Made by a program: the position numbers and the translations under genes
The notes under the pieces: generated by a model
Database searches by the model: none
Told to the model about the DNA's origin: nothing
The model's input: the letters and a program-made list of their open reading frames with translations, nothing else
Shown here: piece by piece, positions 1 through 64,000 of the stretch
Position numbering within the stretch: the first letter of the stretch is position 1
Layout: each line of letters opens with the position of its first letter
DNA from: Amoebophrya sp. A120
Lineage: Eukaryota; Protista; Dinoflagellata
Assembly: GCA_905178155.1 (NCBI GenBank)
Contig: CAJINV010000002.1
Coordinates: 5,870,476-5,934,475, forward strand
Direction: 5' to 3'
DNA length: 64,000 nt

Positions 1-142
1 CATACAGCGCGGCCTTTTTCTTCAACTTGGAGCTGCCAAAGTACAGAAAAAAGCCGTATTTTCTGTTGTTCAAAAAAGCAGAATGTGGCGCAAAAAAAGG
101 CAGTCGAATTCGGGAAGAAAAGGCGCAAAAAAATGAACACGC

Positions 143-3100
143 TCAGACAAGCAAAACGTCCAAAAAGTGACACGCAGTTGACACGCAGTTGAGTCCAAAA
201 AGTGACACGCAGTTGACACGCAAAGTGACACGCAGTTGACCACCGTCGTGGTTGTTCCAGTCAATCGACTCCAAAGACCCCCGCGTACTGTAACTTCGGG
301 TGTTGGAGGCGGATGGATTCAACATGTGATATCCGCTGCCGTCGTGGTTCATCAGAGGGATAGCGCTTGTTTTGGTTCCATTCAAGGCCGCACTGTTATT
401 GTCCTGCACGTGCCACGTGAAACAGTTCTGATTCATCAACCTCGTCAAAGTTTTCGCGTCGCCAAAAACGGTGTCGTAGTCGCCCCGTAAATGGAGTTTT
501 ACCAAACTACTCGCAGTTCGCCGCAGTGGTAAATCTTCGCGTCTGGCTGTACTTATGCGCATCGCTGGGGCCCCGCCCCCCGCTGAAGTAGCAGACGCAT
601 TTTCACCTTCTACACCAGGAGCAGTGGCCGTAGTACCAGAAAAATTAACGGTGCTGTTGTTGGTTATGCTGCTCTGGTCGTCATTTTCACCGTCAACATC
701 TCGCCCGGTCGTGGGTTGTGTCGTCCCTAGCAATCTAGTTTTATTCTCCTCGTCATTGTAGTTTATCGATTTCTTGTCCATTTTGGTGGACAGCAATAAT
801 GCGCTTGAGGGCGTCATGGGAGCGGAGTTGGACTCCTTTTCATCTTCCTTTGCTCGTGTCGTTGTTTTTTCTTCGGCGTCATCTACAACTTCTTTATCAA
901 CATGGTCGCCATCTACTTCACTGGGATCTATGTCTCGATCCATATCCTCTTTATTCACTAAACCCGAGTTCGAGGAAATCTGCGAATTCCACCGTCTCGA
1001 CTGCGACGCCACGGAGTTATTTCCGGGAAACGGAAAGTGCACCTGCTCTTTGTAGAATGCCGTCGAGGAGTTCCCCGAGCTTCTCGTCCGGTCTAAGGGG
1101 TGAAAAGAGAGTAAAGGAGCTGGGTTGTTCATATTCTTGCTACTGTTCTTTGTGGTCTTCGTTCTTGTGCTTGCTGTGGTGCCACCGGTTACATCAACTT
1201 TCGTAGTCGTTGTGCAATGACGCGTTTCGTTCTCCAAGCTAGCGATCTCCTTCAAGTCCGACTCCAGCATCAGACTCCCGTGGTAGTATTCGTAATTTTC
1301 CCTCGTCGCCTGCCGTTGCAGCACCCCCCGGCCGGCTGTGCTGTTATTGCTGTTGTTCGTTCCCGCGGACTTGGTCGTGTTCGGTCGCGACTTTTGGATC
1401 GAGTACTCAATCCTGGTAGTCAGCTTCTTCCGTTGGTCTTTCCCGTAAAACTTCGGCAAGAACTTCAGCAGCCGGTGCTTCTGCTTCGGGGGTTCTGGCA
1501 CCAGGTCCTCTCCCGCGTCAGAGTCATTGTCCTGCTTTTGGCGTTGCGACGACGAAGATATTCTCGCTGAGGTGGACAATTTGGAATTCACAGAGGGTGA
1601 ATTCATCGTCGGATCACTGCCGCCCTTGATACCAATCTTCTGGTGGTATTGAAGAGAGAAAGCCGGGACGATAGGGTGTTGGTTTATTTCGATGCGTCTA
1701 GTAGTAACATGCTGGTGCGCGATTTTGCCACGCAAAGAAATTAAAGCGCTGCACACAATACTTGGTTTGCAGCTGGTGAGGAAAAAGAAAAGGGCATGGA
1801 CTTGAATTATGCTATATGCATGAAGTGAAGCGCGTCACGTCTCTCATAACATACTGGTAGAATTAATAGTACGCCTTTCATGCATATTCCGTCACATCTA
1901 GACACTTCGAGTCAGGTGCCGACCCTGCTTAATAATCACCATTTTGATACAGCAGATTGACAGTCGGTCTGCTCGCACTTCCGCTTCGACTGTCTTTCAA
2001 ATTGAAACTTATCCCACGAAAAAAGTGTTACAGTTACACATTTGTAGTGAATGCAGCAACACAAATTTCTCTGCATGTTGAGAGAGAAAACTTGTAGTGC
2101 AGAAATTCTAGGGGAAAACACCTATGAAACGAGGCTTCTATGCATATCCGGCATGACAGAGCTTGCCTGTCTTGCTTGGCCTGCAACGCAATGTGTAACT
2201 GTAACACTTTTTTCTTGCGATAAAACTCGACGCGTTTCCACTACCCGAGCTTCGGCTCGGCGACTCGGTCATAACACTGGTGTTGGCATTCCTGCTTGTC
2301 CTCTCGTCCGGTTGTTGACCATCAGCATCCTCATGATCCCGGTCGGCTCGATCATTTACCGCGAACTTCGCAGCACTTATATTGTTCTCTTTCTCTTTGT
2401 CACCACCTTGTAGTAAGCCACCGTACAGGAACTTCTGTTTCTTTTTGCTCGCCACGGAGCTGGAGGAGTTGGACCCGTACTTCTTGTTCGTCGACACATT
2501 CTCCGGCCAGTTGTTCATAATTCGGTAGAAGTCGTACTCGATGCGGCCTCGCGATTTCGTCCGCCCCTCCGCCTGCTCCTTTTCCGACAACCCAATCCAG
2601 GGTTTGTATACCTTCCCGTCGTTGGTGTACATGCAGAGCTTCGCGTCCTGTTTCTGAAAGTAGCCGTCGTTGGACAGGTTCCGGTGGTGACTGCCAGAAG
2701 AAGTGTTTTGGTGAAGACGGTGATTCATTTTTGGGTGGAACAACGCGGATCGGTCTCCCGATCCCGACGAGTTCCTTCCGCTCGCCGCGAGCGACGATTT
2801 AATATTGTGATCACGCTGTTGTACTGTCCCATCCAGGCCGATCGGAAGCAACGGCGGATCGGTCTGGGTTCTTCGGGTCAGAAGGTTTTTCACGACTTCG
2901 TTGTCATCTCTCCCCAGGATCTCTTCCACGTGGTACTCGTATTCCGCCTGCTCGTATCAAGTGCAAAAAAGTCTGGACCTGGAAGAATGCATGTTTGTCA
3001 TGCTTGTCTGCCATGACTCTTAAATCTGTCATGCACGTTACCCAAGAGCTAGATTTTTTCTGTGATGCAGAAACGCAGTTTGTCATGCAGAATAGGCAAC

Positions 3101-3862
3101 ACCTAGAAGCTCAGAAACTTGTGATGCTGAGCCAGCATTTGTGGCCTCATCATGAAACGCCACCCAGCATCGAAAGTTTCCAGACCCAGACATTTTTACA
3201 TTTGATAGCTCGTACCCGTGCCCGGCGACGACATCCAGCTTCTGGTACTGCCGTTCCTCGTATCAAATGCAAAAATGTCTGGGTCTGGAAAGTTGGAACT
3301 TGTGATGCTAACTTTGGACTCTAAAAAAATCTGTATTGCATGACCAGCAAGAGGAGCCATATTTGTGCTACGCGAGGAGGGCATTTGTCATTCGGAAATG
3401 GCATCAGGAAGCTTTCCAAAAATCTGTGATGCTGGGTCATGCATTACAAGCATCATGGGTCATGCTAGACAAGCATGACAAGCCTTCCATTCTTCCAGAC
3501 CCAGACATTTTTACATTTGATACCTCGACAATGACCTCATCGGAGACTTCGCGCTCCTTCAACTCTAGCTGGGATTCTAACAGTAGGTCGGTCGTGAGCG
3601 AGAGGGAGGTGGTGAAATCTTTGGTCGGCCGGCGCGCTTCAAGCACCGTGTTGGAGAAGTGCGCGGCTTTCTGTTTCGAGGAGGTGCTGCTGGAGGTGTT
3701 GAGTGGAGGGGATTTGGAGGAGGTGTTGTCAGGAGCATCTCCTTGCTCAATACCTCCGCCGCAGTCTGTTTTTTCGGCGAGCTGCCGAGTCTCTGGGTCG
3801 TCGGTCGCTGCGGTGCTGGTCCCGCGACCGAGGGGGAGCTTTTTAGCGGGGCTGGTGGACAT
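143..3862 (-). CDS. Multi-exon low-complexity (Ser/Thr/Asn-rich) hypothetical protein; true 3' end uncertain and may lie outside the window
   Basis: ORFs 3437-3862, 2138-2929 and 143-1756 join in frame after removing elements 3261-3522, 2955-3207, 2010-2222 (each plus 5 nt) and a GT-AG intron 1773-1950: ...EVIVE-ERQYQKLDVVAGHGYE-QAEYEYHVEEILGRDD...GNASSF-NLKDSRSG... No recognisable domain. Confidence 0.7.
158..240. repeat. Short tandem array of G(T)TGACACGCA units with a GTCCAAAAAGTGACACGCAGTTGACACGCA duplication
   Basis: Directly visible; probably intronic, since the ORF 143-1756 translation becomes repetitive here. Confidence 0.75.
1773..1950 (-). other. Canonical GT-AG intron (predicted)
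   Basis: Donor ct|gtatcaa; pyrimidine tract and acceptor ttttctttttcctcaccag|c; 178 nt joins the frames. Confidence 0.55.
2010..2222. mobile_element. Introner / MITE-like intron, TIR family 'TATC-GAAAAAAGTGTTACAG'
   Basis: ~33-bp TIR (tatcccacgaaaaaagtgttacagttacacatt / aatgtgtaactgtaacacttttttcttgcgata); perfect 5-bp TSD AAACT; removal leaves an open frame. Confidence 0.9.
2955..3207. mobile_element. Introner, TIR family 1 (TATCAAATGCAAAAATGTCTGGGTCTGGAA)
   Basis: ~30-bp TIR; perfect TSD GCTCG (2950-2954 and 3208-3212); removal restores frame; no GT-AG pair possible. Confidence 0.92.
3261..3522. mobile_element. Introner, TIR family 1, opposite orientation to 2955-3207
   Basis: ~30-bp TIR; perfect TSD CCTCG; TSD plus TAT end gives a canonical gag|GTATC...ACGAG|gaa intron on the minus strand. 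Confidence 0.92.
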
Positions 3863-6220
3863 TCTGGTTTTGTGCGAGTCTGAGTGTGAGTCGCAAGGAA
3901 AAATACTAAATCGAGTGCAGAATGAGAGCAGTAATCTCCCAACCAGCCTGCTCTATTATCTGGCTCTCTGCTTGTGCGTTCACGAAAACTTACGCGAAAG
4001 CGAGGCCGCGAAGAAAAATGCCAATGCCGAGGCTGACGGAAAAAAGACAATTTCATATTAATGCCTCTCACTCACTGCGCCTAACACGGCGCCAGAACCT
4101 CACACTCACGTCACAAGAAAAAACAATCAACAAATAAAATATCATCTGGCGGTTACTTCTAAGTGGCTTACCCGTGTGAAAGAAATTTGAACTCTCTCGG
4201 TCCCCCTCCCCCCACCAACACCGCCACGTCAAGAAGAGACAACGCTCCCTCAAGAAATAGTTGTACGAAACCCAAGCACAGGCACAGAAAAAGATCAACA
4301 AAGTTGGATGCTGACGGGTACCGAGAAAACCTGTCAGTTGCACTCACTATGTAACCCGCAGTGAGTTAATGCGTTGAGGTAGACGTAGAGGTGGCACTAG
4401 TGGCAGCAGGCGCGCAGATATTGCGCCTGGCGCCGCTCGCGACGGCCGGGAAGCTGCAAACTTACTGGGGTGGCCTGCGTGCGCGAGGTCGTTTGCGGTC
4501 ATCCCAGGGGGGGGCGGCGGGCCCGCGGCGAGGCAGAGGGGCGCGAATGTGACCACAAGCCACACGGCCACCGGCCGGCCATCGCCGGCCGCCGCACATT
4601 AATGGCCGACGCGGGGGGCCATGGGGCGGGGCGCCGCGTCATCGCGGCGCACCGGGCGCCCATACTCGTCAGGCTCTGCCAGCCGCTGGAGGTTCTTCAC
4701 GATGATGGAGCACGTCGCCGCACAGTCCGCCGGGCGCGTCGGGTTTTCAATACCCACACACGCGCCCTGTCACAACTCGCTTAGTTCGTCGTCACGCAGA
4801 AGGGCCGGCATTGGTGCCGCGCCGGCCGCCCGGATAGGGCGGGCGGGCCACTGCCGGGAACGACGGCCCCCGTCGGCCCTGCGAGCAGGCTCAGAAAGCG
4901 GCGCCCCATGCGGCCGCCAGCCCGGCCATTTTGGGAGCATGGCGCGCAGGCGCGAACTCGGGCGCGGCATTATTCTCACCACCTGGCAACCCTGTAGGCC
5001 TGTCCTCCGTCGTGTCGCCGCTGGCTTGTACTCAGTTGTGTCGCCGCTCGGCGCGCCCCGCTCCGGGCCCCCCTGCCATTTTGGCGCCTTCCTCCATTTT
5101 AGGCACTTCTCGCCGTCTTCAGCGATTAGCCGACAAAGATCGGGCCACCAGGCCAAGGCGTCCATCTTGTTCGAAGCGATTGCGGAAAATAACCGCATGA
5201 ATGCAGCGCCACGTAGCTATTTTATTTTACTCAGCAAAAATAAGCCATATTTCAACGAATTCGTGCACGTTCAAACATAGCGACAGAAGCTCATGACCGC
5301 AACGCCTCTCAATGCTCTTGGATAGGTATCGTTCCCTCATGGTCACCGGGAAAAACATGTTGATACCAACGACGAATATTGGCGCACTTGCAACGTGCAA
5401 CCGCGGAATAGGAAGGAATAGAATCGACCTACTATGCTTATCTCCCCACACTCATCATATCACGGACCACGTCCCGTCACTCGTTGCTGAAAGAAAGTCG
5501 ATCCCAGTGAAATACCAGCAGAGCTTAACGTTGCGCAAAAAAATGAAACGATCGCACTACCTCCAGCCTCATGGAACGAGGCACAGCCACGTTGCCAAGT
5601 AATCGCAATTTTTGCTTATCTTTTTACTTCTTCCTCATCTTCTTGCTTTACGTTTTCTCGGAAATTTCCAGGTCGGTTACTTGCACCTTACAACTCTTCA
5701 TCAGAGTTTCACGCTTACAATCGGTTTCTTTGACTTATGGTTGCTTTGACCAATATTTTTTTCTCTTCTCACTCCTCTTGATGGTCTTTGACAGTATCAA
5801 ATCGAAGGTGGTTTTTATTTTTCCTGTGACGATTGGAAATTATTTTCAAAACAAGCTCTGCTTTGTAATTCACTGTGACAACAAACTGTGAGAATCGACG
5901 AAACAAGATTTTTACCATTTCACGTTTCGAAAAAAGAGACTGCTCCTGTGTCTTTTTACTTCTATATCCGGATAGCTCGGAAATGGAAAATCGAAGTTCA
6001 CGCAGGGCTGTTGTACTCCCTAACAGCACGATTCACGCACACTTTCCCAGAAGTTGCATGAGGAAAATCCGCCACCTTGGAGTGCAAGAGGGGAGGTTGT
6101 ACTTATCGGTTGAAAAACTTCTTTGACGAAAAATGGTTGACGCACGTCCTGCTCTCCACCGCCACCCACACAGGGAAACACAACAAGGAGCAACATCAAT
6201 ACGCGGCAGCACTTTTTCTT

Positions 6221-9200
6221 TCACACGAACCCGTTGATTTTGACCACAAAACCGCAACTCGCAGGAATTTCGATCATCTCCGACCGGGCGGTGTGGATCA
6301 AACTTTTGTCCACCTTTTCCTTGATCTCGAGCTGGAGTTTTTCGTCCGGTGAGATGTTTTTGTTTTCGATGAAGATCGTGTCGTACAGATCCATCCCCGT
6401 TTCGTAGATCGCCCCGTCGAACATCCGGGCGGACTTCAGCCACAGCTTCACCAACACGGGGATGTACCCGTGGTTCTGCACCTCGATGCCGTCCTTCGGC
6501 CCGCCCAGGTGGATGCTGATCCCGCAATCTAGCCGGGCCAGCGTGTGAATGGACGTCCGGCTCGCATCCACCGTGGCGACGACTCCCTTCTCCAAGTAGA
6601 ACTTCAAGTGGCATTTCAGGTATTCCTCCTCCTCCGGCTGGTAATTCTCGTCGTCTTCCGGCTCGGGAATCACGAGTTTCTGCTCCTTTTCCTCCTCGTT
6701 CTTCGGGGAATTGGAGGTTTCCGTGTCGGTTTTCGAGGTGGGTTGCTCGTTTTGAAGATTCTGATTCATCTCGTTCAGATCCTTCTCCACGTCCGCGGTC
6801 TGCTTCGTTGGGCTCTTGGTGTTCGGACTGGACAAGTGGCTGCTGTTGTTGTCGTCGTCCTCATTGTCCAGGCCTAAGAGTCCCAACCCGTCCCCATCGA
6901 GACTGTGGTGAATTAACCCACCATACCCGTACTCATCGCCACCATCTAGTGTCGTGCCTGCAGCTCCGTAGTCAAGACTCGTCCCGGGATCATCGACATT
7001 TTCTGTCCCGTCATCGTTTCTGCTACTATTCTGTCCGTCCCGCAATAAATCAGTTGATTTCTCCACCGCGGGACTCCACTTTTCCTCAGAGTCGTGGGAA
7101 TCCACGGAGTTACGATGGTGCACGACCCCACCGGGCGTGATGTGCGTGTCCGTCTGCTTGCTGCTGGACGGGGTGGCTTTGTTGTTTGTCAATTTGGAGG
7201 ATTTGTTCTTCGGCGATAAATCGTTATCTGGCGATCTGATTGCGCTGTCGTCGACTGCCTTGGAGGCAGATTCGTTGTTATTATTTGCGGTTTGTTTTGA
7301 AGAGGTATTGGAAGGAGATTTCACCATGTTCTGATCGGCCACTTCGTCGGGTACTACACCAGCGGTGGTTTCTTCTGGATTGTTCATTTTGCTGTGCGCG
7401 GGACCGCCACTTCTACTGCTACTTTCGAAGTGGTTCGCGTCGACATCCGTTATCTCCGTGTTCACAATCTGTACCACTTCCGGTGGCTGCAGAGCCAGTT
7501 GCTGCTCCTTTTTCAACCTGCGTTCCGCCTCCCTTTCCGCCAACAGCGCCTTGATCTCCGCCTTTTTTTCCGCGATGTACGCGTTCCGGTTCTCTTTACT
7601 CGCCACGAACGGCACCTGGAGACACAACACCTGCCCAGGCCACAACAAAATCTCCTCGCTGTTCATCCGGCTCGCGGACGTGATCCCGCCGAGGACCAAT
7701 TTTGTCATCGGGTGGGCCGACATTACTAACCCGACCGTTTTCTGCACAATCCCGTCGTAAGATTCAAACCGAAGCGTGACGCACCGGCAGGTTTGGTTGC
7801 AGATCAGCACGCGCCGCCGCGTCCCGTGAAGGTAGGCGGAAATCTGGGACTCAAACTCGCTGTGCCACCCGTTCATCTGATCGAGGCCCGTGTCGTAGCT
7901 ACCCTGCGCGAGCCCCCGGCTGACCAGGGTGTGCGGCGCCGTCAAACAGTACCCGCGGCGCTCGATCACCTGCACGAGCTGCTGCTCGGGAGACGTCGGT
8001 GGGCGCTTTGCAGTTTGCTGGTTCTTCTGCTTGCTGCCGGTGTTCAATGCCACTTCACCCTCGGGGCTTTTATTTGCAACTGCGGCTTTGCTCTTACCTG
8101 CAGGGGACGTAGTTGTCGTTGCTGCGTCCTCAGTCACCTCCTCAACCGCGTCCTCGAAGGTGTCACTCCTCAGTTTTTCCATATCAATCGGCACGACGTT
8201 CATCTGCTCTATCCTCGTTTCCACGACCGGACAGACTCGGTTCCGCAACGATTCGACCGTTTGGTCCTCCAACAGCAAAAACCGCATGTCGTCGCTCATC
8301 CACAGCATCACATTCGAAATCGCCCACACCTCCAACGCGCCGGGCAGCGGCATCACCAGCCCGGCGGCGAAACCGAGAACCGAGTGCTGCACCTTCCCCA
8401 GGAAGGACTCCCCGGGGATGTGGGACAAATTCGCGTGCAGCTGCTGCTGCTTCACCTCTTGCTGTAGTTGTGCGGGGGAAGAGGAGTTGGCGTCTCCTTG
8501 TTCTTGCGCGGTCGTCTGATCTTCAGGGTCATTTTGAAGAATCTGGTCTCCCCTGGGGGAAAAAACATTTGGGTTCGACAATCCGTCGTCGCTGTTCTCA
8601 TCATCGCTTTGTTTGTTTCCGTTTTTCCGATCGCGGACAACGGCGCGATTGCTTTTCTGCTCGCCATTTTCCCCCGCCACAGGATGCGCGCCGTTGCTAT
8701 CCAGCCCCGCGAGACCCGCCCCGTCGCCGGAACTGGAATTCGCGCGGATAATGTTGCTCGCGTCGTCGTGTTATCCTGTGCAAAAGTTCTTGTATCGGAG
8801 ACTCGTAGCAAGTGATTGCGATTTTGCATCACAATAAACGTGTTGGTGTTCATCTTTACCTTAATCAATCTGCATGAGAAATTTCATTTTGTCTCTGTGA
8901 TTCAATCACGACCACTAAGCCACCTAATACGATAGAACTTTTTGCAGCAATGCATATGTATTCCATGATTTGGTCTTCTGGCACGACCGCAGAGGGGGAT
9001 CTTTGCACTGCGATGGCGGGAACCACTGAAGTTGTGGCTCCGCTAGACACTAGGTCGGTATTCAGCTGCAACAGATTGTTTTGCTCTGTCTCGCTGTTAC
9101 TGGTATTTATCCCTACTAGCTCTTTCGAGCTCTGTTTTGACAAGTTCGTCTTCTCACTCACCACCCCCTTCGCCACGGCCGTGCTGTAGGTTTTGTTCGT

Positions 9201-12200
9201 TGCCGGCGTGGTTTTGTCCAGCACCAATTGCGACCCTTTGCGATGCAGGTTGCTGCTCGGCTGTCCCGCGGCTGCTGCGGCGTTGTTTACGGCCGTCTGC
9301 GCACCGAGTAGCAACACCGCTCGGATTGACATCAGTCGCTTCTGTTGCGCCAAGTACCCCTGCCCCAACGCCCGGAGACACTGCAGGAGATCCACCCGCT
9401 CCTTCAACAGAAACGCCAAATCCACGCCGTGCAGAATGTGGTCGCACAGCCGCAGCACCTCTGGCAAATGCTCCTGCAGCGCCTGGAGCCAGGCTTCGTT
9501 CCACTCTTCCTTCCGGGTTTGCCAGTCGGCGAGCATCTTGCCGTCCAGCGACTCGAAAATCGCGCCCCACAGGTGATCCAGCGACGCCCGCTCCATCCAG
9601 TGCAGGCTGTCGTGAAGCAGAATGATGCAGGATCGCAAAACGTAGAACAGGCCCAAGGCCTGTACGCGTTCTCGCACCGTGTAGGACTGGGCGAGGAGCT
9701 GCTTCTTCGTAAGTTGATTCTTCTTCGCGGCATCCTCTTCTTTGTTGGTCGAGGCCTGCTCGGAGGACGTTTGCGCTGGTTGCTGCGCCGCTGCGCCCGC
9801 GATTTTGCCCGCGGTAACTACCGCCGCCACGGCGGCTTTGGCCTTCGGAGTTGCTGCGCCTCCGGGAGCGGATTGTGTTGAAGTGGATCCAGTAGCTGCA
9901 CCCGTGCCTGCTTTGCTCTTTGGCGTCGCTTGTTTGTTTGCCGCCGGCGACGTGGCCGCGCTGGTTTGTTCGCCATCGACACTTGTTGCGTTATTTCCTG
10001 CTTCAGTCGTAGTTTTCTTCGAACCCGGTTTACTGTTCGAGCCAAGTACAACTGTTCCGCTGGTCGGACTGGTGTCGATGTTTCCGCTGCTGGGGTCTCC
10101 CGTGCCGGACAGAAACTCTGCCATGGTCTCGGCCCGTTCCGCCTTGACCTTCCGCTCCGCACCGAGGAGGCCGTCGTTCCGTGTGATGGAGCTGGTGGTG
10201 GCCACGTGCCGGAATCTCTCCTTCAGTACCGCGCCTTGCTGGGTTGTGCTGTCCGAGTCATCGCTACTCTTGTCATTCCCGTCGTGGTCGTCTGCGTGCT
10301 GGAATTTGGGGCCGGCGGCCGCTCGCGAGGAAGATGATGAACCCTGGGGAGCAGGGCTCTTTTCAACAACTCCCACGTCACCCGGATTTTTGGCATCCAC
10401 TCCAGGTTCTCCCCCACTGGTCGTGGCCGACGTCCCCGACGGGTTAACGTTATTCTCCCCGCCACTGACTGGGTCCTTCGGCGTCTCGGCGCCGGCTCTG
10501 CTACTACCGGCTACGACATCGTCCGTCACCGCGCTGCTCACCGCGGTTGTCTCGCTGACCCCCGCAGTGGTTGCCTCGGACGGCGGCGCACCGACGGACG
10601 CGGTATCGTCAAGTAAGTCCGTGGCCGCGTTTTGTCCTTGGGGATTTTGCAGGTTTACTTGCTCCGCAGCAGCGGTAGTTCCACTTGCAGCAGTTTTGTT
10701 CTTCTTCTTTTTCTCTTTCGGTTTCGGACTGCTTGTAGACCTCGGCTTTTTGTAGATCTTCATCATGAAATCCGAAAAGCGCACGAGCCAGTGTTCGGGG
10801 TTCTGCAGCCCATCGTCGCCGTCGTTCAGTGCGTTGGCGATGTTGTACCGGATTAGTCTTTCCTGCTCCAAGTCTTCCAGTCTTTGCGACTTCCGCGGCA
10901 CGTATTCCTGATTCGCGTCGAGTAGGTGGAAATTGGATGCAGTTACCGTCACGATCTCCTGCGGAAACGCGGGGAGCAAATTGTTATCCACGACACTCTG
11001 CGCGGAGATCGGAAAGTAGCCCTGGTTACTAGTACCGCTGCTCTCCACGGCACTGTGCCGAGGACCGGAGCTGCTTGTAGCCCCTCCAGGTCCGCCACCT
11101 CCTGCGCCATCGTTTCTCGGGCTGCGCTCCTTGTTGTTGAAGGTTGCGCTCCTCGTGCCGGCCGGCGTTGCCATCTGCATCTGCAGCGGCTCCATGTTGT
11201 GGAGGGAAAAGCTGTCACCAGTCACGTTGCGGTTGCGCGGTTCGTACTCCACGGTGACGGCCTCGTCGTCGAGATCGTCTTCCACGAGGCTCCGCACTAA
11301 GTTCCTCGACAAAAACTTGTCGTGTCCCTTCCGCACCTCGTGCATCAGAAACCAATTTAGGGAAAACCGCAACCCCTTGAACAGGGGCGGTAAATTTTTC
11401 CGCCCCACGACGTTGAATTCGAGCTCTGCGTCCCGGGAGTTGCCGCCGAAGTTCTGGTTTTTTCTTTCCCGTTTCCGTATCACCGGCTCCTTCATCGACT
11501 TGTGGGTCGTAACTTCCTGGTTAGAAGTACCTTGCCCTCCCGCAGCTCCACCGCGTCGGTTGGGTCGGGCGATTTCCGGACTGAGTGATCCGGTATCCTG
11601 GATGGCGCTGACGATCCCGGCCGTGTCCTTGATCGCCACGTTGGCCTCGGCCAACTCGCCCCACCCGGCGCAGTTGAACCCGCGGATGGAAATGACATAG
11701 AGGCCGGGCGGGAGATTGGGAAGTTCCCAAGTGGTGAAAACCCCCGTGTCCTGCGACTTTTCCGCCTTGTAATTGCGATACGCAAAGCGCTTCTCCTTCT
11801 TTTTCTCCTTGCTCACCATGCGGTACTCCACCATGCAACCCAGAACGGGCGCGTCGCGGAGAAGATCCTGCATCTCGAACCGAATGCAGCCGTTGGCGCA
11901 GCCGCGCAGGTTTTGCGCGCGTTTTGGAACTGGTGCGGTTTTGAAGACCTGAGAGCGAGAAAAGGTAATTTTGGCGGTCGCAAGCACATTCAACACCAAG
12001 CACATTCGTTGCGAGAAAAAGAAGAAATTGAAATTTACTATCAGCACAACAATCAATTCGTACCGCCGCGCACTGCGCCGTTGGTCCCAGCCCCACTGCG
12101 TTTTTGGGCGCGACGCGGAAGAGGTAGCTCCGGTTCGGCAGCAGTCCCTGTATCACCGACTTCCACTCCCGGGTCTGCAGATCTTCTCCCTTCGCGAAAA

Positions 12201-15200
12201 AGTATTTGCTGAAGACGCCCTCTTCCGAAATTTGGATCTGGCACTCCGTGACCGGACATCCCTCCGGATCGTCGCAGGTCCACCGCACCTTCGCTCCGTA
12301 CCCCTGCGTCCCCACGACTTCCAGATTGTAGCAGGGCTTGGGCGGTAAGGAGGTCGACGCCAACACCGATCTCGACCACGGGGACCGGCCACAGGCGTTC
12401 ATGGCCGCGAGGCGGAATGTGTAACGCTGCTCCGGCTGCAGGTCGTAGATCTGCAGCTTCCACAGCTGGGTCAACTTCGACTGGTTTTGCCCGCTACTGG
12501 ACGAGCCGCCTCGGGAGCCCCGTTTAGAAGAAGAAGAGGTGTTCTGGTTCAGGTCCCCGGACGTCGCGGAGGAGCCTCCACCTTTGGAGAAATCTTGCAG
12601 GAATTGCTTCTGCTTTTTCGTGAATTCCCGGGGGTAATTACCGTTACTTCCTTTGTTGTTCAACATGTCCTGACTGGAAGAAGTGGAGGAGCTGTTTGGC
12701 GTCACCACCTCGCCCAACGACTGCTGCTGGCTGTTGTTATCCAGCGACCCGGGGTTCACCTGCGTGATCGAATTGCCGTCTTGCTCGTACGCTTCGTCCA
12801 GGTTCAAATTGAGGTCCTTCTGCGGGTTGTTGTTCACCTGGACGTACTTCTGGACCGCGCATTTGGTCACCCGCTCCCACCCCGACCAGCCCGATTCCTG
12901 CTCCACTTGGATTTTCGTCACTTCCGCGCCGTCCGGCACGTTGGTGGTGCACAGAATGGACACGCTGGTCGGGGATTTCTCCACGACCGACAGATTCCAG
13001 GGTGCGAGGGCGACCGAACTGGTGAACACCGGGAAGACCGGGCTGTAGCCGATGCAGGACAGGTACGTCGCGTCGGGCACGGAAAATTTCGACTTCAGCG
13101 TCGGAATCAACTCCACGCGGGCGCGGTAGGTTTGCGAGGGTACGAGAGATTCCAGTTGCGTTTCGAAGCTGCCCGCCGACGTGCTGGCGTTCTCCTTCTC
13201 GTTCGAGAGGTCCGGCGTGAGCTCGAGCCGCTGCCACTTGTTGCCGCCCGCACCGTACTCGATTTTGCAACGCTGGACCTTCAGATTCTCCTGCTGTGCC
13301 TGGAACATACACCTGGGTGAATTTGGTTTTGTAGGAACAAAGCTAGCTTAAGCTTAAGCTTGCACTGAATAAAGCATGTAAATGTTGTATCACGGGAAGC
13401 AACACCGCCGAAGAAACTGCCAAGAATAAACTTGAATTTCCTGCTAGTTGCAGCTCAGCGACTACTAGGACGAGAGACAGCACGACATTCCATTTCCCTA
13501 CCTCAGCATCACGCTCGTCGCAGTGGGTTGCGCCACCAGGTTGATCCGGATTTGCCGATCGCCCTTGGACTGCCCTCTTGTCACGTGCATGGCTTTGACG
13601 AAGTTGATGAAGTTGTCGCTCATTCCCACCCCGCTGCTGGTTTGCTCCAAAAACGAGGACTGCTCCTCGGTTTTTGACCGCCCCGTGGCTGTCAGCGTCT
13701 CCTCCGCACTGGACACGTCTTCGTCCGTGCTGGTGCCCGGCTCATCCCGGCCTAAATGCACGGCGTCGGTCTTCGTCGGAATCTCCGTGTCATGGTAGTA
13801 AAACTCGCTCTGCCCCACGGCGTTGTACAACGACACCCGGAGTCGGACGGGCGTGCCCGCCAAGTCGCTGGACACGCTCAGCGTCGGCAGCCCGACCCGC
13901 CACACGTCCGCTTCGAGTTGCACGGTTTCCACCGGCTCGAGCTCGTCCCAGGAGGACAGAATCGGGCCGAAGTAGTTCGCCTTCTCCACCTTCACGCGCT
14001 CCACGGGGGCCCCTTCCGGGTCCAAAGTCTGCAGTTCGACCACCAGGTAGTTGGTTTTGTAGCCGTAGAAGGAGGACTCGTCCTGGGTCAAAGCTTTTAT
14101 CCTCCCCCGCGTGCTGGTCGCGATCTCGAAGGGCTGGCAGTACTCGCCCGCCCCGATGCAGTTCCGCGCGCGGACCCGGACCCAGTAGACGGATTCGGGC
14201 GTTAGTTGCGTCACGATCAACCGGTTGGATTTGATGATGATGTCCCGCCACTCGGGGTTCCACAGCTGCGACCAGTTGGGCGCCTCGGAAAACTGCGCCT
14301 GGTAGTCCTCGATGGGCGCCCCCTCGGGGTTCATTCCGTCCACGTCCCAGGACACGGACACCTTGGTGGGGAACCCCCACCACCGCTTGATTTTGGGCAT
14401 CTGCGGCTTCTCGCTGGGGTACGCCCAGGTCAAGTCGGAGGGTTCGCCGAATTTCTCGTAGTTCGACCGGTCCGGGATATCCTGGAGCGACTGCAGTTGT
14501 TGCCGCTATGCATGGCAAAAGCTGTATAATGGCACATCTGGACCATAATTCGCAGGGACAAGAAATTATACTCCCAGTGGAATCATGCAGGTTCGGGTAG
14601 AAAATGAAAAACGGATCCGTCATGCCAGACTGCGAGAAGTAGTTGCGATACACAGTACTTTTGCACGGGATAGCTGCTGCTGGGCGACGATCTCGTTGTT
14701 TTTCGAGTTCATCGCGGGCTGCAATTGCTTCGACGTGGAACTAGAACTTCCCCCTTGCTGGTTATTGCCCCGCAAGTTCCCTGGCGGAAAAGAGCTAGTT
14801 GTACCGCTACCACCTTGTTGCTGCTGGTTGGAAGAAGTGGATACTCCGTTCATCCCTTGCTGCGCTGCTATGGTCAGATTTTGCGGGTCAAAATTCTGCT
14901 TCCCCACCGGGCCTCCTGGGCCACCAGGAGCATTCCCGTTGCTCCCGGCCCCATCTGTTCGCGCCAAGGGGTTGAAGTTGGGCGGCACCGGGAGCGGACC
15001 CTGCGGCGCGTTGATGGAGTTTCCGGCCTTCGTGCCCTTTGCGAAGCTGACGGACTGGACCGCATTTGCATTTGCAGAGGAAGCACCCCCTCCGACCAAA
15101 GTATAGCCCTTTGGAGTGCCCGTGGCATTGATGTCCTGATTCTGTTGCATAATTTGCTGCTCGGCCGGGGTGAGGTTCTGGTGACCTCCATAATTCGACG

Positions 15201-15717
15201 CCGCGGCGGTGCTGTAGGGGTCCATCGCCATCGGTAGCTGCTCGGCGGGCTGCTGCGCTACACTAGCGGGCACCGCCAACTGTTGGCTCGCCGGGACCAC
15301 TGGCGGTGCGCCCGGTTTTCTGCGCATCATGCAGATCCGGATTTCCGCGGCGGCCCGCAGGTAAATCTTCATGGAATACTCGTCCCGCCGACGGTCAATG
15401 CACTTGAGTTCGCGACTGGCGATCTCCGCGAAGCCAAAAAACCCGCTCTGTTCGGCAATCACCGTGACCTGCTCCGCGATCACTTGGCTGGGCGACACGT
15501 GCTCCCGCGGGAGACGAAACCGCAACTTGACGCCGCCGGGAAAGGGCGTCTGCTTCAGGTCAAAAGCGTGCTTTTCGCGCCGAAAATGCACGGTGCCCTC
15601 CGACACCATGTTAAGCCGGTCCAGGGGGATCGGCGGCTGCTGCTGCTGCTGCTTCTTGGTGCCGGCCGACACCATGCTCTCAGAGGAGCTGGAAGACCGA
15701 ACGCCAGTGGACGACAT
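6221..15717 (-). CDS. Giant (~2,900 aa) fibronectin type III repeat protein, 5 exons
   Basis: FN3 motifs LTPESVYWVRVRARNCIGAGEY, LVPSQTYRARVEL, LQPEQRYTFRLAAMNACGRSPWS, LLPNRSYLFRVAPKNAVGLGP, LPPGLYVISIRGFNCAGWGE. ORFs 14620-15717, 13498-14433, 11521-13308, 8865-12056 and 6221-8680 join through introns at 14507-14672(+5), 13313-13501, 11949-12063 and 8772-8956(+5). Confidence 0.85.
8772..8956. mobile_element. Decayed introner, 'TATCCTGTGCAAAAG / TATGCATTGC' family
   Basis: Ends tatcctgtgcaaaagttct and agaactttttgcagcaatgcata; imperfect TSD CGTGT/TGTAT; element+5 joins IMEY to DASNIIRAN, element+3 does not. Confidence 0.75.
11949..12063 (-). other. Canonical GT-AG intron
   Basis: gcg|gtacga...ttttctcgctctcag|gtc; joins QCAA to VFKTAP. 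Confidence 0.85.
13313..13501 (-). other. Canonical GT-AG intron
   Basis: ag|gtaggg...cacccag|g; joins SVMLR to CMFQAQ. Confidence 0.85.
14507..14672. mobile_element. Decayed introner, same family as 8772-8956, opposite orientation
   Basis: Ends tatgcatggcaaaag and cttttgcacgggata; TSD GCCGC/GCTGC (4/5); element+5 joins IVAQQQ to QQLQSLQDIPDRSNYEKF. Confidence 0.8.
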
Positions 15718-17360
15718 AATGTTATTTCTTGCCGCAAGTTGTATTACAGGAATACTCCTTTTGGCAGCTGCTTTCTAGAAGAAAGCTTTTGCTTCCACCT
15801 TCGCGGCCAAAAGCTCTGCAGCCTCCAAGAACAACGCGGATTCACTTCATCATTATCAAAGAACCACTGGTGGCACAGAGGCGATGCACATGATCTTCAA
15901 GTGCATTTCCGGCCTCATCTGGGTGGGTACCAAGTGGAGAGTTCAAAAGCGCAATCGGAAAAAAACACTTCAGCGGCCCCGCCTACAATGGAATAAAAAT
16001 TTTTGTTGAAGATATCATACCATGTAAGTAGGCAGATGAACTGGGATAGGAGCTTTCTCTGCGTCACTTCTTGTCTCCACACTCACTCTCCGTGTAGTAC
16101 TTACTATGCAGGTTTCCATGATGAACTCAAATTAAGATTTCCTCACCCGACGTCAAACATTCGGTTTTGCGTGCTCTGCGCAGAATGCTTTACAGGACGG
16201 AGCGCGACGTTAGTAGATGGCATTGTGGCGGAAGCTGACATGGTCATATAAGTACTGAATGGTTGGGATTCGATTTGAGAAATGCTTGAAAAATTAAAAA
16301 AGCAGGGTCTTTGCGTTTATCACAGGAGGACAATGTCAAAAGGAGGGCAATCCGTATGGTAAAACAAGCCTTGTTTGGTGCTTCTTTGTTGTCGGTTTTG
16401 CACGACGATTGTGTTCACTCAGTACTACATTCGTCTCCATCTCCTCCTGCTCTTTGTAACCTCATGCAGTACACACTCATCTCCACAGTTAGGAATGTAG
16501 GAGGGAAAAGCGACTACAGGAGCGGTAGCGAAAGAGGAAAATGAAAACAAATATATGAAAATGAGGGTACTCGATACTCTAGATCAAACAAACTACAGGC
16601 AGCGAAAATTCGAAACAAATGATGCCACATCTATCAGGGGACTCTGTCAGTTTCGCATTAGAGGAAAATGCGATGATGCTACGCAAATGAGTTCGTGGCA
16701 CCGTGAATGAGTCGACGATGAAGAGTTCAACTTTTGCCCAGCCTGATGGTGGCACAGAACCTGCGTCTAGATACATAGCGAGCCAACGTGTAGGTTGACA
16801 GACAAATCTCGGACGACAAGGAGCTTGTCGAGTTACATTTTTTTTTGCAATGTCCGTTTTTTCTTGAAATACCTACATGCGAAGATAAGAATTCGTGAAC
16901 ATCAACGACCATCATGGGTGGATGCGAATCCAATCGCTTTTTTTGCAACGTCTTCGTCGAAAACATACGGTAATTTTGATTCCGCCTCTACAGCCTCAAA
17001 TGGCTGCATAATTGGGAAAGGTATGATCGCGTTTCGAGAGCGACGTCGCAAACTAACAATGCGCGTGCGTGCATGTCGATGGGGTAAAACACCATTTGCA
17101 TTTTTCACTTGCCGTACATCAGCATCCTCTTCACCTAACCTGCAGGAAAGACGGCTTCTCACATACACGTAGGTGGCTCCGAAATTGAAGAGGAGCGCCT
17201 CTATACGAGGCGTTTCACTTGCAGAGAAAGGAAGCAGGAGCAACTGCCTCTCAGCGTCAACGCTGGCGTCAGCGGTATTGTCGCTAATATGACGACGAGG
17301 ACGACGGATCATGTAAGTGTAGTAGCTGAGCAATCATCAATCCAGCACGCCAAGCATCTT

Positions 17361-20300
17361 CTACAGCTCCGCCCTTGTTCTCATCTCCTCGTCCTCTTCA
17401 TGGCGGTGCAGATTCTGTAATTTTCCGCTTTCTTCACTTCCTGTTCTTGTTACCAGGTCGGCTCTTGTGAAAACTTTTTCGTTTCCAACCGAATATCCTA
17501 GATCGTCATACCCTTGCACAACTATCGCTTCTAGGAACCCCTGTTCCAACGAAGACAAGTCCGTCGATTTTAGGTGATAGACGAAAAAATTCCTACCCCT
17601 ATTCTCCGTCTTTCGCCACCTTTCGTGATACTCCAGCCGGTGTCGTCTGTTGTTGTCGAAAAAAAGCCTTCGCTTCCCGTCCTCGGAATACCGGTAGCGC
17701 AGTTCGATTGCGCCCAGGATAGGATGACTTTCTTCACCCGCGGTGGTGTCGCTGGTTACTGTTCGGAGTTCAGCTCGCTGTGACGAAAAATCTTGTGTGG
17801 CCTTTCGCAACGTGAATGTGAGGGTCAGATACTGATCCGATTCATCGATCTTGTCGCTCAGTTTATCCGTCGCGACGACTGGTTCAGCAGAGGTAGTAGA
17901 TTTGTTTTGGCCATCGCTCGAAGGAACTTCATCCATTACCCTGTCCAAGACAATCTCGTACGCAGGAACTTCTGCTGTCTTCTCGTCCGAGGTTCTTTTT
18001 TCTCTTGTTCTGTCTGCCGGTACCGCTAGTCTCAGGCCTTCGTAGCTCTCTGTCAACAAAGTTCCCGGCTGCACGTCCCCCATGTCCGCAAACAAATTTA
18101 CGACCGCTTGCTGCAAATTTCGCTCACCCGTCACGCCGGCTGCCAAATCGCGGCTCACCCGCGTGCTCTGCTCATTCTCCCAGCCCCGGGTGCCGGTAAC
18201 GCGGTCGTGAAAACTGTCCAGGGCCCAGGAGTACTGACACGTACCCGCGGCGAATATGAGGGATGAAGTTGAGGGTGGGGGCGATGAGGAATTTCTAGCT
18301 CCGTGGTCCATTGCAGTATCGTTCCACGCCCTGTGTTGCTTTCTGTGCAGCGTCATGGTGTGCGTGAGGGTGGTCGAGTCTAAAATGCCACCGTAGTCCA
18401 GCAAAGTGTGAACATTGTGGATTTTGGTTTCGGATAAGTACACTAACCCGGGAGGCCGGTGGCCGTTGTCGACGTCTACATCCCACTCGTGGCCCAGAAT
18501 CCCCTTCAAAGGAACGGTGGCTATCAGACCAGCGGGGTTGCTTCTCCTTCTTGCATCGGAGGAGCTGCTCGCTGATTTATCAAGTTTCTTTGAAGGTGCG
18601 GAACTAGAAACAATGGCTCCTTCCCGCTTATCAAACTTCATCGCAAGCTCCGCGATTTCGGTCCCTCGCCAGAACGCATGCAGCCCAAATTTCTCCACCG
18701 GTACCTCGAGGGGGTCGTTGCGCAGCGCGTTCGCAGCCGTCGACAGGCCAGTTAGCGCGTTTTCCGGATACGGCCCATCTGGCTGGCGTGGATCGCGAAA
18801 CGAACCTGTCCAGGGCTTTGTTGCTTTAGAAGTTGTAGAGCTAGTAGTTGGCGATGGCGACTTTGTGCTGGAGGCTGCGGTATTCTTAATATGGTCGTCG
18901 CTTGCATCCACCTCTCGTTTCGCTGCATCAGAGGCCGATGAAAATTTTAGCGACGCAAACTCCTCCTTGGACATCTGGGATTCTTTCTCGATGACCAAAA
19001 TATCCAGATCGTCGTCGCCGTCGTCTTCCCCCGCCGTGCTGTGGATCGGTTCAGCCTCTCTACCAGCTTGATCGTAGGAATTTCTAGGCATGCTTTTGTA
19101 GTACTTCGAGCTCTTTTCCCACGCGTGAGTCCAGAAAACGTTGTTGCCGCTGAAAAAACCCAGGTGCCAGACGACGTTCTTCTTGTTTTGATGTCGAACA
19201 GTGTCATTTGTATTTTGGCCTTTGCCCCTAGAACTAGATTCATCACTTGTATTATCACGGACTTGAGCTGTAGTTTCTTGGACTCCCGCCGTCAACCGTT
19301 CCACGGTTTGTCTCTGCTGCCTACTCCAGTACTCGTCGTGTCCGACAGACAGGAAGATTTTTCCCACGGTAGGCAAGGCACGTCCGGTTGTTACAACTGA
19401 TTTTGCATTGCCTTTATCAACATAGTCATCTTCCCCGTTGTGAGTGTGATCGCCTTGTTCGCCGCGCGAGGTGGATGGCATCCTCCCGGCCGCTGCAAAT
19501 CGCCCAAACCCGCGGCCGCCCAGGTGCGTATCCAGGCCGGACACGTAGGTGACCGCGTACCCCTGGGCCTCGAGAAACCGGATCATGGGGTATTCTGAGG
19601 AGAATACGGAGTTGTAGAGGGACACGTCTCTGGTGATCAGTGGCGTGTTGTAGGACTTCCGCAGCGCGCGGTAGTCGTGCGCGGTCAGCTCCAGCGGGTT
19701 TTTCTTCGTGCCGGAGGTCAGTATGCTAGAAGAAGATGCAGAGGGAGAAGCAGTTGATGTCAAGGTTCCACTTCCACCAGCAGAAGGGCTGTTGTTGACA
19801 GGAGAAGATGATCGCTGCTGACTTTCCTTGTCCGACATTTTGATGTCGTCGCCGAACGGGGATTTGGCGTACCCGAGAAAATATGCTGAAGATGCGCAAA
19901 AATATCGCACTCGCAGAGCCTGAAACCTTGCATGACAGACACAAAGCCTTACCTCATCAAGCAGGATTACAAACTTTACACTGACTTTTTTATCATTTTG
20001 AGGTCATGCCGCGATGTTCATTCATCACTACAGCACGAGATACGACATTTTTTTGCGAAGATTCATAAAAAGTCGTCCGGCGTCTTCCACCAGGTGGTAA
20101 AATTGTGGTGGGGACAGTTGAACTGCGGCGTGCGGCCGTAGGTATTGGGACTATCGTATACGTTATACGCCAGCCAGGTGGTATCACTCGTCTGAAATAC
20201 GAGATCGTAGAGCTCGTGGCTATCGTCCTCGTCCGCCGTGCGGACGACGAAATACGCCAGACTCGCGTACGGCTCGTGTAAAGCGGTCTCTAGCAGGCTT

Positions 20301-22029
20301 GGCGTTGTCGGGGGAAGATAAAGATTCTTCGCACTTCTGGAAAAATTGCCGTCCTCTTCAGAGGCTGATGCGCTGGCATCGTCAACATCTCTTCTTTGCA
20401 ACTTTTTCCTATAATCCCGCATCAACTGCAACCCGAGGGCGTGGTCGGTTAGAACGTTGTCAGAAGCAAATGTAGCACTGTCGTTTGCTTCCTCGTCATC
20501 CTCTGCTAGATGTGCATCTTTAGCAAGACCTACAATCTTTTCCGCGGGAAGATCCTTCGTCTTTCCGACCACTTTCCGCAGGTCAAAGTCCACGTTTCCG
20601 TACAAGCCGTTCGCATTTTTCAGACTCGCGTCTGTCCGCCAGGTCGTTGTCCACGGCATAGATTCCGCATCTTCCCGGACGAACCGAGCAATGTAGACAC
20701 CGGAGACGATGTTTGGTAGCGTTGTTGCGGCGGCTTTTGGTCCTTTCCCAGAGCGGTCTGCGTCCTGCCCCTTGAGTTGTGCGGAAGAGGATCTTTTTAC
20801 CTCCTGCGTGGTCTTCGTTTTGCTTGTTCCAACCGGGATGTCCCATTTCGCATTTACGTGCCAGTTCCTGCAGTCCACGAGGCGTGTCGGTTTGTGGCGC
20901 ACAGCACAGTCCGGTTGGTTGTACTCGCTGTGGACTGTCTTGGGAGATCTTGCCTTTTTCTTTCCTGCGTCTTCATCCTGTAACCCAGAACTGGGCGCAA
21001 CTTTGTCCTCTGCATTCGTCTCGGAAGATTTGTCTTGGTCGGTGTCTTTCCCACTCGCGTTTCTGTCCGATGCAAGCAACCCGGATTCCGACACCTCGTC
21101 AGCTGGGATGGAGTGCACCAATCTCGCACCTTTGCCGCCGTAAAATCCGAGTCGGTAGATGTCGACGCGGTATTTCTTGGAAATGGTGCGAACCCGGAAC
21201 TCGACGGTGGTGCCAGGCGGGGAATGGAACCGAACAAATTCACAGTCTTCTTTGTCACTTTAGTATGCTGAGTTCGAGGCTCATCACGTAAACCGTGGTG
21301 AAAAGAGCCCTTGAAGGCTTCACAGCAACCAGGTTCTACGTACCGTTGGACGAGGAAACCACAGAGAACTGCATCTGAGTTTACTATTTCTACACATCCG
21401 CGTTGTACGTAGGGACTGCGCATCGACTTCATACATACGATCTTCGGAGAACATAGGCGTGACAGGAGCAGGACTGTGGATTTGTTTTGCGTGCCATACT
21501 GCACCGAAAATGGCCGCGCGAAACCTTGGATAAAGGGATCTCCCGCCGCATTAACGTCCCAGTGGCGGGAGTCCCGGGCGCCGTCTCGGTAGTGCAGGTT
21601 GCAGTTCTCCTCCACTATTGGGTTTCTTCTTGTAAGTCGGCTGCGTGGAGGCCACGGTTGGCCAGGGGCGGCCGGATTCACGACTTTCGCTGCTTCGTCG
21701 GAGTTTTCTTCGCCGCCGCTTCCCAAACCGTCATCGCTCGCTTTGTCATGATGCTGTGCAGCATCATGATCGTCGAGTCGCTCTTCTTCATCCACTGACG
21801 CGTTGTAGTAATCCTTACACTTCTGCCTGGATTCGATCCAAACCCGGTCTTCCTGGTTGGTGTGATGGGTGAGAAGGGCAGCTTTTGCAGGGTCGATGCT
21901 ACATGGAAACAGGAAAACAAAAACAACAACGACGGAAAGGCAATGTTTCAGAAAACATCGTTTTGTCGACATTGAGGAGAGAAAACGGAACATACTCAAT
22001 GTCAATGTGAAGCGTAAAAGGTTCGACAT
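17361..22029 (-). CDS. N,N-dimethylformamidase beta-subunit-like (DUF6605-like) protein with N-terminal hydrophobic/signal segment, 3 exons
   Basis: Colinear family motifs: WDVNAAGDPFIQGFA, YRVDIYRLGFYGGKGAR, VDCRNW, SGVYIAR, LVFQTSDTTWLAYN, SEYPMIRFLEAQGYAVTY, FLSVGHDEYWS, FFSGNNVFW, TGSFRDPR, PENALTG, LGHEWDVDVDNGHRPPGL, IFAAGTCQYSWALD, QQAVVNLFADMG. Introns ~21216-21496 and 19882-20067(+5). Family recognised from memory, not by search. Confidence 0.85.
19882..20067. mobile_element. Decayed introner
   Basis: TATG...CATA ends with partial IR (cgcaaaaatatcgcactcg / cgagatacgacatttttttgcg); A-rich flanks; a 191-nt excision joins TPDDF to LGYAK. Confidence 0.7.
21216..21496 (-). other. Non-canonical intron with 6-bp direct repeat and sub-terminal inverted repeat
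   Basis: GTGCCA at 21210-21215 and 21491-21496; internal IR aacaaattcacagtc / gactgtggatttgtt; a 281-nt excision joins FSVQYG to TTVEFRVRT...YRVDIYRLG as homology requires. Confidence 0.8.
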
Positions 22030-23536
22030 TTACACATACCCTTAGAATTATTAGAAAGCAAATTTCCACTCGAAAGCATCAGCATACAGGAACAACGTTC
22101 TCATGAGAAATGCAACACAACACTAATACACAATATAGAAGTGAAGATGGGGACTGCATCAACCGATCATGGAGGTGTAATGTTGATTTGGAGATGAAGT
22201 TATACCGGATTTTTGGGGGGTAGGGGGAGCATGAGACCCATACAAGAGCCGACTGTCGACGAATGAATTCCGAGGAGCGTAAACCGCAACAAGTCACAAA
22301 ACCTTGATTAGACACAGGAAGCACCACTTTCAGGCTTCATCGTTCGGCAAGGAACAGAATGCAAGCGACTTATTCCATCCGCTTGTGCTTACAAGCTCTC
22401 GAACAAAAATGCTGCAAGGCGGATTGGATAATTTGTAACCAAGATGAAAGGCACCACCACCTCCACCTTGGATGCAACGGCCTCCGAGATTTCTGAACCG
22501 AACACAGAGAGAGAGTAGATGAAAGTTGATCATCTACGCGCATATTTCTTGCTCTTCTCTAATTTAACTTTATGCGTTTACAAATTCCGGAGACGCTTTG
22601 CACTCACTCAAGCAAACGAAAAAATGCACGACAGCAACGCACTGATATCGTTCTTGTTAGTAGTTCTCTCACATCGAAGAGCTTCTTGCTCTAGTCGAGG
22701 ACTTTTTTGTGGTAGCGGCTGCTTACTTATCCATTACCTGAAGGGAAAAAAACTCGGAAAATGTGCTGCGTTTGTGTCAGCAAAAAAGTGCGCCCATACC
22801 ATCGTGATGATGTCAAAAGCGCGCCCTTCGTTCTTATCTGTATTGCACTGCGGCAAGAATGTGCAGAAAGTCCACGGGGGATCTTGTTCGCTTTCTTCGT
22901 TTTTCCATCTTCAAAATTTCGCGGCAAGGTCATAGAGGCAAGCTTTCTTTTCTATGACGATCACCAGTAAACACTTTCTAGCATCACTTCGCCCTTCTCT
23001 AGCTCCTCGCAGACATCACTGTCCCAAGACACCGAGGCGTTCTGGTTTTAATTTACAATAAAAGTTGCTGGGTTTTAATTTTATCAACATGTAACTCCGA
23101 GAGCAGGAGAGGGGGTCGTACTTGCGTGCTTAAACGATACTTGTATATTGTGCTATTCTATTCATACACATTTTTCAACACGAGGGCGAAAATCGATTTC
23201 ATGTTTCTCAATATTAATACGAACCACGCCTGCATTGGTATCGCTTCTTATCCTTTGAATACAAGGTGGATCTTCGTTCGCAATTATCGATAAAAAGTCA
23301 ACACTTTTTTTAAGCGCCAATGTGTAGTCGATTCTTGTATACAGTGAGTATCTATTATTTCTATAAAGTGGCGTCTCTGAAGATCGGTGTAGTTGCACCA
23401 AGTAGTAAGTACTAGAATAGGTGCCGCAATGTAATTGGAGCCGCTGGATCGATTGTGTTCGCTAACAGTTTGCTCTGAAGTTGCAATTTCGTCGTGTTCA
23501 TTCATTCACTCATTAGTTGTAGAAGTGGGCAGCCAC

Positions 23537-24336
23537 CTACGCCTGTTGTTGGTTGATGTAGAAGTCGGTACGATCGGGATCGCAGTAGCTCCTGCTTGTG
23601 CTGCTTGTTCTTGTTACAACTGGACGAGCCGTCGTCCAGGTCGCACCGGGCCCAGTGGCTGCGCGCCGCTCCAATATCGGCTCATTTGCTCGGCGGTTCA
23701 TGGGGGTTGGGGTGTGCGTCCGGGTTGTCGTGTAGTTTGTCGATTGGATTGTGAAGATTGTCCCCGAGCTGTAGTACTTTGCAGAGGCATGATCGAAAAT
23801 CCCTCACTCAACTATTCCAGTAGCAACATGTGGAAGTAGTACGCTCATCAGTTACTTTTTTAAGAGCTTGACGCAAGAAGAGGCAGGTGAAGTCAGACTT
23901 GCTAGATTTATTGTTTGACTTTGAAAATGATGAAGGTCATACCAGCATCGTATGCCGCTCGCCGCTGCGGATCGCTTAAGGTTTCGTACGCGTCTTGTAG
24001 TTCCTGGAAAGCTGCAGAATCACCTTGACCTTCATTCCCCTGCTTGTCCGGGTGCAGCTGCAGTGCTTTCTGTCTGTAGGCAGCTTTTATTTCGGCGGCA
24101 TTCGCATTGGGTGTGACGCCAAGGACTTCATAAGGAGACCGCCCGCTCTGCAAGAGGAAGGCCGACGGAGAAGGTGAAGACATGGTGTGGGTTTCGGTTT
24201 CTTGTCCTTCTTCATTTTCCGGCGAAAAAAAACCCGCGTCCTCGGTCGCGTCCACAGATGTAGTTCCCGCGTAATCCAAATCCACGGACTTGTGTTCCAT
24301 CTTCTCCTCCTGATGCTGGTCCATCTGATATGACAT
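23537..24336 (-). CDS. DnaJ (Hsp40 J-domain) protein; exon limits tentative
   Basis: SPYEVLGV...[18 protein letters not shown]...[21 protein letters not shown] with HPD motif. Probable GT-AG intron 23803-23942 leads to a last exon ending at 23537; an extra 5' exon is possible. Confidence 0.8.
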
Positions 24337-25639
24337 TTATTTCATTCTTCATGCGTGCAATTCAGGATCTCGTAGTGGAAGTAATCTCTATTCTCTCATT
24401 CATGATAGTTCTGGTCCTCGACCTCGACCTCGTGGTCGTGGCTCGTTTCTGCATGACACATTATAACATCATCACCTCCATAGAGATACCACAGCAGTCG
24501 CACTTCCCACCATCGCCGCGGTCGCCACCGCGGTGCGCGTCGCTATAGTGCACGGACAGGAGGACATAATGTTCCGGCTTTGTTTTCGTGCTGTATGAAA
24601 TAAACGACAGATCCGTTCTTGATACAAATCACAGTCCACCCCGGAGGACTCAATGTGTTGTTATTTGGACACTCAATGACAGAACTGCTCTTTTCGTTGC
24701 TTTCATTTTCAATTTTCCTGCAACTTCTCTTGTTACACGATCCACGACAGGTATAATTGGACGACGCGAGACGAGTTTGAGTGTCATCAAGTCGGCTCAC
24801 AGAGGACAGTGAATTTTGCTGGCCCTATTGATGTCATATTCTGTACGACGGACACGAGACCCTGTTGGTTTCTTTTTTGCTTCTGGCACTTGAATAAATG
24901 CAAATATCTCAGTCTACTCACGATACGACCCCGTAAACAAATAATGGATATACATTGTTTACGACGTGCGTCACGAGGTTGACTTGACATCAATTTGAGC
25001 CATGTCCCACACCCACGACAAAAAGAGGACGACTTTTCATGGTCATCCTTTGAGTTTCCTATGAAAAAAATAAAACGAGGAACAGCAAAAAAGCATTACG
25101 CTGCACTGATCATTGCGCACTGCCCATGCTTGACAAGAACGTCACCATGATAAGCCAGTCACTGATAGACTGTGACGAATTCCACACATCACCTTAAGAG
25201 GAAAGCGCATGACACCTTCCACGACCCTTATTCAAGATAATTGTACAGTTCATTCGTGAATAAAACCTTTATCGCAAGCGGAAGACCAAGCGTCCTCGTA
25301 CTTGACTAACAAATTATTTGCGAAATAGACATTAGACAGAAAAAAGAAGCGCTAAAGTTCGAAACAGAAAGGAAAATGATGCGACGCAATGAATGTACTT
25401 ACAAGCTGCGCGTAGGCAGCGAATCGTCTGCGTTAATATCAGTTTCAGTCTACTGCGCCAACTTCTGAAAGTGCTACAATCAAGAGAAGAAAGTTGAAGT
25501 CCAGCCCAAGAAAAGTCAAAATATAGAACAGCCCAAGACGGAGCGAGCCGTTGGAAAATCGAATCTCCTCGAAAATCTAGTCGAATGCTAATGCGGTAGA
25601 AGTTCACTCACTGCAACCTGACGGCTCAGAGGTCCACGC

Positions 25640-28600
25640 CTACACGCCACCAGGAATTTTCGGCCGCTCCTCTTCCTCAGCAAAGTCCCTGCAGGCTTTG
25701 ATATGCTGTGCAAAAGCATCGTACTCGTAGTAATTGCAGTCACGCATTACAAATTTTTTTCCGAAGGTAAATCCGCATGACAAAGTTTATTTATTCTCAT
25801 GCTGAGGAAATTTGTAATGCATTTATTTATACATATACGAGTACGATACCTTTGCAATTCATACTTGAGAAAACTACACAAAACATCCTTCATGTAGCAC
25901 CACCGCTTTTCGTCTTTCACATGGCTCCGTGGCCAAGCCTATGCGTTGCAAATATGTCGGAAGCGGGAAATTTGAAAACTTGTCATGCTGCTTTGGCGAG
26001 AAGGAGAGCATCATCAACATCATCATCATCATCATGACTCAAAACTCTGCATGATGACTGCATGTTGTGAAAGAGCACGCCATAGTCTATGCGTCGATGC
26101 TGATGGATTTATTTACTTATTCTCAGGCGAAATTACACGAAAGCGTAATGAGGACTAGATGCAGAGCGATAAATGCAAATAAGTAGATAGCCACTCAAGA
26201 AATTGCCCTGCTTGGCCGCTTGCATTTGCACTCGCTTTATCAACATCCGCGATATCGTCATCGCATCACATTTTTCCAAAAACCACCTAGACATATTTGC
26301 AGTTGATAGCCCGACATGCCCGCCTGTGGCGGTCATCAGGAGGATTCCTTTGTGCGAGGCTTCCCTCGCTTGGTTCATTCTGTAGGATACGCCGCAACTG
26401 CTACTAGTACCACTTCCTGATTCCGACGTCTTCAACGCCGACAAGACGTGGTCCAAGAAACCCCAGCTGGAGCAGACCGGATCGTCGAGCGCGTGCAGAA
26501 ACAGGGTGGGACACATTTGCAGCTGGGACAGCTCGGTGCGCTGACTGGCGTAGTAGTTGGCGAGGCCCTGCAGCCCGACCCCGAACCGGTAGAAGGGGAC
26601 GGCCAGGTAGGTGTCAAAATCCGCACAGTTGTTCGCTTGCAGAATTCGCTTGTGGTCCAGCTGTAGCTCCGGAATGTGCTCCTGGGACGAGGCCTGTAGT
26701 TTCGTCCTCGGTGACGAAATGTTGCTGCTGTTATCCTTAATATCCTCTCCACTGGTAGCTGTACCCATGTGGTTTTCGTTTTCCCAAAGGTGGAAGTGGT
26801 TGGGCATGCCGATCCCGTGCAAAAACGCGTCGTCGGGGTAGTGCAGCCAATGGTCCGCTGGCGCAGATGTAGTCGTGGAATCTGTCATGCTATCCGGCAT
26901 TCGAAAGTCGGGCACCGGATTTTGGTAGTGGGGAATGTCCGAGAGCCGGATGGGTGGGATTCGCGACTGCAATCCTCGTCGTGTTTGTTCGCCTGCTGCG
27001 ACGGGATGTTGAAATTCATGATCCGGGTAGTTGGAGATGGTTTTCTTGGTTGGGGAGGGCGACGACAACGACGATGTACTGCCGCTGCCCGCTTGTTCGA
27101 CCACACCCATAAAAGGGGATGAGCTATTATTTGTTGTCGCAGGAGGCGATGTTGTGTTTTTCTTTTTTGGATCGATCTTCTTGTTCTTTATCTTCGTCCT
27201 GTTCGACTTGTCACCAGTCTGCGTCATCATCCTCTCTTCGACCAGTTTCCACCACTTTCCGAAGTTGTCTTTCAAAGCCGCAACCAGCATCGGCTGCCAC
27301 ATCCGGTGCCCCCGCTGCCGAATCATGTTCTGTAGGGTATTCTGTTGCCCCGAAACCACCACTGCACCCCGGAGTTTCAGGAAGGAGTAGTCCATGACTT
27401 GTTCTTCGAGAGCAGTAGTAGGCACGGACGTGCTGTTTGATGGTGCTGAAGCTGTTGTCGTTTTTGCAGCAGTCTCCGCAGGACATAGGGAAACTCTGTC
27501 GAACAGATTTTCCCCACAGTGGCTGAGCACCTGACTCAGAAGAATCCCGCCCATGGAAAAGCCGACGCAAAACACGTTTTCGTAGTCGTAGCCGGCATGG
27601 TACCAGAGCTTCAAAATCTCCTGCAGTGCGATGCGGACGTCCTCGAACCGCAAGGCGTTCCAGATGGAATACGAGTTTGCGATCGGCGTCACGCCCATGC
27701 CTCTTGCGTTAACGCAACAGACCGCCATCTTCTTGCGATCCCGAAACTCCTCGACGGCATCTAATACGTAGATTTCGTGGGACCCGCCGTTCAGGCCGTG
27801 TAGCAGAATGACGAGCGGCAGGGGTTTGCGCTTTTTACTAGGTTCGTTCTTGGTCGTTGCACTGTCAAAAACCCCCGCGACGTCCACCTCCGTGCTCGGG
27901 AACGTAAAATCCACCGCAATGGCTTCTTCCAGGGTCGTACTGCTGTCCTCGCAAGAAGGCGGAGATGAAGCAGTAGTGCTTTGCTGGTCTTTACCCCGCT
28001 CCACGCCGGGTCTGCCTGCCGGCACGCGGATCCAGACCCGGCAGTCGTATTTTTTTCCCTTCGGGGCCTTGTAGCAGGTGTAGGGCACCAGTGTGCAAAT
28101 GTCGCCCGTTTGCACGCCCGGCAAAAACTTGTACAGGTACTTTACCCAGAACGCCTCGTAGTTCTTCTCGTAATTGGGGAAATTGCAGTGCTCACGCCAA
28201 TAGCGGACGAAGGAGGACAGGTTGTTGGAAGATGTGGCGCTCATTCTGGTGGTGGCAGCGGTTCCGAGTTTGCGCGAGCATAAGGACGAGGGTGCGGTTT
28301 TGCTGGAAGAATAAACACCGCTGCCACTTGCGCTGTTTTCGCTGACCACCGTGGTTGTGGTCGCTGTGCTTGTATCTGCGGGGGTGGTCCTGCACCTGCT
28401 GTTGTTGGACGTACTATTCGTGCTTGATGCGGTAGTTGTAGAGAGTTTGTTCCCGTCGTTCGAAGTAGCCGTAGATGAGGATGCCGATGCTGTCGTCCGA
28501 GTGCTGGCTGTGGACGGAGTGTGGGAAATGGGGTCTGTGGAAACCATAGCAGTATTTTCCCCTGCACTTGGCTGATCCTCTTTATCGCCATCAGCTTGAG

Positions 28601-30263
28601 GCGCGACCACGGACACCACGGCGGGCGAGCTGGGTTCCATTTCAGCCAATTCCAGTTCTACTTCTGAATTCTTCGCGTTCATCATTCTGGATTTTCCGTT
28701 ATCAACTACATTCTTTGCACCCGAAGAACTGCTGCTGCTACTGCCGCCGTCAGTAGGAGTTTCCCGCTTTGAAAGCAGATCACCCGCAGCGCCGGTATTG
28801 GCCGGACTGCTCGAGGACGCGATACCATCCGCAGTAGGAGACGTCCCACTTTGCCTTGCTCGGCCTCCGGGCGTGGTCCCGAAAGTGAAAATCTTCTCCA
28901 ACAATTGCGCCGAGCTCATGACGCTGGTGATGCCCCCACACAAACCGGATTCCACCATAATGTTGTGGTTTTTGGCACTAGACGTCGATGATTTGCTGTT
29001 GCTTTTCGACACAGGAGACGACGAAGCCTTCGCAGACGGAGGCGATGTTGAAGTTGCTTCGGTTCTTGTCCTCCCATCGGCAAATTCGTTTCCCATTAGA
29101 TCCTCACCTCTCGAGCCAGACGATACTGCTCCGCTTGGTGAAGATGTCATTCCGCAATAGTACAATCCGGGTTGGATCAGGTGTGCCAAAGATTTGATCC
29201 GCTTGTTTTCCTCTGGCCACACGCTATAATCGGGCCGCCACCCGGAGAGGTGTTTTTCAGAGAAAAATGCGACGGCGAACAGAATCGCGAACCACCAAAA
29301 AAACTGCTGGAAAAAGCGGATCGCGTGGACCGTCGCGCTGGAATGGTGAAAGAGCGAGTTGGAAAAATCTAGAAAATCCATCGCAGTGCTGGTATTCGGA
29401 TTCCCACCACCTCCTCCTTCTTCGGTAGAAGTGCTATTGCTTGGAAAAAGCACGCAGATGCCTCCGCCGACCAGCAAGACCAACACAGCGACGACCGGCA
29501 AAAGCAAGCGAAAAACGAACTCCACGAAACTGTAGAAAAAATCGGTCCCCATGACTCCCTCCCGGATTGCGCCCACAAACGTCGTCGACTCGTACAGTGT
29601 GTTCTGGGGGTCTTGCCCGAGTTTCTGCCCCCGCCGGTGCAGCTGCTCCAGAAAGGGATACTCGAAGGAGACTTTACTACTTTGGCTGCGGCTCTGGTTG
29701 TGAGTGTGAGATGAATCAGCACGACTTGGAACAAATGCAGCACTTTTCCCTTCTTGGTGTTGACCTGCCTGCCAAAGATGATCTCCACCCCCTTCAACAG
29801 CTCTTCTGAACGCCGGAGGCGCGTTCAACTTACTTTCCTCCGTAGTCGGAAAAAACGTGTTTTTCGTGCAAAACTCCGCCTTTCTCCATCGTTCCGAGAT
29901 CGACTTGGTCCGCGGGGGACTGGACAGCTTAGGGTTCTTCACAGGCGTCGTCTTCGGCTGCTTGTTGCGGTTTGAGGAAGCTGCAGGGGACAACTTTTGG
30001 TCTGAAGACACGGGAGGCGTTGCTGGGGATAACACAACTTGCTTTAGTCCCTTCTTGTTCTTCTCGTTATTTCTCTGCGGCGTGTAATCGGAGTTGTTCT
30101 GGAGGTTGGGACCCTTCGGGTTGTTCTGTCGACCATTTGCACCACCAGCTCCACGCCTCTGTCGCAAAGTGCTAGAGGAGTTCTGCTGCTCGTCGTTTTG
30201 TGCTAAGGAGTTGTTCTTATCCTCTCTGTGGTCAGTGCTGGTGTTCTGCATTTTGGCCGACAT
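25640..30263 (-). CDS. Alpha/beta-hydrolase of the YheT/ABHD1-3 type with two N-terminal hydrophobic segments
   Basis: VILLHGLNGGSHEIYV, NARGMG, nucleophile GFSMGG, LHALDDP, TGGHVG. Removing 25940-26308 and 25702-25863 (each +5) gives GHVGWPRSH...RWCYMKDVLCSFLKACRDFAEEEERPKIPGGV*. Confidence 0.85.
25702..25863. mobile_element. Introner, 'TATG-TGCAAAAGCATCGTACT' family
   Basis: TIR tatgctgtgcaaaagcatcgtactcgta / tacgagtacgatacctttgcaattcata; TSD TTTGA/CTTGA; homologous to 59582-59734. Confidence 0.85.
25940..26308. mobile_element. Decayed introner, family 1-like
   Basis: Ends tatgcgttgcaaatatgtc and gacatatttgcagttgata; TSD decayed; +5 excision gives the expected GHVGWP motif. Confidence 0.75.
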
Positions 30264-31474
30264 GGTTAAACTGATGGAGGGCTTTCAGACTTTTATTGAA
30301 TCTTGGTCTTGGATAAAGTTCAAAAATTGATAATTAACTCCCGTTCCCATGACGGGTACAATATCAAGGCTCCACCCCTAATTTGTATGAAAACGTGTGC
30401 AGTGAGTGAGAATGTCAGTGGACATTCGGGTTTGATTTAGCAAGAAGATTGCGGCGATACGATTTGTTCTTTTTTGCGACCGTTTGCACTTTCGACGACG
30501 AAATGTTAATGTTCGAAGTCATCGTCCACCTTGGTTTTACTTTTAACTATGCGCACGAATACGAGCACGAAAAGCGAGCGAGCGAGGAAGGGACAAGAGC
30601 TCTCACACCAATAAAAGCTAAGTACTACTGCCTTCGAGCGTATGATAGAAGAGTCCGACCTATGTCCGCATCTATTTAATTTTGCGATGTCGCAAAGCTT
30701 ACCACCGATGCTTGCGAAAAATTGATCGAGGATGCAGAAACACCTCCTTGGGAGCAGCAGGGGCGGGCGAGTGATCTTCCCCCACCACCTGGCCTGTTGT
30801 GTGATTTTCCATAACGGAGAAGGTATCGAGACATCTGGTTTCTCGGTGAAGAATCCAACTTCACAGCTTTGAAGATGGCTCGATCATTACCGATGTCTAT
30901 CGACCGTACTCCAAAACCAAATGCAAATCTGGTACCGACGAGGAATGCGCCTTGCATTTCTTGTTTGGCCACACACGGCAAAGATACTTCGCGAATTCAC
31001 AGTTGTATGTCACACCGATACTTTTTTCTTTTGTCTTCTTTCAGCTGTGACCTTTTGTATGCACCAGCCACAGCCTGTGGAGAATTTAGAGAGCGCTCGG
31101 GACACGGTGCGCATACGTGCTTTTTTCATGCGAACACGGAAAATCAAAGACAAAGTCAGTGAGACACAAAAACTCAGCGGACTACTACAGTCCGCGAACA
31201 GGTCGCACAGGAACTGAACTGTGGACTCTGCTGGAGGTTCATTTGAACTGCATCGCTTAGAATTATGTCCTGGCTTATCGTCGATATGTACAGTGCTCGT
31301 TCGCGGGTGAATCAATATTTGTGCCAAGAAAGTGAATGTCTATGTCGCGTTCAAAGTGTAAGTCGTATAGTAGAAGAGGGGTAGCGTTTTGCAGCTGCAT
31401 CGGGGGGCCGAGACGGGGCCTTGCCGCAACCTCCAACTCCATCTTTCAGTTTCCTACCGCTTCCCAGTACATTT

Positions 31475-34400
31475 TCACTGAAAGTAGTCGTAATGCACCG
31501 GCGGCGGCGCACTGCCGACACCCCCATAGATGCCCGTAGTTGCGTAGTGTTGCTGCGCCTGCTGGCTGTCTTTGCCTTTTGCAGCACCACCTCCATATGG
31601 GTTATGCTGTTGGTGCTGTGCTGGATTAGCAGGAGAGGATGCAAATGTTGGTCCGCCTGCCCCCGGGTGTGCTGCTGGTTGCTGATACTGGTGATACACA
31701 ATGGTCGACGCCACTCCCGATGCACCCACGGGGGCCGCGGAAGCGATGCCACTGCCTGCGACGGATACGACACCGGGCGGCGCAGAGGCGATACCGCCTC
31801 CAGCATTGTGCACCACGTAAGAGGATGTGGGCGCAGTACTACTAGGTTGCCCTCCAGCACCAGGCGCTCCTTGCCGATTGTACGGGAGATAACGACTTCT
31901 GTTCGAACTTGAAGGTTTTCGGTAGTCGGCGTCCACTCCAAGGCCTGCGAAACTCGGGTCTCCGTGGAGATATTGCGATGAATCAACATACCCGGTTTGT
32001 TCATGGTGACTGTACGGGTCCTGGTGGTGATGCTGTTGCTGCTCGTAACCACCTGTCGATGAAGTACTGCTGGCCGCCGGCGCTCCTGGCGCACCTCCTC
32101 CACCGTACGGATTGTTGCTCTGGTGGTAGTGTGGCTGGTGCGCAGCAGTGGGGTTTGGCGACTGCTGGTGATGCACAACCCCGTAAGGGGGTGCCGAGGA
32201 CGAGGCAGACGACCCTCCGTACTGATGCTGCTGGCCTGCGCTACTATACTGATCTGGTGCAGTACTGTAGGTGGAAGACGTTCCTGCACCGTACGCGACC
32301 TGCGGATGTTGCTGTTGAGGATCATAATACGAGGAGACACCACCAGGTCCTCCGGCATGGTCTCCTGGCTGGTAGTATGATCCTGGTCCAGCCGCGCCCG
32401 CACTGGCGGAAGAGCTGTACGGCTGTTGCTGTTGTCCTCCGCCACTGTAGAAAGAGCCAGTCCCAGACGGGGCACTGCTAAACGAGCCATAACCTCCTGC
32501 ACCAGGAGCTGGTGCACTTTTCTCACCATACTCGCCAACATTGTTGTATCCGATGGCCGGCTGCAGCTGCACAAAGCCATTGTTCTTGTCCGGACTGTTA
32601 TCCGTGCGGACGTGCTCGTCCCAGCCTTGCGGCACCTTGGTCGTCGTGGTGGTCCACGTTTCCCGGTAGTCGCTCCCACGCCAGTATTCTTGCGTTTTGT
32701 AATACTCAAACTGCTGGGTGTGCTGCGTCTGCGTGTGCTGGAATTGTGGCGGCTCGGGCGGAGGGGCGTGGGGCGGAGCACCAGGCGGGCCCTGGTTGAA
32801 GTGCGAGTAGGTAGAGCTTGCTATACCACTTGGCGGAACCACGACGGAATGGTGACCTGGCTGCGGCGGCGGGTGCACGGAGGGTGCGACGGACTGGTGG
32901 CCGGCACTGCTGTGGTGGGACGGCGGCAAAGTTGAGTGATACCCTTGCTGTCCGGGAGGTTGTGCTTGTGCTGCACCATAATGGTGCGGGGCAGGCTGGT
33001 GTATTATTGTGGACTGATGTCCCGGCCCTGCTCCGGGTGTCAGCACAGGCTGCTGTAGCGCAGGTTGATGATGGTGAGGTTGCACAACGACTGTGGAGTG
33101 ATGACCTGGGGCAGGATTATACGACTGTTGCGCGTTAGTAGGTCCGCCAGCTTGTGGTGCGTAACTAGACACCCCGACTTGCAAGGCCGACTGGACACCT
33201 CCCGGCGCAGCGGAACTACTGTACGTGCTGCCAATGCCCGTGGCGAAAGTCGATGCTGGAACCAAATGGGCTGAAGGTGTGGCTTTCCCCGCGTGATGAA
33301 GATGCGGCTGGTGGTGGTTGTACACAGAAGCAGTAGCACCATAGCTCGATGATGTAGACGATGAGGAAGGCTGCGCTCCAACCAGCGGAGGCAGAGCTGC
33401 GGCAGGAGTACCGAAAGAAGCACCTCCGCCGGCTGTAGTTCCTCCTCCTGGACCACCCGCTCGCAAGCTCGACGTGGGCGGAACGACGTGCGCGACCGGC
33501 GAGGGGGGTTTCAGCTCCTCTTCGTTTTTCACGAGCTTCTTCCGGGTGACGACTGCCCCTGTCTTCTTGTTCACAAACGAGCCTGCGATCGGGTCAAATT
33601 CCACATCCTTCGTGTCCTCCTCGTGGAGGTTGCTCTTTTCGGTCTCTTTAACCTTTTGTGCTTGAGTTTGATCACTCTGGGGATCTCCTGGCGCTTTGTT
33701 ATTCAGCCCCTCCTCGACAAGGACAGCAGCATTACCAGCTGCACCACCTTCTGCTGGACTTCCTTTGGGAAGATTTGCTTCTTCGTTTTTCTTTCGCTCC
33801 TCTTCTTTCTCCAAATATTCGCGGTCCTTGCTGGATACAAAAGAGGAGAACTTCTTCCCGTCCTTGCCCCCGATTTTTGCGAGAACGTCCATGAACGACT
33901 TCCCATCGTGCGACATCGGCTGCTGCGCCAGCGACGGTTGATGGTGTTTCGGCCCCTTCTTGTCGCCAAAGGCGCCTCCTTTTGGCGGGCCGAATTTCCC
34001 GCCCTTGGACGAAAAGGGCGGCTTCATTTTTCCGTACGGTCCCGGCGCAGAAGTAAACGAAGATGGTGCAACTACGTGATGAGGGTCTGTGTAGTAGCTC
34101 TTGCCGCTCTTGTAGAATACATCCTGCTCCGGTTGCACTGTACTACTGGCCGCAGGTTGCGAACCCGCAGTAGCCGCCTTCGGCTTCAAACTTGGCAAGT
34201 CGGCGGCGGACTTGCCCTTCTTGGCCAACAGTTCGGCTTTCTCCGCTTCGGAAAGCAGATCGTTTTCCAACAGGAACTCCAGCGAGGCTTTTTGCGTGAC
34301 CGTTTTGTTCTGGTTTTCGGATGGGGAGCTCGCGTCGTTCTTGTTGTTTCCGTCGTTATTAGTTGCATTTTGCCCTCCTGGTCTCTCCGGCTCGCCGCGG

Positions 34401-37400
34401 TTGCTACTGCCCACCGAGGATCGGCGGTCATCTAGTTTGAGGCGATTCTTGCTTGTTTCAGGCGAAACCGATCGCCTGGTGGAGTTCTGGTCCTGCACAT
34501 CAGCAGGCTCCTTCTCAACCTCGCGCGGTGGGGCCGACTCCTCCTTCAAGGGTTCTAGCTTCTGATTTTCCTTGTCGCCCGCGATCACCCTCTCTCCGCC
34601 GGTGTAACTGTACACATCCTTTAATTCGCGTCCGTCGACCGTGTACTGCTTGAACTTCGTTTCTGCTTGTTCTGGCGCCTCGTCTTTATTGTTCCCCTTA
34701 TTCGACGTCCCACCTTTCAGTCCCTTCGCTTTGTCTTTCGCGAAAGAGTCCGTGAAGTTGACCCACCTCCCGGGCGCATTCTTCCCCTTCAACGGGATGA
34801 TGTCAACACCGATGCTGCCCGCGGAGGGCAGCTCCAGCACAAGCGTATCTTTCGCATCTGACATGCCCGGCGGAATCAACCCGCCCTGCACGTTGTTGCC
34901 CATGGGCAGCGGCTCCGGGAGCAGCGGCCCGCCCATGCTGGATTCGGTGCCTCCGATGGGCGCGGGCGGCGGGAAGTTGAATTGCGATGAAGCACCTGCT
35001 CCGGGTGGAGACAGGAACTGATCGCGCTCTACATCTTGCTGCCGCAGGTTTATGTTTTCCTCTTCCTGCACGACCTCCGCGGGCCGTTTCCTTACCTTCG
35101 GCTGGTCGATGGGCTCCATTTTGGCGTAGGCGTCGATCAGTTCCTGGGGTACGCGATGCACCACGTCCCCGGCCTCCTCGAGCGCGCCCCGCAGCACCGC
35201 CATCTCCGCCTCGTTCTTCTCCCGGATCAGCGCGAGCTCCCGCTCCTCCTCCAACTCTTCCTTGTACTTCAGCGCCTCTTCCTTCGTGGCGTACTTCTGC
35301 AGGCCCTCGTGCCAAAACACCTCGGGGTCCTTCTTCTGCGACTTGATCGCGATGCCCATCTTCCGCTTTCCGCCCTTCTTCGCCTCCTGCCACCACTTTT
35401 CGTCTTTGGTCAACGGCCGGTTTTCGTCCTCTTCCGGCCACGGGGTCGGGGCCGGGCGGGTGGACGCTTTGCCGCCTTGATGTTGGTGCATCATATACGG
35501 TGGCGCGCTGGCGGCACCGTGCATAAATAAAGGCTGGCTCGGTTGGGAGGAGCTCGAGCCGCCCTTGTTGGCCGAAAGCAATCCGAGTTGTTGGCTCATC
35601 ACCCCACCGCCAGAGAGTGGAAGGTGCGACATCGCTCCTGGGTGATGTTGATGATGATGAACAGAAGCTGGCGCCCCAAGATTTCCAGCTGTTGCGACTC
35701 CAGAGACAGGACCAGCAGCGCCTTCTGGAGCTGCACTGGTGTTTGCACCTCCAGTGGTCCCCGCTGGCGCTTCCGGAACCACAACATCGGGCTTCATCAG
35801 GGTTTCCGCAGCAAATCCAAGAACCGGTTGGTCCTGTTTTAGCTGCTCGTTGCGCACCCGGTCGAGTTCCTGTTGCAGCTGGTCTTCGTTCGAGATCGGG
35901 TTTCCGTTCTCGTCCAACACCTCACCTATCGTGTTCAGGATGCTCACGCTAGACTGGTGGCCAGCTTGGTACGCACTGCTATCATTCTGGTGCATGGTTT
36001 GCGCGGCCGCGGGCCACATAGAACCTTTGCCGTCTTTCTGCTGGTATTGGTTGTGGTGCCAAGTTGATGCCTTGCCATCGCTCTTTTGTGGAGGCCAGAC
36101 GGAGCTCGAGCCGTCATTCTTCGCCGGCCAAACTGAAGACTTGCCATCATTCTTCGCCGGCCAGACTGAAGACTTACCGTCGTTCTGCGGCCAGACAGAA
36201 CCTTTACCGTCGTTCTTCTGTGGCCAGACTGAACCTTTACCGTCGTTTTTCTGGGGCCAAACGGAACCTTTTCCGTCGTTCCGTGGCCAAACGGAACCTT
36301 TTCCATCGTTCTGTGCTGGCCAAACAGAACCTTTCCCATCGCTCTGTGGCCACACCGAGCCCTTGTCGTCACTCTGGAACTGCGGGACAAAGGTAGATGC
36401 CACGCCCCCCTGCTGTTGCACGAACACAGACGCCTTTCCCGCAGGATCCTGGTGCTGTGGCGGGACAAAAACCGACGCTTTGCCATCAACATTCACCGAC
36501 GGTGCTCCTGCTCCCCACGCCATCTGTCGCAGCACGCCGGCGGGCAGCGCTGTGTCTATGCCACTGGATTGGTGGCCGAAGTTCCACACACTGTCAATCC
36601 CCGAAGAGGATCTTGCTCCTCCAACAGGCAGGGCGGGATCTGGCTTCGGCTTGTCCTGCTCCAAAGGCCCGTAGCCATAGGGGTCCGAAGGCTGTTGTAG
36701 TACGACTGATGCAGTTCCCGCCGCGTGCTGCTGCTCTGCCCGGTGCGTTTCCAAATAGTCGTCGACCATGGGGTGCTGCTGTTGCCAACCAGAGCCGTAC
36801 GCGTAGGAATCGTGTGGGGTGTAGTTTTGTTGTTGGACGAAGTTGTTCTGGGCGCTTGTGTCGTCCGGAACTGCATCCATCTCCCACCACGGCTTGCTTG
36901 GAACATTGTTTGCCCCTCTGCTATCCGGTCGTCGGAACGGCATCGTATTTGGCGGCGGCGCGGGTCCGTAGCCGTAGAAATTGCTTGCGCTTTCGTTTGA
37001 TTTATTGGCATGTGCCGGTGCCCCGGTCGTGCCCCACCAGTCCTTGCCGCCACTGGTGCTACCGGTGGGAACACTGTAGCTGTTCGCGTGGACGATTTGG
37101 CCCGTGTTGCTGTCGATCACATAGTAGTTCTGGTCGCTGAAGCCGGAGTAGTGGTAGCTGTCATCCCATCCGAGGTTCTGGCTTTCGAAGCGGGTGGCCT
37201 GGGCCTGGACACTGTTGTCAAAACCAATCCCTCGCTGGTCCATCACCTCCAGGATGTTGGACGGGGGCTTCCACCCACCCTCGGACATCATCAGTTCGCG
37301 CTCCCAGATCTTCGGATCGTTGTTTCTTTTCGCTTTCACGGTATCCAGCAGCCCGCGGATGCCGCCCTTTTCGCCCTTGTGCTTCCACTCCTCCTGGGCG

Positions 37401-40252
37401 ATCGTGCGAGGTGTGGAGGGGAAAATGTACAGATTCAGGTTTTTGATGTTTTCACTCTCACTCTATAATACGCAGAAGCGCGACATTCATTTTACCAGTC
37501 AGTGGAACCATAGTAAAAGCAAATGGGGTGTCAGTGTCTCAGGATCACATTGCAATAAAGCCACCTATTCAAAATGACCTGTCCATTATTCCCCTCCCAT
37601 ACCATCCAGCAGTTGCTTCTCCAAGATGTAGTCGTCGCTGCATTTCTGCCACTTGTTGGCACTCAACAACAGCTGGCGGTTCACCCGGCCCCAGTGCAAG
37701 TTTGCCGCCACCTGAGCCGCCCCGAGCAGCGGTGGGGGATAGAGCTGTTTGGGCTTTGTCTGCCGCTTGATCTGCTTTTCGATCTCGTGGTCCCCCCCGA
37801 CAATCGAGACCCCGTAGTGCTGCTTCAAAATCTCGGTGGGGAACGTCTGCAGCGCGTAGTGAAAAGCGTCCTTCCACTCCTTTGCCAGGCACTGCACGTG
37901 GTCGAGCACTTCGGGCGGGGGCGGCGGCTTTTTCAACTGCTCTAGCAACAAGTGGTGCTGCGTACTGCCGGGTTTCCCGACCGGCTGCGGCTGGTGGGTC
38001 ACCGCCTTCAGCACCGGAGAGGCGGTCACGGCGAGGGAGAGGTTCCCACCCGACTGCTCCAGCGCCGTTTTCGCCTGGTTGTACGCGGTTTTCGCCACCT
38101 GGTCCGCCGTGCTGAGGAGCTGCTGCATGATCTTACTGTTACCAATCTTCGCCGACGTGATTTTTCCACTTGCTTCGTTGGTTACCTCGTTATTTTCGTT
38201 TGCCTGCTGTTGGCTCTGAAGGTACTTCGTGCTCGGAACCAGAACGACGGCGCCAGGTCTCGACGGTTTTGAAGAGGAAGTGGTTGGTTTTGGAGAAGCA
38301 GCTGGAGGTGGTGGAACAACAGTAGCAGTGGTGGCAGTGGAGGCGCCGATGTCAAGTATGACTGTGTTTTGTCCAGCATTTCTTGCACCTTGATCATGTA
38401 GATGTTGGATGCTTGTCGTGTTATTTGGAACACGCCTTTGCCTCGGCATCACAAGCGTCAAGCCGGTGTGTTGCGAGATCCACTCCGGCATGCTGGACTG
38501 GAAGGTGTCGACGGAAGTTTTGCCCAGGAGAGATGCCCAGTACGGTGCGGCGATCAGTTTTCTTGTTTTGACTTTCTGCGCATGATGCTCCCCCGAAGAT
38601 GCGCTAGACGCTTCGTTTTCGCTCGCGTGGTTAGAAGTGGACGAGAGCACAGCTGCTGCGGGTCCACCACCACCTCCTGCTGGGCCAGACAGAGCATTCG
38701 CGAGGACTGCTGGACCACCGCTGGCTGGCGAAGACGAAGCGACTTTCTGCACTTTTGTCGCGGGACCTGCTCCTGGTGCAAGCTCATCTGAAACGACACC
38801 TGTCGCCGCGCCGGCGGGAGCGCCGATTGAGGATTGTTTTTTCCCTAGTGCAGCTGCGCCTGCTTCGCTCACTGTAGTCAAATCGGCTGGTCGCTTGTTG
38901 CTACCGGTGTGCACAGAAGAAGTTGCATCGGCACTACTTCTAGCCGGGTCTGCCCCCGCGGTGTTGGTTTGTACGCTGGCGCTGGTGTGTTCCACTTGAG
39001 CAGCAGTGTCGTTATTTCTACTTGGAGTGTTAGCGACGTTTTGGTTTTCTTCCTGCTCATTTGGGTCCATCCAAGCCAGAGGTGCGTTGTCCCCATCGTC
39101 GTCTTCGCCAAAATCAAGCATGTCCTCCTCCGCAACTGCAGCAGGACTTACATCCACTTTCGCCGACTCGGGCAGGAGCGACCCTTCTACAAGTACCGCG
39201 GGAGGCGGGGACTTTTCCTGGTTTTCTCGGAGTAGTTGCACATCGTCCTGAACAGCCACTGTCTTGCCTAGTACTGCATCCTTGCTGCGAGGAGTACCAG
39301 CACTCGCACCGCCGAAAACTTCTCGCGGCGCATCCAGTAGTGCAGTCTGCCCCGCAAGAACGACCGGCTTCAGTGGCGGTCTGGCCTTTGCTACAGCGCC
39401 GGCAACAGGTCGAGGAGTCCTATCCTGCGCCAGTACGGTGCTTTTCCGCTTCGCGCTCCCCGCAAGAGCAGACGGCGATTTGTTGTTTCGTGCACTGGGA
39501 CTCAGATCATTCCGGTCTCCCTCCACGACCTTCTCGAATACCCTGGGCGACATCAAGAGCCGGGAATCCACCTCGGAATCGTCTTCCGACCATTCCTCCT
39601 CCGAGCTGGTCTCGTTATCCACGATCCTGGCCGTATATCGTATTTAAAAACGTCCCCACCCCATAGTTGTAATGCAAATCTGCATGCTGAAAATGATTCT
39701 CATGCGGAGCCCCATGAGAGGCATTTTGTCGCTGTGTTTCGGAATTTGTCATGCTCCAATCAGCATGATATAATAGATCTGTGATGCTGCTGAGCTAGCT
39801 CAAACAGCACTACACTACGCGTCCAAATTTGTTATGCAGAACAGCCAAAACTTGTATATTTGTCTTGCTGATTCCCCATCTTAACTATGGGGTGGGGACG
39901 TTTTTCCATAGAATACCGTACCCCGAAACTTCAGACTCGCGGCGAAGTTGATCGCCTCAAAATCCTCGTCCGGCGCGGGGACCGCGGGCAGCGGCGGCAG
40001 GCTGGCGCGATCGGGGAAAAAATCGTCCCTCAGCTCGTCGTTGTCTGGTAGGAGAAACGGGTCGGGGTCGATCTCTTCCGGAAGCAGGGTCAGCCCCTGC
40101 GTCTGCCGCTCGATCTGCGCAATGGTCAGCTTCTTGTTCTTCGGAGGCGGTAATGGCTTCAGACCAAGCCCCCGCGCAGCGGACGAGGAGCTGCTGCTTC
40201 CGCCGGCCCCGCCGGGGCCGCCAGTGTTGAGCGGGGTCCTATTGCTGGCCAT
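31475..40252 (-). CDS. Very large (~2,800 aa) Gly/Pro/Gln/His-rich disordered protein with an internal DGKGSVWP repeat array
   Basis: ORFs 39881-40252, 37586-39622 and 31475-37339 share one frame and are separated by introner 39636-39915(+5 = 285 nt) and a ~141-nt non-canonical intron at ~37462-37603. Confidence 0.75.
36011..36376 (-). repeat. Coding minisatellite: ~11 copies of a 30-36-bp unit encoding (Q/K)NDGK(G/S)SVWP
   Basis: Visible in both DNA (ggccagactgaacctttaccgtcgtt variants) and translation. Confidence 0.9.
39636..39915. mobile_element. Introner, 'AAAAACGTCCCCACCCCATAG' family
   Basis: 23-bp perfect sub-terminal IR; TAT...ATA ends; perfect TSD CCGTA; joins KFRGT to ARIVDNET. 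Confidence 0.9.
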
Positions 40253-41299
40253 GCTTCTGTAGTAGTGACGTCTACGTGAGTGATGTACTATGCTTCATCT
40301 CCTGCTAATCCAACTCGAACTCCATCTTTTTCTTACATCTGGCAGTAACGTGGCTCCTGCGTGGGTTCTTTCTGGAGCCGCACGTGTCCTTGCGCATGGC
40401 GCTGCGGCTTCTGGCGCCCCCCCGTTGTAGCTGCGCCTCCATAGGGCGGTCTGCTTGTTGCCCCCTCTGCCGCCTTATGATCCTATTGATGGGTCTTCGC
40501 CGTCACAGCTTCGAGGCCCGCGGCCGACTGGTCGGCGAATTTGTTACGTTTTATCGAACATGCGCTTTGTTTTTTTTACATTACGCTGCAAAATTTAACA
40601 GTTCACAGGACAGAAACACAAAGAGTCGCGTCAGAAAAAAATATCGATATGGGTCAGTGGCGCTAGAAGAATGACAACAAATATGGGAAATAAAGCCTTA
40701 AGGGTTGTATATATAGAAATCCATCTCAACATAAAGGGTCGAGCGTGTCGCTAAATGACTGTGGGTGTCGATGAAACGTTTAGCAAACAATCGATGTTAA
40801 AAGGCATCAAAGGCAAAAATCTCTCACCAAAACATCGATCGATGATCGTCGTCTTCTACCCCCTTGTCCAGATGGATCGAATCTCAATAAAACGGCATTC
40901 TAGATAATCTATTCAAATTCGTTATCGTTTTCGTACCGCGATCTTCATCTTTTTGTGCGATAAGTCCAGCCCAGAGACGGATTGGCGTTTCGAAATGTCA
41001 TTTGCTTCGACTAATATTAACATCTCAGCAGGTCGTTTAACTATCACGATCATAACAAGTGCAACTGCGACAAGCTAGCGTCAGCTTGCCGTATCTGGAA
41101 GAACAATCGGAAAACTCGGGTCATCTGGCGATTTACAAACCGGTGAATATCAGTTCAAGGTAGGATCCACTTGGCTTCTTTGTTCAACATAAACATCGAT
41201 AGAGTTTACTAGTACCAAAAAAGCTACTGCACACTACACATCGTTCTCTGATGCTGTGCCCATCACTTGATTCGTCTACTACAGCACGCATCATCATGT

Positions 41300-43514
41300 C
41301 TACATTTCGGGCACGACTTCTGGACTACTGCGCCTGTGCCGCGAGCTGCCCGATTTCTTAGAAGTGGTTGAAGATCGGTTTTTTATTCCAGAAGTGTCGT
41401 TTTCCTGCTGTACTTGTTCGGAGGTTTTTCTCCCGATATGATCCCCTGAGAAAGTAGTGCCGGACTTCGCATTTTTACCCTCTGGCCCAGGTGACGATCC
41501 CTGCGAAGTTGACATCACAGTGGCGGGTTCATTATTGTGGGCCACCTGCATAAAACTCCCACCAGTCACCCCTGCAACAGAACTCTCCTTGGACGACGAC
41601 GAAAAAGTAGACTGCTTCGAACTTCGTGCGCTCGGAGCCGCACTGCTCGCTGTGGTCTCGGATTGTGCTATTACGCGCTCCTCTTCCTTGTGAAGACCGC
41701 GGGCTATCTGCGTGGTGGTGGTCGTGATCTTTTCCGGCGCTGCTTTTCTTCCAGTAGAAGTTTTGCTTCTGCTAATCATGTCCGGAGAAGCTGATGATGT
41801 CGGAGCTCCTGTAATGGATGATGCGTTCGAAGGTCTTCTCGACGTTTTGCTTTCGGTTACAATTTCATGGGCCTGACTTCTTCGCCGCGCAGGGCCGCGT
41901 GCCGAATTGTAGTTGATGCCATTGTTGACACCATTACCAGCTCTCCTCCCGCAGCTGACCGCTTTTTTGCACATTTGGATGTTCTCAATCATCTTTTTCA
42001 CCACGTAGCACTTGCAGCTCCCGAAGAAAGAGCGAATTTGAATATTGTAAGGAAAAACCCTCCCTCCCCATATCGAAAAGGCGCGCTTTTCAAAATTTGC
42101 GATGCTGATTTGTGGCCACAGATCGAGTCTGTCTTGCAAGAGAGCAAAGCCAGAGCTTCCGCCGCATTTCGCAGGCGATTTGTAATGCTGCTGCGCCAAC
42201 GGGGCAGACGTCTGCCATGCTAAGCAACTACCTCAAGCCACCCCTTTCCGGGCTTTGTATCTGCCTGCAGTGCTGTACTGCAAGACAAAGCTGATTTGTG
42301 TACGCAAATACAGCATCACAGACTTCCCCTGCGATATGGGGAGGGGGGATTTTTCCTCTTGATATTGAAAAGCGTGGGTCTGGGAGAGAACGTTCTCCAT
42401 CAAACTGGCCAAGTCCCACTGGTCCTTGTGGTGGACAATCTTTTTCGACTCCGGATCTAAATCTAAATTGATGAAAATGTCCAGCGACAAAGTGATGGCG
42501 GGAAAGAGGGAGGCGAAAGTAGAGGACGAGGTAGGGGTCGATGTGGTAGTTTTGCTAGTACCCGCTCCAGTAGAAGAAGACGACGTCAATGTCAAAGAAG
42601 ACGCACCACCCGCCTTCGCTGGCTTCGGCTGCTTCGGCCCGATTTTCATCTTCAGACGCGCTGCGACCCGCACTTTGGTTTCTTCGCTTGAATTGCTCAA
42701 GATCTGATAGTGAGACAACAATGTGTTTTGGCGTTTGGATTTCAATATTATCTCATGCGCGCACTTGTTGTTAGCGACTCTTTTGATAATTCGAATTCCC
42801 GCGGTTTGACATATACCTGAATCTCTAGAACTAGATAGAAGAAGAAGTACTTACCCAAACCAAGGAAAGAAGGCGCTTTGCTGCATATTGACATTGTTCT
42901 AGTACCTGAATCTCCGTCTCCGTAAACGGCAACAGTCTGAAGCTCTGCCACTGCGCCGCAATGTCCGTGATTCCCTTCACCGAGACGAAGGGGTCTTGGT
43001 AGGTGGCGTTGGTTGCGTAGTACCGAGAGATGAACGCCTCGTCAATGGCACGGTATCTAGACTCGTAAACCTTGAAGAACTCCCGACCTTTGTGTTCCTG
43101 ATTGGTGGCGGAGCTAGAGCTAGTAGTGTCGGAACTGGTGCTGGCATGAGGATTTTCTTTTGTCGTTGTGGTCGCGCAGCTCGCGGTACTAGTACTGATC
43201 GCCTTTGGTGCTGCAACATTTCTTCCAGTGGAGGTGGTGGGCGGTACAGCGGTGGCAGCACTTTGCCTTGAGGAATACTGCTCGTGATGTCGTGGCTCAT
43301 CTAGAGCCATGTTCGCCCGCTCCACTTCGCGCACAATAATTTGTTCTTCACTCCTGACCCTTGAAGATTTGGAAGTATTCTGCTGCATCTGCTGCTGCTG
43401 CTGCATCAAAGAATTGCGATTTAGGTGGTGAATATTCGATTTGGTGTAGGTCGCCTGTGGATTCGGGTTGCTCACCGCACGAGCACGGTGAAAACCCTGA
43501 GACGCGGAGGACAT
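41300..43514 (-). CDS. NTF2-like / SnoaL-like domain protein with disordered termini, 3 exons
   Basis: FISRYYATNATYQDPFVSVKGITDIAAQW ... LDLDPESKKIVHHKDQWD; GT-AG intron 42752-42854 and introner 42043-42364. Confidence 0.75.
42043..42364. mobile_element. Introner, 'GGAAAAATCCCCCCTCCCCATATC' family
   Basis: ~33-bp TIR; perfect TSD TTGAA; joins HAFQ to IRSFF; near full-length inverted homolog at 50440-50764. Confidence 0.92.
42752..42854 (-). other. Canonical GT-AG intron
   Basis: tgg|gtaagt...catgag|ata; frame-consistent. Confidence 0.75.
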
Positions 43515-44694
43515 TTTTTCTTTTTTTGTGCTGCGCGATCACTGAAGTACCTATTTAGACTCTCAGGTTTTTCCTCTAACAATGCAACTCACCGCCTCCA
43601 ATAGAACAGAGCTGTACGCACCGAAGACAAATAAGACTTAAGCTGCGGTCAAGGAAGCATTTTCGCAGAATCGACTTCCCGCGCCCAGCTGTCACCCCCA
43701 CAATCAGACCTTGAGTTTCCGTTATTCCCCACAATCACGGCGTCGTCAGACTTGTTGTTTCGCGTAAGAGTCTAATTTTCATGCAAGGACTTTCTAGGAG
43801 TAGGAATCGGTATAGGAAGCGCTCCTCTACTAGGTCGTAGTTTGGCTCTTGTGAAAAACCTCCTGCGAAGTACGTATGAAGAAGAAAACTGACATATTAG
43901 CAGAACATGGCTTAGTACACATGCTTTTCAGGAAGAACACAACAAGAGCGACCACATGTTTGTCGGGTTTCATTTACCGACATTTTTCGCGAAAAAAATC
44001 CTTGTTTCAAAAACGCGGCCACTTTCGTCTCGTGCAGCAAGACCACGAAGTAAATGGTACGAAGCTTTTGCTGATAAATACTCAGTATCGCCGCCTGATT
44101 GTCGTTCCTCCAGAAATGAAGTACTCATCTTCAAAAAGGCCAAAATCAAAAGTGAAAATTGCTCGGTCACTCCACCTACTTGTTAGTACCTACTTGTTCC
44201 CTTTGAAGCGATAGAGATCAGGAGTCATGTGGGTTTCGCCCCGGCAAGGGCGGGGCAAATATCAGTCAAGGATTCATTTTGATGGTTTGGATACAACAGA
44301 AAGTACAAAACTATATGAAAGCGCACGTTTACGGGACGAGAGTCACAGAGCCATTCGCTCTCCTTGTCGTGTGCTGCTGGTGCTGGAGGAAGCAGAAAAT
44401 TTCTACTTGTTTTTACCCTTGAAGATAGTTCGCACTAGACAACTAATGTGGTATTCTCGAATAAAAAACTGGGAGTCCTCGAAAGACCAAGACATATAAA
44501 CATTCTTGAGATTGCATTTTTTCAAGAATCGATATTCGGGTGGTCGCTTTCAGATCAACAGCATGCTGGCACGAAACTGTTTTAAGAGGAGAAGCACCCT
44601 ACAACTTCACGAAGTCCACGTAGGAGCGGTAGTTAATCCAATAGAAGGCTGATTATACTTGTTATCCTAGGAAGATGGACACTTGTTGTCGTCC

Positions 44695-47600
44695 TCACTG
44701 ACTCTGCACGTGATAGAGGCGGAAATCGTTCGCGTTCTGGTAGTATCAAGTGCAAAAGTGTCTGGGTCTGGAAGAGTCGTGCTGTTTTTGCATGACACAG
44801 AAGGTCTGGCATGGAAGCTCTAGCATCACAGGTTTCGAGAAGCTTCCGCATCGCAATGCCGAACCCGCACGACAAGCCCCCCATTTTGGTTCCAGAAAGT
44901 GAGCAGCTTTTGCTGCCTATGCATGAGAGATTTCTCTGTGTGCTGAAATGCGCATCACAAGTTTGTATTCTTCCAGACCCAGACATATTTGCAATCCATA
45001 GGTAGTTGCTCGCCGAACCATAGCTGTTGACGTGCGCCGCCTGCTATCAAATGCAAATATGTCTGGGTCTGGGAGATTGCGAGATTTGTCATGCTAGTGT
45101 GGCATGACTCTGAACTCTGTATTGCGTGGCCGCGAAGAGCTCTTCTTGTCTATCATGAAAAAACGCGGTTTCTCATGCGGAGTACGGAACTCAGAACCAC
45201 GAAAAAACTTGTCATGCTGGGCAGCGCATTACAGTGCGCTGACTATTCCCTTTCTTGCATCACAAGTTTCCAGACCCAGACATATTTGCGATCCGTACCT
45301 GCCCGGCAATAGGCTCCTGGACCATGTTCCTGCGCCGGTCGTCATCCTTGGGCGGCTTCCAGCACAGGGCGGCGACCAGGACGAAACAGAGGCAGATTTC
45401 CAACAGCGTCAGAAAGACCAGGCTATGCGTTGCAAATTATATCGAATTAGTTTTTCTTGGGTCGTCGGGAACGTAAATGGAAATTGTGACAACCACCGCC
45501 ACCACACATATGGTTATAATAATCTGTCTCACAAAAACAAATGAAAATACCAACCTGTCAGCACGGTAGAGCAACAAAGGCTCTGCTCTGGTGCCGCGCA
45601 GAGACAGAGGGGTTCTTATGCAGGATAGGCATCTTGATCTTTTTCAAATAGTAGTCGCGCTCAACCTGGAACAAAATTGCAGCTCTGCTATGCATTGCGG
45701 ACATCGTGCTGTGGTGTGTGATTGAAAACCTGCATGACAAGAAATCGCTTACAATTAATTTTTTCGACCCAAACACCGATATTTGCGACGACGTGTCTGA
45801 CGTGATACAGGTTGACCGTAATTTGCGACGTTTGCTTGTGCAAAACCGCACGGAAAACTTCGGTATCAAGTGCAAAGGTATCGCACTGCGTATAAATCGC
45901 AACATAAATCAATGCTTTCAGAAGGGAAAATCATGGAGATGCTCGTGCCTCTATATGCTGGTTCAGGTAAGAGTTACAATTTAGTACAGTTACGATACTT
46001 TATTTCCTGCAGTGCATATTCAGGGGTGATCGTCACGTCGGGCGCAAGCTCCACGAGCAGCACGTCGGTGAGAAATCGCTGATAAACTTCCGCGAAGTTG
46101 TCCGCCAGGCAGTCCGTGTAAGTTTGAAGGAAGTCCAACATCGAGACGCCTTGGTATCAGGTAGAAAAATAAAACCAAGCACAATACCGTCGCTCTCTGC
46201 GAATTCTAGTACGCTCCTTTGCTATCTTCAAATACGGCTAGATGATTGCTATTCCTTTTTTTTCCAGATGGATTGCATCAGTGCATCGTCGTACGTGCCC
46301 GATAGTATAATGCCTTTTCTTCTTCATGTGCGCATGACAGCAGCAGCGACGGTAATGAGGGAAGTCCTTTTCTACACCATATAAACCAGATGCGCTGTGA
46401 TGGTGAGAAGAAGATTAGGTTCTGCATGATTCGTCTATGTTTTCATCGCAATTCCACATTATGGAAGATGTGCATCGAAATCGATTTTGCACTTTCTTGA
46501 AGATCTTTGACCGTGTAGTTGTGCCACCGACTGTTACACGACCTTGTTTTGATGTTAAAAATCGAACGGATGAACAGGAGGTGCTGCGCAATGGTATATT
46601 TATAAATTGAAATTGCATCAATTAAACTTGGTTGTACGTAGATCCCACTCCCTACGTAGATCACGAGCAGCACGAAGACGAAGGGAGCAGCCTTTTTCAT
46701 CTTGGCGGACGCGGATCCAACCAACGCGCAGACAGTCATGACGAGGAAAAGCAAGGCCGCCCACTTGAGTGCTGTGGTGATTTCTCGGAGCAGAATCTCA
46801 ATGGGCTTGGACAGCACCTCCTCGTGGAGCCAGGGCGTCAGCTCCGCCGCATTACACGTGTCGCTGAACTTATCGTGAGAAAAAAGCGGCTCACTGTAAA
46901 GTAAGGATTTTGCACGTTTTGCATTACAACTTCCTTACATATGACAAAGCAAACTTACCATGCGTACTTCCTAAGGGAAAACACGCTGAGAAACCCAATG
47001 TCTTGCATGTGTAGCAAGACAAATGAGTATGCGTTGCATTCTTCTATGCATCACAAGTTTATGTTTACAGTGAAACAGTTTTTTCTTACGATAGAACCGA
47101 TTGAGTTCACTCGCGACGTGGTACTGTTCCCACTTTTATGCACCGCAAATATGTCGTCACGTGGGTCTGGGAAAAGAATATTACGACCAAGGATCTGTAT
47201 AAATAGTGCGCGTTTCGAACGACGCCGAAAACTGTCATGCACGAAGCGGGTTTGCAATTGCATCATGCAGAAGCAGATGGACCACGAATTCTATATTTAT
47301 CATATGCAGGTAAGTACGCAGTGTGTACTACCCTTCAAAAAATTTGTGATGCTTGGACAGGTTACTGGAATTCGTTATCGTTTCTTCGGTGTCACCGGGA
47401 GTTGCGACGGACTAGCGACCAGACCTTGACATATTTGCCGTGGATAACTTTTCGATGATCACCGCGTAACTCACAGTGGTCAAGCACAAGACCGAGAACA
47501 AAGCACCGGCCACAGAGTATGGGACTCTCAAGCGGTACATTGTTCGCTGTTACATGATTATTTCTTGTCATGCAGAATCACTGTCGCACTTGTTCACACG

Positions 47601-47889
47601 CCCGCGCTATTTCGCATGGCAAGTAGAAGTTCTCCACCTACTAACTAGCATTGGAGTCACCTACTCCGACTTCAGTGCCCAATCTATGATCATGCAAGGA
47701 AGACGGCGCGCAAGTTCCCCAGTTACAGTTTCCCTTTTGCTGGTCCTGCATAGCAATAACACGTAAAATCAGCGACCACTGTAACGTTTGAGAGTTGTTC
47801 ACCCATACAGAGACGCTATGGAAACAGCCAAAGGCGCCCAGGAAGAGGTGCCGCCAGTCGGCATTGGGATTGCAGCAACAGAGCACCAT
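44695..47889 (-). CDS. Multi-pass (about 4 TM) membrane protein of unknown family, paralog A, ~11 exons
   Basis: Reconstruction: MVLCCCNPNADWRHLFLGAFGCFHSVSVAGALFSVLCLTTVSYAVIIEKWEQYHVASELNRFSDTCNAAELTPWLHEEVLSKPIEILLREITTALKWAALLFLVMTVCALVGSASAKMKKAAPFVFVLLVIYVGSGIY-RIWFSVSMLDFLQTYTDCLADNF...TITPEVFRAVLHK...YYLKKIKILVFLTLLEICLCFVLVAALCWK...YHVQSQ*. Frame stays open across nine element removals and one GT-AG intron. Confidence 0.75.
44744..45000. mobile_element. Introner, TIR family 1
   Basis: TIR; perfect TSD GGTAG; closely similar along its length to 50118-50379 and 56819-57076. Confidence 0.92.
45045..45297. mobile_element. Introner, TIR family 1 (2955-like)
   Basis: TIR (right end decayed to GTA); perfect TSD CCTGC; can be read as GT-AG on the minus strand. 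Confidence 0.9.
45424..45627. mobile_element. Decayed introner, probably spliced as GC-AG (45423-45630)
   Basis: Ends tatgcgttgcaaa and ttatgcaggata; the frame requires element+4, which matches at|GCCTATC...CATAG|c. Confidence 0.65.
45689..45807. mobile_element. Highly decayed introner candidate
   Basis: tatgcattgc...gtgata ends, internal gcatgacaa; +5 restores frame; alternative GT-AG intron 45666-45816 also fits. Confidence 0.5.
45864..46018. mobile_element. Introner, 59582-like family
   Basis: tatcaagtgcaaaggtatcg / tacgatactttatttcctgcagtgcata; TSD TTCGG/TTCAG; joins TITPE to VFRAVL. Confidence 0.82.
46155..46381. mobile_element. Decayed introner candidate
   Basis: tatcaggtagaaaa / ttttctacaccata IR; TSD lost; +5 restores frame. 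Confidence 0.55.
46395..46637 (-). other. Canonical GT-AG intron, position shared with paralog B
   Basis: tac|gtacaa...ctaatcttcttctcaccatcacag|cgc (branch-like CTAAT plus pyrimidine tract); removes the in-frame TGA at 46443. Confidence 0.65.
46871..47093. mobile_element. Introner, 2010-like family
   Basis: tatcgtgagaaaaaagcggctcactgtaaa / tttacagtgaaacagttttttcttacgata; TSD GAACT/GAACC; joins LNRF to SDTCNA. Confidence 0.85.
47137..47446. mobile_element. Introner, diverged family 1
   Basis: tatgcaccgcaaatatgtc...ggtctgg / ccagacc...gacatatttgccgtggata; perfect TSD ACTTT. Confidence 0.87.
47518..47807. mobile_element. Introner, 'TATGGGACTCTCAA' family
   Basis: IR with an indel; perfect TSD CAGAG; end homologous to 56498-56739; joins FHSVS to VAGALF. 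Confidence 0.87.
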
Positions 47890-49369
47890 GGTGTCGATCG
47901 TTGTTTTCACAGGCAGGCCGGGTGATGTTCTCCTATTTGTACGGATGTTGATGTTCTTTTCAATCCAAACGAACGTAGTTTTCAATCCAAACGAACGTAG
48001 TGTTCGTTGTGGCAACTACTGCTTTGTTTTCTTGTCTTCAGGGAAAATCAAAAATCTACATTACCCGCGAAAGGGAATGGAACGCTTTTTGTCCTATGAA
48101 GTAAGGTCATCTCCGACGAAGTTTCACCTCAATATTGCTTCGTTCCAAGGACCACATGGAAAACAAGAAGGACTCTAGCGTGGAGAAGCGCTTGCATTCG
48201 CAAAACTGTGGAGAAATGCGTACATAAGCACGCCGGAGAAAAATGGTTGGAAAACACCAGATCAGAAAAACGCTGCGAGAAGCAAACAAGATCCTCTTTA
48301 TTTTGCATATAAATATCCGCGATCCATCTTGATAAAACAAATATTGCAGGTGATGCTTGCGGTTCCAGACCCGGAGCCCAACAATGTTTCGGAGAAAATG
48401 TCGAATATGCGAACACGACATTTTCTTTTCCACCAGAAAAAGAAATCACATTGATAAGTGAATCATACTCCGTCGCGAAAATGCGTGTGCACACTACAGC
48501 ACTCGACTGCAGCTGGTAAAGCTAAAGCCCCGCTCCCGGAATGATTGTATGATCGCGATATTTGGTTCTTGCCGATAACGAGGAAAAAAGTTGCATCAAT
48601 TCATATAGTTCATTATGTGTGCCGCCTTGGTGCGCAACAAATCGATAAGGGCTCTTGATGATGTACATGTTCCGCGTTCTTGGAGGACACAACGCTCCTC
48701 CGCCGGGTTCTCTGGTTCATTTTGAAAGAGTTCCAAGACCAGCCACAGGGCGATTCCTAGCCTGCTGTCACTGGTCGAGTCTCATCCATTGACGGAAGAA
48801 ATACGATCATTAGCAAGTTGACGTACTTACGTAAAAATATTCATTGAAGGCCAAAACTAGTATTGTCAAAAGGCAAGTGTAAAGCACAAACGCAGTACCA
48901 GTAGAGTGGTGCTAGAGGTATCGAAGAAGATGATCTGCTGATCAGTTTCAAAAGTAGTCGGTCGCGATCACTAGATATTTCGTTAGACTTAGATGTAAGT
49001 TCTAATAAATTTCCAAAAGTGAAATAAGGTCAACAAGAAGTCAAGTATTCGATGAGAACAGAAGTGTTTTCGGTTTTACACAGCGGTTTCCAGTCCGCTG
49101 AATGCTGTTGGTTGTTGTGCATGCTATCTTCATCATCGAAATTACGTAAAAGTCGAAGGGCTATTTTCTGTCAGTCGTTTATAGAGCTTTTATAGTCGAG
49201 TGCTGGTAGATCTAGAAGATAAATCGTGTTCATTAGATTTGTGTTTCTTTGTGGTGCCTCGTTGTCACTCTGGTACTATTGCATCACTTGATGAGTGGAC
49301 GAGCAGTGCAGCTGCGCTGCCCCTGCCGACAAGTGCGTGATGTTTATTTCCCTGCTCTGAATAAAACAA

Positions 49370-52044
49370 TCAGGACCGGTCCTTGACGTGCGGATGCGTC
49401 CAGTACCCTTTAATATCATTTCCATGTGCAACAGCAGCACGAGCAGCTACTCCGCCTCCACCTGCGGGTCCGGCATGCTCCCTTACCGTGTGGGGAAATG
49501 CGTAGTACTGGTCCGGATGGCCTTGATGTTCAACCTGAGAAGTGGTGGATGAGTAAACCGTCGTCGTCGCGGCCGGAAGAGCTGCAGTGCCGCCAGCTTC
49601 ACTCGTCGTGCCGACAATCAGAGGCTCGCATTGCTCGAAAGTGGTCTGGTCTTGCACCACGGTGACGACTTGTTGATTCTGCTGATGACCATACCCGTAG
49701 TCGTAGTACTGGTGCACGTTCACGTCCTGCGGCTGATACCGCGCTCCGTGAAAATCATGCTGCTGTTGCGCCATAACAGGCTGGTGGACGAGAATGTTGG
49801 TTCCGTCCTGGCTGTATCCTGCGCAAAAGCACTATCGCACTCGTATTGTCAAAATTGCAAGCTTGTTGGTGTTCCATCGTGAAACTTGCCTTCTTTATTC
49901 CTGAAACGGAATGTTGACACATTCAATAATCCAGTTAGTCATCGATTTGGAATCTTCGGAACTACAACAACAAATTGTTCATACGTAGTTTACGATAGTT
50001 TGCAATGCGTAGGTCTCCGGCTTCAGGCAACTCCTTCCTGCCGCAGCACTTGGCCAAGAGCATAATCGGCACGGCCCAGACCAACCCCTGGGACAGAAAG
50101 TGCAGGAAGCCCCTACCTATCAAATGCAAAAATGTCTGGGTCTGGAAGAGTCATGCTGTTTTTGCCTGACGCAGAAGGTCTGGCATGCAAGCTCTAGCGC
50201 CACAGGCTTCCAGAAGCTTCCACTATGCTGACTCCGCATCACAAATCCGCCATTTTGGTGACAGAAAGTGGGCAGCTTTTGCTGCCTAAGCATGGGAATG
50301 GGATATTTTTCTGTGTTCTGAAATGCGCATCACAAGTTTGTTTGTATTCTTCCAGACCCAGACACTTTTGCAATTAATACTACCCCCCAAATGCCCGGGC
50401 TGGGCGAAGAATTCCAGGATGTACCGGGTTTCTTCGGTATATCAAAAGGAAAAATCCCCCCTCCCCATATCAAAGTGGAAATCTGTGACGCAGGATTTGC
50501 GTACACAAATCGGATTTGTCTTGCGGTGGAGGACTGCAGACAGACACAAAGCCCGGAAAGGCGTGGCTTGGGGTAGGTACTTAGCATGGCAGACGTCTGC
50601 CCTAGTAGCGTAGCAGCATTACAAATCGCCTGCGAAATCATGCAGCGGAAGCCCTGGCGTTGCTCTCTTGCAAGACAGACTCGATTTGTGGCCACAAATC
50701 AGCATCAAAAATTTTGAAAAGCACGCCTTTTCGATATGGGGAGGGAGAATTTTTCCTCACAATACGGTAGGCGTCAAATTTGCGGGAATGTGCATCCCAA
50801 ACAGAGCGGGCCCATTCGCGATAAACCAAGGGAGGACCACGTCCATAATGGTATCAAAGGAGTATTTGTCCGAGGCACAGGGCGCCCAAGCTTCGAGAAC
50901 TTTCGCAATCCACACGTACGCGAGAAAAATCTGATAGATTTTTTTACGTTTGGATGGTGAACACTTCATCTCACGAGTTTTATTCGCTCATATGTCAAAG
51001 GAAAACGACGCAAATGGCGTGACGTCGAGAGTAAGCAACATTCTACGCATGGCGTTACTGGTCTTCACTAGGTCTAGGTCGAGAGAAGATCGAGCGGAGC
51101 CATATTGCATCTAATTTATTACGTAAGAACAATGACATTATTCTTACCGTCACTCCCAGCGCGACGTAGAGCACCAGTAGAGCAAACACCGGCCACCAGG
51201 CTTTCTCCATTTTCCGACTGGGTTGTGAAAGTGCACAAATCCCCCTTTCGTGGTCCTAATTACGACTCCAGCAGCAGGAGACGCTGTTGCCTCTCAGGCC
51301 ATGCTGTAGTCCCATCTGCCACGCAAGAGCTACAAATTATGACTATGTCTTCTGTGGTTTCTGATGCTACTCAAGATCTCCTGCCCGAGTCAACGTCGAA
51401 ACGGGGCTAACAACAATTGACGAGTGGGACGACCACTAGTGGGAGTTCTTGTGCACTCTGATATACCCGCACCGACATTCGCGAAAACTGACATGATGAC
51501 GGAAACGGCGAAGCCCGCGCAGAGGAATTTTTGCAGCATAACGACGAGGGCGTGGCGGCTCTTCGACAAGACGTTGTTCCAGATTTGCGGCGTGATTTCC
51601 GAAACGTCGCAGTCGGCGTCGAAGTCCCGTATCACGTTGATCCAGGGGAATCTTCGGCCAGGAAAGTTGATGTGATCATGTGAGTTCTTTGTGAATCATG
51701 CGTGGCGGTGAATTAATATAATACCTTCTGCATGACAAACAAGTCGCTGAGCGCTTCGTCGACGTGCACGACAGCACTGAGACTAGCTCTACAAGAAGCT
51801 TCCATTCATCTTATCTCTTGCCCACATCGACGAAATTTTCTGCAACGCATACGTAAAACGACTGCGCGATCCTATTGCCGTCCAGCAACACCGTGCTGAG
51901 CAACGGTATGGAGAGGAAATGAAAACTGGTTTCGGTCGTTTTGGAAATGGGTTCTTGGGCACGAAAGCAAAACATCATGCTGCACATAACGTTTTGCCTG
52001 TCACTAGTACTAGTAGTAGTACTACTACGACGCCCGCAAGGCAC
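49370..52044 (-). CDS. Multi-pass membrane protein of unknown family, paralog B, ~7 exons; start codon uncertain
   Basis: ...FHFLSIPLL...RDFDADCDVSEITPQIWNNVLSKSRHALVVMLQKFLCAGFAVSVIMSVFANVGAGSRKMEKAWWPVFALLVLYVALGVT-IFLAYVWIAKVLEAWAPCASDKY...LTPTEETRYILEFF...GFLHFLSQGLVWAVPIMLLAKCCGRK...DQDGTNILVHQPVMAQQQ...; aligns by eye with paralog A. Confidence 0.75.
49815..50011. mobile_element. Decayed introner, 8772-like family
   Basis: tatcctgcgcaaaagcactatcg / tacgatagtttgcaatgcgta; +5 joins EAGD to QDGTNIL. Confidence 0.75.
50118..50379. mobile_element. Introner, TIR family 1
   Basis: TIR; perfect TSD CTACC; a GT-AG reading is possible. Confidence 0.92.
50440..50764. mobile_element. Introner, inverted homolog of 42043-42364
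   Basis: TIR; perfect TSD CGGTA; joins LTPT to EETRY. Confidence 0.92.
50931..51147 (-). other. Canonical GT-AG intron, position shared with paralog A
   Basis: acg|gtaaga...ctatcag|att, phase 0. Confidence 0.75.
51224..51463. mobile_element. Decayed introner
   Basis: tgtgaaagtgcacaa / ttgtgcactctgata IR; +5 gives VGAGSRKM, the same length as VGSASAKM in paralog A. Confidence 0.65.
51676..51852 (-). other. Intron with one introner-like end (GT-AG 51687-51852 or decayed element)
   Basis: tac|gtatgcgttgca end as at 25940 and 45424; internal gcatgacaa; both readings restore frame. Confidence 0.5.
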
Positions 52045-54516
52045 ATTAATAAAGCTGCTTTATCATGGTCTGCTGTAGTGTTTCGGCTTCGTGCAAGTAC
52101 CGGGTCCAACATGACAAACAAGTTTCCATTTGATTTCCATACGCCCCCACAGCAACAGGGCGGACAAGGCGTGGGAGAAGCCGAAGCACCCGATTAACAG
52201 GTGCCGGAAATCCGCCTTCGGGTTGCAGCAGCAGATACACATTTTCTCGGAGTTGGATTTTGTTTCGGAGGTTTGGAGTTGAAAAAAATTGTGTACTTAC
52301 TCAGAGTGTTATTCGTGTTTTTGTTGATGCTAGCTTTGAGTATCAAAGGAGAAAAGCCGTCACTTCGGCTTCGGTCACGAAATAAATTTATACTGAAAAG
52401 CAATGACACGCAGGGTTTAGAAGAGGAGGCCGATGAAACAACAAGTGGACGTCTTGCGACGTGCAGCTCAACGTTTCTCGAAGGTGATGTGGCAGTTCAA
52501 AACTAAGACTAACGATGAAGTAGTGGGACGCCAATCAATACCAGTTCGAGAAGAGTAGGCACTTCTTCATCCAACTATATGTCGCGACAACAAACACCGC
52601 TAGAAGCCGGCCAGAAAAAATAGAAAAGAGAAGACACTAGACATAGTGTTTCACATTGGTCTTGATGGTCGCACGCACGCACGGAGGATCGATCTCTGGT
52701 GTCTTTGTGCTAATTATATCGCGGATCGGCACAATCACAAGAAACAATACACCCATCAGATGCTTTATGCGTACAGCAACGGCAACTGGATCACAATCAT
52801 GATCACTTTGAACTGGCGAAACACGCGGCGACTATCTTCCATCTATGAGGGGATCCTCTTTCAATACACATTTTCGCGAGTCAGAGTCTGCGACATAGAT
52901 TGACTCCACACACGACACAGCCACACGGAAATAAGTGATAGCGCGGTCTTTCGCTTCTTTGTGACCATGGGGCAGCTGCTACCCTGCCCTCCTGCGAACA
53001 GGCACGCACGGGCCGTGGCGCCGGCCCGGGCCGGCAACTATCTAGCGCCAGCGGGATGGCACATAGGGGGGCAGGCAGACTGGCAGGGCCAAAGTGCTGG
53101 CGTGGCGGCGCTGCGACGATGGACGAACGGACGCCACGGACTTGGGCAGGCACCCACAAAACCAACGGGGCGGACGGGGCGGAGAGAAAGCCCCCACACC
53201 CAGGGCCTTCTTTTCCCCGTCCCGCGCGAAGCAAAGGCGGGTCTTGTCGTCCCTAAAGAAATGACGTCTATATTTTCCACCAAGTGGATCCCGACAGACT
53301 ATAAAAAGGATCGGCGACGACGCAGGCACGCGCGTCCTCTACCTTCGGCAACGTGTCGCCTTTCTGGCACGTCGACACTTCGCCGGCCGATTGTTTCGCC
53401 ACAATGCGGAAAAAAAAAACCGACCCGACCACAAGCACGGCCAGACTCTTTGGGCGTGATTCTTTGTCTTCCTCGCTCCACTTCCGGCAGCTGGCCGGCT
53501 GCCCCACATACAAGCAGGCACCCAACGGGGCCCCGCCCAAGCGCAGCGGGCGCGGCCGGCCTCCGGGAGGAGGCAGGCGCGCCGCGGGCGTGGCGGAGAG
53601 GAGCCGCGCCCGGGCCTCCGCCCAAGGTGCGACGCCGCCCGCCGCCCGCCCAAAGCGGCCCGGCGCGGGGGCGCCACTACAAGGCGGACCGCTGGCCCGC
53701 CCCGGGCGCCGGGCTCACTATCTGCCGGGCGGGGGGCCGGCGCTTTAGATGGGGGCGCCGCGCTCGCGCTGGGTTCACAAGTAGCCGGGTCCACACGGGG
53801 CTCGCGAGGTCGGTCGAGTGTGTGACAAACATTTGGCGGCGCAGGCGACTGCCTGCGCAGCGGTGCGACCAGGGGGCGCAAGCGACACCGGCCCGAGCGG
53901 GCTGCCGCCCAAGCGAGGCAGGCAGGCGGGCCCCCCCAGCAAGTCCAAAGGGCCTCAGCGCGCGCGCGGCCGGGCGCGCGCCCGCCGCTCTTGCCATTGG
54001 CGGCAAAGGTAGGCGCCCCGTTGCGCCCGGCTACGTTGCTCCAGTGATTACGGCCGGCGCCCCGCGTAATGAGCCGGCGGCTCGCACCACGCCCCGCCCC
54101 GAGCGGGGAATTGCAACACTGCCCGCGCCCTTGGAGAGCTGCCCAGCCGGCGCTTACAGGGGCGAGGCGCCACCGCCTTCGAGAGTTGGCACACTTACTC
54201 GCTTCGCCCTGGGTCTTTTTCGTTTATTATCACGTCGACACACCATTAGGATTCACATTCAGAACCTCATACACTCAACAAGAGCGAATAAGCTCGTTGT
54301 AGCAGGTCGGTCCGTATAACGTCTAAAAGAATTGAACAAATACTCCACCGAAGGGGCTGCGGTCTGGCGTCTTCTCTTCTGTTCATGTTCAGCATAATTT
54401 TTATATCCACTAGATCACTAGCACTACCATACTGGGCTTCAAAAAGTTTCCCCGTCGAGCTTCAAAAAGTTTTCCCGTCACACGTCCAAACTCATTTCAA
54501 CCCCCACAGCACTCTC

Positions 54517-55440
54517 CTATTCCATCGCCGGCGCCAGCGCCAGGGTGGAAAAGTTGTGTTCGCCCGGCATCTTCGCCATGTACTCGCTTTGAATGATCTG
54601 TCCGACCCTCTCCCCAAAAGACAACCCTTCGACCATGGCAAATTTCCGCGGTTTCGGCCTTGCCCCGTCCAGCTCCCAGATCGCGTTGTTCTTCTCCACA
54701 AAAGCAACGAAGTGAAAATCCACCTTGCCCTCCGTCATTTCCGTTTGGTTACTCCTCCCGGACGCCGCTTTCTGTTGCTGTTTCCGCATCGGCTCGAAGG
54801 TCTCCATAATTTTCCCTCGTTCTCCCGGGGTGTGGTCTTTCGTTGCGGTGACGAACTGCCCAAGGATGGAATCGTCGGTGAACGGTAACGAGCTGCGGTT
54901 GTTGATCAGAGAGTGTATGGCGGCGATCGTTCCACACGCGTTTCCCAACGCCTTCGATTGCCAGAGGAAAAACGGCTCGCCCTCGGGCTGCGGTAAATCC
55001 TCCGTCTTCTTCTCCCTTTCCCCCAACAGTTCCGATTTCGGCGGGAAAAGAAAGATCATCGCGTAGACCGGTTGGGGCAGCATCATCAGAAGCTCGGGGT
55101 CAAAGCCGAACACGTCGTGAATCGCGATGTTCTGCGGAGCGCCCAGTTTGTGAATGAAGTCGGTGAACGTTTCGGGGTTGGACTCCAAGGCGGGCCACCG
55201 GGCGCGGGCGGATTTCTCCTTTTCTTGGACAGCGGCGTCTGGTTCCGCTATTGTACTATCATTCCCGGACGTCGCCTGTTGGTCTCCCGCCGGGGAAGCA
55301 GCTGCTACCGCGGCTTGCTGTTGCTCTTCTGTCATGATTTTTTCTTCTGCTGCGGTTTTGACACAGCTTTCTTGGTCCTCAATAGATGCCACTTTGGGCT
55401 TTTTCGTACAAGGTTCACCTTCAGGGACGGTGTCCGGCAT
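54517..55440 (-). CDS. Ubiquitin carboxyl-terminal hydrolase, peptidase C12 (UCH-L3-like), intronless
   Basis: RWPALESNPETF, DVFGFD, Q...NACGTIAAIHSL (catalytic Cys), DFHFVAFV (His), WELDG (Asp). Confidence 0.95.
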   Translation of the reverse strand: MPDTVPEGEPCTKKPKVASIEDQESCVKTAAEEKIMTEEQQQAAVAAASPAGDQQATSGNDSTIAEPDAAVQEKEKSARARWPALESNPETFTDFIHKLGAPQNIAIHDVFGFDPELLMMLPQPVYAMIFLFPPKSELLGEREKKTEDLPQPEGEPFFLWQSKALGNACGTIAAIHSLINNRSSLPFTDDSILGQFVTATKDHTPGERGKIMETFEPMRKQQQKAASGRSNQTEMTEGKVDFHFVAFVEKNNAIWELDGARPKPRKFAMVEGLSFGERVGQIIQSEYMAKMPGEHNFSTLALAPAME

Positions 55441-56314
55441 AGCTAAAGCCTAGTACGTTTGCAGGAAAAAAAACAAAAAGGAAAAGTCGAAGTGATCAGG
55501 TAAGCATAGCACTGTGACACAAGGGGGAGGAAACACAACTCAACCTACCATAAAATTCGAACGAAAATAACATGGAATCTGTCCACCAACATCAGTTTTT
55601 CAGGGGTTTTTGCTCCGCGGAAAGATTTCGTATTTTCTGGTGTATGATCTTCTGGAAGGGTGCGAATAGCGCAAAAGCTCATTATCAAACCGCCGAAACC
55701 ACCAGCCGTAAAAGAGATCTTGGACACAACCCGTCCCGCAGGGAGCAAATTGAACAGTCGTACACCGCTTGTATCAGATAGAAAGACGACGTTGCACTCG
55801 CGTTCTTATCAATAGGGCTGGAATAAAAATGTCGCTTCATCTGTTCATTTGGTCATCGTGGCGGAATGAAGTTTGATGTTGAGAGGGACGAGGGTATAAA
55901 AACAAGCTGTCAACAATTTCTGACTGTCGCACGGGGCGGTGCGCAAAGAGGTCTAGCCTGAAAAGGAGGTTGTCGACAAAGTCGAAGCCCGGCTCGGGTA
56001 GGTAGTCGTAGTTCTATTGCAGCAGGTCTACCAGGCAGTCGGGGTTTTGTTGTTCATTCCCATTCGGTTTCACTCTCGGACGTTCATCTTTCGTAGAAAC
56101 CACCTACCAAAAGGGAAACAGTCGTTAGATTTGTTCAGCACAATTCGTCCTGCACCAAGTAGTCTTGGCACCACGACCCGCGTCCGCCGGTACTATTGTG
56201 GCCCTTACGACCACCACTCCCAAACACCATCTTCCAACCAGCTCCATCATCCGGCACTGCAGCAGCGTCCAGCAGCTACGCCAAAACGTTCGTCGCGACC
56301 AGCTCCTACCCTCT

Positions 56315-58260
56315 CTATTGCAAGTCCAGCACCGCCATCTTGTTCGCCAACTCATCCGCCGAAGACAGAAGTGAGTAAGGACACTCGTACTGCTTCATTA
56401 TGGTCGAAAATTTACTCTCTTCCGCCGGGAAGTCGTTCGCCAACGAGTGAGTGTACTTTGCAAGGACCACGGCGGCTTCGAACACCTCACAACTAATTAT
56501 GGCGTTCTCAAATGTTATATTCCCAACTGTATACATGATTTGTCATGCACAATGAGCATCAAGGTCCACACCTGGAAGCTACCTCGCATGACAAATTTAA
56601 GAACAGGAAGGGTCAAACAGCATGGGAATCTGTGCCGAATTTGTAATGCAAGAGTTGCGAGATTCGGCATTTCCCTGTTGCCATTCTTGCATCACAAATT
56701 CATGCAACAGTTGAGAATGTAACAATTGAGAGTCCCATACTAATTTCCACCACCTCGGTGAACTCGAAGTAGTGCGTTGTTGCCGAGTTTTTCGCGGTTT
56801 GGATCTTGTAGCACACGTTATCAAATGCAAATATGTCTGGGTCTGGATCTGGAAGAGTCATGCTGTTTTTGCATGACACAGAAGGTCTTGCATGGAAGCC
56901 CTAGCATCACAGGTTTCGAGAAGGCTCCGCAATGCCTAATCCGCATCACAAATCCCCCATTTCGGTGGCAGAAAGTGGGCAACTTTTGCTGTCTATGCAT
57001 GAGAGATTTGTGTGAGTTCTGAAATGCGCATCGCAAGTTTGCACTCTTCCAGACCCAGACATATCTGCATTTGATACACGTCCGCCAAATCCGACTCGTG
57101 GGCCTGGTTCAGGGCTTTCCGTAAACTCGCGTCGGAAGGACGCATGCGGGCGAAGGTCGACGGCGACTTGAAAGCAAGAGGGATTACCTGAATTTTATCA
57201 ACAGGCCGTTTTGATAGCATCTTTTGGTCAACAAGCGGTCAAGCTGCATCGAGGTCATGATTTCCAACAGGACTTCTACACTCAGCATGATGACATCCAC
57301 ATTACCTTCTAAAGGCAGAAACACACCATTTTTTACCACGTCTTCCCAGCTTTCCCCGGAATCCTCCTCGTCCAAATCGTCTGGATTAGGTTTGATTTTC
57401 AGCAACAACTTCTTTTCTCTCGTATTTGACTTCTCCTCGTCTAACACCAGCCACACATCCGCCTTGCCCAAATGCTCGCTGTTTGAACCTTTCCCACTTG
57501 GAGGCCCTTTCTGCTCCCAGAGCTCGCCGCAACAGAGCAGACAACTCGTACACCTGCCGAATAAGAACTCCTGTAATAACCGCTTTGCCTTGTTGTAAAT
57601 GGTCGTCGTCACGCTATTGGAGTACGCAAACGGCGCACCCTGCTGGACGCGTTTACAGAGTTGCGGCTGCACGGAGAGGGTTTGCAAACCGAGGTTGAGT
57701 AGAGAGATCACCGCATTGAGCTTGGGCAGCATCTCGGCGATCCGCTCTCGCCTGTCCTTCCCGTCTTTCTTCGTCTTTAGCCACTTCGTCCACGATTCTT
57801 TCGAATCGGGCCGCTCGTCGTCCTCATCCGAGCCAATGTCGAGAATCTCCTCCACCTTGCGGATCTGGAAACGGATCAGCTTGGTACCTGATAGATACGA
57901 TAGGTTTACGTTCATACTCGGTTCGAAATTTCGCACAGAAGAACAAGCTGCGGATAGTACTTGAAATTTTTCACCCTCACAACATCAAAAACAACAAGAA
58001 AAACATTTATCTTGATCATCACGCAGCGCTGTAAAATATCAGAGAAAAATACTCGGCAGCAAGAGCGGCAACGCCTCCTCTCTTATCAGTAGTTTCTCCG
58101 CAACCTGGACTGGGATTGTCAAGGCTTCCAAGGTCTTCCAGAGCACATATCCCTCCTCCTCCACGCCGTTGAAGGATTGCAGGAAGTCGATCGCCCGTTT
58201 GGTCCCGGTGGCCACCTTAAAAATCGCCCCGGCCGCAGCGGAGACACCGAACATCGCCAT
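56315..58260 (-). CDS. Hypothetical protein with N-terminal helical domain, 5 exons
   Basis: ORF pieces join through GT-AG introns 57888-58052 and 57188-57336 and introners 56819-57076 and 56498-56739: ...ESDLADV-CYKIQTAK...FTEVVEIS-CEVFEAAV... Confidence 0.75.
56498..56739. mobile_element. Introner, 'TATGGGACTCTCAA' family
   Basis: TIR tatggcgttctcaaatgttatattc / gaatgtaacaattgagagtcccata; perfect TSD CTAAT. Confidence 0.9.
56819..57076. mobile_element. Introner, TIR family 1
   Basis: TIR; perfect TSD CACGT. Confidence 0.92.
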
Positions 58261-58809
58261 GTTATTGTCTTTGTCAAGATATACTTAAGTACAGGAGTCG
58301 TCTTTTTTTCAACAGTGCGCTTTTGATGTTGTTATCAGATTTTTACGTAGAAGATGAAGTACAATGATATCACCCAGATGAGGCCGCTCTCACCTTAGTT
58401 AGGAGAGGACGAAGAAGATACTAGTACTAGTTGCACAGAGAGAAGGAGTTCTTCACCCCGCGGCGGCCTCGTGGGAAAGAAGATCTTGCCCCTCCTTCCT
58501 AGTACGACAAGGCAGAAGTAAATTCTACTCTTCGCTCAGCACCAAAATAGAATCTAGGCGTCGTCTCACCCTGTTTCTGCTTTCGATTCAGATATGATAT
58601 CAAAACTGCGCTCTAACCTACAGGAGAAGATGACTGCGTGCACAGCGGTTTCCCAGCACGAGCTTGGCAAGTCTGAAGCAGCAGCCCTGACGTTGTCTTA
58701 TCCTCCACAGCATCTAGTACTGTAGAGCCAGGTGTGAAAGAGAAAGTGGCTACTGTAAGCAGGGACTGTCCTGTGTCTGTAGTACCGCGATTGAAATTTC
58801 ACATGTTTG

Positions 58810-61263
58810 TCATTTTGTTTTCTTTTTCTTCCGTGCACTAGCATTTTTGTTGTTTTTGCTTCCAGGAGAGGCAGTTTCCTGCAGAAGTAGATCCTCGTCT
58901 TTCATTTTAGCTGAAATCGGGCTTGGTAAGAAACGACCCGCGTGTTCAATTTGTCGCTTTTTTGCAGACGATGAAGATGCAGCAGAAGTCCCACCTCCGG
59001 GTGTACTAGTTGCGAGGTAGTGAACCCCCGACCTGGCGCTGCTGACGAAAGGCGAATGATGATCTTCCAGGCCTTCCTCTTCCTCGTCCCGGTCGCCTGA
59101 AAAAAGAGCTCCGTCGTCGCTTTCTGGACCCCCGCGTGCTGTTCCTGTCTTCCCAACGTTCTTGTGTCCCTTTCCCTCTGCTCCGACGTGCAACAAGCTT
59201 CCGCCGAGAATTGCGAAGACTAACCCGAATAAGTGGTACCAACCGAAGACTTTCGGGAAGATAACGTAGGACAAAGCGAAGGTTATCATCTTCCTGCACC
59301 CACAAATCGCGTTTGTTCTCGCCGCGTCGTACTCCTTCGTGATTTTAAAAATGATTCGCAAGCCCCAGAAGGACAGGAAATTGTCGAGGAACATCAGAAT
59401 CAAAACCTTGTTCCCAGTTTGCATCGGAATTCCGAGTCTGAAAATTGCCGGGTTCGAGTCGTGCGGCTTCGCGTAAAAGAAATTCTGCAATCTCGCGAGG
59501 TAACTAGATGAACTGTTTTGGAGGTATGTTGAATCTCCTGTCGCGACGAGGCCGGAAAGCAAGTAGTCCTTTCGGACTTCGTATGCAATGCAAAAGCATC
59601 GTACTAGTATAAATTGCATTACAAATTGGCTTAGCATTACAAATTGAATTTGTATTGCGGATTTGCCTTAACAGAAAGATCTGTAATGCATAAATGCAAT
59701 TAGTACGAGTACGATACTTTTCTTGCAGTGCATACTTCGACGCCGAGAAAATCGTCCCAGCTGAACCCTGCAAGGGTCAAAATATCCAAGAAAAAAACTG
59801 TGTTAGTTTAACTTTCTTTGGTTGGCAGCGTCACAAATTTGCTCTACATGACGGAGAAAACCTGTCATGCGCGGCTTGTAAGGGAAAACACACATGAAAA
59901 GAGGACTTCATGGTTGTCTGGCATGACAGGTGTAACTCCGTTGCATGTTCTGCATTACAGAGTTTTTACACTTACACAGATTTTTTCTTGCATACGACAC
60001 CCGCTCACTGTACCAGTAGTACCAGTTCTGGAACTCATTTGCGAACAGCATGGTGTAGCAGACCAGCAACACAAATCCGACGGAGTACTGGATCATCATC
60101 AGCAGATCTACTTCGCGACCTTTGGTAGAAGTAGTAGGTTGCGGCGCACGATGTTGACTTGCGGCTCGTGTAGCAAAAGGAAAAGCTTGTGTCTGTTTCC
60201 TCTTCTGCTGCAAAAACACCTGCTGAATGTTGACGCCAACGGATGCGCAGCAGATGTTCAACAGCATTAAGGCCAGGCCGTAGATGGAAAACCTGGGGGA
60301 CTCGAACCGCTCCCCAACTCCAAACACGGTGAGACCGAAGAAAACAGATAGACTGCCGATGTATTCCTGAGACGTGATAATCTTCTTGTTCGCTTCAACA
60401 TTCATCTCATCGCTCTGTCGCCGTCCAGATGAAGAAAGGACCATCCCGTACAACCGCCTTCCCAGCAGAATGCAGGGGACTTTTGCGCTCTTGCACATGG
60501 CTCCGAAGGTGAAAGATAAATGTTCGAAGGCGGAGGTCCCAGCGCCATGCGAAATCATCAGTAAAACGCCGGAGAGGAAGGCAGGGTCGTGCTCTTCGAC
60601 TTGTAAGATCGAAGATGGAACTCGTGTTGCAGTTGTAGAAGAGGGCGAGCTCTGCTGATTTTTTGCTAATGTATGTGTAGTGAGTTGTGTTGACATCTTC
60701 CCTTGATGTTGTATCAAATTTTTGACGAATGTCAGCCTGTTCCAGACGGATTTTCGCACCGCGTAGTTCCATTCATCCCAAAAACCTCGGTTGTTCCAAT
60801 TGCACAACGGGATCAACAAAACGTACAAACCGAACTCAAACAAGCAGTAGACCCACCCGAACCGGAAACCGTCGTGTTGGAAAACCGCTTCGGTAAGCAG
60901 CGCCGCTTGCCCGTGGAAGAGAAACACGATGAACGCGAGTTGCAGTAAACGAACAGTGCGCTGGTGGTGGGTTGATGGTGCTGCAACAGCTGCTAAAGAA
61001 TGAGAGCAGCTCTGCTTGGCAGTTTGCGTAGTGAGCGATTTTGTACTAGCTTTATTAGGCGGAAAAAAAGCCATGTTTTTGCTGCTAGCTGCACCTCCGG
61101 TGGGGGTCTGCTCGCGTCTTCTTGAGCGGTGCACCTGTCTTGCGCCACCGGTTGTACCAGTCGTGTTTTTCGCAGTAATTTGAGTTGCCGGGGAGGAGGC
61201 TGAGGCGCCCTGTGGCGTACCGCGCTTGCGCGCTTTCCCGTGGCCGTTGCGGGTAGTGGACAT
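58810..61263 (-). CDS. UAA-family nucleotide-sugar/PAPS transporter (SLC35B3/PAPST2-like), 3 exons
   Basis: Multiple TM helices; FRFGW, MCKSAKVPCILLG, SPRFSIYGLAL, KEYDAA...RKMITFALSYVIFPKVFGWYHLFGL. Joined through 59783-59994 and 59582-59734 (each +5): SERVS-TLAGFSWDDFLGVE-VRKDYLL. Confidence 0.85.
59582..59734. mobile_element. Introner, 'TATGCAATGCAAAAGCATCGTACT' family
   Basis: TIR; perfect TSD CTTCG. Confidence 0.9.
59783..59994. mobile_element. Introner, 2010-like family
   Basis: tatccaagaaaaaaactgtgt / acacagattttttcttgcata; TSD CAAAA/CGACA decayed; +5 restores frame. Confidence 0.8.
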
Positions 61264-62166
61264 TGTGAATACGATTCAATAGGTTAGCGTTAAGGTTTTT
61301 GTTTTTGAAACAAGAATGGTGACGGCGACTCGGTGCGTTAGCAGGCCTGCAAGTACGCGACCGATCGTGGTTACGGTTAGCACGATACAAACGAAACGAA
61401 GGAACGTGAACGACGCAAAGCTGCACTTACTGAAACGCGACGCCCGATGAAACACGTAGTCAAAAAGACGCACCAGCTGCACCCTTCAGCAACACACGGC
61501 ACGGGAGTGCTGTTCCGCAGTCCGGGCGGTCAACAAGTAGCTCTAGAGTGCTCTCTACCTAGATTTCTGTAGTGAGTCATGAAGTGTTACCTCTGATGGC
61601 TCGTCAGTCTGTCGTAAAAGCTGCAAAAAAAAGATCATTTTTCGTACTACAACCAATCTATCATTCATTCGAATCAGGTGTTCAGTGTATGTTCATCAAT
61701 TTTGAAACTTAGAAGTTCTTGCCTGGGTTCATTCTATCTTTTTTTCTTCTGAAATTCATTCGTATTTTTTCAGTGGTTGAAATAATTAGCGCCTTCTCCA
61801 CGTACTGATAGTGGTAAAAAAGAAAGTATTTCGATGGTAAACAAAAGAAGAAACAAAGCAAGCTCTACGCAAAAGGTCCTTGATGGAATCCTTTACACAT
61901 CTATCAAATATATTTCAGCTGCGCCAGCAACAGATCTACTTCTGGCGTGAGAAAAAATAGAGGAAAAAGTTCTCGGCAGTAAAGCTCTGTCGAATAAAGG
62001 TTAAAAAGTACTGTCATTGGTACACGTACAAATCTTACAACATAAAAAGAACTTCTACTATTCGGACTATAATCGGATTTGAATGCTGCTTTTTCTAGTA
62101 TCGCACAGCAAATTCCTGCCGCAACCACCGCTAGCACTCAACCTTTGTGCCGTTCCTACTTCATCT

Positions 62167-64000
62167 TCACCCCAAACTCTGCAAAATCTGCAGATAGGTT
62201 TCGTTCTCCGGCTCAATCCCCACCGCTTTTTGGATACAGTCCATCGCCATTTTTTTCTCCCCCAGGTACACATGCAAACTCGCCAGATTTGCGTAGCACA
62301 CGTGCAAGTTCGGATCCAAATCCGTTGCTTGCGTGTAGTAATCAATCGCCTCCTCCACCTTATCCAACGATTGCATCACGACCCCGAGGTGTGCGAGCGT
62401 TTCGGACAGAGAGATGTCGTTGTAGGTTTTTTCAGCAGATGAACCAGAAGACTTTATTGCCAACTTCTGCTCATTCGGATTTGCATTTGCATCGCCCGCG
62501 GCCACCGCTGGTGGATTGCTGTTGTTGGCAACTAGTACAACTTCCTGCCCATGCGTTTCCAAAATCTTTTTCACTTTCTTGAACATGGTTTCCGCCTCTT
62601 TCCAGCGCATTTCCTCGCATAGTTGCTCGGCCAGGTGGAAGAGATTGGACGGATCGTGACCCTTGTACGCTTGGGTGTCTGAAATAGGAGGTGCGGTGGA
62701 TATTACTGGTGTAGTTTGGTCGTCCACTGCTCCTGCCGGCGTTTCAAAAGCTTCTGGTGGTAATCCTTGTTGAGGAATTTCCTCTAATGTGGTTTCTTCT
62801 ACCTTTGGCGTCTGGTACAACATTTCTTCTGCTATTTGTTGTTCATGATCTGCCGCTCGCGCTCGTTCCTGTTGCGCCTTCCTCGCGGATGTAGTTTTGT
62901 TTGCCGGAGTCGTTGCGGAAGTTAAGTTCATCGGCTCTTCAACTGTAGAATCCACAGGAGCTGTTTCTTCAAGATCCGCGGGGGCACGCGAAGCTACGTC
63001 CTTCACCTGCTGGTGCAGCCCAGTCGCTTGAAAATTCTGGCTGCCCTCGATCGACACCGAAGGCGGTAATGGCGAATACACGTCGACTGTGCTTTCCTCT
63101 TTCACAGAGTCGAGTATTACCTCCTGTGCGGAGGTTTCGGTCGCGAGAGTAGAACCTACTAGAAGTGCAGCCGCTGCGCCAGGTTGTTCCTCTGGCGGCT
63201 CCGCGTAAAATGCGACCTGCTGCGGAACGAAGTTAGGCGTCGAGCTGGATAATTTTGCACTTTTCTTGTCTTGTTGTTGTTTTGTGGTCACGATTTTCCT
63301 CGTCATGCTTGAATTCGCTGTACTGCTTGATGATACGGCGCCGGGCCCGGTGGGGGCAGAAGTAGTAGAGGCCGCTGGCGCAGCTCCTGCTCCTGCTCCG
63401 CGCGCCGAACTACTCGATGAGACCGTGTGTTTCGGCGACTTGACCCCGCCCCTAGGCGCTGCCAACGCTTCCAACCTGCTGGCGTCGCTTTTCGGTTTTG
63501 AAGAGGCGCTATTCGTCGGTTGGAACGTGGATGAGTGGGAGACGGATTTCTTCTCTATTGCTAATTTTGGACTCGCTTTATTGCTACTACTTGAAGTTGT
63601 TCCTCCACCCTTCGCCGATCTGCTCGACAAACTCCCGCCGTGCCCACCGGACGAGGAGCCACTACGACCACGTTGCTGTTCGCGATGTAAAGAGCTCGTG
63701 GACAAACTTCCTGAGGTGGAGCGCAGTTCGCGAGAGGGGGAGGACGGGAGGGATTTTGCAGTTTTCGTCTTCGTCGTCGCATTTTTGAAATGAGTAGTAC
63801 CAGAAGCACCTGGGCCTGATGTAGAAGAAATGCCAGCTCCAGGTCCAGCTCCTCCTGAACTACCTCGCGAAATAAATGCGCGGCTACTTGTACTAATATC
63901 CTTTACGACAGCACTCCGACTCGCCGCAGAGGTTCTTGGACCACCGACGACCATATCTTTCTCTTCGAACGACACCGAAGCTGACTTGCTGTGGTTCCAC
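62167..64000 (-). CDS. TPR-repeat protein with long Ser-rich N-terminus; 5' end beyond the window
   Basis: [31 protein letters not shown] / [31 protein letters not shown]; frame is open to the window edge. Confidence 0.85.

What the first reader, a model, noticed from the sequence alone, without database searches (positions are those of the whole stretch)
2010..59994. About 27 TAT...ATA inverted-repeat elements with 5-bp target duplications act as non-canonical introns under an 'element + 5 nt' rule
Seen: 14 elements have perfect 5-bp TSDs (AAACT, GCTCG, CCTCG, CCGTA, TTGAA, GGTAG, CCTGC, ACTTT, CAGAG, CTACC, CGGTA, CTAAT, CACGT, CTTCG). Removing element plus one TSD reopens the frame in recognisable proteins (FN3, ABHD, SLC35B, NTF2-like). 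Only 3 of the 14 can be read as GT-AG. Established: inverted-repeat introners with non-canonical splice sites are reported in Amoebophrya, so the general class is probably known. Inference: these are non-autonomous DNA transposons removed precisely from RNA. A 5-bp TSD with TAT termini fits no superfamily I can name (Transib has 5-bp TSDs but CAC ends), and no transposase is present in the window.
Basis: partly seen in the sequence, partly recalled or inferred. Interest (0 to 1): 0.85.

Follow-up and report, generated by a model that had tools for sequence, protein, structure and literature searches.

The report
Amoebophrya hairpin introners, fixed cut offset
Genes of the marine parasite Amoebophrya are interrupted by short hairpin-shaped mobile elements, already described in print, that are missing from its transcripts as the element plus five bases, and the cut likely falls at one fixed offset from the hairpin ends rather than at the usual GT-AG splice signals.

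Summary
Window exons match deposited Amoebophrya sp. A120 proteins at 100%. The ends fit the A120 introner consensus (TAT, 7 nt, AAA) of Farhat et al. 2021. I count 28 elements, 14 with perfect 5-bp duplications. Removing element + 5 nt reproduces three deposited proteins letter for letter (16 of 16 elements), and RNA-like contigs support three more. A 5-bp TSD with TA termini in A120 is also in print, filed as Ginger-like. Possibly new: in 9 elements with decayed duplications, the only offset all allow is 1 nt before TAT and 4 nt after ATA; one junction is fixed at nucleotide level. One family is removed in both orientations. Published 'variable' splice-site tallies are roughly what an aligner sliding across a 5-bp duplication would give. 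Against: one window only, one deposited model reads through an element, one candidate breaks the +5 rule, and the paper's figures were not seen. The scan noted similar hairpin introns in other protists. Verdict: known system, testable refinement.

The parts
2010..2222 (-). element, perfect TSD; predicted intron 2006-2223
   Evidence: near 3' end of ORF, frame test not discriminating
2955..3207 (-). element, perfect TSD
   Evidence: +5 joins frames of 159/267 codons
3261..3522 (-). element, perfect TSD, GT-AG at the (1,4) offset; reverse orientation to 44744/56819
8772..8956 (-). decayed element, TSD 3/5, in FN3 gene
   Evidence: +5 joins 1065/848 codons
14507..14672 (-). element, TSD 4/5, in FN3 gene
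19882..20067 (-). decayed element in DMFA2_C-domain gene
   Evidence: (+5 needed for frame)
25702..25863 (-). element, TSD 4/5, reverse orientation to 59582
   Evidence: frame test not discriminating
25940..26308 (-). decayed element, TSD 1/5, in alpha/beta hydrolase gene; deposited model P0003 reads into it unspliced
39636..39915 (-). element, perfect TSD
   Evidence: 126/681 codons
42043..42364 (-). element, perfect TSD; 327 nt missing from contig of X1; 88% identical to 50440 in reverse orientation
44744..45000 (-). element, perfect TSD, gene P0002
45045..45297 (-). element, perfect TSD, ends GTA, GT-AG at (1,4), gene P0002
45424..45807 (-). decayed element, TSD 4/5, gene P0002
45864..46018 (-). 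decayed element, TSD 4/5, gene P0002
46155..46381 (-). decayed element, TSD 0/5; intron 46151-46382 (AT..AA) fixed uniquely at 1 nt before TAT, 4 nt after ATA
   Evidence: table 5c
46383..46394 (-). 12-nt micro-exon between that element and canonical intron 46395-46637
   Evidence: table 5c
46871..47093 (-). element, TSD 4/5, gene P0002
47137..47446 (-). element, perfect TSD, gene P0002
47518..47807 (-). element, perfect TSD, gene P0002
49815..50011 (-). decayed element, TSD 2/5, ends GTA, gene P0004; offsets 0-2 allowed
50118..50379 (-). element, perfect TSD, gene P0004
50440..50764 (-). element, perfect TSD, gene P0004; reverse copy of the 42043 family
51224..51463 (-). decayed element (left end TGT), gene P0004; offsets 0-2 allowed
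51652..51851 (-). decayed element, left end uncertain, gene P0004; intron starts 1 or 2 nt before TAT
51907..52141 (-). element, TSD 1/5, gene P0004; offsets 1-3 allowed
56498..56739 (-). element, perfect TSD; with 56819, 510 nt missing from an X1 contig (both elements + 10)
56819..57076 (-). element, perfect TSD
59582..59734 (-). element, perfect TSD, gene P0001 (UAA transporter)
59783..59994 (-). element, TSD 3/5, gene P0001; offsets 0-1 allowed
44695..47889 (-). host gene P0002 (270 aa), 8 elements + 1 GT-AG intron
49370..52242 (-). host gene P0004 (388 aa), tandem paralog of P0002, 6 elements + 1 GT-AG intron
58810..61263 (-). host gene P0001 (692 aa), 2 elements

Best explanation
These are the Amoebophrya A120 introner elements: short hairpin-ended elements in coding sequence, flanked by a 5-bp duplication, that are missing from transcript-derived sequences as the element plus five bases; they are likely non-autonomous DNA transposons, likely cut at a fixed offset from their ends by an altered major spliceosome. 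Steps: (1) Inferred: a DDE transposase or integrase acting in trans inserts the element in either orientation and duplicates 5 bp. (2) Shown for 19 of 28 elements: removal of element + 5 nt. This takes out one duplication's worth of sequence, so a new insertion would leave the protein unchanged (inference). (3) Shown at nucleotide level for 1 element and the only offset shared by 9 informative ones: the intron starts 1 nt before TAT and ends 4 nt after ATA. The element thus supplies intron positions +2 U and +3 A, as in canonical GUA donors. The first base and the last two bases come from the target and vary freely. (4) Inferred: the signal is the symmetric TIR (terminal triplet, A/U run, long stem), since one family is removed in both orientations. 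(5) Inferred, least certain: the cutter is the U2-type spliceosome with relaxed end recognition.
For: Identity. +5 rule: (three proteins reproduced; in every per-element scan only totals of 5 worked); with arithmetic (327 nt at 42043; 510 nt at 56498+56819). X1 behaves as spliced RNA: by the same arithmetic it also lacks GT-AG introns 42704-42905 and 57188-57336, and table 5c skips 46395-46637. X5 contigs run into the elements (table 8). Offset: allowed sets are 46155 {1}, 59783 {0,1}, 49815 {0-2}, 51224 {0-2}, 51652 {1,2}, 51907 {1-3}, 45424 and 46871 {0-4}, 45864 {0-5}. The chance that 1 lies in all eight sets other than 46155 is 0.0096. Orientation: 42043 versus 50440, 88% identical and reversed, both in minus-strand genes, both supported as removed. 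Terminal pairs 1-2 are kept in 25 of 25 examined, even where the TSD has decayed (partly by selection of the set). Donor G in 14 of 27 against 0.30 background, with no mirror C excess. Spliceosome proteins are nearly complete in A120 (PMC7789003 section 10).
Against: One window, all genes on one strand. Eight of the nine offset sets rest on deposited gene models, not raw reads, and three of them give GT at offset 1, which a GT-favouring aligner could prefer. P0003 reads unspliced into element 25940, though that pipeline keeps the longest ORF. Candidate 21264-21498 needs +4 or +7. The left end of 51652 is assumed. The G excess (p=0.013) is post hoc, and published tallies fit better without it. 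Published tallies also fit a real mix of offsets, and Farhat et al. call the sites variable. U1 snRNA was not found in A120, and acceptors are AG in only 4 of 27, which weakens the spliceosome step. No transposase is known for these families.
Confidence: 0.6

Rival explanations
1. Same elements and the same fixed offset, but removed by a non-spliceosomal, structure-measuring endonuclease plus ligase (tRNA-splicing-like or euglenid-like).
For: Acceptor dinucleotides take 14 different values in 27. Orientation does not matter. Long terminal stems form in many copies. U1 snRNA was not detected. Euglenid nonconventional introns also use TIRs offset from the ends (review PMC11282704).
Against: The offset places U and A at intron +2 and +3, as in canonical donors, and G is in modest excess at +1. 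In several decayed copies the terminal triplets are unpaired in the predicted fold, yet removal is precise. No such enzyme was identified.
Confidence: 0.25
2. Length rule only: element + 5 nt is removed, but the offset varies among copies, as Farhat et al. describe; the (1,4) pattern here is local or an annotation effect.
For: Fig. [quoted passage not shown] Large families show about 5% GC, 5% GA and 26% AG ends in annotation, impossible under a literal pure offset 1.
Against: Those tallies are close to what consensus sliding over a perfect 5-bp TSD predicts (GT .28, GC .06, GA .03, AG .28, AC .23 against fam3 .26.05.06.26.20; AT is underpredicted.10 against .17). Offset 4 is excluded in 6 of 9 informative elements here and offset 5 in 8 of 9.
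Confidence: 0.13
3. The elements are excised from DNA, or are gene-killing insertions in pseudogenes, rather than spliced from RNA.
For: X1 is only guessed to be RNA, and the two raw RNA runs did not cover these genes. One deposited model reads through an element.
Against: X1 contigs also lack GT-AG introns and have zero depth in 3 of 30 bins, whereas X5 covers all 30 and its contigs run into the elements. Eight removals give one intact 270-aa protein.
Confidence: 0.02

Closest known systems
Introner elements (IEs) of Amoebophrya sp. A120 (Farhat et al. 2021, PMC7789003)
   Same: Same organism; IR starts TAT, then seven nt, then three or more A; direct repeats (5 bp in the Fig. S19 legend); non-canonical ends; about 240 nt; 29,850 copies in 1,954 families reported.
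   Different: The text gives DRs of 3-5 nt and variable or unknown borders. Here one rule (5-bp TSD, +5 nt, offset 1/4) covers the informative copies. Figures 3 and S19-S25 were not seen and may already show it.
A120 introner family 38 and other A120 families (Gozashti et al. 2025, PMC12130899, Dataset file 8)
   Same: Family 38 is noted '5-bp TSD, TA/TA Termini', TIR DNA, Ginger; most of the 41 of 58 A120 rows seen are 'TIR DNA, Unknown'.
   Different: Family 38 is about 810 bp with ORFs related to Copia/Gypsy; the copies here are 153-384 nt. Sequence homology to family 38 was not tested.
IS3EU/GingerRoot and hAT5 DNA transposons (PMC10045372, PMC12730594)
   Same: IS3EU/GingerRoot has TA..TA termini (TAYGG in rust fungi); hAT5 makes 5-bp TSDs.
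   Different: IS3EU TSDs are usually 6 bp. No transposase is available here to place the elements.
Fritillaria borealis non-canonical MITE-derived introns; euglenid nonconventional introns (review PMC11282704; bioRxiv 2025.08.15.670264, abstract)
   Same: TIR + TSD elements spliced without GT-AG. Fritillaria uses an altered U2 spliceosome; euglenid stems are offset from the intron ends.
   Different: Fritillaria keeps preferred ends (AG-AC, AG-AT); euglenid stems start at +4 and end at -6. Here the stem starts at +2 and ends at -5, with free terminal bases.

Membership tests
Amoebophrya A120 introner elements | Host is Amoebophrya sp. A120 | tested here: met
   100% identity to named A120 proteins
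Amoebophrya A120 introner elements | IR begins TAT, seven variable nt, then three or more A | tested here: met
   T53/A52/T52 at positions 1-3 and A45/47/48 at 11-13 of 54 ends (the set was partly chosen by this motif); definition
Amoebophrya A120 introner elements | 3-5 nt direct repeat at the exon/intron boundary | tested here: met
   14 of 28 perfect 5-bp TSDs
Amoebophrya A120 introner elements | Spliced with non-GT-AG ends | tested here: met
   2 of 27 GT-AG at offset 1
Amoebophrya A120 introner elements | Repeated in families | tested here: met
   13 pairwise BLAST links among 25 elements; summed contig depth up to about 94,000 in element bins against 25-50 in most element-free bins in X5
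Non-autonomous TIR DNA transposon (MITE) | TIRs, fixed-length TSD, short, no transposase | tested here: met
Non-autonomous TIR DNA transposon (MITE) | Autonomous partner with the same ends | not testable with these tools
   no whole genome held
Non-autonomous TIR DNA transposon (MITE) | Empty sites in related sequences | tested here: inconclusive
   tandem paralogs share a canonical intron but no exact element site; alignment is weak and two pairs lie within 1-2 nt
IS3EU/GingerRoot | TA..TA termini | tested here: met
IS3EU/GingerRoot | 6-bp TSD (usual) | tested here: not met
   5 bp here; definition
IS3EU/GingerRoot, Ginger or hAT5 | Transposase phylogeny | not testable with these tools
   no transposase among 58 ORFs scanned
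hAT5 | 5-bp TSD | tested here: met
Transib/CMCT | CA..TG termini | tested here: not met
   TAY..RTA ends here; definition
U2-type spliceosomal intron | GT-AG ends | tested here: not met
   donors GT 14, CT 6, AT 5, TT 2; AG acceptor 4 of 27
U2-type spliceosomal intron | Lariat intermediate, snRNP dependence | not testable with these tools
   needs lariat sequencing or knockdown

The most novel reading that the evidence does not exclude
All A120 TAT..ATA introners follow one ruler: a 5-bp TSD and cuts 1 nt before and 4 nt after the TIR ends, in either orientation and whatever the terminal dinucleotides. The published diversity of Amoebophrya splice sites is then largely an alignment artefact, and tens of thousands of introns are removed by a machinery that reads transposon ends, so that any exonic insertion is silent.
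Probability: 0.55. Interest if true: 0.65.

Novelty: already known. Interest (0 to 1): 0.38.

Why it matters
The elements are not a discovery. How Amoebophrya splices them is a stated open question (PMC7789003 section 16). A fixed 1/4 offset would replace 'variable splice sites' with one substrate definition, show which positions the machinery can read (U+2, A+3, the A/U run, the stem), explain why insertion in either orientation is harmless, and give a rule for re-annotating the genome. It can be tested at once on existing RNA-seq using only copies whose two TSDs differ.

Tried and rejected
Whole-genome search: none is held, so no search for an autonomous element. Run search: no RNA holder listed on record. 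Raw RNA runs X9 and X10 had depth in 4 and 3 of 30 bins and did not cover the host genes, so they are uninformative. The joint table was filled by X5 repeat joints (15 shown, 840 not shown), so most X1 junctions were not seen at nucleotide level; raw-read junctions remain open. Table S4 of Farhat et al. (all nine top A120 classes have T second) looked like support for offset 1, but I rejected it as independent evidence because aligner sliding would also produce it. No ortholog from another strain was found in three homolog searches and one representative search; P0005 and P0006 were weak partial matches and were not used. My blind GT-AG model for two introns of P0004 was wrong: they are decayed elements. 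Lone TAT-N7-AAA hits such as 6104, 29435, 52341, 58037 and 61053 had no partner end in the scans and were not counted. One search timed out.
Full report
Observation. A scan for 5-bp direct repeats around TAT..ATA gave 24 raw hits, 13 of them with clear terminal inverted repeats, matching 13 of the 14 TSDs listed. The 14th (CCTGC) flanks 45045-45297, which ends in GTA. End scans and reading gave 25 elements totalling 6,195 nt. A deposited protein revealed two more decayed ones, at 51224-51463 and about 51652-51851, and a further one lies at 19882-20067. That makes 28, of which 14 have perfect TSDs and 24 have exact TAT..ATA ends. The strict pattern occurs 12 times against a shuffle mean of 0.07 (maximum 2 in 100). 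BLAST of the 25 elements against the window found no hit outside them at E 0.01. All 28 lie in minus-strand reading frames.

Identity. Single-exon queries returned proteins named Amoebophrya sp. A120 at 100% identity. Farhat et al. 2021 (PMC7789003; I read the abstract, sections 10, 11, 12, 16 and 25, passages, supplement figure legends and Table S4 rows, not the figures) state that A120 IR motifs start with TAT, then seven less-conserved nucleotides, then at least three A. They report 29,850 copies in 1,954 families and show 5-bp direct repeats in the Fig. S19 legend. The 54 ends of 27 elements here fit this, though the set was partly chosen by that motif. These are the published A120 introner elements.

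The +5 rule. Removing each element with 5 extra nt reproduces P0001 (2 elements), P0002 (8) and P0004 (6) letter for letter. In per-element scans over a wide range of trims, only totals of 5 worked; the left end of 51652 is assumed. The P0002 model was built before the protein was fetched. In one search the contigs of X1 behave as spliced RNA. Record 1 lacks 529 nt, which equals the GT-AG intron 42704-42905 (202) plus 327 (element 42043 + 5). Record 5 lacks 659 nt, which equals the intron 57188-57336 (149) plus 510 (two elements + 10) (arithmetic). Five of the 8 X1 pieces shown end at a left TSD. X5 contigs run into the elements. So 19 of 28 elements have outside support. Of the other 9, +5 joins long frames in 7, and 2 near gene ends are not discriminating. 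Against: P0003 is the unspliced ORF that runs into element 25940. The annotation pipeline keeps the longest ORF, and the unspliced ORF (1,376 aa) is longer than my spliced frame (1,367 codons from the previous stop). Candidate 21264-21498 needs +4 or +7 and can be read as a GT-AG intron 21258-21499 (read).

Offset. With a perfect TSD the junction cannot be placed. At 46155-46381 the TSD is gone, and X1 joins 46150 to 46638 through 12 letters equal to 46383-46394 (table 5c). This fixes the intron at 46151-46382: on the sense strand 1 nt before TAT and 4 nt after ATA, ends AT..AA. P0002 independently allows only this. The eight other elements with mismatched flanks in the three proteins allow sets that all contain offset 1; together with 46155 nothing else is shared. 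The chance for those eight is 0.0096 if offsets were random. At this offset donors are GT 14, CT 6, AT 5, TT 2, and acceptors take 14 values with AG in 4 of 27 (19882 not included). G at +1 exceeds background (14 of 27 against 0.30, p=0.013, post hoc) without a mirror C excess.

Orientation and age. 42043 and 50440 are 88% identical in opposite orientation; 3261 is reversed to 44744 and 56819, and 25702 to 59582. Both 42043 and 50440 are supported as removed, so the signal must lie in the symmetric ends (inference). The tandem paralogs P0002 and P0004 share a GT-AG intron at the same aligned position and phase but no exact element site. The alignment is weak, and two pairs lie within 1-2 nt in different phases. 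This suggests insertion after duplication.

Published variability. Farhat et al. call the splice sites variable relative to the hairpin. Gozashti et al. 2025 (PMC12130899; passages and 41 of 58 A120 rows of supplementary file 8; files 13-14 not searched) tally for family 3: GT .26, AT .17, GC .05, GA .06, AG .26, AC .20. A model in which an aligner slides over a perfect 5-bp TSD toward GT..AG or CT..AC gives .28.10.06.03.28.23, and splits placements equally between offsets 1 and 4. The tallies therefore need not show real variability, but they do not prove a fixed offset, and they fit better without a G excess. Four literature searches on Amoebophrya introns listed no paper whose passages I read states a fixed offset. 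[quoted passage not shown]

Mobility. No transposase family was hit in 58 of 149 window ORFs scanned, and Farhat et al. found none in A120. Gozashti et al. annotate A120 family 38 as '5-bp TSD, TA/TA Termini', Ginger, with ORFs related to Copia/Gypsy, while noting that it lacks standard Ginger ends. IS3EU/GingerRoot has TA..TA ends with usually 6-bp TSDs (PMC10045372, passages). hAT5 has 5-bp TSDs and the Transib clade CA..TG ends (PMC12730594, passages). My best guess is an integrase-like DDE enzyme; no superfamily can be assigned.

Mechanism. Most likely (about 0.6 overall) an altered U2-type spliceosome uses the TIR as its landmark. The offset supplies U+2 and A+3, the TIR's A run gives a U run some 15-18 nt before the 3' junction in either orientation, and the spliceosome proteins are nearly complete. 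Fritillaria offers a precedent (review PMC11282704, passages; bioRxiv 2025.08.15.670264, abstract only). Missing U1 and free acceptors keep an endonuclease-ligase route open (0.25). Four earlier scan notes describe similar hairpin introns in other protists; I did not check them and they did not change my reading.

Verdict. Already known as a system. The fixed 1/4 offset and the artefact reading of the published site diversity are a testable refinement from one window. Interest 0.38.

Noticed in passing
window 46383-46394: A 12-nt micro-exon sits between a decayed non-canonical element and a GT-AG intron and is kept in the X1 contig and in P0002.
   Followed up: yes
window 44695-52242: Two tandem paralogous membrane-protein genes with no Pfam hit (P0002, P0004) carry 14 elements. 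Two element sites lie within 1-2 nt of each other in the weak alignment, in different phases; in one pair the elements are clearly of different families (155 and 325 nt).
   Followed up: partly
window 2955-3522, 44744-45297, 46871-47807, 50118-50764, 56498-57076, 59582-59994: Elements often come in close pairs separated by only 43-79 nt of sequence.
   Followed up: no
window 21264-21498: Element-like 5' end with GT donor; the frame needs +4 or +7, and it can be read as GT-AG intron 21258-21499. Possibly an old element that has become canonical.
   Followed up: partly
window 50118-50149: In raw RNA run X9, 71-89 reads carry this TIR joined to flanks from another locus (an unspliced copy of the family), although X9 does not cover the window's genes.
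   Followed up: no
window 4380-5110: Visibly GC-rich stretch with inverted arms at 4611-4634 and 5053-5076, unlike the TAT elements; four ORFs there have no Pfam hit.
   Followed up: no
inside the elements, window 2010-59994: Short motifs of the GCATGACA/GCATCACA type recur inside unrelated families: 59 matches in 6,195 nt of elements against 10 in the rest of the window (motifs were chosen by eye). Possible transposase-binding sites.
   Followed up: partly
window 17364-22029, 23911-24336, 54520-55449: Other minus-strand genes: DMFA2_C domain, DnaJ domain and ubiquitin C-terminal hydrolase. Every Pfam-matched ORF in the window is on the minus strand.
   Followed up: no

Follow-up and report, generated by a model that had tools for sequence, protein, structure and literature searches.

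How tens of thousands of introners move in Amoebophrya sp. A120 without a recognised transposase is a question left by the paper that described them (Farhat et al. 2021, PMC7789003), which in its available text reports no transposase in A120 and argues against general transposase-mediated mobilisation. These introners are near 240 nt long and carry TAT-N7-AAA inverted repeats together with short direct repeats; their splice sites are non-canonical, and the genes are co-oriented. Here, we analysed a 64-kb stretch of A120 DNA (the window), whose elements fit the published A120 introners (TAT…ATA ends, 5-bp TSD). The preliminary description of this locus had claimed that an internal motif, TGTVATGC, recurs across element families with unrelated TIRs, and had offered two functions for it, a binding site for one shared transposase or a mark for non-canonical splicing.

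TGTVATGC has 60 matches in the window compared with 7.23 ± 2.71 in shuffles, and none of 100 shuffles reached 60, bearing out the recurrence of the motif; it is also present at all six positions quoted previously (starts 2995, 3119, 19930, 39667, 56689, and 59634). Fifty-four of the 60 matches lie within TIR elements or relics thereof. In the 17 intact TIR elements (4,356 bp), there are 48 sites against 1.3 expected, a density above background, and every element has at least one; six sites (0.6 expected) lie in ten decayed elements, two of which were chosen after the motif had already been noticed inside them. Three sites fall in the long minus-strand ORFs (33.8 kb; 3.0 expected) and three in the remaining 23 kb of non-ORF, non-element DNA (2.9 expected). 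Because the exon count equals expectation, exons are at background and not depleted, contrary to the scarcity suggested earlier. The variable position (N) is C in 687, G in 339, A in 232, and T in 22 of 1,280 sites; thus, T is avoided there. A variant with T replacing the motif's A is common (221 sites).

Outside the cluster of RNA-joined introns, TIR elements without assigned strand lie at 2010..2222 (5-bp TSD; motif at 2151, −), 2955..3207 (2996, 3027, 3061, 3081, and 3120, all +), 3261..3522 (3301 and 3425, +; 3441 and 3473, −), 39636..39915 (39668, 39747, 39780, and 39830, all +), 42043..42364 (42181, +; 42313, −), 56498..56739 (56541 and 56642, +; 56586 and 56689, −), 56819..57076 (56871, 56904, and 56943, −), and 59783..59994 (59863, +; 59921 and 59952, −), and a diverged one at 25940..26308 (25981, +; 26263, −). 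A 150-bp family, also unstranded, comprises TIR elements at 25702..25863 (25744 and 25775, −; 25813, +) and 59582..59734 (59616 and 59634, −; 59682, +) and decayed copies at 8772..8956 (8826, −) and, with approximate bounds, 19877..20035 (19930, −). Long TIR-bounded stretches proved to be copies with insertions, or composites.

In the window and 452 kb of related DNA, TGTNATGC is the top gapped 8-mer and occurs exactly in 316 of 325 element interiors. We distinguished 15 families of repeated non-coding elements with 4 to 59 copies each, and the motif is present in 290 of 292 copies. The ends consist of TAT, seven variable bases, and then at least three A, the inverted-repeat pattern of A120 introners; 94% of ends have C or G at position 4, 75% have G at position 9, and A occupies positions 11 to 14 in 77 to 92%. 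TAT was imposed in the element search, yet it was also found unprompted in a separate analysis of the window. A 5-bp TSD flanks 204 of 266 pairs with a strong TIR, and a 6-bp TSD flanks none. The claim that the TIRs are unrelated between families was therefore wrong: they share a core at positions 4, 9, and 11 to 14, as Farhat et al. describe, and because of this shared core the families are likely of common ancestry. Ancestry alone, however, is insufficient to explain the conservation of the motif.

Motif sites are distributed through the whole 110- to 330-bp element and follow a spacing rule. Among 29 representatives, gaps between same-orientation sites are 31 to 33 bp in 27 of 44 cases, the first inward-facing site lies 32 to 34 or 40 to 44 bp from the end in 32 of 40, and head-to-head offsets are 15 to 16 or 45 to 49 in 21 of 29, these ranges having been picked from the same data on which they were scored. 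With one representative per group, the 31 to 33 gap occurs in 11 of 12 groups (null mean 1.2, maximum 6 in 5,000). The distance from the site to the cut end is fixed at 15 of 18 ends. In two short families, the sites face outward. The elements thus carry a repeated motif at constrained distance from their ends, as in a subterminal array, and the spacing in multiples of ~10.5 bp suggests that the motif is read in duplex DNA.

In all 15 families, conservation is higher in motif columns than in other interior columns or in TIR columns. Relative to other interior columns, changes per motif column amount to 0.21 for internal and 0.47 for terminal branches, and to 0.70 for the shortest quartile of tips, and bins by TSD agree with this gradient. 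Hence, the decay at the neutral rate that had been named as a refutation is not seen on internal branches; because constraint is strong on internal branches and weaker on the shortest tips, the comparison points to selection acting on the motif during transposition. Altogether, conservation in every family and a spacing common to families with mostly unalignable interiors support that the motif is, as proposed, a common cis-signal under selection. The ratio for the shortest tips itself falls short of 1. A weak excess retention of the motif remains in old copies: in indel-rich copies, it is kept slightly better (0.878) than control columns of equal invariance (0.833; n = 37, p = 0.038), with 101 intact sites versus 52 under a naive model; copies were reassigned before this count because bins of low HMM score contain sister families as well as decayed copies. 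The split-half decay ratio is 0.53 (interval 0.19 to 1.3). The persistence in decayed copies noted earlier is partial: of the eight decayed introns joined in RNA, four contain no exact site.

The RNA evidence consists of contigs from one sample, and runs X1 to X4 were treated as RNA because of the precise joints in them. Fourteen of the 16 RNA-joined introns in the window are non-canonical (non-GT-AG), and joining yields minus-strand ORFs of 312 and 406 aa; all introns given here are on the minus strand. The removed intron 44739-45000 comprises the TIR element 44744..45000 (motifs 44790, 44823, and 44952) and one copy of its TSD. TIR elements 45045..45297 (45087, 45210, 45226, and 45257), 46871..47093 (46921 and 47048), 50118..50379 (50236 and 50327), and 50440..50764 (50616) and the diverged element 47137..47446 (47233 and 47345) correspond to introns 45040-45297, 46866-47093, 50113-50379, 50435-50764, and 47132-47446, respectively. 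Exact sites also occur in the non-canonical intron 46151..46382 (46332), which falls outside the assigned families and adjoins a 12-nt exon (46383-46394), in the decayed introns 47512..47806 (47566) and 45419..45807 (one motif, 45732), and in a truncated copy that has lost one TIR (51648..51852; 51730). Position 45689, previously taken as an element start, is internal to intron 45419-45807. The decayed introns 49810..50011 and 51219..51463 have no exact motif, keep paired ends, and are joined precisely; intron 51903..52142 has paired ends and the motif only as one-mismatch variants; and the decayed intron 45859..46018, which lacks a site even when one mismatch is allowed, is joined precisely. 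Accordingly, the exact motif is present in 10 of the 14 non-canonical introns and missing from four, and at up to one mismatch it is missing only from 45859-46018. The two GT-AG control introns (46395..46637 and 50931..51147) contain no motif site. In three of the four introns without an exact motif, the bins examined contain no contig depth inside the intron. Contigs that retain the intron are listed for two introns (45419 and 51648), and both have the motif and damaged ends.

A direction was called for 203 of 307 elements, of which 37 have only UGUNAUGC, 32 only GCAUNACA, 130 both, and four neither; total sites by RNA strand are 317 versus 264 (p = 0.03, the counts being non-independent). 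A required cis splicing signal would have a single RNA orientation and be present in every non-canonical intron; single-orientation elements divide 37 to 32, and four of 14 introns have no exact copy. We rejected a branch point on two grounds, the neutral orientation and the symmetry of the positions with respect to the two ends. Given the neutral orientation, the precise joining of motif-less introns, and the relaxed constraint on recent terminal branches, the motif does not fit the required mark for non-canonical splicing that had been the second function proposed. Rather, intron removal from RNA likely depends on paired ends and the TSD.

A more permissive role in RNA, as a pre-mRNA splicing signal or enhancer that works in either orientation or is loaded during transcription, would agree with the presence of the motif in 10 of 14 non-canonical introns versus neither GT-AG intron and with its weak excess retention in old copies. 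Nevertheless, a motif on either RNA strand suffices, 45859-46018 is joined without one, the retained introns 45419 and 51648 hold it while their ends are damaged, and the helical spacing suggests duplex DNA, making this role rather improbable. More improbable still is that the families simply inherited the motif from a single ancestral repeat unit and that it persists as a neutral relic. The TIR core and TSD length are indeed shared, interior similarity survives in nine of 105 family pairs, and a degenerate copy of the motif lies at offset 2 in 9 of 30 consensus ends; however, the remaining 96 pairs have no interior similarity above shuffles after masking of the motif and TIR, word and spacing persist although spacers have diverged between families, and the column conservation in all 15 families together with the five-fold slower change on internal branches largely refutes this idea.

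Alternatively, the motif could be recognised by a DNA-binding or chromatin protein of the host, other than a transposase, with a gain for the elements (e.g., accessibility or protection) and possibly a weak value after insertion. Such a protein would predict the same spacing and strand symmetry and accord with the weak excess retention in decayed copies and with the lack of a transposase, both in the report of Farhat et al. and among 161 ORFs here. The motif core also matches the V-A-T-B pattern, the 6mA context; against this point, 221 sites carry T for that A. Because the fixed cut-end distance at 15 of 18 ends ties the motif to the end reaction, and the motif is not in excess in the 23 kb of other non-ORF DNA, we regard this explanation as unlikely.

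We consider it reasonably likely, based on sequence, that one shared mobilising protein binds TGTVATGC as double-stranded DNA. The transposase-site function proposed at the outset fits the conservation, the spacing rule, and the neutral orientation; the binding itself is a prediction, and a Pfam search of 24 window ORFs and the longest 137 of 402 locus ORFs revealed no transposase (0/161). Viral sequences gave no matches to the TIR and 40 to the end-plus-motif pattern; all 40 lacked both a convincing partner TIR and similarity to the families, and we therefore attribute them to chance. The shared protein, a predicted transposase or an architectural partner, would be needed by all families for movement. 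Its protomers would occupy sites about three helical turns apart (31 to 33 bp), and three or four turns would separate the end from the first site that faces inward. The bound protomers would help unite both ends for cutting at TAT…ATA and for an insertion that duplicates 5 bp. Damage to its sites would reduce the number of daughters that a copy leaves; consequently, the motif would be kept in source lineages and be free to decay after insertion. More speculatively, and with little confidence, a single protein that belongs to none of the annotated transposase families, and is perhaps host-domesticated, may read this phased code, mobilise the whole A120 introner population, and stay bound to aid intron recognition, coupling intron birth to removal. 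A word common to the families with strict spacing points to one common mobilising factor and provides a specific bait and specific mutations for finding it. The data also separate two jobs of the elements, with internal sites likely serving mobility and paired ends likely serving splicing.

The window elements resemble the A120 introners of PMC7789003 in their inverted and direct repeats, their non-canonical splice sites, their co-oriented genes, and their lengths near 240 nt. The available text of that paper describes neither an internal motif common to the elements nor a rule for its spacing and is against general transposase mobilisation, whereas the motif argues for one mobilising factor. 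Among related elements, as far as the accessible text of PMC2836005 and PMC10045372 goes, TDD-4/5 have 5-bp TSDs; Ginger ends are TGTNR; IS481EU has TNT..AYA ends and TSDs of about 4, 15, or 25 bp; and IS3EU/GingerRoot ends are TA..TA, with 6-bp TSDs for GingerRoot. As described there, none of Ginger2/TDD, IS481EU, and IS3EU/GingerRoot joins TAT..ATA ends to a 5-bp TSD. Ginger1/Ginger2 was rejected because the window termini are TAT..ATA and not TGTNR, and IS3EU/GingerRoot because, although the termini fit TA..TA, the TSD is 5 bp versus 6 bp. A120 family 38 is reported to be a TIR element with integrase-like homology (PMC12130899, available text); the accessible part of the supplementary table of that paper has no matches to the motif. 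Other DNA transposons, such as piggyBac/piggyBat (PMC11707139) and Tn7 with its TnsB repeats (PMC9308760), are known to have subterminal arrays of transposase sites and, from what is available of these sources, share with the A120 elements short repeated motifs inside the ends, constrained spacing, and presumed multimeric end synapsis. Here, however, one word is common to many families with divergent TIR bodies and spans the 110- to 330-bp element, without a known cognate protein. In Euglena non-conventional introns, splicing likewise appears to follow paired terminal sequence; the code tested in the available text (PMC12501133) is terminal, CAG/CTG, whereas the A120 motif is internal and dispensable in the cases examined. 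In agreement with the preliminary description, the literature examined, in which the TAT…ATA introner class is already published, contained no description of this motif.

The internal word TGTNATGC occurs 60 times on the two strands of the window, with 7.2 matches expected. Of these sites, 48 lie within 17 intact TIR elements and six within 10 decayed elements; the long ORFs (three matches versus 3.0 expected) and the remainder of the window (three versus 2.9) are at background. The six motif coordinates quoted in a preliminary description all read as claimed; it also had the impression that the motif is scarce in exons, whereas the long ORFs are at background and not depleted. The match at 46849, within an RNA-joined exon, is a background-class site. 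Two matches in non-ORF DNA outside assigned elements (24451 and 25207) are possibly relics or chance occurrences.

A metagenome scan with the TIR pattern gave 146 loci, of which the first 73 were merged into 62 stretches (452,587 bp) and 73 short loci (47,846 bp) were excluded from the copy sample; the 73 loci listed represent one assembly, and the sample is biased toward the family serving as bait. Window and metagenome stretches contained 353 candidate elements, and we retained the 325 with a length of ≤420 bp and at least three of five TSD matches. An exact motif site is present in 316 of these 325 interiors and is the most widespread gapped 8-mer; its fuller form approximates AAYYTGTVATGCW, and the main variant is TGTNTTGC. 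Across 15 families, 290 of 292 copies carry the motif, and in all 15 its columns are more conserved than both other interior columns and TIR columns. With motif and TIRs masked, interior similarity exceeded all 100 shuffles in only 9/105 family pairs. The families likely share deep common ancestry, but the motif word has survived longer than its surroundings.

A120 introner elements are already known, and passages of Farhat et al. (PMC7789003) describe their repeats as TAT, seven variable bases, and at least three A. Consistently, an unbiased repeat search of the window recovered TAT…ATA inverted repeats, and 5-bp duplications flank these elements; 204 of the 266 strong TIR pairs have a 5-bp TSD. 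Because the ends of the 325 elements agree at positions 4 (C/G), 9 (G), and 11-14 (A), the TIRs of different families are related at their core, contrary to the earlier view of them as unrelated. Of 30 consensus ends, 9 have a degenerate motif copy inside the TIR, at offset 2. In two introner copies with long inserts (metagenome locus L066:1099-2070 and L066:6001-6496), the insert ends in an A-rich tract adjoining a motif site; the former insert appears to duplicate this site, resembling a retroposed insertion.

Minus-strand host genes in the window have domain matches to fibronectin III, DMFA2_C, DnaJ, and alpha/beta hydrolase (11524-14505, 17364-21259, 23911-24336, and 26136-30284) and to UCH peptidase C12, UAA transporter, and TPR (54520-55449, 58813-59667, and 62170-63999). 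Intergenic stretches at 4380-5100 and 52970-54200 are very GC-rich and differ from exons and introners; the ORF at 53342-54223 has no Pfam match.

Motif sites follow a spacing rule: in a set of 29 representatives, 27 of 44 same-orientation gaps of ≤70 bp measure 31-33 bp, the distance between the end and the first inward site is 32-34 or 40-44 bp in 32/40, and head-to-head sites are offset by 15-16 or 45-49 bp in 21/29. Spacing is strongly phased at 10.5 bp (R=0.78). When each related group is represented once, the 31-33 gap is present in 11 of 12 groups, and the spacing fits 15 of 18 ends as well as 11 head-to-head pairs. In 5,000 random placements these per-group values (gap, ends, head-to-head) were never attained, a significance inflated because the spacing windows were picked on the same data, although the margins are wide. 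The ~24-bp spacers between sites vary from family to family. In the two 150-bp families (25702-25863 and 59582-59734), end sites face outward, opposite to the longer families.

The preliminary description offered two functions for the motif, a transposase site or a splicing mark. RNA joints came from contigs of four runs of one sample; contigs lose rare forms, and the joints therefore demonstrate that splicing can take place, not how efficient it is. At least 15 joints fall in 44300-52300, one covering two introns around a 12-nt exon, giving 16 introns (two GT-AG and 14 non-canonical). This micro-exon (46383-46394), between a non-canonical and a GT-AG intron, is present in all four runs. Where the copy is intact, the removed segment consists of the element together with one TSD copy (e.g., 257+5 bases at 44739-45000), and exon joining yields minus-strand ORFs of 312 and 406 aa. 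The two adjacent minus-strand genes (44300-48102 and 48474-52300) look paralogous by eye, both with a CCCNP motif, and differ in intron positions.

As a requirement, the splicing mark is contradicted by strand neutrality and by introns lacking the motif. Gene direction was callable in 203 of 307 elements; on the RNA strand, 37 carry only UGUNAUGC, 32 only GCAUNACA, 130 both, and four neither. Motif positions are mirror-symmetric around both element ends, and site totals by RNA strand lean slightly (317 versus 264). The exact motif is missing from 4 of 14 joined non-canonical introns, so that its reported persistence in decayed copies is incomplete; the intron at 45859-46018, joined in RNA, has no site even allowing one mismatch. 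For three of the four motif-less introns, 11 of the 12 overlapping run-bins have a contig depth equal to the exon share. End complementarity is significant in three of the four; in the fourth, 45859, it reaches p=0.08, and the ends fold together (z -1.85). Both introns for which retained-intron contigs are listed contain the motif, but their ends are damaged. The motif is not a required splicing signal.

In trees of 10 families built with motif columns left out, the rate of change at motif positions, relative to that of other interior columns, was 0.21 on internal branches and 0.47 on terminal branches, and it reached 0.70 in the quartile of shortest tips. Mismatch at motif versus control columns was 2.6% versus 4.8% in intact-TSD copies and 10.4% versus 11.3% in copies with at least three TSD mismatches. 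Branch rates and TSD bins are consistent with filtering during transposition followed by decay. As evidence to the contrary, 37 indel-rich copies retain the motif slightly better than control columns (0.878 versus 0.833, p=0.038), so that it may keep weak value after insertion. Decayed copies from the window and metagenome loci L001-L073 lengthen, by a mean of 34 nt in the bin richest in indels, which suggests an insertion bias.

The motif is thus established as ubiquitous, conserved, phased, strand neutral, and absent from some spliced introns. In agreement with the preliminary description, which named no precedent, the internal word and spacing rule were absent from literature searches, searched supplement text, and passages of PMC7789003, PMC12130899, PMC9860276, and PMC11282704; figures (e.g., Farhat's S25) might mention them. 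No transposase was detected in the window and locus ORFs scanned, in long TIR-bounded stretches, or via viral scans, and passages of the source paper (PMC7789003) report none in A120. Among the superfamily definitions compared, no named superfamily fits both ends and TSD. Based on the 5-bp TSD and an A120 TIR element with integrase-like homology reported in passages of PMC12130899, an integrase-type DDE enzyme is a reasonable candidate mobilizing protein. One protein probably binds duplex DNA at motif sites and organizes end synapsis. Subterminal arrays organize end synapsis in other DNA transposons, as described in passages of PMC11707139; we liken the A120 motif sites, for which we infer binding, to these arrays.

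What the first reader, a model, noticed from the sequence alone, without database searches (positions are those of the whole stretch)
42043..50764. Orientation-independent introns: the same element sits in both directions in same-strand genes
Seen: 42043-42364 and 50440-50764 are near full-length reverse-complement homologs, and both interrupt minus-strand genes with exact frame restoration. The pairs 2955/3261 and 8772/14507 are also inverted. Established: spliceosomal introns rely on strand-specific donor, branch and acceptor signals. Inference: removal here is guided by the symmetric TIR stem that brings the two TSDs together, reminiscent of euglenid nonconventional introns, or the element is excised from DNA.
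Basis: partly seen in the sequence, partly recalled or inferred. Interest (0 to 1): 0.8.

Follow-up and report, generated by a model that had tools for sequence, protein, structure and literature searches.

The report
Two-way transposon introns in Amoebophrya
Two copies of a known transposon-derived intron of the marine parasite Amoebophrya sit in opposite directions in two genes and both are cut cleanly out of the RNA without GT-AG signals, likely because the element's mirror-image ends give the same splicing cues either way round.

Summary
The main observation holds. 42043-42364 and 50440-50764 are 88% identical reverse complements with 5-bp target-site duplications (TSDs), in minus-strand genes. 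RNA-type contigs drop each element plus exactly 5 nt (50440: direct joint, 4 of 4 runs; 42043: by contig arithmetic, 2 of 2). Neither has a GT/GC-AG pair giving that mRNA. The window is Amoebophrya sp. A120, and these are its published introner elements. In 188 related copies, orientation is about 50:50. The side pairs are weak: 2955/3261 is unresolved, and 8772/14507 share only one end. The proposed mechanism needs correcting. Elements whose TSDs have decayed are still removed, with a fixed cut: 1 nt before TAT, 4 nt after ATA. The ends also show strand-specific constraint (5' T fixed; A at -7 fixed), and there is no sign of selection on the RNA stem. DNA excision is unlikely. The best reading is a divergent spliceosome using signals carried in the mirror-image ends; a Euglena-like separate machine is the main rival. 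Two-way introners are known in Polarella and Aureococcus. I did not find the cut rule in print.

The parts
42043..42364 (.). Introner copy F1 (TAT...ATA, 322 nt), TSD TTGAA at 42038-42042 and 42365-42369; predicted intron 42039-42365 on the minus strand, ends AT..CA
   Evidence: (contig arithmetic in 2 of 2 runs)
50440..50764 (.). Introner copy F2 (325 nt), reverse complement of F1, TSD CGGTA; predicted intron 50436-50765 on the minus strand, ends GT..CC
   Evidence: (joint 50434>50765 in 4 of 4 runs)
41166..43626 (-). Host gene of F1: exons 43626-42906, 42703-42365, 42037-41166; 569-aa open frame after splicing
42704..42905 (-). Canonical GT-AG intron that fixes the strand of the F1 host
48474..51465 (-). 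Part of the host gene of F2 seen in RNA contigs; 277-aa open frame after splicing
50931..51147 (-). Canonical GT-AG intron that fixes the strand of the F2 host
46155..46381 (.). Old introner with unmatched flanks (0 of 5); fixes the cut exactly: 46151-46382 removed
   Evidence: (table 5c, 4 of 4 runs)
51224..51463 (.). Old introner, flanks 1 of 5 matching, 3' triplet changed to ACA; cut register 0 or 1
   Evidence: (loose ends shown for 3 of 4 runs)
49815..50011 (.). Old introner, flanks 2 of 5 matching, 5' triplet TAC; cut register 0-2
45864..46018 (.). Introner, flanks 4 of 5 matching; cut register 0-3
44744..45000 (.). Introner, B-type TIR, removed in RNA (262 nt)
45045..45297 (.). Introner, B-type TIR, removed in RNA (258 nt); the predicted register gives GT-AG here
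45424..45807 (.). Introner with weak TIR, removed in RNA (389 nt); minor retained form also seen
46871..47093 (.). Introner removed in RNA (228 nt)
47137..47446 (.). Introner removed in RNA (315 nt)
47518..47807 (.). Introner removed in RNA (295 nt)
50118..50379 (.). Introner, B-type, removed in RNA (267 nt); 55-60 nt exon separates it from F2
56498..56739 (.). Introner; removal inferred by contig arithmetic together with 56819
56819..57076 (.). Introner, B-type, opposite in orientation to 3261; removal by contig arithmetic
2955..3207 (.).
3261..3522 (.).
8772..8836 (.).
14507..14672 (.).
25702..25863 (.). Introner, inverted relative to 59582; no RNA test
59582..59734 (.). Introner, inverted relative to 25702; no RNA test
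2010..2222 (.). Further introner (others without RNA test: 25940-26308, 39636-39915, 59783-59994)

Best explanation
These are two copies of a known Amoebophrya A120 transposon-derived intron (introner), inserted in opposite directions in minus-strand genes and both removed from the RNA with exactly 5 flanking bases; the cut is likely set by the mirror-image ends, which would give a divergent spliceosome the same donor-like start and the same branch-like A either way round. Steps: (1) A non-autonomous DNA transposon with TAT...ATA ends inserts in either direction and duplicates 5 bp. The anatomy and the even orientation are shown; transposition is inferred. (2) The gene is transcribed with the element (retained forms seen for one element). 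(3) The RNA is cut 1 nt before the first UAU and 4 nt after the last AUA, counted in the direction of transcription. This is shown exactly at one element and is compatible with all 15 tested. Because 1+4 equals the 5-bp TSD, the original mRNA is rebuilt whatever the flanks are. (4) In this register intron +2 is always U, +3 nearly always A, and an invariant A lies at -7, often in a UUGAU context just after a U-run. I infer U2/U6-type two-step splicing with that A as branch point and the 3' site set by distance, not by AG. The TIR stem may help by bringing the ends together. Step 4 is untested. Odds by part: identity and two-way RNA removal about 0.95; fixed register about 0.8; spliceosomal branch chemistry about 0.55.
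For: Organism: a window protein is 100% identical over 501 aa to a record named Amoebophrya sp. A120. The end motif matches the published TAT+7+AAA in 36 of 48 window ends and 339 of 376 ends in other loci. RNA: 15 of 15 elements tested lose element+5 nt (10 by direct joint in 4 of 4 runs, 1 by letters-between in 4 of 4, 1 by loose end in 3 of 4, 3 by contig arithmetic). Register: 46155 exactly 1; 51224 0-1; 49815 0-2; 45864 0-3. Orientation: among close pairs (80% or more) 186 same and 208 opposite in host sense; 17 of 20 clusters hold both directions; closest opposite pair 98% identical. End asymmetry in 192 elements: 5' triplet changes 0, 1, 7 at T1, A2, T3; 3' triplet changes 0 at A(-7), 3 at T(-6), 4 at A(-5); Fisher p 0.0014. 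A DNA-level or purely symmetric process would not favour one end by transcription direction. Precedent: Giardia introns use [G/C]TATGT and a branch point fused to the 3' site (PMC10711314, passage). A120 keeps U2, U4, U5, U6 and 83 of 89 spliceosomal proteins, with no U1 snRNA found (PMC7789003 section 10).
Against: No lariat, branch or knock-down data; nothing here shows which machine acts. Intron +1 and -1 are free: G before TAT 51 of 188, AG at the predicted 3' site 18 of 188, both 4 of 188. That is far from normal spliceosomal chemistry. The G bias seen in the window (12 of 24, p 0.012) did not replicate. A YTRAY match at -7 is present in only 9 of 23 window elements. The exact register rests on one element, with three giving ranges. 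The asymmetry rests on 15 variant ends, on strands called by a codon model (18 of 19 window calls right, trained on this window; 45 of 47 multi-call loci agree). All RNA evidence is assembled contigs from one sample of one study, with RNA status guessed by the tool. The 188-192 outside copies have no RNA test.
Confidence: 0.55

Rival explanations
1. A separate, non-spliceosomal system, like the one for Euglena nonconventional introns, reads the paired UAU/AUA ends of the hairpin with fixed unequal spacers (1 and 4 nt), cuts and ligates.
For: Both F copies fold into long stems that join their ends (z -6.6 and -7.5 against shuffles). Flanks are free of GT and AG. The Euglena code has the same form: CAG/CTG with 3-nt and 5-6-nt spacers (PMC12501133, abstract and passages). 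U1 snRNA was not found in A120. The fixed register and the end asymmetry fit such a machine too.
Against: No sign that the stem is selected in the sense strand: G-U 182 against C-A 229 mismatches, and the sense duplex is more stable in 87 of 188. In the window alone whole-element folding did lean to the sense strand (16 of 23, p 0.02). Elements with weak stems (45424, 45864, 46155; -12 to -19 kcal/mol) are still removed as the main form. The fixed bases are those a spliceosome uses (+2 U, +3 A, a late A). No purine preference at the first exon base (103 of 188), unlike Euglena.
Confidence: 0.35
2. The elements are excised from DNA (somatically or as element-free alleles), and the RNA copies the empty allele.
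For: TIR and 5-bp TSD anatomy suits a transposase. The DNA joint table was cut (15 shown, 774 hidden), and contigs drop rare variants, so minor empty alleles are not excluded.
Against: DNA contigs cross element-exon junctions at single-copy depth 24-30 (39799-42091 enters F1 by 49 nt; 50729-56644 enters F2 by 36 nt). None of the 15 DNA joints shown was an empty-site join. RNA contigs retaining 45424-45807 exist at low depth. The cut is staggered inside both flanks and three informative elements exclude the mirror register.
Confidence: 0.03
3. Each orientation uses its own cryptic GT-AG sites, so these are ordinary introns.
For: Two of the 14 elements can be read as GT-AG (45045; 50118 at another register). 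One minor GT-AG isoform, 45797-45998, appears in 1 of 4 runs.
Against: No GT/GC-AG pair gives the observed mRNA for F1 or F2; 12 of 14 elements have no GT-AG reading in any equivalent register.
Confidence: 0.02
4. The joints are reverse-transcriptase template switches across a hairpin between direct repeats, or assembly artefacts.
For: Strong hairpins flanked by 5-bp repeats are classic substrates (own knowledge). Only contigs, from one sample, were seen.
Against: 46155 has no direct repeat yet is skipped at one position in 4 of 4 runs. The joined form is the main contig, it restores ORFs, the elements hold stops, and 167 of 259 outside copies would shift the frame if kept.
Confidence: 0.02

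Closest known systems
Amoebophrya A120 introner elements (Farhat et al. 2021, PMC7789003; read: sections 5, 10, 11, 16, term passages, supplement passages)
   Same: Same organism, same end motif (TAT, 7 variable, 3 or more A), direct repeats (5 bp in their Fig. S19 legend), hairpin, non-canonical borders, RNA support, length near 240 nt.
   Different: Not a different element. The paper calls the splice position variable or unknown. Term searches of its text found no statement on element orientation, strand, lariats or a branch point. Figures could not be seen.
Polarella glacialis introner-like elements and Aureococcus anophagefferens introners (Roy et al., bioRxiv 10.1101/2020.10.14.339549, passages; Huff et al. 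2016 not held, known only through that preprint)
   Same: TIR transposons with TSDs that make introns in either orientation.
   Different: Those carry or recruit GT/GC/GA and AG sites from the element or TSD and show an orientation bias. Here neither site is needed and orientation is near even.
Euglena nonconventional introns (Nomura et al. 2025, PMC12501133; abstract and passages)
   Same: Non-GT-AG borders, paired ends, suspected MITE origin, palindromic motif with fixed unequal spacers.
   Different: Motif CAG/CTG with 3 and 5-6 nt spacers and a purine at the exon start, against TAT/ATA with 1 and 4 nt and no purine bias. Unrelated lineage.
Fritillaria borealis non-canonical introns (review PMC11282704 and PMC13326754, passages)
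   Same: MITE-derived introns with TIR and TSD, non-GT-AG, handled by a U2-type spliceosome.
   Different: They keep preferred dinucleotides (AG-AC, AG-AT) and a conserved U1.
Giardia spliceosomal introns (PMC10711314, passage)
   Same: 5' motif [G/C]TATGT; branch point fused at a fixed short distance from the 3' end.
   Different: They end in AG, the branch A is at -8, and they are few and not transposon-derived.

Membership tests
Amoebophrya A120 introner element | Lies in the A120 genome | tested here: met
   100% identity over 501 aa to a protein named Amoebophrya sp. A120
Amoebophrya A120 introner element | End motif TAT + 7 variable + at least 3 A | tested here: met
   36 of 48 window ends; both ends of F1 and F2 by sequence
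Amoebophrya A120 introner element | 3-5 nt direct repeats at the borders | tested here: met
   5 bp; exact in 196 of 259 outside copies
Amoebophrya A120 introner element | Repeated family | tested here: met
Amoebophrya A120 introner element | Removed from RNA with non-canonical borders | tested here: met
   (contigs of one sample)
MITE (non-autonomous TIR transposon) | TIRs, constant TSD length, short, many copies | tested here: met
   (5-bp repeats 196; 3-bp 2; 4-bp 1)
MITE (non-autonomous TIR transposon) | Cognate autonomous transposase | not testable with these tools
   no genome held; Farhat reports none in A120
Canonical U2 spliceosomal intron | GT/GC donor | tested here: not met
   F1 has none in any register; G before TAT 51 of 188
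Canonical U2 spliceosomal intron | AG acceptor | tested here: not met
   (18 of 188)
Canonical U2 spliceosomal intron | Branch-point A and lariat | tested here: inconclusive
   A at -7 unchanged in 192 of 192; YTRAY there in 9 of 23; lariats not testable
Canonical U2 spliceosomal intron | Dependence on U2/U5/U6 | not testable with these tools
   needs experiment
Euglenid nonconventional intron | Non-GT-AG borders with paired ends | tested here: met
   (pairing is predicted)
Euglenid nonconventional intron | N3-CDG ... CHG-N5-6 signature | tested here: not met
   end profile is TAT..ATA with 1 and 4 nt spacers
Euglenid nonconventional intron | Purine at first base of the downstream exon | tested here: not met
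   103 of 188, like neighbouring positions
Euglenid nonconventional intron | Excised as circular RNA | not testable with these tools
   contigs only
Polarella/Aureococcus two-way introners | Intron formed in either orientation | tested here: met
Polarella/Aureococcus two-way introners | Splice dinucleotides carried by the element or recruited from the TSD | tested here: not met

The most novel reading that the evidence does not exclude
Amoebophrya A120 runs a U1-less spliceosome with a new code that ignores both terminal dinucleotides: it cuts 1 nt before UA, branches at the A of the closing AUA and counts to the 3' site. Any TAT...ATA transposon with a 5-bp duplication is then a perfect intron at any site and in either direction, which would explain tens of thousands of harmless insertions.
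Probability: 0.45. Interest if true: 0.78.

Novelty: already known. Interest (0 to 1): 0.45.

Why it matters
The element class is published, but how A120 removes about 30,000 non-GT-AG introns is an open question, and the paper left the splice position undefined. Decayed target-site duplications resolve it to a single register, and the end asymmetry names one candidate branch nucleotide. Both are directly testable, genome-wide from existing RNA-seq and at the bench by lariat mapping. If the spliceosomal reading is right, it shows how far the spliceosome can drop its terminal dinucleotides and how a transposon can become an orientation-free, site-free intron.

Tried and rejected
Run search: no RNA holder listed on record. 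X3-X6 are taken as RNA because they skip GT-AG introns that DNA run X1 holds; X1 may be the source of the assembly. Parts without RNA cover (for example 53407-54073) are not interpreted. G-before-TAT bias: 12 of 24 in the window, absent in 188 outside copies; rejected. G-U versus C-A stem test: null in the window (42:30), slightly reversed outside (182:229). Register from stop codons in 47 outside copies with TSD mismatches: one stop, at register 3 only; uninformative. The phase lines were a script bug, corrected (phase 0/1/2 = 88/41/59). My first placement of the canonical intron near 57184 was off by a 4-nt repeat; corrected to 57188-57336. Rfam: 0 matches in the window. Homolog searches with the UCH and UAA proteins and the atlas gave no named close relative. 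Earlier findings of the scan: nothing in 3 look-ups. Huff et al. 2016 was not held. Literature search was swamped by unrelated papers. 71 of 259 outside elements had no strand call and were left out of the orientation and flank counts; 45 of 128 loci were left out's triplet count.


Full report
OBSERVATION. The two named elements are real and inverted: 88.3% identity over 326 nt in reverse complement. With the ends trimmed, the interior scores 358 reverse against 42 direct, with a shuffle maximum of 24. Each runs TAT...ATA, has about 30-nt TIRs with mismatches at positions 4-7, and has an exact 5-bp TSD. The window holds 24 such elements (9.4% of its length) plus a degenerate one at 8772. Of 17 ORFs of 350 aa or more, 15 are on the minus strand. 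The side pairs are weaker than claimed. 2955/3261 scores 43 direct and 42 reverse. 8772/14507 share only one end. 3261/56819 and 25702/59582 are clearer inverted pairs.

RNA EVIDENCE. The run search listed no holder on record as RNA. Four runs guessed as RNA (X3-X6, one sample, one study) skip GT-AG introns that DNA run X1 holds, so I treat them as transcript contigs. Laid on 43900-51400, all four join 50434 to 50765, a skip of 330 nt, which is the element plus one TSD. Record coordinates, shown for 3 of the 4 runs, leave no extra letters. For 42043 the joint table was filled by DNA repeats. In X3 and X5, however, one contig ends a piece at 42037 and resumes at 42906 with 339 nt between. That is exactly 42365-42703 plus removal of the GT-AG intron 42704-42905, and it gives a 569-aa frame. 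Both elements contain stops in the host frame. No GT/GC-AG pair yields either mRNA. In all, 15 of 15 elements with RNA cover lose element+5 nt: 10 by direct joint, 1 by letters between, 1 by loose end, 3 by arithmetic.

DNA EVIDENCE. X1 contigs cross element-exon junctions at the single-copy depth of 24-30. Only one junction of each F copy is bridged by 31 nt or more, and 774 joints were hidden, so rare empty alleles are not excluded. A low-depth RNA contig retains 45424-45807 in all four runs, so at least that element is transcribed.

IDENTITY. A window ORF matches a protein named Amoebophrya sp. A120 at 100% over 501 aa. Farhat et al. describe A120 introner elements with ends TAT + 7 variable + at least 3 A, 3-5 nt direct repeats and hairpins: 29,850 copies in 1954 families, splice position undefined, U1 snRNA not found. 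The motif fits 36 of 48 window ends. The elements are therefore a known class in a known genome.

ORIENTATION BEYOND ONE PAIR. A TIR 30-mer found 128 loci in another assembly, with 259 elements, 196 exact 5-bp TSDs, and removal lengths spread over all three phases (92/67/100). A codon model trained on this window called the host strand for 188 (18 of 19 window calls right; 45 of 47 multi-call loci agree). With the window's elements added, close pairs are 186 same and 208 opposite in host sense; the pairs are not independent. 17 of 20 clusters hold both directions, the F type splits 4 to 3 relative to 42043, and one opposite pair is 98% identical. These copies have no RNA test; their removal is inferred from open frames on both sides.

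THE CUT REGISTER. Intact TSDs hide the cut, but decayed ones show it. At 46155-46381 the flanks match at 0 of 5 positions, and the RNA removes 46151-46382 exactly: 1 nt before the first TAT and 4 nt after the last ATA in the direction of transcription. 51224 allows register 0-1, 49815 allows 0-2 and 45864 allows 0-3; all 15 are compatible with 1. So matching TSDs are not needed for removal. They only make the result seamless, since 1+4 = 5. This also counts against template switching. Applied in silico, the rule restores long ORFs at untested elements with poor flanks, such as 25940 (1325+42 codons) and 59783 (426+270), but not clearly at 8772.

WHAT IS READ. The flanks are free: G before TAT 51 of 188, C after ATA 50 of 188, AG at the 3' site 18, GT-AG 4. 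A G bias seen in the window did not replicate. The terminal triplets are not symmetric in host sense. In 192 elements found with a symmetric, relaxed rule, the 5' triplet changes at T3 (7) but hardly at T1 or A2 (0, 1). The 3' triplet changes at its outer bases (4, 3) but never at the A that lies at -7; Fisher p 0.0014, or 0.0004 with three window cases. I formed this hypothesis from the window cases before the count. Both F copies fold into end-joining stems, as any TIR element would. G-U versus C-A counts and sense versus antisense duplex energies give no sign of selection on the RNA stem in 188 copies, though whole-element folding leaned to the sense strand in the window (16 of 23). Weak-stem elements are still spliced.

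MECHANISM. Because TIRs read the same from either end, two-way splicing does not by itself argue against strand-specific signals. The fixed bases, U at +2, A at +3 and a late A after a U-run, are the ones a U2/U6 spliceosome uses (own knowledge). Giardia offers a precedent for a [G/C]TATGT donor and a branch point at a fixed short distance from the 3' end. I therefore favour a divergent spliceosome with a distance-set 3' site (0.55). The free +1 and -1 bases and the likeness in form to the Euglena code keep a separate machine as a strong rival (0.35). Which machine acts is inferred, not shown.

NOVELTY. Introners that work in either orientation are reported for Polarella and, by citation, Aureococcus, where splice dinucleotides are still used. 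Methods in Gozashti et al. 2022 allow for opposite-orientation insertion. I found no statement of orientation, fixed register or branch candidate for Amoebophrya. Searched: 7 literature searches and term look-ups in PMC7789003 (text and supplement), PMC12005148, PMC12130899, PMC11282704, PMC9860276, PMC11453091, PMC12787238, PMC13326754, PMC12621601 and PMC13149111. For these I saw passages only, except the four named sections of PMC7789003. Subscription papers (Huff 2016, Roy 2023, Henriet 2019), figures and bioRxiv supplements were not seen and may hold more.

VERDICT. A real, RNA-supported feature of a published element class. The follow-up adds a testable cut rule and a candidate branch point. 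Interest 0.45.

Noticed in passing
window 17361-21259 (-): Gene with an N,N-dimethylformamidase beta-like domain (PF20254). After the self hit, the listed relatives are 33-45% identical and the named ones are mostly bacterial; possible horizontal transfer, no tree made.
   Followed up: partly
window 46383-46394 (-): 12-nt micro-exon between an introner and a canonical GT-AG intron, present in 4 of 4 RNA runs.
   Followed up: yes
window 45797-45998 (-): Minor cryptic GT-AG joint running from inside one introner into the next, in 1 of 4 runs at depth 11.
   Followed up: partly
window 45393-45837: Low-depth RNA contigs retain the weak-TIR element 45424-45807 (depth 5-11 against 42-134 for the spliced form), the only retained element among the pieces shown.
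   Followed up: partly
window 43998-48102 (-): One gene carries 8 introners and 1 canonical intron, with exons as short as 12, 38 and 39 nt; 312-aa open frame with hydrophobic stretches.
   Followed up: partly
window 42704-42905, 50931-51147, 46395-46637: Three of four canonical introns examined have T at -6 (two end CTATCAG), as the introners do; too few to weigh.
   Followed up: no
window 8740-8900: Short element at 8772 with the direct repeat displaced by 2 nt; the junction between the 849-aa and 1095-aa ORFs is unresolved.
   Followed up: partly
window 36012-36370: Degenerate 30-33 nt coding repeat inside the 1995-aa ORF.
   Followed up: no
window 53001-54300: 70% G+C block with a 471-aa plus-strand ORF and no Pfam match, in an otherwise minus-strand region.
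   Followed up: no
window 51907-52141: Further candidate element, flanks 1 of 5 matching; not tested.
   Followed up: no
window 54517-55449, 11521-14505, 26133-30284, 58810-59667 (-): Host genes with Pfam matches: ubiquitin C-terminal hydrolase, fibronectin III repeats, alpha/beta hydrolase, UAA transporter.
   Followed up: no
L001-L128: An assembly in the metagenome collection holds the same introner families, up to 93% identical to window copies over their length; the window outside the elements had no match in these loci.
   Followed up: partly
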